This document shows positions 1-64,000 of a stretch of DNA of 64,000 nt, one piece after another. The stretch spans positions 11,408,001 through 11,472,000 of the forward strand of contig OZ024746.1 in the NCBI GenBank assembly GCA_964016885.1, written 5' to 3'. This stretch comes from Eledone cirrhosa. Taxonomy: Eukaryota. The translations under genes were made by a program, and so were the position numbers. The notes beneath the pieces were generated by a model. The model saw only the letters and a program-made list of their open reading frames with translations, was not told the DNA's origin and made no database searches. The stretch's first letter is position 1. Every line of letters starts with the position of its first letter.

Positions 1-98
1 GTCGATAAAATAAAGTACCAGTAATGCACTGGGGTCGATTTAATCAACTTTCCCCTCCTCCCATATTTGTTGGCCTTGTGCCTAAATCTACTATTACT
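1..98 (+). mobile_element. 3' part of an abundant SINE (family 1)
   Basis: The motif gtcgataaaataaagtaccag...ctggggtcgatttaatc...ggccttgtgcc recurs at ~4090, ~6670, ~30460, ~34840 and ~58980. Confidence 0.7.
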
Positions 99-221
99 AC
101 ATTAAGTCTTCTTAATTGACTCATATTCAATCCCTAATGAATTTGAGTCATTAGTGTTGTGCTTGGTTGTTTTGTGACTCCTTGAGCTGAAATAACTGTT
201 CCTTATTTTAAATATTCTAGT

Positions 222-630
222 TTAACCCTTTAACATTCACATTATTCTATATTTACTATTGTATTTTCATGTTAAAGGCTTTACCTCACATAACATTCAC
301 ATTACTCTATATTTACTATTGTATTTTCATGTTAAAGGCTTTACCTCACATAACATTCACATTACTCTATATTTACTATTGTATTTTCATGTTAAAGGCT
401 TTACCTCACATAACATTCACATTACTCTATATTTACTATTGTATTTTCATGTTAAAGGCTTTACCTCACATAATTATCTCACTTAATATCGAATCTATGA
501 GATTTTGATATTATTTATTTTGAGAAGAATACCTTAACATCAGTATGAGTGGCGGGTTATAGCTGGTTTAAACAGAAAGAGGTGAGAGAATTCTAGCCGG
601 ATATGGCCGGTTTAAATGCTAAAAGGTTAA
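222..630. mobile_element. piggyBac-like MITE with an internal 60-bp tandem amplification
   Basis: TTAA at both ends; TIR-like ccctttaacatt / aatgctaaaagg; body homologous to 18125-18355. Confidence 0.75.
231..470. repeat. 60-bp tandem repeat, 4 copies
   Basis: Units start at 231, 291, 351 and 411 and are near identical; they explain the repetitive ORFs at 259-508. Confidence 0.95.
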
Positions 631-693
631 ATATTTTCCACATAACTTATGTAGCAGTGTGTAAAGTTGGATTCAGGAGAGAAGTCCCAGATT

Positions 694-2430
694 CTAGATG
701 TCAACCCTGTGGTTATGTTTGGAGTATATAATGTTCCAGATGTCCGCCCTGTGGTTATATGTTTGGAGTATATAATGTCCCAGATGTCCACCCTGTGGTT
801 ATGTTTGGAGTATATAATGTTCCAGATGTCCACCCTGTGGTTATGTGTTTGGAGTATATAATGTTCCAGATGTCCACCCTGTGGTTATGTTTGGAGTATA
901 TAATGTTCCAGATGTCAACCCTGTGGTTATATGTTTGGAGTATATAATGTTCCAGATGTCCACCCTGTGGTTATGTGTTTGGAGTATATAATGTTCCAGA
1001 TGTCGACCCTGTGGTTATATGTTTGGAGTATATAATGTTCCAGATGTCCACCCTGTGGTTATATGTTTGGAGTATATAATGTTCCAGATGTCAACCCTGT
1101 GGTTATGTTTGGAGTATATAATGTTCCAGATGTCAACCCTGTGGTTATATGTTTGGAGTATATAATGTTCCAGATGTCCACCCTGTGGTTATATGTTTGG
1201 AGTATATAATGTTCCAGATGTCAACCCTCTGGTTATATGTTTGGAGTATATAATGTTCCAGATGTCAACCCTCTGGTTATATGTTTGGAGTATATAATGT
1301 TCCAGATGTCAACCCTCTGGTTATATGTTTGGAGTATATAATGTTCCAGATGTCCACCCTGTGGTTATATGTTTGGAGTATATAATGTTCCAGATGTCAA
1401 CCCTCTGGTTATATGTTTGGAGTATATAATGTTCCAGATGTCAACCCTGTGGTTGTTTGGAGTATATAATGTTCCAGATGTCCACCCTGTGGTTATGTTT
1501 GGAGTATATAATGTTCCAGATGTCAACCCTGTCGTTATATGTTTGGAGTATATAATGTTCCAGATGTCCACCCTGTGGTTATATGTTTGGAGTATATAAT
1601 GTTCCAGATGTCAACCCTCTGGTTATATGTTTGAAGTATATAATGTTCCAGATGTCCACCCTGTGGTTATGTTTGGAGTATATAATGTTCCAGATGTCAA
1701 CCCTGTCATTATGTTTGGAGTATATAATGTTCCAGATGTCCACCCTGTGGTTATATGTTTGGAGTATATAATGTTCCAGATGTCCACCCTGTGGTTATGT
1801 TTGGAGTATATAATGTTCCAGATGTCAACCCTGTGGTTATGTTTGGAGTATATAATGTTCCAGATGTCCACCCTGTCGTTATATGTTTGGAGTATATAAT
1901 GTTCCAGATGTCCACCCTGTGGTTATATGTTTGGAGTATATAATGTTCCAGATGTCCACCCTGTGGTTATATGTTTGGAGTATATAATGTTCCAGATGTC
2001 AACCCTGTGGTTATATGTTTGGAGTATATAATGTTCCAGATGTCCACCCTGTGGTTATATGTTTGGAGTATATAATGTTCCAGATGTCAACCCTGTGGTA
2101 ATATGTTTGGAGTATATAATGTTCCAGATGTCAACTCTGTGGTTATGTTTGGAGTATATAATGTTCCAGATGTCAACCCTGTGGTTATATGTTTGGAGTA
2201 TATAATGTTCCAGATGTCAACCCTGTGGATATATGATGTTCCAGATGTCAACTGTTATATGTTTGGAGTAATTATATGATGCTCCAGATGTCAACTGGTT
2301 ATATGTTTGGAGTGATTATATGATAGATACTCCAGATGTCAACTCTGGTGTTATATCTTTGAAGTAATTATATGACAAAGATACTCCAGATGTCAACAGT
2401 GGTTATGTTTAATATGATAGATGCTCCAGA
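694..2430. repeat. 42/44-bp minisatellite, about 35 well-conserved copies, decaying at the 3' end
   Basis: Unit ccagatgtc(a/c)accctgtggttat(at)gtttggagtatataatgtt. Confidence 0.95.
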
Positions 2431-2974
2431 TACAAAGTTTAAAAATAATCTATTTCCTACGACATAGATATAGACTTTTCCCACCTTTCTACCTGCCCAT
2501 TTCTATTTCTGAGAACATATAACTTCTCAATAAATCCAAACTTATGCAGACATCTTAAGGTAGTCTTAGTCACATATATCGCCAAAATCCCTTACTACTA
2601 TCCAACAGTTCTTTTGCCATTAGTACCACTTCACCATTCTTTGTTTTTACAGACCTTCTATTAGGCTATATTTAGTTGGAATGGAATATCAGCTGAGCAA
2701 ATAAAAAAAAAAACCATTCCTTTAAGTAGTGTCTTCTACAATCATATCTTGACTGCATTATTGTATGTATATCAATGGTGAACCTTCCTATGCAGATGAC
2801 AGTTCTTTCACCTGCTTTTGTATGTTTGCTTGTGCTCTTTTAAATCTATTGTTTTACTGTTCTGTTCCAAACCTAATTATTTCAATAGAGTGACAGATAC
2901 ATCATAAAGAGAAAGTATTGGACCATAGCACTGTGTCTGCTTAGGAAACTGCTCCTGTTAATATTGCAACTATC

Positions 2975-3320
2975 TTCAACTGATTTGGCTGGATCCCCAA
3001 GCAAAACCAGCCATGCTCATAGATGTTATCCAACCAGCTTGCTTAGGATCTACCCTTGGGTCTCCTGCTGGTTAGTTTTGCTCATAAAATCTGTCCAACA
3101 ATTCTTTCCTGAGACATTCTAACCACATGTCCATAGTATCGAAGCTGGGATCTCTCAATTCAGAGAAGTAGCAGCTCTACCTGGAGTGACTCTCTGATCG
3201 CCAAGCTACATACTCTATTGAGTAACGTTTCACCAAAGACCCTTCGGAGGAACCCTATTTCGGCCACTTGTATACATGATCGTATTCTTTCAGTCACTAC
3301 CCAAGATTCATGACCATATG
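2975..3320 (-). mobile_element. RTE-type LINE 3' fragment, degenerate
   Basis: The reverse strand reads YGHESWVVTERI...IERSQLRYYGHVVRM...RRPKGR, the typical RTE C-terminus; homologous to 9762-10110 and 15105-15265. Confidence 0.75.
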
Positions 3321-3969
3321 AAAATTTGTTCCCTTCATTTATATTGCTCTGGATGAATATTTTAACAGAATTAAGCCACCCTTACTCTATCTAGTAGATA
3401 ACACTCCAACTTTGATAGAAACTGGTTATCTTACATGTGAAGATAATTGAAAAAACAATAAAATAGAAGCTATGATTATTCTATGCCTGACCTTATTAAG
3501 CTAAACACAAATATCTAATTGTACATTGATTTATCTAATATTATTATTATTACTCATACCTTTTTTGTCTCATAAAGTTATTGTTTTTTTTTTAAATATA
3601 AGAATTTGTACCATCTTTATATATATATATATTTATACACTCTAAGTATATATTTTGTGTTTAAGATTATTTTGGGGTGAGGGGGGGGCTTGTGTTATGT
3701 GGTCATAAGATTACGAAATCTTATCAATCACTCACCTTACAAAAAGGTGTGGTATTTTGTGACTAATCTAAAAATATACATATGCAAATTTACTCTTTTG
3801 GGCTCATTAATTGATAATATTCAATTATATGTAGATGTGATGTCTGACCTGCCCATACTCAACCCCTCCATTTTGTCCATAATCATTGTTGCTCCTTTTC
3901 TTCTTCACATCACCCTAAAAAATCCCACTACACTTGTCATACAATCATAACATTATACTGATCATGAAG

Positions 3970-4150
3970 GGTGGTGTATTGACAGAATTGGTAGAACCAT
4001 GGAAAAAATGCTTTGCTGTATTTCTTCTGTCTATTTACATTCTGAGTTCAAATCCTGCCAATGTCAACTTTGCCTTTCATTCATTCAGGATCAATAAAAT
4101 AAAGTACCAGTCAAGAAATGAGGTTGATATAATTGACTTTGCTGTTCCTT
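3970..4150 (+). mobile_element. tRNA-derived SINE (family 1), degenerate
   Basis: B-box-like gagttcaaatcc followed by aactttgcctttcat...aataaaataaagtaccag. Confidence 0.6.
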
Positions 4151-4399
4151 TTTCTTCCTTCCTTCCTTTTATTTTCACCTCCTAAGCAAATTTGCCTTGG
4201 GATGAAGCATCCTCTCCCAAAGGGTAGAGACAGCTATTCAGTTAAGTCAATGACTGACAACCTCCCTAGTACTGATGCCATGATAAAATACATCCAGTAA
4301 ATTCTGAAAACAGGTTAGATTTGACTCAAGATGACCTGTTGGATTCAAACACAGGATCAACATTAACAACAAGCATTTGGAGGTCATTTTTCCTGATAA

Positions 4400-5690
4400 A
4401 TCAGAGGTTAGCCTTGTAGACAAGCTTTTCCACTTTTCCCTATCATATGTATTCTCCACTCACCAGCTTGCTGGCTTTCATTTCCTTCTTCATCACTCCC
4501 AACCATGTTTTTTTTTTTACTTCCTTCCTCATTCATATTCATCACTCTTCTCATCCAGTCACTTTTATTCTTTCTCATCACATGATCCAACTATCTTATG
4601 TTTCTCTTCACAACATTCATCACTGGTTCTGTTACTATCAGCCTCTACAATTCATTGTTTATTCTCTCTCTCTCTCTCTCTCTCTCTCAATGATATTCAT
4701 CTCATCCATCGAACCATTTTCATTTCCATTCTTTCCAGCCTTCTTTGTTGCTTCACGTTCATCACCCAGCCTTCTCTGTTACTTCACGTTCATCACCCAG
4801 CCTTCTCTGTTACTTCACGTTCATCACCCAGCCTTCTCTGTTACTTCACGTTCATCACCCAGCCTTCTCTGTTACTTCACGTTCATCACCCAGCCTTCTC
4901 TGTTACTTCACGTTCATCACCCAGCCTTCTCTGTTACTTCACGTTCATCACCCAGCCTTCTCTGTTACTTCACGTTCATCACCCAGCCTTCTTTGTTGCT
5001 TCACGTTCATCACCCAGCCTTCTCTGTTACTTCACGTTCATCACCCAGCCTTCTCTGTTACTTCACGTTCATCACCCAGCCTTCTCTGTTACTTCACGTT
5101 CATCACCCAGCCTTCTCTGTTACTTCACGTTCATCACCCAGCCTTCTCTGTTACTTCATGTTCATCACCCAGCCTTCTCTGTTACTTCATGTTCATCACC
5201 CAGCCTTCTCTGTTACTTCACGTTCATCACCCAGCCTTCTCTGTTACTTCATGTTCATCACCCTGCCTTCTCTGCTCTGCTGCTTCATGTTCATCACCCA
5301 GCCTTCTCTGTTGCTTCACGTTCATCACCCAGCCTTCTCTGTTACTTCATGTTCATCACCCAGCCTTCTCTGTTACTTCACGTTCATCACCCAGCCTTCT
5401 CTGTTACTTCATGTTCATCACCCAGCCTTCTCTGCTCTGCTGCTTCATGTTCATCACCCAGCCTTCTCTGCTCTGCTGCTTCATGTTCATCACCCATGTG
5501 TCACTCCCATAAATCATGGCACTATTCACACATGCAGTATACATCATTCTCTTTCAGTTTCAGCAACACTTCCCTTCTCATCAGCACACCTCTCACTTCT
5601 CAGAATTTCTTCTCTAGATACTGTCACATAGTCTGATTCACTCTCTCTATTGAACATGTTTCCAATGTAACGAAATGTTTTCACACCATT
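4400..5690 (-). mobile_element. Degenerate RTE LINE fragment interrupted by a minisatellite
   Basis: The reverse strand reads ...AMIYGSDTW-[repeat]-VMNVKQQRRLERMEMKMVRWM, matching AMLHGSETW...RRLERNEASMLRWM of the RTE at 27400. Confidence 0.65.
4735..5495. repeat. 31-bp minisatellite, about 24 copies
   Basis: Unit ttcacgttcatcacccagccttctctgttac; it explains the stop-free ORFs at 4377-5636. Confidence 0.95.
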
Positions 5691-6094
5691 CTCATGATCC
5701 AGCTCAACATCTCTGCATGTCATAAGAGATGATTAGAAGATTTGGCACCAAGGACAGCCAGCCATAGAGCAATGCTTCAAAAAGAACCTCAAAAACTTAA
5801 CAAGATGAAATGAAGGATTTCTGATGTTGTTCAATCAGTAATAGCAGGCAAATCTCCCTCTATTATCTTGGTCACATTGGATAATGTAGTCCTAGATGTA
5901 CTATGACTGAAAACATAAAAGATATAGTGGTCATAACTGGAAGACATTATCATGGCCTGCTGGACTCTGGCCTGTGGCTAAAACAGCTATCAAACTACGT
6001 TAATGGGGTCCATATTTATTGAATGGTTAAGTTTTGATGTAAAGGGATGCAAGTCTATGTACCAACAATAAACATATACTTACACATACAAACA

Positions 6095-6138
<44 letters not shown>

Positions 6139-6562
6139 TATGAAACGAAAGGAGCTGTGTGGTTACTAAAAACAAGGTTTAGGATGGTGGTTAGGACAGA
6201 ACAGGAGGAGAAAGGGAAGAAAGGAGTTTCCATCATCAGCTGTAAAGGTATCCCAAACCGATGTTTCGGTGCTGAATTACAGGACATCGGTGTAGTTCGG
6301 GTGAGCTATATATATATATAGAGATACACATATGCGTGTACACAACATGCTTCCAAGCAGTTTCTATACCATAAATTCCACTAGCAAGACATTGGTTAAC
6401 CCAGTATTACAGAAGATACTTGCCCAAGGTGCTACACAGTGGAATGAAACCAGGAACAACATATTTGCAAAGCAAACTTCTTGACCATACTGTATGAGAC
6501 CTTCTCAGCTCTATCTTAGGAATTAAGATGATGTAAAAAGCATAAACAACATTATTACTACC

Positions 6563-6745
6563 ATTGGCAGTATCGGTAGAGGGTCGGACATGCTTTCCAG
6601 CATAGTTACGTCCCTTTACGATCTGAGTTCAAATTCCGCCGAGGTTAACTTTGCCTTTCATCCTTACGAGGTCGATAAAATAAAGTACCAGTAATGTACT
6701 GGGTAATTGCTGGCCTTGTGCCAAAAGTAGAAATAATTATTACTA
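6563..6745 (+). mobile_element. tRNA-derived SINE (family 1)
   Basis: A-box-like tggcagtatcgg, B-box gagttcaaattcc, and the conserved body gtcgataaaataaagtaccagt. Confidence 0.7.
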
Positions 6746-7139
6746 CCATCATTCTTATTCCAAAGGTAAGGCTATGAGGTTCTCAAAAAAAATTAATTAA
6801 TGGATTTAGGAACATTGCTATGTCTGCCTGTGCACTCCTGTGTATCTATTTCAAGGTCAATAGAACATAAACCCAACCTACCCTCATTAGAAAGCAGAAA
6901 TAGAATAACAATCCTACTGGCCAGTGACTGGTGACAAAAAAAAATGCTGTTTTCAGAACAATAGTAATTGTAACAACACTTTGGGTGCGAGTCATGGACA
7001 TTAGATGTTAAAAGTGGGAAAATCAATCATGGCTTTTGAAAGGAAACATAGAAAGATGCTTCACTTCCATTTATAGAATATTGTACACTTTCCATGATTC
7101 ACTTCCACTGTAGGGAGCATTGAACTGAAATAATGAGTG

Positions 7140-7331
7140 TTAACCCTTTTGATATCAAACCACCTGAAACTCCTTATTTTTCAGATACAAACTGTTTATC
7201 TTTAAGTGTTTATACTTACCTAAAAAAACTTCCATCATGATTCTTTATAAAATCGTTTATTAAATTATATTCCAAACTTACAAGATTAATATTTAGAAAG
7301 TTAGTTATATTACTAAATCCCTCTAAATTCT

Positions 7332-7372
<41 letters not shown>

Positions 7373-7415
7373 TAGGCATGGTCTTTCATTAGAAATATAT
7401 TAATGAAAGGGTTAA
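7140..7415. mobile_element. piggyBac-like MITE (second family)
   Basis: Termini ttaa-ccctt ... aaggg-ttaa. Confidence 0.5.
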
Positions 7416-7941
7416 GGAAGAAATTGGTGGTAAGGCTGTGAACCAGTTGTTAACAATCAGAAAAGGAAGTAGTTTAGTCATGTAACATTATACTACCATA
7501 CCTGTAGCAAATCTGTCCTAGTAACATGACACCATGTCGTTAGCAAATATAGTGATGGTGGAAACAAACACCACCTCCTCCCTTTAGAGTTAAAAACATA
7601 GAGGAAGACCACAAAGGAGATGGTTAAGCAACATCAAGGAATGGACAAAGAGGAATATGGTGAACAGTTTGAGATGGCAGGGGAGGGAAGATTCCATTGG
7701 CCTCCCTAGGCTATGGATTAAATTGATTGGTTCATATAAGGCAAGTGGAACATGTGCATTTCCCATCTTTCTCAAAGGGTTTTAGCAAAATAAGTGAAGA
7801 TAGGGCTTTAACTCGGGATTGAAACTACGTCACAGTCATGGTTTCTTGGGGCTTACTTCCTTCTCTTTATCACATAATTGCTCATTATCGATTGTTTGGG
7901 TTTTTCAAATTAGTATGAAATTTCATCTCTCTTGCTTTTGA

Positions 7942-7992
<51 letters not shown>

Positions 7993-8429
7993 ATACACAC
8001 ATGTTCACTCTCACATTTCATTTCATTAAAAGGTTACTATTCCACCAAACATTTAGTGGTTGTTGAAAAGAGATATTTCCAAGATCAACAGTCCGGCTCT
8101 TAGCAACCTTAGATTGATTTGTAACCTCACTGAAAAGCTTCTGTTAGTCATGGTTTGTTTAACATTTGCTATTGTTTATATTTAGCTAGATGAGAAATCC
8201 TTAGTGCCTTTTTATAGAAATCTAATGATTTTTTTATGACTATATCCTCTTTTAATCTAACATTCTGAATATGCTGCTCACAATGACACTTGGACTATAT
8301 GAATATGTTAGGGATGCATTGATAAGCAAATTTGTTACTGGATAGGACTCGTATAACCCATGCCACCATAAAAAATGGACATAAAAATTATGGTGGTGAT
8401 GGTGGTAATAAATATTTACTTCTTTGTCA

Positions 8430-9230
8430 TCATCATCCTTTGACTCCTGGAGTCAGTCAGAATTCTCTTGACAATCCCTTTCCACACTGTTCGATCCTGC
8501 ATTGCTGTCCCCAGATCCCTTGTGTCCAGCCCTGAATCCCCAGCTATGGTGTCTGGGAAAGTCAGTTTTCATAAATAGACACATCCAGAGGGATGCCACA
8601 GAAGGAAAGATGAAATAATTTCTTTGTTGGCTCGATGACAGTGACTAGCAAACTAGTCTTTTTTGCTTGAGTCTGAGGGATATTGGAATCAAATCTCCAT
8701 AGATGGTTTCAAGTGTTGTGTGTGATCTCCAGCTTATGTTTTTGATTCTTCTGAGCAGATTTGTATATGCTCCATCCAGCCATCTTTCAAGATGAACAGA
8801 TAAGGTCTATGTTTCTGATCCATATAGTAGTACTGGTTCAATCAATGTTTGAAAGATTTGGACTTTTAAGGAGGATGATAAATTTGAGTGCCAAGTCTTG
8901 TTAAGCCTGTTGCATGCATCCCATGCTAGAGCTTTACGGATGTTGAAATTTTTGGGGGAGTCTATGAAAAGTTATGCTGATGACAGCAAAAATGAGATGA
9001 ATATTTTGTTATGTATATAGAGCCTGAATTAAGAGTAAGTGATGTTGTGGTTCAAAGGTGTTCTTTGTTTTGATGTATTCTGATGGTCTTTATCATAGAA
9101 ATGTATCTTCCACTTAAGCTGTTTCAGTCATCTAGGGTGAGGTTTTAAGATCTGTTTTCTGGACAGAAATAGCAATGTTTTTGGTTTTTTTAGGAAAAGA
9201 TGATGAGTTGTGGTTTCAACTCAGTACATT
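8430..9230 (-). mobile_element. Degenerate non-LTR retrotransposon fragment (RTE/RTEX-like)
   Basis: The reverse strand includes FNIRKALAWDACNRLNKTWHS, resembling the post-RT region of LINE ORFs; it has many stops. Confidence 0.55.
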
Positions 9231-9761
9231 TATCTTTCAGTTGTTGCTATAATTGTCAATATAATATTTGTTATTAATGGTGAATGATTACTTCGCTATT
9301 TTGCCTACATTATTGGCTTAGCAAAACAGAAAAAAAACAAGACATGAAACTTTTGTATATATCCTTCAGGCTGCATGTCAACAAAATAATTAGATTGTCT
9401 GACAAGATTAAGTAAAGAAGAAAGGTTATACACCATATTCCTACATTGACAATATTTCAAGCTATCAAATGATTTATCTATCTTTGGTGAGATTTATCTT
9501 CAGTCTATGTAATGCCATAAAACTGAAGTCAAAACTGGCTATTAAAAGATTATAACTAGCTTGTAGCTTATTTACATATTTCTACAAAATATCTGTATTT
9601 TTGAGTCTCAAATAATCGTCGTCATAGTCATCTCCAAAGCATTTAAATTTTGGTACTCTGTCTCTCGCGAAATTTTATTTTAAGTGGTAGCATTCCTGCG
9701 ACAATTTTCTTTATACATTAAAAAACATTATACATGAGAAATCCTTAGTGCCTTTTTATAG

Positions 9762-10110
9762 CGAGACCAACCGAGCTCGTGGATGATATCCAACCATCTT
9801 GCTCTGGATCTACCCTTGGGTCTCCTGCCAGTTGGTTTTGCTCATAAAATCTGTCCAGTGATTCTTTCCTCAGACATTCTGACCACATGTCCATAAGATC
9901 AGAGCTATGATCTCTCAATTTGGAGAAGTAGTGCCTCTACCTGGAGCAGTTCCCTGATCACCAATCTACACACTTTATTGAGTAATGCTACTCCAAAGGC
10001 CTTTTGGAGGAACCATATTTCAGCTGTTTGTAAATGCAATAATACTCTTTCGGTCATTACCCAAGATTCATGACCATAGGTAAGGATCGGCACAAATACT
10101 GAAGTGAAGA
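9762..10110 (-). mobile_element. RTE LINE 3' fragment
   Basis: ORF 9905-10093 reads PILTYGHESWVMTER...IERS. Confidence 0.75.
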
Positions 10111-11485
10111 GTAAAAAGTGACATAATGTTCATAATCATCTGTCAATTCATTTTTCCTGGCAACTATAAAGTCTATCTAGTTTCCATGTTTGCATCATTA
10201 GATGATCAAGTGACTGGTTAGTTTTCTGTAGTTACAAATGGTCAGGCCATAGAACTCCAAAAGCCTTCGCTCTTCTTCATACCTTGTTATTATTTTATCA
10301 CCCCTATGTATATTGAAGTAGCCATCATGGTGTTTTTCAACATCACCAACTGTGATAACCAGATTAGTTTTATTCATTCAAGGTAGTTTGCAAATGGACC
10401 TCTTTGAAATGATTATTTTGCCCATATGCCAGTTTTTACTATGGTGCTTATTAAGAGGTCATTGGTGCTACCAACTCGGTTACTATATCCATTTCTTTGA
10501 TAACAATATGTCTATTCTAGCCACCCTAACACAGTTACTCAGAAGTATTTGTATTTGTGTTCTTTACTTGTAAGGAATCTGGCTCTCTTCTATCTTGTCT
10601 CTTGTATACAGCACACATCTATTTTCCCCCTATTTTATCATTTCTGCAATCTTCCTAAACCTACCTTTCGTTGTGCTAATATTGATGGTGGCAAGTGTAA
10701 AATTATGTATGACAGGAAAAGGAGAATTTTTAGTGGTTATTTGATGTCTGAAAGAATTGATGTGATTATTTGATGATGCCCAGTGGGTATTTAGTTGTGG
10801 CCTTTGATGATGATTGGAGTGCAAATCTTGCAATGATCAATTTTACTTCTCATCTTTCTGAAGATTGATAAAATAAATATCAGTCAAGTACTACAGTCAA
10901 CATAATTGTATATTACCTTCAAATTTGTATGTTATAAATCAATACTTCTACAAGATTTGCTGTGTATATCAAATATCTTTATCAACTGAAGCTTGGAGAA
11001 TGAAATTTTCAACCAAAAAGGCATCATTTAAATATAAGGTAAATAGAACTATCACTTTCAATAATGAGTTTTCCAGTTTTTAGATCAACAGAATTATCTG
11101 TTCATTGAATAATAGAGCAATCTTAATGTAATCCTCAGACAGAATCAACATGACAGAGCGTGATAAATTTAATCCTTTGAATTAAATGAGTAATTTCATC
11201 CAATGTTTTTTTTCATAGTTTTCATCTAGACAATTTCACTCACAAGGCTTGGGTCAACCCAAGACTATAGTAGAAGACATTCAATGTGTCCTTCACTGAG
11301 ATCAAAATTTCAAAATTATGTTTGCAAAGTGAACTTGTTAACCACTCACTCTGCTATGTCTGCACTCTGACTCTCACTGAAACTATGAATGGGCTTATTT
11401 CTACATCCTGTCTGTTGTTTCATTACAATTTGTTGAAACAATGTAAATTATCTACAATGATAATCCCTCTCTCTCTCCCTCTCTT

Positions 11486-11559
<74 letters not shown>

Positions 11560-13820
11560 ACTTGAACTTTGTGAGGTAATTGACATGACACTATTATCGT
11601 ATTAATTAGTATTTTATTATATTTAGTGCAACAAACTGATTATTATAGTATTGATGTTGTTAAATTAGTTGAAACTTGGTCTGTATTTGCCATTTAATAA
11701 TATCTGTTCATTCCCTCTGGGCATTTAACTCTAGTTTAGCTACAAATATGTTTCAGAATACACAGAAAACATTGCAAGGAAGGGTGTTAGATGTGACAAT
11801 CAACTATCTTAACAATACATGTGATTTATAGTCTCAGTTGTATAAATAACATTACAAATATGGATGGAAATATAAGAAAAAAGATAAAAACAAAACCAAG
11901 CAATGAACAGAGGGAGGAAGGGGTAAAGAAGGGTCGATCTGGCTGTAGAGGAAAGGACTATAAATACCATAAATGAGAGGAAAAGGAGGAAAAAAGCTAG
12001 GACTATGAGGTCATGGAAGAAAGGTAGGGGAAAAGGAGAGGGTGATAGGCTCTATGCCTAGGGCGGGCGGTGTTTTGCCTGCACCCCATGGACAATGGCC
12101 AGCAACACCTGCTACAATAGCCATCCCACCTCACAGAGCACCTTCCTCAGACAGCCTACTGACGTTCTGATTTTACGGAGGAGCTCGGCGACCATTGTAA
12201 AGAGGAAGGCAAGCTCGGTATTTGTTTGTCTTCTATCTTAACACTTTCAATAACAACCTGACTGAGACTGTCACTGCTTCCATGACATAAAGCTGTTTAA
12301 AGTGTTATATCTAAAAACTTTCTATCATTATTTGATGTAAGAACCTTTAAGTTTTATGTTCCAGACACCAGCATAACAATGAGAAAATTTAAACTCTCCA
12401 AATTCTTTATTATTTTCCAAATTATTTGATAATCATAAATATAATAACGAAAAGGTAAATATTTCACCAACTCTTATGAGGACAAATGTCAAAGATCAAC
12501 CAATGAAGAAATTTTATCTCTGATCTCAGAAATCAGAGATGCTAGGTACTGTATTTGATGGCATTATGTCAAGTATCTACATCATTACTAAAATTATGAT
12601 AATTTCAAACCATTTATTGAACAACTCCAAAACACAATATTCTTTCAATTTTTTACTAGTTTCAGTCTCCAGACTGTTGCCATGTTACTGCAGTGCTTTC
12701 AAAGGTTTTAGTTGATAGTATTTACCCCAGCATTTATTTCAATCCGGTACTTCTTCTATTTTAACTAATGGCTAAGTTACCTTTTGATGTAAAGAGACAC
12801 TTGTCCTGTTTTATACCAATATACATAAACACAAATACAGTCTCATGCACACAAATTCTATACACACATACACAAACACACATAAATGTAAAAGGTGCAG
12901 CCATATCTGTGTGATTAAGAAGTTTGCTTGGTTTAGGATTCTATCCCACTGTGTGGCATCTTGAGAGAATTTGGTAGACAGAAACTGTACAAACTGACTG
13001 GGTTGAAACAGATATTGCAAGGCATCCCATCCAAAGTTATAACAATTCTGTCAAGCCACTGCCCTGGAGTGGTTCTTGATTGAAAGGTAAAGTTGACCAT
13101 GGCAGGGTTTGTGTGCAGAGAAGGAGAAGAAACATTGAAAGACATTTAATCCTACCCTCTAACAATTCTGTCAGTCCACTTTGTATGCCTGTGTGTGTGA
13201 TGGATTTACTCTGCCTAAAAACTGGTGTTATTGTTTATGTTGTGTAACTTAGCAGTACAACAAATAGAAAATGATAAAATAAGTTCCAGACAGAAATAAG
13301 TACTGAGATTAATAGGATGAACTAAACCCATGAAAGTGGTGTCCTAGCTTGGCCACAATACAATATCTGAAACCAGTAAAAGATTATATATAGTTCAACT
13401 CTTGCTAACAGAAAACATGTTAATGGCACGACAACAACATTTTTTGTTTTTATTGTGTATCTTACAATAGTTTGCTTCTAAGATTTCATGAATAGGTATT
13501 CATTCTTCAGTAGGTTTTGTTTACAAAAGTTTACAAAAGAATCAAGAATCAATATGGCCTCCAAAGTCATGTAGTCTTTTGCTAAACGTGATTTCAAAAT
13601 TCTACTTCTTCTTTTCATCTTTTATTAGAAGCAAATCGTGTTTAATGTATTAGGAATTAATGATTCTCTCCCTGTTCATTTGGTAGTGTTGATTTTGTAA
13701 ATTTGTAAGTATGGGAAATATAAGAAAAAGAAAAGCAATAATAATAAGAAAATCTATGGTGATGAGGGGGAAGGGTGGTTTGATAAGGTTGTTCATAGTA
13801 GGTAACATGTGAAGTAGTAG

Positions 13821-13938
13821 GTAATATCTGAAGAATTGCCAAATACAAACATAATGTGAATGAGTGAATAGAAAAAATATTCCTATGCAGTTCTTGTTGA
13901 TGATTATTTAATTGATAATGAAACACGTGTTAGATTAT
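13821..13938 (+). ncRNA. Degenerate type I hammerhead motif(s), Penelope-like pLTR remnant
   Basis: CTGAAGA at 13828 and TTGATGA at 13897; short stem ttat..ataa; GAAA-CACGTG-TT at 13920-13931; downstream aataaa. Confidence 0.4.
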
Positions 13939-14333
13939 TTAATCAAATAAATCTCTCTTTAAATTTTTCCTCACTCCTTGCCTGTTTTTCCTAATACAAT
14001 ATTCTATACTATATATATATCATTACCTCTCTTTCTCTCTTCCTTTCTCTCCCTATACTCTCAGAATGCCATTTTGACCCCCTCCCAGCCCCACTTCCCA
14101 TCACCTGTATAACTCCCTTTACCTTAGCACTAACCTCACCAATAATCTTCTCTTCATTTTTTCATTGTGTTGATCGCAATGCTTTATATATTAACTCCCC
14201 TTTCAGCTCATTCATGCACAAATTGTATTCATCTTATTTCCCTGCTCTGTATTTGCATTTGAAAGAATCTCTTCATTTTCTCCAGTTTGCTTTTTCCTCC
14301 TGTGACCTCTTGTTTGGTATTAATAATTTTAGT

Positions 14334-14459
14334 AGGTAACTTATTTTTCATGATATTTTATTGTCCCAGTCTGTTGAAAGACACCTGTCATAATGATTAT
14401 GATGACAGGTTTCTTTCAACACACTGGGACAAGAAAATATCATGAAAAATAAGGTACCT
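14334..14459. repeat. Palindrome with imperfect ~58-bp arms
   Basis: aggtaacttatttttcatgatattt...acctgtcat pairs with atgacaggt...aaatatcatgaaaaataaggtacct. Confidence 0.85.
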
Positions 14460-14717
14460 TATTTTGTATATTTGTCCCTCATGTTATTTATCTGCCCGTA
14501 GCTAGATTGTTAGCTGCAGATACACTATAAACCCGGTACCACCATTCACATTGAAACCAGATTATATAACCTATAGTACTGGCTGAAGAGGAGACATTGT
14601 TTCCTGTATTGTGTCTGTGTCTTATACATATTTCATCTCTGTTGTGCTATTTTGATGATGAGGATGATACACAGTATATATTTTAGTTTAGTACTGTTAT
14701 TGATATCTATATACTAT

Positions 14718-15055
14718 GGAGGCACATGGCTTAGTGGTTAGAGCATTGGCCTTGCAATCGAAAGGTTGTGAGTTCAATTCTCAGACCGGGTGATGTGTTG
14801 TTTCCTTGAGCAAGACACTTTATTTCACATTGCTCCAGTTTACTCAGCTGTAGAAATGAGATGATAGGACTGGGGTCCCTATCATTCCACTGCAAAGTGG
14901 TCGTGGAGGCGCCACGGCAAAAAAGCACCCAGCACTCACTGTAAATGAGGTTGGTGTTAGGAAGGGCATCCAGCTGTAGAAATCAAGCCAGAATCAGTTC
15001 CCATCCCACCCTTGCAAGCAGGGAAAAGCGGACGTAAAATGATGATGATGATGAT
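14718..15055 (+). mobile_element. Full-length tRNA-derived SINE (family 2) with an RTE-derived 3' end and (ATG)n tail
   Basis: Box A tggcttagtgg and box B gagttcaattc; the last ~40 nt match the 3' end of the RTE at 28823-28875; near-identical copies at 24292 and 53601. Confidence 0.85.
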
Positions 15056-15104
15056 ATTGAACTAAGTTAGAGGTGATAAAAGGACATAACATCAACACAG
15101 CACA

Positions 15105-15265
15105 GGGTCCTGTCAGAAGCAACCATCTTGCTTGGAGTCTACCCCTGGGTCTCCTGTCGTTTGGTTTTTCCCGTAAAATCTGTCCAGTGATTCTTTCCTG
15201 AGAGATTCTAACCACATGCCCATAGTATCGGAGCTGTGATCTCTCAATCCAGAGAAGTAATAGGG
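15105..15265 (-). mobile_element. RTE LINE 3' fragment
   Basis: ORF 14994-15293 reads IERSQLRYYGHVVRISQERI...RRPRGR. Confidence 0.7.
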
Positions 15266-15552
15266 ATGGCACTCTTCTGACAAGAAGTAGCAATCAACAA
15301 TTAGTTTAGTTTATATACTAAAACCTCAACGAATCCTATTTGTTTTGTAACGTACAAGATTTTTACTACTGTTTTGTTATGTGTAATGTTTTTAGTGTCT
15401 AAAGAAAATTATCACAGGAATGTTACTGCTTAAAATAAAAATCTCACCAAATAAGTGGTGGGGTTGGAATGAGAGTGGGGGGGGGGGTATTCGAGACCTG
15501 AGAGTATGTGTACATATAAATATATGTATGCATAATATGCCCCCCACCCCCT

Positions 15553-15830
15553 CCCACTGCAAAGTGGTCGTGGAGGTGCCACAGCAAAAAGGCACCCAGC
15601 CCACACTGTAAAGTGGACATGTAGGCGCCACACAAAAAAAAAAGCACCCAGCACTCACTGTAATTGAGGTTGGTGTTAGGAAGGGCATCCAGCTGTAGAA
15701 ATCAAGCCAGAATCAGTTCCTGTATGAGCAAGACAAGGTCAGCCGACTGGACACTGCCCACAACAGGACAACCTGTCTAACCCATGCTAGCGTGGAAGAA
15801 CGGATGTAAAACGGTGATGATGATGATCTA
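15553..15830 (+). mobile_element. 5'-truncated SINE (family 2 body) with an alternative RTE-B-like tail
   Basis: Shared core gttggtgttaggaagggcatccagctgtagaaatc; tail acccatgctagcgtggaagaacggatgtaaaacggtgatgatg; similar copy at 52625-52785. Confidence 0.65.
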
Positions 15831-16497
15831 TATCATCATCATCATTTAACTTCCATCTTCCACGTTAGCATGGGTTACGCGGGTTTGTCCCACTTGAGGC
15901 AAGATTGGTCGGGTGACCATGTCTCGCTCGTATATATATGCATATATATTTGTGTATATATATATATATATATATATTTGTGTATCTGATTAGTTCTTTT
16001 GTTACTTTGGTATTGTATGGTTGGGTTTTGCCTACCGCAATTTTCAATTTGTCAAGCTATTTAAACGTATTGTAGGTCGACTTTGCTTGGCCACAGCCAA
16101 AGCTTCGATTTTACTAAGCTTCCACTTGTATTATATATATTTATGTGTGTGTGTGTGTATTTCTAAGAGCACCCATATCAGTTGGATATCCTTGCATCTG
16201 TGTTTATTTTAATTTTCTTTTTTTTTTCTTTTTTTTTTTTTTCTATTTCTAGATACAATGTAAATATCTTATTTTTCAGGCTGAAATTATCTCGTTCTTG
16301 CTCAGACAATAACTACTTTAAAAAAATAGAACCCAAAACAATGGCAACAAAAAACAAACTACATATGCCAGTGATGATGTTGGCAGTAAGCTAGAAGGCT
16401 TCAAGGGAAACCTTCCATTTTCAACTTCTTTCTAATTTTTATCTACTTAAAATTCTTTACTGAATGTATTGTCACTGTTGAACGAATGGAAACACTA

Positions 16498-16530
<33 letters not shown>

Positions 16531-17298
16531 CAGCTCTCTCTTTCTCTCTTAAACACACACAGGCTTAGCTAGAAAGTTACTATCATATTTTATAATTTTA
16601 TTTTTTCCTTGTACTGTGACTCACTATTTCCTCTGTTAAAAATGTCTATTTATAAAGGAGACCTATCAGTGAGTTTCTCTTGATGCTTACACAAAACTGA
16701 AGAGTATAAGCCTGCTTTTGTTTGGTTCAAAGAAAAAGGCAGTTCTTTATCTTTCTTGAAATGCAGAGTTAGGATAAACTATAATGATTATGATAAACAG
16801 AAAAGAACATTTGATGATTTAGTCAGTTAATTCTACCTATACCTACATAGCTGCTAAATAAGACTGCAAACTAAGCAACAATTGAGTTTCTTAAACATAT
16901 TTCTAACATATTTGTTTGTGAATGTGTGTGTCTACGTGTGAGCATGTATGTGTATGTGTGTGTGTTTCTTTATAGATTTGGCATTGTGTCCATTATTTCA
17001 AAACTATTACTTAACACACATTCACTCTTTTAGTTACATATCTAGATTCCTCTATTGGCAGCTTGTTTGCTGTATACCCACTCCATCTAACCCCACTTAA
17101 TTTAACCTATCTCTCCTCTTCCTCGTTATAGACCCTGTAAATATGCCTTTTACATTTTTCAAGGTCATTGAATATACTACAGATAAACAGTTGACCTTGA
17201 CCTTGACCAGCAATGATTATATATTTAGGTCAGTTGTTGATAGTGTATATCATCATCATCATCATCATCATTTTATGGCCGCTTTTCCCTGCTTGCAT

Positions 17299-17652
17299 GG
17301 GTAGGTCATATAGTATATGGGTAGGTCATATAGTATATAGGTAGGCCATAGAGTATATTGGTAGGTCATATAGTATATAGGTAGGTCATATAGTATAAGG
17401 TAGGTCATATAGTATATAGGTAGGTCATATAGTATATAGGTAGGTCATATAGTATATAGGTAGGTCATATAGTATATTGGTAGGCCATATAGTATATTGG
17501 TAGGCCATATAGTATATTGGTAGGTCATATAGTATATTGGTAGGCCATATAGTATATTGGTAGGCCATATAGTATATTGGTAGGCCATATAGTATATTGG
17601 TAGGCCATATAGTATATTGGTAGGCCATATAGTATATTGGTAGGCCATATAT
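17299..17652. repeat. 20-bp minisatellite, about 17 copies
   Basis: Unit ggtagg(c/t)catatagtatat(t/a); it starts at an RTE tail remnant (17251-17300). Confidence 0.95.
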
Positions 17653-18124
17653 ACAAGGCCATGATATAATTACCTGTTTCTTGACTCCATCAAAATAAAA
17701 TACAATGGTATATAAACATTGAGTGTATTTGGGTGGTAATATATTGCCCAGTTTAACACCACCATCTGACCTTTGAGGGCCTTTAGCAAAGTCCACACTG
17801 TTGCAAGCACTTGAACTAAGTCTTCAATTTGAGGGCAGCTTCCTCATTCCATTCCACCTGTCCCAGAGGCCCTGGAAAGGTCCATAAGTTCTGTCCTTCT
17901 CTCACTGACTATATATTTTTAAAAAATAGTTACTATGATTCTGACATAATAAAATTGACTTAATTTATCAGTCACTGAAATCTCAAAAGAGGAATGACCT
18001 GTGAGAAAAGACTAACAACACCAATTACCTTCTGTTTCTAGACAAATTCAATTTTTAATTGTCCTTTACAACAACTAGAATTATCAATAGTTTTTCTCTC
18101 ACCTATTTAATGACTAAGCAGTTA

Positions 18125-18355
18125 TTAACCCTTTAGCATTTACATTGCTCTATATATATACTATTGTATTTTTGTGGTAAAGGCTTTATTTTACATAATT
18201 ATCTCACATAATATTGAATTTATGAGATTTTGATATTATTTATTTTGAGAACAATACCTTAACATCAGTATGAGTGGCTGATTACAGCCGGTTTGAACAG
18301 AAAGAGGTGAGAGAATCATGGCTGGATATGTCCAGTTTAAATGCTAAAGGGTTAA
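18125..18355. mobile_element. piggyBac-like MITE
   Basis: TTAA-CCCTTTAGCATTTA ... TAAATGCTAAAGGG-TTAA: a perfect TIR with TTAA target sites. Confidence 0.85.
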
Positions 18356-18921
18356 TGACCATGGAGTTGTTGGTTTCTTTACCTTATTTATCATATCTTT
18401 AGTAATGGGAAATATGGTGTTTTTGTAGGAATGGGTGAGTTATCAAACTAAATATCTTAGGCTATTTAGTTTTGTTCTTCTCTGTTTTAAGTTCACTTCT
18501 TACTGAAGTCTATTTTATTTTTCCTCTTTTCAAGGTCTATAAAATACATACAATGCTTGTTTTATAAACCAGCATTACTGGTAAGAAAGGTGATGTATTC
18601 AGAGAGAGTAAAACATTAGACTAACCCAGTGACATAATGTGGGAAATCATTATACCTTTATTGATGTATAACAGATTAGTTTCAGTTGTTTTATTGTCTG
18701 TAGTTAAATCTAAATTACTGTATAAACTTGAATATAAGCTGAGGAATCGATGGTAAAATTGTGTTGGGGGTCGGTGGCTTATATTTTGGGTCAATATTTT
18801 GATGATTGTCACCAACTCCAAATTCTATGTAATTAAAGTGCTTAATTATCTGGAGTGATTGTTTCACAATGAAACCCTGTTTTTCTACATTTACTTCATC
18901 ATCAGGAGCTTTATTTATGCA

Positions 18922-19782
18922 CTAGCAGTAAAGCCCGGCGTTGCTCGGGGTCGCTCAGTAGCTGTGTTAAAGTTACAGTGTTAAGTTTCTTTCTTGGCTT
19001 AAAAACTGTAGTGTCTACTGTGCAGACTTGCATGTGGTGTTTTTGATTAATATTCCCTCAACCAACAATATGCCTTATGAAGTTAAGAAAACATAACGAT
19101 AACCCGAATGTTATAACAAAAGAGGATGCTGGGGATAGAAACTGCACTGGTTATTTATTAACAAAGATCGAAAATGTAAACACTGCAACGCAGAGAAAAA
19201 CATTAGCGTAACCAAATTATCAGTTATGTCTGTCTGCACGCCTATATCACCTCTCTGCACGACTGTCTGTCTGCACGCCTATATCACCTCTCTGCACGAC
19301 TGTCTGTCTGCACGCCTATATCACCTCTCTGCACGACTGTCTGTCTGCACGCCTAACGACGAAATATTTGCTTGTTTTACGTAGTCTTTATATAGACTTG
19401 TTTTCAAGTAAAAATATTGTTTTAAAATGCTTTTAAATGGAAATGAAGCAAAACGGAAGCTTAGTGTTCGAACTGATGAATTTTGCAGGTCAATATTTTG
19501 CTGGCTCGACAACTGTTAAAGCCAGCGTAATTTTTTACGTAAGACGCTCAATGTAAACAGAACAAAGGGAAATAACTGATAACTTATGCTCAAAAATCGA
19601 TACATTATATTCGATTTCGTCACATAGAGTGGGTCAATTTGAAATTTTTTTTTTCCGATGTCTTCGCTAGGGCTCAATGTACAAGTATAGCAATTTCGGT
19701 GCAATTCCGTGAGAGATTCTAAGAGGAGATGTGTGCCAAAAATCGATAGACAGACAGACAACCACAGTTTTATATATATAGA
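18922..19782 (-). mobile_element. Non-autonomous Helitron
   Basis: The minus strand starts TCTATATATATAAAA and ends with a GC hairpin (cccgagcaacgccggg) ~10 nt before CTAG. It sits between A and T, without a TSD. Confidence 0.85.
19227..19354. repeat. 37-bp tandem repeat (~3.4 copies) inside the Helitron
   Basis: Unit tgtctgtctgcacgcctatatcacctctctgcacgac. Confidence 0.9.
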
Positions 19783-20086
19783 TTGCCTTGAGAACATTCC
19801 CACAAAGTTTTATTATTTGCACTTTTTAATACATAAATATACGCTATATATAAACACAAACATAAACACGTGCACTGACTTACATAATTATACTTTTTCT
19901 TTCAATCTTGTTTTGTTTTATTTCACTTGCTTTCTCTTTCCTCTCTCACCCTTTTCTCTCTCTCTCTCTCCTCCCCCCCCCCCCCTCTCTCTCTCTCTTG
20001 CTGTAAACATCTACCTAAAGCTTTAATACCTGTACAACATTAAATTGTTTTCAAGTTTTTCATGGTACACATTTCATTCAGTGTGT

Positions 20087-20660
20087 ATCATCATCATCAC
20101 CATCATTTTATGTCTGCTTTTCCCTGCTTGCAAGGGTGGGACGGGTCCTATTCAGCACAGCATCTCTCCACTTGTCACGGTCCTTTGTCATCTCCACCGT
20201 GAGCTTCAGCAATCTGAGGTCTGTTCTCACCACCTCCGCCCATGTTTTTCGTGGTCTACCTCTACTATGTCTTCCTTCAACTGGCATTTCCTGGCACTTC
20301 TTCACCCATCGGTCATCCTCCATATGCATCACATGTCCATACCACCGCAGTCTCCTCTCTCGCACACTTCATTCTATCCCTCTCAGACACAGTTTCTCTC
20401 TCAACACATCCATGCTGGGTTGTTCACACACATTGACATTGCACAACCAACGGAGCATGCTTGCCTCATTTCTCTCCAGCCGTCGCATATCCTCTGCAGT
20501 TGCTGCCCAAGTCTCACTACCATGCAGCATCGCGCTCCTCATACAGGCATCATATAACCGGCCTTTTGTACGCAGAGAGAAACCCTTCTTCGTCAGCAGA
20601 GGAAGTAGTTCCCTAAACTTCTTCCAACCCGTCCTTATTCTAGATACTATGGCCTCGGAT
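20087..20660 (-). mobile_element. RTE family A 3' fragment
   Basis: Highly similar to 28305-28875 (RERRLRWYGHV...TRPTLASREK); (CAT)n tail. Confidence 0.9.
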
Positions 20661-21912
20661 GTGGTATATTAGATAAAAATCTGTTACATTCAAGAGATAG
20701 AGCTATTGTCTGCTTTAAAAAAAAATACAAAATACTCCCAACATTGGAGTATGCAAAAGTAAACAAAAATTCAAGAAACTTGAAACTTTATAAAATGGAT
20801 GAAAGGGTAAAAAGTCATTATGTAGTGGAGTTGTGAAACAAAAACTATACTCTAAACAACACTTAAAATATCATTTTAAATATCAAATTATTAAAGCATC
20901 TTAAATATTTTCTCCACTCGTGAGAATTTCAAAACAGTACCATAATGTGTTGATGAGCTGCCATGGCTTATAAACAAGATTAGGATTTTTGTCCATTTCT
21001 CAGACTCAAAATAGGGGTTCGGGGTCGGTTTATATTTGAATATATAATTCAAACATAAATTACTCCAACATTGAAGTATAACTACAAAGTATTCAGTCAA
21101 AAATTATCTGTAGACAGAAGAGTCAACTATATTGTGAGGAGCTTACATTACATCACATAACAATCATTGAATCGGTGATGGGTCAATGTGACATGATAAC
21201 TCAACTTTCTAGAAATAGCAGCTAAATCTCTCAAATAATATGCTACCATCTTATGAAAAAGAGGACATATTGGGTATTTTAGTCTGGGGTGTACTTTGCA
21301 AATATGGAATGGTTACAGTTATAGCTAAAATGATTTTGATTAGGGCTGTTGACCTTGGACCTAAACAACCACTGCATGTAACATGTGAAGTGATGTCCCC
21401 AACTAGTTGGACATATGCTATATCTGAATACTTTACACTGGTTGATACACATTTTGCTGGCTTAGGTTTTGTTATTTTTAGCTAATTTTGAGGTGCTAAT
21501 TTCACATATGGCCTCCATTTCCCCCTAACACATCAGGTTTTCATGTTTGTCTTTCGCTTGGCTATCCCATAAACACGGGAAATGCAGATATTTTGTATAA
21601 CCTTGTTGGCCAAGTGAAAACTTAACGTGATAGAAAAAAAGTATTGTCATTTTTAAACTCAGGGGCCCCAAATTATTCAAGAACAGGTCTCAAACTTTGG
21701 TCAGTAGAAAAATAGCTAAATTTTGTTGACTAATGTTATATATCTGTGGATTGCACCTGGATATGTATTTCACTGGCTACATATATGCCATAAATCTGTT
21801 GAATTGGGTTTGATCTCAGTCTACACAGCAATCTAATTACATACAGTTTGTGGCAAGTAAGGTAACATTGACTCTAGTGCAATGAAAGAGAGAACGCTGT
21901 CTGCTTCCATGA

Positions 21913-21949
<37 letters not shown>

Positions 21950-23446
21950 TGCATATAAACAGATGTTATGAACTGAAATCACTTCACTCCAACATTTTTC
22001 TTATTTGTTATTTGTTTTACAAGTATTTGTTTTGCTGTTGTTTATTTTTGTGTCTGCAGTCTGATCTCTAATATAGCAAGTTTTGACCTAATTTCTAGAT
22101 TTGCATTTTGTCTTTATATAGTCAGAGATTTCACTATACACACACACATGCATAAGTACATTTAGATGTATGTAAATATATGCGTGTGTGTATGTATATA
22201 TATATATGTATATATATATATATCAACATATATATGCTTTGTGCTTGCATGCATTAATAATGTAGCCAAATTCATATTTTTATCTCAACTCCTTAAAAAA
22301 AAAATTGTTTTTTTTCCATAATCAAATAATCATCTTCTCCAATGGTTTATTTTGTTTCTCCTCCTCCATTGTGCAATGTCAATGCAGAGAAATGTCTAAG
22401 TAGATATGGCATTGCACTACTACCTCAAAAGTCTTCAGTGCAACTAGTCAACTGCAAACAGTTTGTGATATATATACATACAGAAAGAGAGAGAGAGAAT
22501 GCATGACTCTCTCTCTCTCTAAATATATCTTTCAAATTTGAATTATTGATGCTCTGAACTAAGGTCCATTGAGCTTATTTAAAGGGAAACACGGTTATCA
22601 TAAATATTAAATATGTTTTGATACCTTAACCTTGTATATGTGTATATATATATGATGGCTGCCCCCTCGTTATCGAGTATGGCCATTGCACGATATACCA
22701 TTATCAATTAATTCTATCGTGCAATGCTTGTGCATGAAGACATTTTTTAAAGTGAGGAAAGACTGTGCACTGAGCCAATCCCACTCTCTGAGCGACAGTA
22801 GCTATAACCCGAAAAGAAGAAAAGATCAACATCATCGGTAACTACTGAGCCGCAGGTTTTATATCAGAGTTATCCCAGTTTCCTGAGATGCCTTCTCCTA
22901 CATACACACGAACAATACAATACAATTCTGATATATTAATTTAATGCTTCATCTAGTAATGAAATGGTTTTGACGTTTCAGATGCTAGTTCTTCATCGAA
23001 AGATTGAATGAGAGAGAGAAGAGAGCATGTTTGAGAGAGAAAAGAAGAAATAAGAAGATAGACAAAGATAAGAAAAGAAAGTAAATGGGAAAAAGATAGA
23101 TAAGAGAGAAACATAAGTTGTTGTTAGTCAACCATGTGTGTATATATATATATATATTTTTAATATAGAGTACCTTACTTACTGTGGTTACCCCCAAAAT
23201 TGAACCCGGGATAAACTTATATATATATTATTTATACACATATATATATATATATATATATTATTTACGTCTTTGCTTACAATGTCAGAACATTTCTCCA
23301 CTGATATATTAAAACAGTCATAAGTCTATTAAATGTTTTAATAATAATCCTCGTCTTAATATTCATTATACATTTAGTAAGGTTATATGAATAAACTAAT
23401 GGTGATTCTCTGATACCTCGTTCCTACTTATTTTAATATATATATA

Positions 23447-24286
23447 CAGGGTACGGACTATATTTGTTCGCAAGATTACTGTCTAGGAAAAAATAACACA
23501 GTAGTTTTATTTTTTAAGATATATTTATCAAACTCGGGTCAGTTTGTCTTCATGACTTGTTCTTTCGATCTCACTCGATAAACCCGCCATTGGCTTTGAT
23601 GACGGCTTCAAGACGGCCTCGGAACCGGCTACAGGCCTTCGTCACTGTCCCCCGACTTAGGTCCCTAAAGGCACTTGTGATCCTAGCCTTCAGATCATCT
23701 TTCGTATTGCAGCTAGATCTGTTGGTGTCTCGTTCCACTGCGCCCCACACAAAGAAGTCGAGGGGGTTGCAGTCAAGCGAGCTGGGAGGCCAGATGTCAG
23801 GTGAAGTGTGGTCGACGAAGTTCTTTGACAGCCAGGCTTCGGTCTTTCGGCTGGTATGGCAGGGCGCTGAGTCTTGCTGCCACATGTATGGCCTACCTGC
23901 AGCTACATGGTCGATCAAGGGCTTTACTACCTCGCTCAGAACGCGGATGTAGCCATCGGTGTTCAGCTTGAGGCCCTCAGGGAAGAAGTGAGGTGGCATG
24001 ACGTCACCTTGACAGCTGACGACACCTAAGACCAATTTTGTCGCTGGAAACTTTGTCTGCATGACTCTGGGCATGTCTTTGGATGAGACACCATTCTCCT
24101 GCTGACGCTGAGAAAGCCTGAAATTTCCTTGTCTCCATGTCTCTTCCACAAATTTGGAGGTTCAAAATTATTCATAATCAATTATATAGTCACTGTTTTT
24201 ATGAAGACAAGAGTGACAACGAAAGTAAAAAAAATTTGTGTAAAATTAGCAATTGAAAATTGCGAACAAATATCGTCCTCACCCTG
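23447..24286 (-). mobile_element. Internally deleted Tc1/mariner element of the DD37D (maT) group
   Basis: TIRs cagggtacggactatatttgttcgcaa / ttgcgaacaaatatcgtcctcaccctg with TA flanks. ORF 23571-24149 has QQD...WPPSSLDCNPLD, with 37 residues between the last two Asp. Confidence 0.9.
23571..24149 (-). pseudogene. Truncated DD37D transposase (short N-terminus joined in frame to the C-terminal catalytic part)
   Basis: 192 aa; lacks the paired/HTH DNA-binding domain and the first catalytic Asp. Confidence 0.8.
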
Positions 24287-24291
24287 TATAT

Positions 24292-24634
24292 GGAGGCACA
24301 TGGCTTAGTGGTTAGAGCATTGGCCTTGCAATCGAAAGGTTGTGAGTTCAATTCTCAGACCGGGTGATGTATTGTTTCCTTGAGCAAGACACTTTATTTC
24401 ACATTGCTCCAGTTTACTCAGCTGTAGAAATGAGATGATAGGGACTGGGGTCCCTATCGTTCCACTGAAAAGTGATCGTGGAGGTGCCACGGCAAAAAAA
24501 GCACCCAGCACTCACTGTAAATGAGGTTGGTGTTGGGAAGGGCATCCAGCTGTAGAAATCAAGCCAGAATCAGTTCCCGTCCCACCCTTGCAAGCAGGGA
24601 AAAGCGGACGTAAAATGATGATGATGATGATGAT
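24292..24634 (+). mobile_element. tRNA-derived SINE (family 2) with an RTE-A tail
   Basis: Near identical to 14718-15055. Confidence 0.85.
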
Positions 24635-24650
24635 ATATATATATATATAT

Positions 24651-25820
24651 CATCATCATCGTTTAACGTCTATCTTCCACGCTAGCATGGGTTTAGACGG
24701 GAATTGTCCTACTTGAGGCAAGATTGGTCGGGTGACTATGTCTCGCTCCTATAGGACTGCCTGGCAGGTTTACTACGGCTGGATGCCCTTCCTAACACTA
24801 AGCAAATATATATATATATATATCATCATCATCATCATCTTCGTTTAACGTCCATCTCCCACGCTAGCATATATATACATATCATCATCATCGTTTAACG
24901 TCCATCTTCCACGCTTGCATGGGTTTGGACGGGAGTTTTCCCACTTGAAGCAAGATTGGTTGTCCTGCTCGTATAGGACTGTCTGGCGGGTTTTCTACGG
25001 CTGGATGCCCTTCCTAACACCAACCACGTTTACAGTGTGGACTGTGTGTTTTTTTGTCGTGACACCTACACATCTGGTAGGTTTTCTACGGCTGGGTGCC
25101 CTTCCCAACACCAACCACGTTTACAATGTGTACTGGGAGGTTTTTACTGTGTTACCTACACGGCCACATTACAGCGTGGACTGTGTGTTTTTTTTGTCGT
25201 GACACCTACACGACCTCATTTGTTTCGGACTGGATGTTGTGGTACCAACATAACTTCACATTTAAGGGGGTGGTGTGGATTGGATGGGGGTAGTGGGACG
25301 AGGGTGTATTTTGCTAGAGGTGCCTACTGACTGTAGGTTTCGCTTTGTACTTAGGCAAAGCGGGTCTTCTGTATAACTGTGTAGCACCAAAGATCTCGGT
25401 CCAGTGACATTGTCTTGGAGAGGTGTAAGTGTGTGAGGTCGGAATTTATCAAGTCGTCCCAGGTTTTTCTGGGTCTGCCTACTCCGTGGCTACCGTCTAT
25501 TTTGATCGCCCTGCACTTTTTTATACAGCTGTCGTCTTTCATGCGCATCACGTGACCGTACCAATGTAGTCTTCTCTCGAGTAAACAACATCTGATCCCT
25601 CTTATTCCTAATTTCTCCCTTAGTTCGTTTATGCTTTGCCATTCACGTATATTACTATTACACATCCAGCAGAGCATGCAAGCTTCTTTTCTCTCCAGTC
25701 TGCATATATCCTCTGCACACAATGCCCAGGTCTCACTGCCATGTAACATTGCTGTTCATATGCAGGCATCATACAGCCTGCCTTTCATTTTTAGAGAGAA
25801 CCCTTTAGCGGCCAATAGTG
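24651..25820 (-). mobile_element. RTE family B 3' fragment with a long 3' UTR, plus stacked tail fragments
   Basis: ORF 25351-25749 reads MLHGSETW...ERRLHWYGHVMRM...GRPRKTW; the UTR ends gacgttaaacgatgatg. Confidence 0.85.
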
Positions 25821-27388
25821 GTATACATATATATATATATATATATACACACACATATAATAAAGTTTATATGTGTATAAATACAGCACACTTCTTACTT
25901 TATATATACTCTGCTGCGAAATCGAACTTCAGTGCCTTATAGTTGTGCAACAGTAGCAGTGGCTTTCCAGTAAAGTAATTGGTGTTAGGAAGGACATTCT
26001 ACTGTAGAAACCATACCAAATAGGAAATAAAATGGGGCATTCCATCCAACATTCAAACATAACTCTGCCAATATGCTATCTTACTATATACATATATATA
26101 TGTATTTTGGCAAGATTGTTAGAGTGTTTTGGATAGAAGGCCTTGACGTATTTGTTTCAGTTATCTATGTTCTGAATTAAAATCTTTATCAAGGTCAGCT
26201 TTGCTGTTTATTCTTTCAGAGTCAATAAATATAATACCAGGCTGAGTGGTGAATTGCTGGAATTCTTAGAGTGGCAGAAGAGATACTTTACATTATCTGT
26301 CCTAGCTCTTTGCATTTTGAGTTCAAATTCCACCTTGGGGTCCCCAAACTGCACCATCACCAACTTGCAAGCCTAGCATGGTATGGTAAAACCTCAAAAA
26401 CAATGCCAGCACCAAATTGACAGTGCAAGGTGGAATTAAGAGAGGGGTTACTCCAATTGAAACCACATGTACCCTGGTAACTATATATGTGTTTGATGTA
26501 CAAACAAGAGAGAGTACTCAATACGTTACAGAGTTTATTCATTCCTATGAATCAAATGGTTCACTGTGTCTCTGCTCAGAATTTCTCTCTATGTGTGATC
26601 TTCGAAGTGACACATACGTATATGTATGTGTATATGTGTGTGATGTACATGTATAAAAGAGTGTGAGGGCAGGGAAGGAGTGAAATATATATAAATTGAA
26701 CAATTTTGTTCTTAAGGGAAGACTTATAGTGAAATGAATCATCATCATCACCCCCCATCCATTCTCCAATATATTACTGATGCATTTTATCTTATCAACT
26801 TCACAACAGCTACAACCAAAATAAATATTGCTTGCAAGGCAGTAGTAGTTCACATATAAGCCACCAACAACAACAACAACAATAATAACAGATTGGAGTC
26901 AAGAGTTCTGTTTTTCATATCATGCTTTAGTAAAGTTTACCAGCATTAAATTAAATTAGAAAGAAAAACAAACATTTTTTTTTAAATGGCAGTTGGGTGT
27001 AGAAATCATTGCTCTTTCTTTACGGTGATAAAAAAGATAAATAATAAACAAGATATCATTTTCAGACTTTCACATATCTTCTTATCTGTCGTCATCTTTT
27101 CTGTCATTTCTTATTGTATTACTTACTGACTGAGAGATTATTCTAAGAGAAGGTTTATGCTTGGTTCTAGAAAAGGATGTCAAAGGCAGAAATATAGAAA
27201 TAGTAGCAGAGGTAACTGGCATTGCCTAGATTTCAAATACGTGGATTTATTATTATTTAAAAACTTAAATGATTCGACATATAAGTAAATTTTTATGAAG
27301 TTCTTTTTGAACACACTGATTAACATACATTTACTGTCTCAGTTATCCCTCACCACATACATTGGCTTGCATATATATATATATATAT

Positions 27389-28875
27389 AAGGAGATGCTT
27401 TGGAGAGGAGCAATTATAGGGGTATAAAACTGATAGATCAGGTTATGAAAGTGGCAGAAAGGATTTTAGCACAACTAATTAGAGAAAGGGTCAAACTAGA
27501 TGAGATGCAGTTTGGTTTTGTGCCTGGGAAGAGTACAACAGATGCCCTCTTCTTGGTGAGACAAATGCAAGAGAGGTTCTTAGAGAAGAATAAGCCACTA
27601 TACTTAGCCTTTGTTGACCTAGAGAAGGCCTTTGATAGGGTACCCCGATCCGTCATCTGGTGGTCCCTAAGGAAGCTGGGTGTTGAGGAATGGCTTGTGA
27701 GGACAGTGCAAACTTTGTACAGAGGTACTCTCAGTAAAGTCAGGGTAGGAATGGAGTTTAGTGAGGAATTCCAGATACAAGTAGGAGTACATCAGGGTTC
27801 GGTCCTCAGCCCGCTCTTGTTCATTATAGTCCTCCAAGCCATAACAGAGGAGTTTAAGACTGGCTGTCCATGGGAACTTCTCTATGCTGACGATCTGGCT
27901 CTTATGGCAGAATCAGTAGAGGAGCTAGAGAATAAATTCTGGCTATGGAAACAGCAGTTGGAATTAAGAGGACTGAGAGTGAACCTAGCTAAGACAAAAG
28001 TGTTGATGAGTAGAAAAGAGGACAAAACCCTGATTCCGTCAGGGAAATGGCCATGTTCGATATGCAGAAAAGGAACTGGCATAAATTCTATAAAATGCAC
28101 ACAATGCAGATCCTGGGTACACAAGAGATGTAGTGGAATAGCAGGCAAACTAACAGGTAGGGAGAAATATGTATGCAGTAGATGTACAGGGAAATTAGAC
28201 AGTAGAAGTTGCACTGATAGACACATTTTTCAAATGCGAGAGGGCGCTATAGAAGTGGTGGATAGCTTCCGGTACCTAGGAGATCAGATTAGCATGGGAG
28301 GAGAGTGTTCCGAGGCCATAGTATCTAGAATAAGGACGGGTTGGAAGAAGTTTAGGGAGCTGCTTCCTCTGTTGACGAAGAAGGGTTTCTCCCTGCGTAC
28401 GAAAGGCCAGTTGTATGATGCCTGTGTGAGGAGCGCGATGCTGCATGGTAGTGAGACATGGGCAGCAACCGCAGAAGATATGCGACGGCTGGAGAGAAAT
28501 GAGGCAAGCATGCTCCGTTGGATGTGCAGTGTAAATGTGCGTGAACGACCCAGCATAAATGTGTTGAGAGAGAAACTGTGTCTGAGAGGGATAGAATGTA
28601 GTGTACGGGAGAGGAGACTGAGGTGGTATGGACATGTGATGCGCATGGAGGATGACCGATGGGTGAAGAAGTGCCAGGAAATGCCAGTTGAAGGAAGACG
28701 TGGTAGAGGTAGACCACGAAAAACATGGGCGGAGGTGGTGAGAACAGACCTCAGATCATTGAAGCTCACGGTGGAGATGACGAGGGACCGTGACGAGTGG
28801 AGAGATGCTGTGCTGAATAAGACCCGTCCCACCCTTGCAAGCAGGGAAAAGCGGACGTAAAATGATGATGATGAT
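27389..28875 (+). mobile_element. 5'-truncated RTE LINE (family A) inserted in (TA)n
   Basis: Uninterrupted ORF; stop codon immediately followed by an (ATG)n tail; (TA)n on both flanks. Confidence 0.95.
27400..28860 (+). CDS. RTE reverse transcriptase with a PHD-like Cys-rich insert (partial ORF2, no true start codon)
   Basis: Motifs NYRGIKL, QFGF, DLEKAFD, GVHQGSVLSPLLF, YADD and FRYLG; CSIC..CTQC..HKRC..CSRC cluster. Confidence 0.9.
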   Translation: MERSNYRGIKLIDQVMKVAERILAQLIRERVKLDEMQFGFVPGKSTTDALFLVRQMQERFLEKNKPLYLAFVDLEKAFDRVPRSVIWWSLRKLGVEEWLVRTVQTLYRGTLSKVRVGMEFSEEFQIQVGVHQGSVLSPLLFIIVLQAITEEFKTGCPWELLYADDLALMAESVEELENKFWLWKQQLELRGLRVNLAKTKVLMSRKEDKTLIPSGKWPCSICRKGTGINSIKCTQCRSWVHKRCSGIAGKLTGREKYVCSRCTGKLDSRSCTDRHIFQMREGAIEVVDSFRYLGDQISMGGECSEAIVSRIRTGWKKFRELLPLLTKKGFSLRTKGQLYDACVRSAMLHGSETWAATAEDMRRLERNEASMLRWMCSVNVRERPSINVLREKLCLRGIECSVRERRLRWYGHVMRMEDDRWVKKCQEMPVEGRRGRGRPRKTWAEVVRTDLRSLKLTVEMTRDRDEWRDAVLNKTRPTLASREKRT

Positions 28876-29429
28876 ATATATATATATATATATGATCAAA
28901 ATGACACAAATAAACAAGATAACCTGAATGAACAAAGTATACAAAAAAATGTGTGCCAAAACATAAACAAAGTGTATAGAATGAAAATATTTACACAGAA
29001 TGGAAAGAAGAGAAAAGGATGTGACATTTCAGGTTCAATTCTTTATCATGGTAAGAAAGATGAAATAAGATAAGTGTTAGACCAATCCGAATTTTGGTGT
29101 ATTAAACTGCTATATGCACTCTCTCATACACAAAAACATTGTGAATATATATGAATTTATATACCCTATACAATACATAGAAATGGGAAAGATTGTTTGT
29201 GCAAGAGGGTGGGGAAAAAAATAAAGCAAGACTGACAGATAAGGGAGAACATTTAAAACAAAATTGAAGGACAAAGAACACAGTTTAACATAAGAAAATG
29301 ACATGTTTCACCTCCTGATGAACTATTTATGTAGCTTTTCTCACTCCTACTCTACTAGAACTTTCAGTGTTTATATATCTCCTTTCATGAAACTACCCTA
29401 TTTACCTCTGGATTTACAGATTCATCTCA

Positions 29430-30088
29430 ATGTAGAGACAGATTCAGCTCAATGTAGGGACAGATTCAGCTCAGTGTAGGGACAGATTCAGCTCAGTGTA
29501 GGGACAGATTCAGCTCAGTGTAGGGACAGATTCAGGTCAGTGTAGAGACAGATTCAGCTCAGTGTAGAGACAGATTCAGCTCAGTGTAGGGACAGATTCA
29601 GCTCAGTGTAGGGACAGATTCAGCTCAGAGTAGGGACAGATTCAGCTCAGTGTAGAGACAGATTCAGCTCAGTGTAGGGATAGATTCAGGTCAGTGTAGA
29701 GACAGATTCAGCTCAGTGTAGGGACAGATTCAGCTCAGTTTAGTGATAGATTCAGCTCAGTGTAGAGACAGATTCAGCTTAGTGTAGGGACAGATTCAGC
29801 TCAATGTAGAGACAGATTCAGCTCAGTGTAGGGACAGATTCAGCTCAGTGTAGGGACAGATTCAGCTCAGAGTAGGGACAGAATCAGCTCAGTGTAGAGA
29901 CAGATTCAGCTCAGTGTAGGGATAGATTCAGGTCAGTGTAGAGACAGATTCAGCTCAGTGTAGGGACAGATTCAGCTCAATGTAGAGACAGATTCAGCTC
30001 AGTGTAGAGACAGATTCAGCTCAGTGTAGGGATAGATTCAGGTCAGTGTAGAGACAGATTCAGCTCAGTGTAGGGACAGATTCAGCTC
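29430..30088. repeat. 22-bp minisatellite, about 30 copies
   Basis: Unit tcagtgtag(g/a)gacagattcagc. Confidence 0.95.
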
Positions 30089-30284
30089 TATGTGTGAGTT
30101 TCTACTTCTGTTTTATTATGCTTATATCACCAATGAAATACTACTATTAGTAACAATTTCATTTTTTTTTCTTCATTTCATTATCATTTAAAGTAGTCCT
30201 TCTCCATCTCTAGTTGTGTTGCTATTGATTTTATTGTCAGTTATGACTTACTCTGCTGTATTTAATAATAATGATAATGGTTTC

Positions 30285-30520
30285 TGACTTAGGCACAAGG
30301 CCAACAATTTTTGAGAAAGAGGGAGAGAGAGGGGGGGGGGGATCAATTAAATCGACCCGAGTGTTAAACTGGTACTTTATTTTATTGACCTCTTAAGGAT
30401 GAAAGGCAAAGCTAACCTCCTGCCAAGGTTAGCGTTGCCTTTCATCCTTACTGGGTCAATAAAATAAAGTACCAGTAATAAACTAGGGTTGATTTAATCG
30501 ACTTTCCCACTTACCCCAAA
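30285..30520. mobile_element. Two 5'-truncated family 1 SINE copies fused head-to-head
   Basis: ctggtactttattttattgacc...aaggatgaaaggcaaagctaacct is mirrored by aggttagcgttgcctttcatcctt...ggtcaataaaataaagtaccag. Confidence 0.8.
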
Positions 30521-31698
30521 ACATTGATAATAACAATATATTATTGATAATAACAATATATTAAAGCAACATCAATCTCATATTGCTATCTCCAATATAT
30601 TAAAAGGTTCTGCTATAATATATACAATGGATTATTTTTCTTGTTGCTTTTATTTTGGTTGTTTGTTGTTTTTTTTTCTTCTATCTTTCCTCCTTTCTCG
30701 TTTGCTTTCTTCATCTTTGTTTTCTGTTTTATTTTCCTTTTTGTTCACTTTCTTTCCCTCTTTTCTTCATTTTTTATTTTCTCTCTCTCCCTCCCGACCC
30801 CTCTCTGTCTCCCCCTCCCTCTAAATCTCTCTCTCCTTGCTTTATTTTTGTTCTCTCTCTCTCACCTATAATACTATCAAACTACTATTTCACAGTTCTC
30901 ATTTGATTCTATGCAGTAATTTGTTAGTGTTGTAATGTGAAGTAATCAGTGCAGTAGAGAGTAAGGGGTTAGAATAGAAATCATGTTCCTAGCATCATCT
31001 GGGGATTAAAGTATTGTCTGTGTCCCAGCTGTTCACTACAGTCACCCAACTTATCTATACAAATGATTCTCTTTATAGAAGTTAATACTACTAAGTAGTG
31101 TTGGCATCTTCGTATTGACTGGAAGCACCAAGTTCACCCTGTAAGGTCATCATGTTGGTGACATGTCAAAAAGCACCTAGTCCACCCTGTAAGGTCATGC
31201 TGGTGACTTCCAAAAAGTACCCAATCCACACTGTCGGGTCACCATACAGGTGACAACAAAAATTATATATATATATATATATATACATACATACATACAT
31301 ACACACATACATACACACACACGCATGTGTATATATATAGGGAGTAAGGTTCTATACAAAACAGGTTATCAAAAAAAAAAAGTAGGAATGGAAGAATCTG
31401 TTTCTCTTTTTTTCCTCTTTGATCTGTCAAAGAAACAATTATTGAAAAAAGGGAAAGAACAATTTTTTTTTTTTTAAATTCTTTTTTAATTGTAATATTT
31501 AATAGTTGATAAGATGGATTACATTACATCGAGACTGGTAATATTTTATAGATTTTATATACTTTATAAAACTCCTTTTTTAAAGGAAAATATTTTTTTT
31601 TCAAATTGTTCTCCTTTTTTCAATGTCGCTTTGACAGATCAAAGAAGAAAAGAAAAACAGATTCTTTAAATATATTTCCATGCTGTTTCCATTCTTAC

Positions 31699-31731
<33 letters not shown>

Positions 31732-31734
31732 ATA

Positions 31735-31796
<62 letters not shown>

Positions 31797-31802
<6 letters not shown>

Positions 31803-31920
31803 GAAGGAGTTGTGGTAAGGAACCAGATGGACCATAACACACCAGAATATTCAATACAAAATGTCCAGAAATAGCTGTCGAAACGGCTTGAGCTCTGCCG
31901 TCGGGGTCATACTTTTTCCT
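31797..31920 (+). mobile_element. Short (TA)n-embedded repeat family, possibly Penelope-like
   Basis: Homologous minus-strand copies at 47622-47772 and 37234-37288; all are flanked by (TA)n. Confidence 0.6.
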
Positions 31921-32057
31921 ATATATATATATATTTATATATATATATAAGTAAATGTGTTAGGAAAAACATACAAGGCATGATTTTACCAACAAAAAAT
32001 AAAAACTATCTTATCTTATATATATTTGTGTGTGTATATATATATATATATCATCAT

Positions 32058-32104
<47 letters not shown>

Positions 32105-32211
32105 TTAAAACCAAAACTGAATACTAACCAATACTATTACTAATTCTCACTTATTCCTAATTAAACTATTTTTCACTGTGAACAATTTGTCAGCACTTTC
32201 TATTCCGTTTA

Positions 32212-32251
<40 letters not shown>

Positions 32252-34513
32252 CAATATCGGAGAAAGCTTTTTAGCGATACTCCGGCCAAATTCCAACTCA
32301 CTCAACAAACATTAGGAAATAAGTGATTATATTCCCAATTATGCGTTCGGGGTCCTAACTAAAAGTATTGTGTGGAAAATTGGCTGTATTATTTCATATG
32401 AGACATATCGAATATATCTCTTCCCAGACAGACGTCTCGTTTCATTATAGGATTCCTACAATTTGGGTTAAAGTATACCAATTTATGTAGGAGCTTGTAT
32501 ACCATCAATAGATATATATTCAAGTGGGCTCCTATAATTCATCAGTGGGTGCCCCAATATATATATATATATTCAGAGTTCTATTTATACACACTATAAT
32601 AACTATTATTTTTTTCAATTTTCACATTTTCTACATTATATGTAAATATATATATAACTAAGACCACCATTTGCCTTAACCAGAATGTAAACAAATCTAA
32701 ACCAAGCCCATGTTATCTACAAACTCAAACAAATCATAATCCTACAATTACACATATTGCATCAGTCATAAATTTGAAACACATCCTCTAAAACCAAACA
32801 CCAACACTCCCAGTAAAACAATAACTGGCTCTGATTACTGTTATAGGGGTGACAGCTGTCATATTACGCAGTTTCTATAAACATACAGTATTTTCATATA
32901 TGTTATAAAAATATATACAGTCAAGTTTATCTTATTGCAATGTTCTAAACTAGTTTGTGTTAGATTGATTAACTGTCATTTAGCTTCATACCAAGCAGAA
33001 ATCAACTAACTGTTAGTATCTTTATATCTTTACTGTAACAACTAGCTTTTCACATTTCTGTAAGGAACCATATAAAACAGACAGCAACATTTTAAAGAAT
33101 AAACTAAATTTTTCTGATGGTGATATATTTATAATCTTCACTGTAACAACTTGCTATTTACTTTTCTAAAAGGAATCATATAAAATACTCAGTCATTAGT
33201 ATTTATCAATCTTCAACCAGCTGATGTTCATTTTAATTCTTTTTTCTCTTTGTTTTTATTTTTGGGGGGCTTTTTGTGGTGGTGGTGGTGGTGGTGGTGG
33301 TGGGGCAGTAGTTCCTATTTATGTTTTGAATACTTTTTCTAGGTTTCAAGAATGAGTCATCTCCCAAAAATCCACTTCCAAAGAAGTTACTCCTGAATTT
33401 GTCATCAATTAAAAATATTACTGCTTATAGTTTGACATTTAGTTGGTTAGAAATACTAGTAATATTACAGTTATTACAGTTTCTACAGTTGTCACAAGAT
33501 TAATATTAATACAAAACAAACAGAAACAATAGCAAAGATTTATTTGGGGATTTACATAGAAATTATCATCATTCTCCATAACAAGAGTTGAATTGATAGA
33601 CACAGACCAAGTTAGTACTTAATCAAAGCTACTGACTTCTTAGATGGACTTTTACATATGTTCCCCCTTCTCTCTCTCTGTGCATTTTCATGGACCCAGC
33701 ACTAGGGAAGTTGTGTTACTTGAAACAACCAAAGAGAAAGAGTCCTTTCAATCCTTCTTTTGACAAGTTTTCTGTAGCTGGATGCCCTTCTTATCACCAA
33801 CCACTTTACAGATGTACTGGGTATGTTTTATTGTGCCACCAACACTAAAGAGGTTGCCATGCCCTTAACATAACTGAAGAATGCAGGATGGAAGCCTGAA
33901 GTATGGTTAATGCTTCAGGATTGAAGAAAGGCATTGTGAACAATTCTGTAGAGATGAGGAGGAGGAGGAGAAGCTGGTAGAAGTGAAATATGAACCTTTA
34001 TTTTTTTAAACTAAGGGCTGTAACATTCCTATCCAGTACATCAATTACCTAGTGAATAGTTTAAAAAGAAAGGTCCTTAGTTTGAATCCAATAAAACACT
34101 TGATGAATGGAGATGAAACTGATAGAAGTCTTGTGCAGATGTAGATATCTTTTTAAATGTTCATTGTTACAGACATTTAGACTTATATTCCTTCCTTTCG
34201 ACTAACCCATGCTAGCATGGAAAATGGACATTATACAATGATGATGATATCTGTATTCCTATGAAGCAGAGAGATATAGTCTATCTTGTGTATTATTGAT
34301 ACTTATTTCTCATCCTCTCTCTACATTGATGAAACCAATGTCAACAAAGTTAACCTTGGTAAGATTTGAAGTAAGAAAACTGGGTTGTCAAACAAGTTTT
34401 ACTCTACAAATCTATTCTGTCCCAGCACATATTATGGTCTACTTCTTTGTAACTTGTTCTTGTGAAAATACCTTATTAACTGATATTTATTGATTCCTCT
34501 TCATATTTTCCAG

Positions 34514-34735
34514 GTATCCACTAATAAGACTCGCTATATCACTGGAGCCATCCTAGCAGAAAATGGTGCTTTGCCCAACGAACAATTGAAAAGTACTTTG
34601 AAAGAGAAAGGCTACACTATTGCTCGGTTCCCAGAAGTGAGCCATGCTGTGAAAACAATGTTTCCATTCAAATGTACTCTATCAATATTCATCGCACTAA
34701 TTAGAGTCTACCCACAGTTAGGAAGTTATCTAAAG
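34514..34735 (+). CDS. TEX264: TEX264 orthologue, internal coding exon (GyrI-like domain)
   Basis: Acceptor tttccag and donor AAG/gtat; 222 bp, phase 0. VSTNKTRYITGAIL...FPEVSHAVKTMFPF..LSIFIALIRVYPQLGSYLK is colinear with human TEX264 VPPDKCRCAVGSIL...FPAPSHVVTATFPY..LSIWLATRRVHPALDTYIK (human sequence recalled, not searched). Confidence 0.9.
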
Positions 34736-35820
34736 GTATATCTCCTTTCTTGTTCTTTTTTTTTTTTGTGTGTGTGTGTGTGGGGGGGGGGGGGGGGTTA
34801 ATATCTCAAAACAACTTCACATTTCATCTTTTCGAGGTCAATAAAAATGTACCAGCCCAGTACTGGGGGGTCAATATTACCTCTCTATCACTTTCTCTCC
34901 TTCTCCGGAAGAAATCACTGTGTTCAAACAGTGAGAGTGGATAGGTCTAAAATACCTAAAATATGAACGCCCTTATGTCTCTATCAAGAGTTTGGATCCA
35001 TACAAAAATATAAATCCATGGATAGATTTGTCTTTTGTCTGTTTAATGCTATGTAGCCAAAACTAAGAGCAGTGGCCCTTACAAATTACTTTGGCTTGAG
35101 TATTTACATTTTTTTTTTATCAGTAATTAAGAATAACTCTAAATGCTTAACCCTTTCATGACTGCATTTCTAATGAAATATACTTTATTTTAATAAATTA
35201 ATGAAGAATTTTGAGGTATTTACTAAAATTATTAATTTCATTACTAAGATAGTAACTTAATGTAAGGTTCTTATATAAAATTGTTTTGGAAGATTTTAAT
35301 TTGAATTAAAAACATTTAAAATGGGTGGCTTTATTTCATAGATGTGTCTTAGATTTGAATATTTTTCATCTTTCCTTGGTTGATAAAAATAAGTACCAGT
35401 AATACTATTTACTCTACTTGTTATCCTATGGGTTTCTGCATTGCTAAAATTCAGTTTTTACACCAATAATTTCCAGGAAATATTTAAAAGTATAAATCCA
35501 TCAAACCCTTGTTGATAGAATTGTGAAGGATGGACCATCAAAAAGTAAAGAAACGGTTGGATTGTATTTTTAGCTGATTTTTGTCTTCTAAGCTTGCTGT
35601 TGGCATTGTGTTATGACCTTGGGCAGGACACTTCATTCTATTTGGCTCTCAATCACTTTTGCTGACATAATAATAATAAAAAGTGAATAAATAAAATAAA
35701 AAAAGTAGATGTCTGTTCCACTTCATTATAAATGTTTGGCAGAAAACATGTCTTCAAGAATGTAATATCTGAGATTGTAGGATCGACACATCCCCATCCC
35801 CCAGTACCAGCTTGAAGAAG

Positions 35821-35823
35821 ACA

Positions 35824-35856
<33 letters not shown>

Positions 35857-35860
35857 GTAC

Positions 35861-35894
<34 letters not shown>

Positions 35895-35980
35895 GTACAT
35901 ATATATATACTTATATATATATATATATATGTACATATATATACATATATATATATACATATATATATATACATATATAC

Positions 35981-36054
<74 letters not shown>
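35821..36054. repeat. (TA)n / TACA microsatellite
   Basis: Direct inspection. Confidence 0.95.
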
Positions 36055-36056
<2 letters not shown>

Positions 36057-36058
36057 GA

Positions 36059-36941
36059 TACCTAACTATGGAAACATCTTGTTGAGTCAAACAACGCCGT
36101 ACGTTAAAACAATCCACAATACAGAGTACTCACAACCTCTAACTGGATTACCTATAACGATAACTTATCATCATCATAGACGTTAAACGATGATGATGAT
36201 AACAAGTTATTGTTATAAGTAATCCAGTTAGAGGTTGTGAGTACTCTGTATTGTGGATAGTTTTAACGTACGGCGTTGTTTGACTCATCATCATCGTTTA
36301 ACGTCCATCTTCCACGCTAGCATGAGTTTGGACGGGAATTTTCCCACTTGAGGCTAGATTGGTTGCCTTGCTCATATAGGTCTGGCGGGTTTTCTATGGC
36401 TGGATGCCCTTCCTAACACCAACCACGTTTACAGTGTGGACTGGGAGGTTATACCGTGTTACCTACACGGCCACATTACAGCGTGGACTGTGTGTTTTTT
36501 TGTCGTGACACCTACACAACCTCATTTGTTTCGGACTGGATGTTGTGGTACCAACATAACTTTACACCGAAAGGGGTGGTGTGGATAGGGTGGGGGTAGT
36601 GGGACAGGGGTGTATTTTTGTTAGAGGTGCCTACTGACTGTAGGTTTCGCTTTGCACTTAGGCAAGGCGGGTCTTCTGTATTACTGTGTAGCGCCAAAGA
36701 TCTCGGTCCAGTGACATTGTCTTGGAGAGGTGTAAGTGTGTGAGGTCGGAATTTATCAAGTCGTCCCAGGTTTTTCTGGGTCTGCCTACTCTGTGGCTAC
36801 CGTCTATTTTGATCGCCCTGCACTTTTTTATACAGCTGTCGTCTTTCATGCGCATCACGTGACCATACCAACCTAGCCTTCTCTCGAGTAAACAACATCT
36901 GATCTCTCTTATTCCTAACAAGAGGTTTCCATAGTTAGGTA
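36059..36941. repeat. Palindrome (~110-bp arms) whose right arm is split by an RTE-B insertion
   Basis: Left arm 36059-36166 pairs with 36204-36286 plus 36917-36941. Confidence 0.85.
36287..36916 (-). mobile_element. RTE family B 3' fragment
   Basis: ORF 36658-36921 is nearly identical to the one at 25351-25749; same UTR and (CAT)n tail. Confidence 0.9.
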
Positions 36942-36985
36942 GCGAGTTCGCGAGAATTCCTATGCAGGTTATTCTTGGAGTAATA

Positions 36986-37213
36986 ATAGTGAAAGATTGA
37001 AGAATAACATGGTCGGCTATGAAAAAAGGGTTTTATTTCAAGTATTAACAATTGTTTCATTGATCAGGTGAGTCTAAAGACCACTAATCACTCGAAGTTG
37101 CATCACTCGACCTTAAATATAGTGTTTACCTCTGATCAATGAAACAATTGTTAATACTTGAAATAAAACCCTTTTTGTACAGCCAACCATGTTATTCTTC
37201 GATCTTTCACTAT
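36986..37213. repeat. Inverted repeat (~82-bp arms, ~64-bp loop) carrying the 3' half of a hammerhead-like motif
   Basis: Arms at 36986-37067 and 37132-37213; GAAA-CAATTG-TT, then AATAAA, then (TA)n. Confidence 0.8.
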
Positions 37214-37283
37214 ATATATATATATATATATATATAGGAAAATAGTCAAGACCCCAACGGCTGAGCTCCAGCCATTTCGACAG

Positions 37284-37330
<47 letters not shown>

Positions 37331-38249
37331 CTACAGGGCATTTAGTTAAGCACTCTACTGTCTTTGCCAGGAAGGAAGGAAAGAACTCTTACGGTCATGA
37401 CTGGCCCTGGTTTTACATCCATGATTGAGTAAACATGGGGTTGCCTCTTCAAGGCAAAGACCTGGGCAGGGTATTTTGTGGCAGAGCAGCAGTTGCCCAT
37501 GCATGCATGTCTCTCCTTTACACATCACTAATGATATCCAAGAGACAGACAAAGGCTGATACAGCTTGGTACTTGTGAAATAAAGTGTCTTGCTCAAGGA
37601 TACAGCATGCCATCCTATCTAGGAATCAAACTCATGATGTTACGATTGTAAATCCAGTACCTTAACCACTGAACCATCTTCTGTTGTGTCTGCTAACATT
37701 ACCACTTTCACTAATAAGGAAGATAATTATAACAGTACTTATTTTACCAACTCCAGAAAGAAAAGCAAGGTTGATCCTGCTGATATACCTGAAAAGAATA
37801 TTATTAAAATACTTGTAATTTTTGTATGACAACAATACACAATAAACTGTCAAAGTGCCAAAACAATCAGTCTGGTTTGGAATAGCTGTTGAGCTTATGA
37901 AGAATATATATATATAATCGGACGTAAAATGATGATGATAATGATATATATATATATATATATTCACACATACACAGGCTCACGTTTATACAGTTAGATA
38001 TTAATGTTGGGCTGTAGATTTATAGGCGTATAAATAACAACAAACCTTTACTGGTGGGGTGGTTCCATACATATAGTAAATCCATATTTATTACATATGT
38101 ATGTATCTTAATAATAAAACAAACATCATGTGATAACCACTTTGTGCTAGACTTGTCTGGGAAATGCTAATTTGATAGCTTCTCTCTCTCTCTCTCTCTC
38201 TCTCATAATGTTGACAAGATGATCAGTAGTAAAGGAACAGCTATTTATA

Positions 38250-38620
38250 GCTACCTATCTATTTATCTATATACCTACCTATCTATCTGTCTATTTATCC
38301 ATCTTCCTACCTACCTATATATCTATGTATTTATCTACCTACCTACCTACCTATATATCTATGTATCTATCTACCTACCTACCTATATATCTATGTATTT
38401 ATCTATCTACCTACCTATATATCTATGTATTTATCTATCTACCTACCTATATATCTATGTATTTATCTATCTACCTACCTACCTATATATCTATGTATTT
38501 ATCTATCTACCTACCTACCTATATATCTATGTATTTATCTATCTACCTACCTACCTATATATCTATGTATCTACCTACCTACCTATATATCTATCTGACA
38601 GTCAATCTATAGTTATCTAT
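38250..38620. repeat. Compound TATC/TACC microsatellite
   Basis: Direct inspection. Confidence 0.9.
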
Positions 38621-39831
38621 TTATGTATATTTACCAATGTGTCTATTTTTGGTCTAGAACAACAATAACAACAAATCACAAATTCCAATAGCAGTCTAAA
38701 GACTATACAGACAGATAGAGAGAGAGGGAGAGAGAAATAGAGAGAGAGAGAGAGAGAGAACAAAGTCATCATAATTTAGTAGATATTACATTTGATAATA
38801 ATTAAAGAAAATAATGAAGAAAATTATAGTAATTGATTTAAATGAATGTAAAATGAAATAGAAAATAGCTTGAGTGACAAGAGGGAGAAGGTGAAGGAAT
38901 GTTCATGGATTCAAACATCTTTACATAGAATGTTGTAACATGGAGTTATTAAATTATTTTTTACTGCGTCATTTTTTATGAATACTATGTTTGTGTATGC
39001 ATTATTATATATATATATCATCATCATTTAATGTCCATTTTTCCCTCCTGCTAGCAAGAGTTGAACGGGTTTTCACAGACCAAGTCAGTACTGAAGCACA
39101 AGTATATTGACCCCCTCAGATAGGCTGGAGGCCTACATCTTGCTTACATACAATCTCGTGCTCTACCGAGTGCATTTTATCATGACACCAGCACTAGGGA
39201 GGCTGTTATGTTCATTAAATAAAGTACCAGTTAAATACTGAGGTTGATATAATCAACTTTCTCCCTTCCCCCATATCGCAATTTTGCTTGATTTTGTTGC
39301 TTTCCCATGTTTACATTATATATATACCAAGTTCTTGTTATTTGTTTATTTTAGCTTACTGTGTATATTTTTATCTATTTGCCTTGTTTTGGGAAATGTC
39401 ACTGTATTTCATCAGATAATGGTTTAACTCCATCAATTATTTTCTGAAATACATTACAAATCTTGGCAACTTCTTTGTGGAATATGATTTCCGGCAATTC
39501 CTTTATTAAATATAAAGTCATAGAGTTTTTTGTTAAAACTTAGCCATTCAAAATTTTAGTATACATGCACGCAGTACTCTCTGTAAAGTGATTGGTGATA
39601 TGAAGAGCATCCAGCTAGAGAAAACCTGCCTAACAAAGAGGAGGACTCTTCAGCTGTGTCAAAGACATGACAACCTCCCTAGTACTGGTGCCATGATAAA
39701 ATGCACTCAATAGAGTGAGGGAGCATGTGTAAGCAAGATGTGGCCCCCAGCCTGCTCAAACACTTGACAGAGTGTGAGACGTGAGATGCAAGCTTCAACC
39801 CATCTGAAAAGTCAGTAGCTGTGCCTCAATC

Positions 39832-53600: not shown

Positions 53601-53938
53601 ACACATGTCTTAGTGGTTAGAGCATTGGCCTTGCAATCGAAAGGTTGTGAGTTCAATTCCCAGACCGGGTGATGTGTTGTTTCCTTGAGCAAGACACTTT
53701 ATTTCACATTGCTCCAGTTTACTCAGCTGTAGAAATGAGATGATAGGGACTAGGGTCCCTATCATTCCACTGCAAAGTGGTCGTGGAGGTGCCACGGCAA
53801 AAAAGCACCCAGCACTCACTGTAAATGAGGTTGGTGTTAGAAGGGCATCCAGCTGTAGAAATCAAGCCAGAATCAGTTCCCGTCCCACCCTTGCAAGCAA
53901 GGAAAAAGTGGACATAAAATGATGATGATGATGATGAT
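53601..53938 (+). mobile_element. tRNA-derived SINE (family 2) with an RTE-A tail
   Basis: Near identical to 14718-15055. Confidence 0.85.
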
Positions 53939-53954
53939 ATACATCTATATATAT

Positions 53955-54327
53955 TTAAAAGTTAAACAAGGTTCAATGAAACATCAAAGAATGAGTTTTA
54001 CAATAGATTGAAAGCACTCAACTGAAAAGGTTTTCCAGAGTTATTAATATTAATTCAAAATATTAACAAAATAGATATTCTTGTGATCAATTATATTTTA
54101 TTATACATATTTCAGAGGTACTGAGTTAAGTTCAACAGTACGTCCTCATCAGATAAAATAAAATGATGCTGGTTACATATGTACACTATGTCAGGGTATG
54201 TCATGTATCATTTTATTTTATCTGATGAGGACGTACTGTTAAACTTAACTCAGTACCTCTGAAATATGTATAATAAAATATAATTGATCACAAGAATATC
54301 TATTTTGTTAATATTTTGAATTAATAT
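53955..54327. mobile_element. Palindromic hammerhead-bearing element with a one-sided tail and a probable TSD
   Basis: Arms at 54047-54167 and 54207-54327; extension 53955-54046; direct repeat atatacatctatatatat at 53937 and 54324. Confidence 0.75.
54214..54280 (+). ncRNA. Type I hammerhead ribozyme motif (mirror copy on the - strand at ~54094-54160)
   Basis: tattttat-CTGATGA-ggacgtactg..cagtacctct-GAAA-tatgta-TA-ataaaata: 8-bp stem I, gtactg/cagtac stem II. Confidence 0.7.
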
Positions 54328-55873
54328 ACATCTATATATATATATATATAAATGGGTGGGTAACACGTCTGATATTACTATAGGAGTGACTCAATGCCTG
54401 AGAGTCATTTTTGTAGTAATCTCAACTAATAAAAGATTATACATATTCTGTTTTATGTATGAAGTTCTCTTTCTCCCATTTTTAAAACTAAACGTACCTA
54501 TGTAATATATTATATTTCCGGAATTAATTATTCTTGCACAACACACTTTACATTAGGTAATTTGTTTAGTGTGGCTATATCAACAAATGTAAACACATTT
54601 TTATATCTCTCCATGGGCAGAAAAATATTGGGATTATTCTGATTAGTTTCATCCCTACTGTTGTGCATAAATAATTAATTAGTTAACCACATTGCCAATA
54701 TGCACATAATTAGCTATTTGTCATTAATCTCTCCATGGGTAGAAAATGAAGGTAGTTGGTTTCAGAAATTTCCCAGTAGAAATGAAAGTAGTCATGACAG
54801 TCACAATATTTTTTTTCTGCATATGTAGATGTATAAAAGTGTTTTTTGAAATTTCACCACCACCATCCCTCACCTCACCAAAGAAAGAAATTGTTGATAT
54901 ACCTACATTAAGAATTATATGTATGTATATATATACATATACATACATTGTATTATCAGTCAACACTATCAGACTGCCTGTATTATTGGATCTGATCTGA
55001 TGTTTGTATTATTAGTCAACACTATCAGACTGACTACTATCTGATCTGGCATTAGATTTGATCCGTGATTAGATCTGATTTGGAATCGAATCTAATGTCT
55101 GTATTATCTGCTTTGATCCAGGATCAGATCTGATGTCTGTATTATTAGTCAACACTATCAGACATCCTTATTATCTTATCTGATCCAGGATCGGATTAAC
55201 AGAGCTCTGTCTAACTCAGCTTGGCTTGGCTCTCTCTAAACTACCAATATTGTCCAAGGGAAAGGCAAAAGCTAATACAACTTGGCACCATTGTTGTTGC
55301 AACCCATTATATTTTCCAGCTGAGTGGATTATGATCATTGTAAAAGTAAAGTGTCTTGCTGAAGGATACAACACACTGGTTGTTCCAGAAATCGAGCTCA
55401 CAACCTCAGTTACAAGCCTACTACGCTTACAACTGAGATTTAAGGGAATTGTCATCACCATTTCTCAGGAATGTGAACACTAGTTAATGCTCCCTACACA
55501 CACACACACCTAACCTCCTCATAATGGAGTCATCCAGTTCCACACTGTAAACATGGTTGGTGTTAGGAAGGGCATCATCAAGAAAGTCAACTGACATTGT
55601 AATATAGTGGTATTTATATGTTTATGCACTCTTAATGTAGTTTGCAGAGATTCAGTGACAAGGTTGAGCCTTTGAATTACAGGTACAATTCATTTTTGCC
55701 AGCTGAGTGAACTGGAGCAATATGATATAAAGTGTCTTGCTCAAGGGTGCATGTCACTGGGAATTGAACTCACAATGTTATGATCTTGAGCTGAACACCC
55801 TAACCACAAAGCCATTCACCTACACAATATATATATATATATGTGTCTGTGTGTGTGTATTTGTATATATATA

Positions 55874-56462
55874 CAGGGTGTCCGCCAAAATGTATACACA
55901 CTTTGATTAGAATGCTGCTGAAATGTGTACATTTTTTGGGGACACCCTGTAAATCATCATCATCATCATCTTCGTTTAACGTCCATTTTCCACGCTAGCA
56001 TGGGTTAGACGGGAGTTGTCCCACTTGAGGCAAGGTTGGTCGGGTGACCGTGTCTCGCTCATATCGGACTATCTGGCAGGTTTTCTACGGCTGGATGCCC
56101 TTCCTAACACCAACCACATTTACAGTGTGAAACTGGGAACTTTTTACCGTGTTACCTACACGGCCACATTACAGCGTGGACTGTGATTTTTCTCGTTACA
56201 CCTACACGATCTCGATTTCGATCTCATCTCATTTATTTGGACTGGATGTTGTGGTACCAACTTTATTGAGAGAGGGTGGTGTTGGTGGGAGTGGGAGGAT
56301 AGGGTAGGGGTAGTGGATTGGGGTGTATATTTGGTTAAGAGGTGCCTACTGACTGTAGGTTTCGCTTTGTACATAAGCAAGGCGGGTCTTCTGTATTACT
56401 GTGTAGCGCCAAATTTCAGCAGCATTCTAATCAAAGTGTGTATACATTTTAGGGGACACCCT
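55874..56462. mobile_element. Tc1/mariner-type MITE ends enclosing an RTE-B 3' fragment
   Basis: cagggtgtcc...ggacaccctg (55874-55949), then RTE-B UTR (55953-56411), then an inverted ~50-bp copy of the left end (56413-56462). Confidence 0.75.
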
Positions 56463-56911
56463 CTATATATATATATACAAATACACACATGTTTGGATAT
56501 GCAAACATGAGGAAAAGTGGTTAATACCAAAGTAGAGTGTGGTATTTATTCATCATATTACTGAGATTACTTTCTGTTGTGAGTAATGTGCTGTTCAAGC
56601 AACTAAATATATTACAAAGTATAGTATATATGGCAAACATTATAGGTTTGTGTGTTGTCTATGAGAAGATAATGTGAGCAGTTATTGTGAAGAAAGCTAT
56701 GAACAATGTGAACAAATTGTTATATAGTTCTAAGTATATACAGAAGAAGAATTTCTTTGGCAAATATAAATTTAGATAATAATTCATGCTTACACATACA
56801 CATGAAAGGGATTAACTCATGCTTTGATGCTTAAGAAAATAACCTCCTTGGGATTCTGTTATCATAAGTTAAAATGTACTTAGTTAGTAAAGTATGGGAT
56901 GTTGTGTAGGT

Positions 56912-57210
56912 CAGTGCTTCTCAAACTATCTGATGTGGCGGACCAGCATTTTTTTTTTTTAATGTGTCACGTACCGCTAAAATTTCGTAGTTATATTATT
57001 TTATACCGGAAACGATATATATAATGAATATAATAATAGTTGACCATTTTTTTATCTTCTATTTATTTTGTAAACAAATAATACAATATCAAAACATAAA
57101 AAAAAATTCTCAAATGATTGCTTAGCATGGCCTGGAGACTGGCCACGTATCGGTAGCTGATGGCTCGCATACCGGCACCAGTCCGCGGACCACCACTTTG
57201 AGTAGCACTG
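56912..57210. mobile_element. hAT (Charlie-like) MITE
   Basis: TIR cagtgcttctcaaa / tttgagtagcactg; perfect 8-bp TSD gtgtaggt at 56904 and 57211. Confidence 0.9.
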
Positions 57211-57379
57211 GTGTAGGTTATGAAATAGAAGTAATTTTTCAATGAAATAGTTTTGTTTGACTTTCATTTCTGAAGGATTGATTCCAGTGCTTTTATATCC
57301 CTAATAATATGCTGGATGACAGGAACCACGTCTTGTAATGGTGGAAAGACAAAAACTTACCTGATACAGTCACATATGT

Positions 57380-57790
57380 AATAATGAAAATATTGTGTAC
57401 AGTGCTCAGGTGCACTACAACTCATCAAAAGTGTATGTATAGTACATAGTGTAATGTACAAACGTCAGGAAAATGAACAGTGCATGAGTCATGGTATATA
57501 CATGTGTGCATGTGTATGGAAAGGGGACATCAGATGTAGTTTTGGTGAATTTCGGGAAGCATGAGGGTTTTAAAGGATGCAGTGTTTCGGCAGCTAACAA
57601 CTGACGCAGGTAGTTTGTTCCATGCTTCAGCGACTCTAAGCGTGAAAAAATGTTTCCGAAAGTTATGGGAGCTGTGCTGTTTTCAGACTTTGTAGGCATG
57701 TCCACGTGTGTTAGGCACATGGAGATCAAAAAGGTGCTCAGGGTTGTTGTTGGCAAGATGGTTAGCCACAACTGTCCAAAAGGTACAGTT
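57380..57790 (-). mobile_element. CR1-like LINE 3' end
   Basis: The reverse strand reads TRGHAYKV..FRKHFFTLRVAEAWNKLPASVV..SFK; a second 3'-UTR copy lies at 62665-62880. Confidence 0.75.
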
Positions 57791-59475
57791 AAGGAAGAGG
57801 AAGACAATCCTGGTCAAAATACATCAAGGACTGGACAGGTTACAACACTCCAACCCTTCTGTGTGGCACCACAATAACTGCAACAGTTGCAGGAACTTGG
57901 TTGATTGATATCTTTAATGCTATAACTGTGCCTGGCTCATACGTTCCATTTTGGCATCGTTTCTGCAGCTTGATGCCCTTTCTAATGCCAACAACTTCAC
58001 TGTTTCTATAAAACAGTACAGTATAATTTGTAAGAGATATGGCTGCTGTTTCTAGCAGTTTGAGTGACTACATCTAGGATCCATTATTTTCTGAAACCAG
58101 TACTTATGTTAATTAGCCAGGTGAAGATAGATAAGACATTGTATGGCTACATAAGGTGTTTTAATAATTAAGTATTTTAAGATAGATCACTATTTTGATT
58201 CCAAATCCAGCCAGAGTCAAATTTACAGTTTGATAGGTATTATACCTTTTCAGAGGAATTTGGTAAATGAAAACTGCGCAGAAATTTGCTATATATGACT
58301 GTATTTGTGTCTGTTTTTACATTTATACCAGTATTATATACTAGGTTGGTGATAGGAAAAGCATTCAGCCACAGAAAACTTGCCAAAGAGTTGGGAGGAC
58401 ACTTCAGTTGTGTCGACATAATAGTCTCTCTAGTGGTAGTGTTTTACACACGATAATTGCACCCTGTACATGCTGTAAATGGGTTGGTGATAAGAAAGGC
58501 ATCCAGCCATAGAAAGCTTGCCAAACAAAGGGTTGGGGGACCTTTCAGTTGTGTCAAGGACATGACAACCTTCCTAGTGAAGTTGATAGAATGTAAGACC
58601 ATATGTAAGTGAGATGCAGACTCCCTAGCCTGTCTGGGAGGTCAGTAGCCCTTCTTGAATACTGATTTGGTCTATGCAAACCTGTCCAACCCTTGCTAGC
58701 AGGGAAAGTGGATGTTAAATGATGATGATGATATTGAGTCTGTTTATAGTCTATGAAATGAAGATTAATGTAATTAGTACTGGGGTTGATATGATTGACT
58801 AAAAACTTTTAAAATGGTGCTTCAGCATGGCCACAATCCAATGATTGAAACTAATGAAAGAATAATCTATAAACTTTAGTCCTGTACCTATCGGCAGAAT
58901 TGTCAGAGCATCAGATAAAATTTGTTGTAGAATTTCTTTCAGCTTTTGAGTTCAAATCCTACTGAAGTCAAAATAATGTACCAGTCAAATACTGGGATTA
59001 TTTAATTGACTAACTCCTCCCCAGAAACAATGTCTGTTTACAAAATTATTATTATTATAGTTCTGGGGTTGATTTAAGTCATTGTTCCTCTTCCCTCAAA
59101 TTTCTGGTCTTGTGCCTATATAAGAAAGTGTTGTTGTTGTTATTGAGGAACATTATTTTTAGAATTCTAATTAGGTTTTCCTTTCAATTTGACATCTTAT
59201 TGATTCCACCTGCCTCACAAAGAAGATGGAAAAGATGAGATATGAACTGTTTTGTTATAATTACTGCAGATGGATTCATTTATCATTAACTATTTACAGA
59301 CAGTCAGATGGTAACATTTTATGCAAGGTTTTAGATGAAAATACAACACATGAATGATAATGCAGTCAAATTTAGTTTGAGTGTTTAATATAGAATAATA
59401 AAAAGCAAAATACTGCAACCAACTTACACATATACATATGTAACCAGCATCAGTTGACATCTGTTTTTCTATGCT

Positions 59476-59480
<5 letters not shown>

Positions 59481-59552
<72 letters not shown>
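59481..59552. repeat. (TA)n microsatellite
   Basis: Direct inspection. Confidence 0.95.
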
Positions 59553-59556
<4 letters not shown>

Positions 59557-60047
59557 TAAAATAACAGATTAAAGTTTAAGCAAAGAATCGCTGCTTTCAC
59601 CCTTAACGGGATCTTCTAAAACTAACAAAGTCAATCTGTAAACGCAGAAGTGGATTTTAAAAAAAACGTTGCAACCGGAGGAAGACAGGAAAACGATACT
59701 TTGGTTCGTGGAAACGTTCCCTGGCAAAGAACGGGAAAAAACGAATATAATACGTCATTAATAGGAGCGGTGAAAAACAATTACGCGCAAAGACAGAACC
59801 ACGTTTGTGGTATAAAAGAGGTCGTAGACTAGTATTCTCTTAGGTGGTTCATAGAGACGTTCTCTGGCAATGAACGAAAAAAACGAAGATAATACGTCAT
59901 ATGTGGAGCGTAATTGTTTTTCACCGCTCCTATTAATGACGTATTATATTCGTTTTTTCCCGTTCTTTGCCAGGGAACGTTTCCACGAACCAAAGTATCG
60001 TCTTCCTGTCTTCCTCCGGTTGTAACGTTTTTTTAAATATCCACTTC
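59552..60047 (-). mobile_element. Penelope-like pLTR remnant: 140-bp inverted repeat, then degenerate hammerhead, AATAAA and (TA)n
   Basis: Arms at 59647-59786 and 59908-60047. The minus strand 59623-59573 reads agttt-TAGAAGA-tccc gttaa gggt-GAAA-gca..tgc-TT-aaact. Confidence 0.6.
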
Positions 60048-60144
60048 CAGTGGAGACTCATGGCCTAGTGGTAAGGGTGTTTGACTTATGATCATAATGT
60101 CATGGGTTTGATTCCTGGACTCAGTTGTGTGCTGTGTTCTTGAG

Positions 60145-61966
60145 ACTACTCACAGGCAAACACCATAGACACAAACTTTTCTGGGTAGAAAATGATGATG
60201 TGGTAGGTGGTGTAGGCATTCTACTAGCTGAGAAATGGAAAGAAAAGGTAGTAGAGGTAGTTAGAGTAAGTGACAAAATTATCAAGCTTAGAATAGCTGC
60301 AGTAAATAGAATGGTGACAATTACAGAAACCTATGTACGAAAGACAGAGCTGAGTAAACTTTTACAGACAACATGGAGGGCAAATTCAATGGACATGTTG
60401 GACAGAACCATGATGGATTCACTGAAGTTCACAGCAGCTATGGTTATGGCTCAAGAAATAAATGAAGGAGTGAGGTTCCTGGAATTCTGTGATGCAAATG
60501 AACTAACCATTTGCGAGACATATTTCAGGAAACCAGCCAGCCACCTGATCACATACTAATCAGGCAAACACAAGCCAGATTGATTTCTTATTTGTAAGAG
60601 GAGATGGAGAGACAGTAATAAATACTATGAAGGCCTTCCCTGGGAAAGAATGTACTGCCCAACACAAGTTAGTTATTAGTGACATCAGAATAAACACAAG
60701 TCAGAACAAGATACACAGGAAAATATGAAGATTAAAGACCTTTCTGTTAAATATAGGTTTAGAAAGGCCCTATGGTGTGTATATGATGAGAGAGGAGATG
60801 AGTTAGATACATATGTAGAGGACAAATAGAAATTCTTATGTGAAAACCTATTGTGAACTACTGATGGGACTTGTGGCTGGAGTAAAGTGCCAGCCAGATA
60901 GAGGGTGACCTATTGGTGGGACAGCACAGTGGATAGAGCCATTAAAGCCAAGAAACAGGCATGAAAAGACTGGAAAAATAGGGATACCAAATAGCTAAGA
61001 GAGAAGTCAGACGACAAGTATACACAGTTCAAAGAGAAGCTGAAAATAGAAAGTTTACTAATGTCTTGGGATGTGAGGATCAGAAATGTGAAGTGTTCTG
61101 TATTGCAAGGCAGTGTGTCAGTGTGAATTGGGATATTGTTGGGGAAAAGTGTGTTAGAAATGACACTGGTGCAATTAGCACCACTGATGCGCAAAAGAAA
61201 GAGGCCTGGAAATGTTACTATGAAAATGAATGGGAGGAAAAAAGACTACCCCCAACTTAAACAACAGAGGGACCAGCTATTGAAAAGAACAGTCAAAGAA
61301 GCAATCAAGATGAAGAACTGTAAAGCTGCAGGACCGTCAGAGATAGTTGCTGAAATGCTAAATGCATCGAAAGAAGTAGGAGTCAAACTAGTAACCCACA
61401 TAGTCAATCAGGTAATACAGGATGGAGTCATACCTAATGACTAGTACAGCAGTACAATCATAAATTGCTACAAGGGCAAAGGTGATGCTCGAGAAAGAAG
61501 CAACTAAAGTGGAATAAAGCTAATGGATCAAGTTATGAAAAGAGTTCTAGCACAGCTAATTAGGGAAAGAGTAAAATTAGATGAGATGCAGTTTGGTTTT
61601 ATGCCTGGGAAAAGATGAGTTGTCTCACTAAGAAGAGGGCATCTCCCAGATGCCCTCTTCTTAGTGAGACAACAAGAAAAGTTCCTTTCCAAGAATAAGC
61701 TGCTATATTTAGCTTTCATTGATCTAGAAAAGGCCTTTGATAGAGTACCTCAATCTGTTATCTGGTGGTCCTTAAGAAAATTAGGTGTAAAAGAATGGCT
61801 TGTGACAGCATGGCAAGCCATGTACAGAGATGCTGTCAGTAAGGTGTGAGTATAGTGAGGAATTTAAGGTACAGGTAAGAGTCCATCAGGGTTTGGTTCT
61901 TAGCTCACTGCTGTTCATCATAGTTCTCCAGGCCATAACAGAGGCGTGTAAGACTGGTTGTCTGAT
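60145..61966 (+). pseudogene. Decayed RTE LINE (APE endonuclease plus RT), preceded by a SINE head at 60052-60143
   Basis: GGVGILLAEKW, EFCDANELTICETYFRK and FIDLEKAFDRVP motifs; many stops and frameshifts. Confidence 0.9.
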
Positions 61967-62910
61967 CTGTATAGCATAAAAGTGATCATGATCATGATAA
62001 TCATGATATATGTGTATGTGTGTGTGTGGTAAATACATATCTGTACATATACAGTACAAAATTAACCGAGACTGCATGACTGTGTATATAATATATATAC
62101 ACATTGATTATATAGATATGTAAATATGTCAGATTTATGTATTTCCCTGTAGATGGAAATATTAACATCCTTAATCGACTTCAGCTCTTATTGGAGTTTC
62201 ATCAGTGGATATTTACATTGAATAACCCAAAACAAATATGTAACTAATGGCCTTATAAAACCTAACCAAATGTAGTACTAATCATGGAATAGAGGTACTA
62301 ACTTGCTTGTATTGGTAGTTAATTTTAGTACTAAATTGTGAACTATGTATTGTATATTTCAGTGCACAATTTAATATACAGGGTGGGCCTTTAGTCCTGC
62401 ACCAAAGCCTTGAATGTCTTACCGTATTAATACAATACAATGTACATGTATAATAAATTGTTTTTAATGCTTTGGTACGCAACTTACAACCCACCATGTA
62501 TATGAAATCCCTCATTGAAAACTACAAATAGTAAGGGGTGGGGGAGTTAACAGTAAATCATTGTACGAGTATGTATTGGTATAGTATACTACTATACCAA
62601 TACATAGTTTAATGTATACACTAGTTTCACTTGTAGCTGAACAATGTGCCTCATCGTCATTTTTAAAATAATAATAATGTAATTGTGCACAGTGCTTAGG
62701 TGCACTACAATTCATCAAAAGTGCATGTATAGTACATAAAATAATGTACTACGTATAATACATAAAATTATGTACAAATGCCAGGAAAGTGAACAATGTA
62801 CGAGTCATGATATACACAGATATATGCGTGCGTGTATATAGAGACGGAATATCAGGTGTAGTGTTGGAGAATGTTCCGTGCCTACACGAGTACGATGATA
62901 CACAGAAATA

Positions 62911-63579
62911 TAGGTGAGTCATAAGTAACCGGACAGTCAATGTATTTTATTATTACAAGATTCACAGATAACTTTTTAAACATCCGCTTATTTATGTGTG
63001 GTCAGACATGTTTTTTCCTTTTTGTAATCCATGACGAAATAGCCGTATGCTGGTGGTGAGATGTGGTTCCAGTAGGACAGCACACCTCCGTACTACCGCA
63101 TTGTTTTGTGCAACTGTCTTGGTGAACACTTTCCACAGATGGACCGGACCATGTTGACCTATCGAGAATCCTCCTTCATCTTATACCCTTTCAATTTTTA
63201 GGGGGGGGGGGGGGGGGGTTACGTAAATATGCGAATAGTTTAATGTATACTACTATACTATACCATAGTTTAATGTATACCACTATACTAATATATTGTT
63301 TAATGTATATTACTGAAGAATTCAGTATACGCTGAAAAACGGAGAAGTGTTCAGCAGCTTAAAGCAAGGATAATGAGTTCTTGTGCAGGAATCAGTGTCA
63401 ACTTGTATTCTGTTCTTGATGGAGCTTCAAAATGTATTGAAGGAACGGGGTCAACTTTTTCGAACACTTAAATTAAATTTACAATTGTATTTATAATTTC
63501 GTACTGTATTATAAGAATTTTAGTAAATATCATTTGGAATATAAATGTTGGACTCTCCGGTTATTTATGATTCACTCTG
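62911..63579 (+). mobile_element. Degenerate Tc1/mariner element
   Basis: TIRs ggtgagtcataagtaaccgga / tccggttatttatgattcactctg-TA; remnant WFQ*DSTPP (compare WFQQDGAPPH). Confidence 0.65.
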
Positions 63580-64000
63580 TATATCGTGTAAATATGAAGC
63601 GAAGAGTTTAATGTATACAACTATACACTAATACGTACTCTACAATATCTCATAAACCTTTGACAGGAAGTGTTTCAGTATGATGCGTTGCACAGGTTTT
63701 GTTTTAACTTTAAAACTGTAACTTTTATCAAATTTGTTATAATCTTCTTATGTCCAATCCACAACTTTACTTTTCCGTTTTTCTTTCTTTCGTTTTTTAA
63801 AACTCCGCCAAGCAACTATTTTTTAAGAGTCGAAATGATCTACCAACGATTAAAATAAGGGAAATAACTCTGATGTAACAAAAATGGAAAGCGACAAATT
63901 ATCTTCCTTGGCAGACAATACGGTTTACTTAAAAAACATTGAAAAAATTTGAAACATTAAATGTTACGTTGCTAAACCATAATTATATATTCTTGAAATG

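Follow-up and report, generated by a model that had tools for sequence, protein, structure and literature searches.

The stretch of DNA analysed here, called the window in this work, comprises 64,000 nt of the Eledone cirrhosa genome (contig OZ024746.1, positions 11,408,001 to 11,472,000) and contains seven long inverted repeats. All of them are present at the positions where an earlier sequence-only reading had placed them, and their arms align with 54 matches and 5 mismatches (14334), 85 and 6 (36080), 70 and 5 (36986), 84 and 2 (39832), 189 and 1 (40445), 121 and 2 (54047), and 136 and 4 (59647). That reading regarded at least six of the repeats as mutually dissimilar; however, those at 36059 and 36986 form a single family (D+E), the palindrome at 36059-36290 consisting of two pieces of the E tail, with the inverted piece separated from E by an unrelated repeat (~36285-36909). 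Five families (A at 39832, B at 40445, C at 54047, D+E at 36059/36986, and F at 59647) are the pseudo-LTR (pLTR) ends of protein-coding Penelope-like elements (PLEs). A, C, E, and F are of Hydra type, assigned by motifs and target, and B is, by its motifs, probably of Neptune type rather than Nematis. The palindromes are no new class of element; the elements themselves are ordinary members of known clades. The features are as follows:

14334..14459, no strand: palindrome G, old and near-unique; no hammerhead found, no PLE assignment
36059..36166, + strand: second piece of the family E tail in opposite orientation, forming the 36080-36290 palindrome; no hammerhead found
36200..36984, - strand: family E tail (~155 nt) in two pieces, 36917-36984 and 36200-36290, with the unrelated repeat between them
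36986..37139, - strand: family E (Hydra-type) inverted arm, ending before the 5' core of the hammerhead
37132..37213, + strand: family E direct arm with only the 3' half of the hammerhead; (TA)n at 37211-37236
39832..39917, - strand: tail-less inverted arm of family A (Hydra-type PLE), with its core at 39886 and cleavage predicted after 39848 (GUA)
39918..40012, + strand: family A direct arm; TATAAATA at 39921-39928, hammerhead at 39950-40000, core at 39956, predicted cut after 39994
~39950: predicted start of family A RNA, the first base of helix I, as suggested by the 5'-end pile-up
40013..40083, + strand: family A tail, 71 nt, on a single side, followed by (TA)n at 40084-40095
40445..40634, - strand: tail-less inverted arm of family B (Neptune-type PLE), with its core at 40593 and cleavage predicted after 40565 (CUU)
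40633..40825, + strand: direct arm of family B, likewise tail-less, beginning where the RNA is predicted to start (40633); centre base at 40635, hammerhead at 40672-40710
53955..54045, - strand: family C tail, 91 nt, on a single side
54047..54169, - strand: family C (Hydra-type) inverted arm; core at 54152, predicted cut after 54102 (AUA)
54185..54327, + strand: family C direct arm, joined to the inverted arm through a 15-nt filler; hammerhead at 54214-54280, core at 54222, (TA)n at 54333-54350
59553..59909, - strand: family F (Hydra-type) 3' end; hammerhead at 59623-59573, variant core TAGAAGA at 59618, (TA)n at 59479-59552
59908..60047, + strand: family F inverted partner arm; its outer 94 nt are absent, as is the hammerhead

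An Rfam scan of the window returned no hammerhead at E<=1, and its top matches were sub-threshold microRNA models. Hammerheads were thereafter called by a custom type I descriptor, which gave five strict-core matches in the window (both arms of B, both arms of C, and the left arm of A), whereas 40 dinucleotide shuffles gave 0.075 on average. The right arm of A has the same core and falls below the threshold owing to a single substitution that makes helix II shorter. Three palindromes carry hammerhead motifs on both arms. An intact CUGANGA/GAAA/NUH core with helices I-III was found in 40/54 loci of A, 26/27 of B, and 25/28 of C. The 3' half at 37141 and the variant core near 59573 (59618, - strand) exist as first described, although the latter is not a mutation of this copy, since the change is family-wide: 30 copies of F carry CAGAAGA (17), TAGAAGA (8), or an unscored core (5), and never CTGAAGA. 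Position 4 of the core deviates in the scored F copies (0/30 intact) and also in most scorable E copies. Two other candidates were rejected, namely a CTGAAGA..GAAA at 13828, which fails the descriptor, and the fragment family at 37237/31800/47618, with no complete motif in the fetched loci by pattern search. Palindrome G has three candidates genome-wide, with partial matches of 72-83%, and a core remnant lacking GAAA lies at 14583.

No PLE ORF was found in the window, as the sequence-only reading had stated (tblastn with two PLE proteins, no match at 1e-6). In natural copies, each hammerhead family is tied to an RT/endonuclease ORF. Family F has a 709-aa frame with RWR, DKT, YRDD, CxCx5C, and YIG and without CCHH; its protein model (pLDDT 94) finds TERT as the best PDB match (E 1.7e-9, TMq 0.34). 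The A ORF is ~50% identical to that of F, with RWR and DKT present, and the A tail continues into the ORF start in loci L017 and L175. Linked ORF pieces were found for A, C, and E, those of C and E as thumb/endonuclease parts only; the linker reads CxCx5C in E and CNC followed by a frameshift in C. Endonuclease motifs of the IVY..YIG type occur in F, C, and E, and a fold search gave no separate GIY-YIG domain. For B, a complete pLTR-ORF-pLTR copy was found (L161), in which the pLTR with its hammerhead precedes the ORF start; the ORF matches Pfam RVT_1 (3e-6) and has CCHH-type residues, with one linker C read as Y in the single insertion seen. Pfam GIY-YIG was detected in neither F nor B; it is present in a neighbour 45% identical to the C-terminal half of B.

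(TA)n lies at 134/144 copy ends, compared with a background of 5-12%, and (TA)n insertion was seen in 28/30 copies of A, 27/28 of C, 25/29 of E, and 30/30 of F. The proposal that the repeats are inverted pLTR remnants of PLEs targeting (TA)n is supported by these counts and by the ORF links. The left end of A has no such tract. Nested PLE pieces from many families crowd the same (TA)n tracts.

In families A, B, C, and E, 5' ends accumulate 29-31 nt below the TATA box (distances of 29, 31, 31, and 31 nt). The A hotspot was predicted beforehand and then seen in 24/30 loci and in 7/14 consecutive insertions, whereas it is looser in C and E, where 12/24 and 5/15 hit arms fall within -4..+8. It was read from consecutive loci instead of from the genome-wide share of upstream-retaining arms (487/12,723), which was rejected as a measure because a sister family with other upstream sequence dominates it. 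Family F gave no 5' hotspot in a short-query search. At the B hotspot, summed contig depth rises ~40-fold and 10-fold in two runs, a weak hint that is not to be read as copy number. Starts at the ribozyme cut site itself were seen in none of the partner arms within 3 nt (0/17 in B, 0/15 in C, 0/17 in E; very short copies are under-sampled), and one E hit arm (L135) begins exactly there. The pile-up suggests that pLTR RNA would start at or near its own hammerhead. Short palindromic copies lack the TATA box.

Among 144 distinct loci, 75 are inverted, and one tail is present in 68 of these (57/63 once the tail-biased A query is excluded); the loci are a top-scoring, biased sample, and the inverted lists are hand-curated. 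Exactly one tailed arm was counted in 26/26 intact identical-centre B loci and in 38/40 identical-centre A loci. The most frequent centres have loops of 0 nt and 1 nt, and the E junction, an 8-nt overlap within the long helix II, recurs in L122 and L123. The two arms of one insertion resemble each other: B arms differ by 1.9% within a locus and 4.8% between loci, doubleton letters fall in the same B locus in 11/15 cases (2% expected), private variants are common to both arms, and the A subfamily type is concordant between arms in 21/24 scorable loci.

The sequence-only reading gave preference to non-autonomous, ribozyme-only foldback elements moving as whole palindromes, and proposed searching for multicopy palindromes with identical junctions. 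That search was positive, with exact centre junctions at 566 loci for B and 96 for A across the genome, and the overall layout is alike in 26/40 B loci. Nevertheless, identical junctions do not discriminate a mobile unit, because they have arisen independently in several subfamilies and the phase of the tail is random (17:15 relative to the B centre base, p=0.86). At least five A subfamily types have one identical junction, private indels occur in both arms (e.g., L328 and L349), and tailed B arms are as far from other tailed arms (4.8%) as from tail-less arms of other loci (4.75%), with no fixed arm-specific lineages in the sampled A and B loci. The exact recurring centres are therefore not clones of one palindrome, and movement as a unit, for which the short copies would also lack a TATA box, is very improbable. 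An origin after insertion, whether through two independent events at a single (TA)n tract or through a repair inversion, in either case with gene conversion later making the arms alike, would fit the nesting of many families in the same tracts and the 36059-36290 palindrome, which resembles two adjacent tail pieces. It is improbable in view of the lack of (TA)n at palindrome centres and the base-exact recurrence of the junctions; moreover, with independent insertions no more than half of the loci should have a single tail, and not 26/26.

Snap-back self-priming, in which the cDNA (or an antisense template) folds back and is copied and the endonuclease later trims one tail, is the published proposal, put forward for an antisense template in PMC3846280. 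It accounts for the shared variants and the palindromic centres, as well as for the 14/40 identical-centre B loci in which the outer end is missing from one arm (the T-side arm in 10, the A-side arm in 4). However, a copied arm cannot carry a tail absent from its template, yet the tail lies on the inside-shorter arm in 30/55 unequal cases and on the T-side arm alone in 15/32. Hairpin priming needs a loop of about 3 nt or more, so the two commonest centres, with 0 and 1 nt, are too tight for it. Self-priming would be tenable only if both arms were initially tailed and one was cut at random, and we consider it unlikely. A fold-back artefact of assembly would be consistent with the fact that neither reads nor contigs covered any palindrome from end to end, but its probability is negligible: the arms differ, the tails are one-sided, and the flanks are unique. 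Furthermore, a short-read contig from a second sample has the inverted B junction as a loose end at the hotspot, and two contigs, possibly from the same sample as the assembly, join the right end of B to unique flank without differences.

The reading we favour, with a probability of roughly 65%, is that the palindromes are head-to-head pLTR ends of Hydra- and Neptune-type PLEs, arising de novo with every insertion through double reverse transcription of the same source RNA. The TATA promoter of the pLTR would start RNA at, or just upstream of, the hammerhead, and the element protein would nick (TA)n on both strands. Priming from one nick at an outer RT start would yield the tailed arm, and priming from the other at an inner start the tail-less arm, with uncleaved RNA as the template for both cDNAs. 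Both would extend to the 5' end of the RNA or stop earlier, and their 3' ends would anneal end to end by microhomology: the AGCT of A, being self-complementary, would give a 0-nt loop, whereas the ends of B would overlap by 5 nt around a central T-T mismatch, to be repaired in either direction. In vitro, a Poseidon PLE is described in PMC11167929 (Frangieh et al. 2024) as cutting and extending both strands, with two RT start sites flanking the tail and uncleaved RNA being used. Arms without an outer end, as in the 14/40 B loci and the F partner arm in the window, speak against this reading, since two outer initiations would account for them only with internal priming or later deletion. Shared arm variants could come partly from gene conversion between arms. 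Folding predicts, in line with the sequence-only reading, that a transcript hairpin masks its own ribozyme core; since the short products also lack a TATA box, they are likely dead ends. The wider proposition, that PLE pLTR promoters give a short RNA starting at or near its own hammerhead, to be copied twice from nested starts by a probably dimeric PLE protein that then joins the cDNAs end to end, is more tentative, and we place it slightly below even odds.

Copies inverted at the 5' side, tails on one side only, hammerheads, and insertion at (TA)n have all been published; we found no published account of the 5' pile-up 29-31 nt below a TATA box, the exactly-one-tail rule, or centres with 0- and 1-nt loops. 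According to the consulted part of PMC8557442, Hydra-clade PLEs share the ORF of ~700 aa with C-terminal endonuclease, RW[K/R], DKT, and CxCx5C and without CCHH, the (TA)n target, and a type I hammerhead close to the 3' end; its supplement includes an octopus family and a copy, Penelope-13_HM, that has an inverted copy at its 5' side and bears hammerheads on each strand. Relative to that description, F reads RWR and extends ~3.2 kb from the ORF start, the 3' UTR of C is ~2 kb, tails are 43-155 nt long instead of 30-40 bp, and F and E carry position-4 core variants; that part holds no start-site pile-up or one-tail count. Family B resembles Neptune-type PLEs in GLKF, DKG, YLDD, a cysteine linker with one C read as Y in the only insertion available, CCHH-type endonuclease residues, and the pLTR-ORF-pLTR order with a 5' inverted partial pLTR. 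The Penelope pLTRs of Adineta vaga (PMC3846280) are likewise head-to-head, with palindromic overlaps, an optional one-sided tail, and TATA and Inr-like motifs; however, they are of low copy number and were explained by self-priming, whereas here hundreds of junctions are base-identical and their geometry speaks against it. Poseidon PAc belongs to another clade, and the consulted part of PMC11167929 leaves inverted junctions unexplained. Non-LTR retrozymes (Li et al. 2026 preprint, 10.64898/2026.07.22.740005) are also non-coding and PLE-derived, with a type I hammerhead, but are defined as head-to-tail tandems with at least two ribozymes in the same orientation; the window elements are all head-to-head or single, and in the head-to-head ones each strand carries a single sense ribozyme.

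PMC8557442 (Craig et al. 2021) names the origin of the inverted repeats and tails of PLEs as an open question. The products described here obey rules that can be counted, namely a single tail, a pile-up of starts, and centres without a loop in which the phase is random. These rules tell the rival models apart, and from them the precise 5' ends of the RNA and the junctions expected in the existing in vitro system can be predicted. Hundreds of identical junctions need not mean a mobile unit, and annotation could mistake such loci for MITEs or microRNA hairpins; at the same time, hundreds of identical copies provide a means of testing how PLEs insert. If the wider proposition is true, copying twice and joining would take the place of antisense self-priming in explaining how PLE inverted repeats arise, and these loci would be genomic snapshots of both RNA ends, scattered in their hundreds as perfect hairpins.

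All seven inverted repeats claimed in the sequence-only reading were recovered by self-BLAST, with arms matching at 92–99.5% over aligned bases. An Rfam scan of the window reported no hammerhead, while a type I descriptor found five strict-core motifs, compared with 0.075 in shuffles:

Family A (palindrome at 39832), left arm: hammerhead, GUA
Family B (palindrome at 40445), both arms: hammerhead, CUU
Family C (palindrome at 54047), both arms: hammerhead, AUA

The right arm of A has one different helix II base and gives no strict match, and the motif of family F (59647) emerges once the descriptor core is relaxed. A position-4 variant, CAGAAGA/TAGAAGA, is family-wide in F (all 25 scorable copies), and the core of family E (36986) is mostly CCGATGA, also a position-4 variant, and its helix II is about 70 nt long. 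Predicted folding agrees with the proposal that a hairpin masks its own ribozyme: full palindromes fold at -159 to -301 kcal/mol with the core fully paired, whereas in single arms the core is unpaired with a probability of 0.52–0.72. The 36059 palindrome, listed earlier as an inverted repeat of its own, is instead built from the tail of E, i.e., the one-sided extension outside the arm; the one at 14334 is near-unique in the genome and has no hammerhead.

The window (11408001–11472000), part of a 3.0 Gb genome, is AT-rich and dense in microsatellites and repeats. Its neighboring features are as follows:

3951–4094, plus strand: possible exon, weakly matching the thrombospondin type 1 repeat at a sub-cut-off E of 3.5e-4
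14715–15038, 24289–24614, 53584–53918: three tRNA-headed SINE-like copies, 95–97% mutually identical
15723–15932, 30343–30501: palindromes without hammerheads, belonging to common repeats (258 and 213 BLAST hits in fetched loci, respectively)
61619–61673, 62570–62606: further palindromes without hammerheads, the former a perfect hairpin with 25-bp arms within an RT fragment
23164–23214, 31800–31925, 37237–37287, 47618–47770: PLE-like end fragments between TA tracts, absent from the earlier reading (a family with a tail resembling that of A, plus a lone A-type tail piece)
23571–24161, minus strand: frame resembling, by eye, a Tc1/mariner transposase piece; no Pfam hit
27391–28860, plus strand: non-PLE LINE RT frame with a PHD-like finger
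40885–41841, plus strand: long acidic, serine-rich frame closed by a stop, preceded by a splice-acceptor-like AG near 40890; no Pfam match
48200–52100: degenerate (TA)n over about 4 kb, its plus strand containing G yet almost no C (GC skew 0.84–0.98)

Judged from its sequence, the 40885–41841 frame is probably a final exon. Some 55–65 nt separate it from the end of palindrome B upstream, which may place hairpins A and B in an intron.

Searching the genome with single arms yielded first-look candidates numbering 2051 for A, 287 for B, 244 for C, 1438 for F, and 1746 for E; 40 were scored and the best 30 read per family. In line with one of the two earlier suggestions, the arms are pLTRs of coding Penelope-like elements (PLEs), all five families being linked upstream to PLE coding sequence; the window elements thus belong to a known class. 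Upstream of the F arm lies an open 709-aa frame with RWR, DKT, YRDD, CxCx5C, and YIG motifs and without CCHH, the set that defines the Hydra clade in PMC8557442, so F is Hydra-type. This frame has 347 relatives at E<=1e-20, and its protein model (pLDDT 94) best matches telomerase RT. In A, an inverted arm extends past the tail and enters an ORF sharing about 50% identity with that of F. Upstream of C and E lie pieces of Hydra-type endonuclease, a single copy providing the C link beyond about 1.5 kb. Family B lies within a full pLTR-ORF-pLTR copy that encodes a Neptune-type protein and whose 5' end carries a partial pLTR in inverted orientation. Between 34 and 51% of B pLTR words are present in sequencing runs X5–X9, from five other organism labels, pointing to close relatives in other species. 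The proposed targeting of (TA)n also held, copy ends lying there in 134/144 loci against a background of 5–12%.

Inverted-locus lists were curated by hand, as was one tail call; 6 loci representing the second arm of a counted insertion were dropped, and 14 whose minus-strand hit was a microsatellite or internal piece were not scored as inverted. Inversion was found in 75/144 loci (A 12/30, B 17/27, C 20/28, E 18/29, F 8/30). Exactly one arm carries the tail in 68 of these 75, while 3 have it on both arms and 4 on none; leaving out A, for which the tail was part of the query, the count is 57/63. Junctions of long copies are mostly unique.

Identical junctions do recur: genome-wide, the exact B centre (the arm-arm junction) of the window's own palindrome is present 566 times, and there are 96 copies of the minimal A centre. 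For each, the first 40 were read, skipping two already-read A loci. In B, both arms are intact in 26/40, all 26 with a single tail, and one arm is cut short outside in 14/40; the odd centre base has the tail to one side or the other at a ratio of 17:15. Divergence between arms is 1.9% within a locus versus 4.8% between loci, tailed-tailed distance equals tailed-untailed distance, 11 of 15 doubleton letters are confined to one locus, and two loci have a private indel common to both arms. A single tail is present in 38/40 A loci, whose junction is common to at least five subfamily types, with arms concordant in type in 21/24 scorable loci. Shared within-locus variants, random tail side, and mixed subfamilies argue that the palindromes are remade from many source elements; they are by-products and not the new mobile unit proposed earlier. 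In three B junctions (L325, L326, L353), one of the arms has a short duplication of its 5' end, giving two or three starts in tandem, which suggests repeated slippage or re-annealing at cDNA ends.

The 5' ends of copies accumulate below a TATA box. In B, 20/27 hit arms end within -4 to +8 nt of one site, 31 nt below TATAAAA, which has CCAAT-type boxes upstream. C and E keep this spacing with looser clusters (of the hit arms extending to the site, 12/24 and 5/15 end within the same range), and F has no such hotspot. For A, the hotspot was predicted beforehand at TATA+29, where hammerhead helix I has its first base; with a query starting just below it, 24/30 loci end there (counted from the print-out). 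Among consecutive samples in chromosome order, 7/14 A insertions and 9/27 loci of its sister family, where TATA spacing is kept and the spacer has diverged, stop at the hotspot. Since RNA usually starts about 30 nt from a TATA box, we infer that the hotspot is the RNA start. Of 49 partner arms, none starts at the ribozyme cut site, consistent with uncleaved RNA serving as the template. The hammerhead pattern of A and its sister has 12,723 exact genome-wide matches, more of them forward (7836) than reverse (4887). This strand excess could point to a retrozyme-like satellite in which hammerhead units form a large tandem array.

Under self-priming, the model published in PMC3846280 (there on an antisense template), one strand folds and is copied back on itself. 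A copy nested in its template cannot hold the sole tail, and this is violated in about half of the cases: of the 68 one-tail loci, 30 have the tail on the arm that is shorter inside and 25 on the longer one, with arms equal in 13. Moreover, priming needs a larger loop than the 0 and 1 nt at these centres. Alternatively, two identical cDNA 3' ends would anneal end to end, through AGCT in A and through a 5-nt overlap containing a T-T mismatch in B, whose repair would place the tail on either side of the centre base and account for the 17:15 ratio. If the two cDNA starts were independent, no more than half of the loci would be expected to have one tail, so the starts look paired. The mode resembles L1 twin priming, with the difference that the two arms here represent one and the same RNA end. 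Short arms and the lack of a hotspot in F fit such paired starts less well, and shared variants may partly stem from gene conversion. Paired starts match in vitro findings on a PLE protein, a predicted dimer, which cuts and extends both strands with starts at two sites bounding the tail (PMC11167929). Short copies, being without a TATA box, are likely dead ends; solo pLTRs that retain the promoter might act as sources in trans.

Several of these features have been described before: PMC8557442 has 5' copies in inverted orientation, tails on one side, hammerheads, and a (TA)n bias; PMC4209133 has paired hammerheads on opposite strands 100–700 bp apart; and PMC3846280 has palindromic junctions and TATA/Inr motifs. 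Literature searches, covering mainly open-access papers, found no report of the one-tail count, the start-site pile-up, or the end-to-end model. The palindromes are real, and their junction rules are quantitative and bear on an open mechanistic question.
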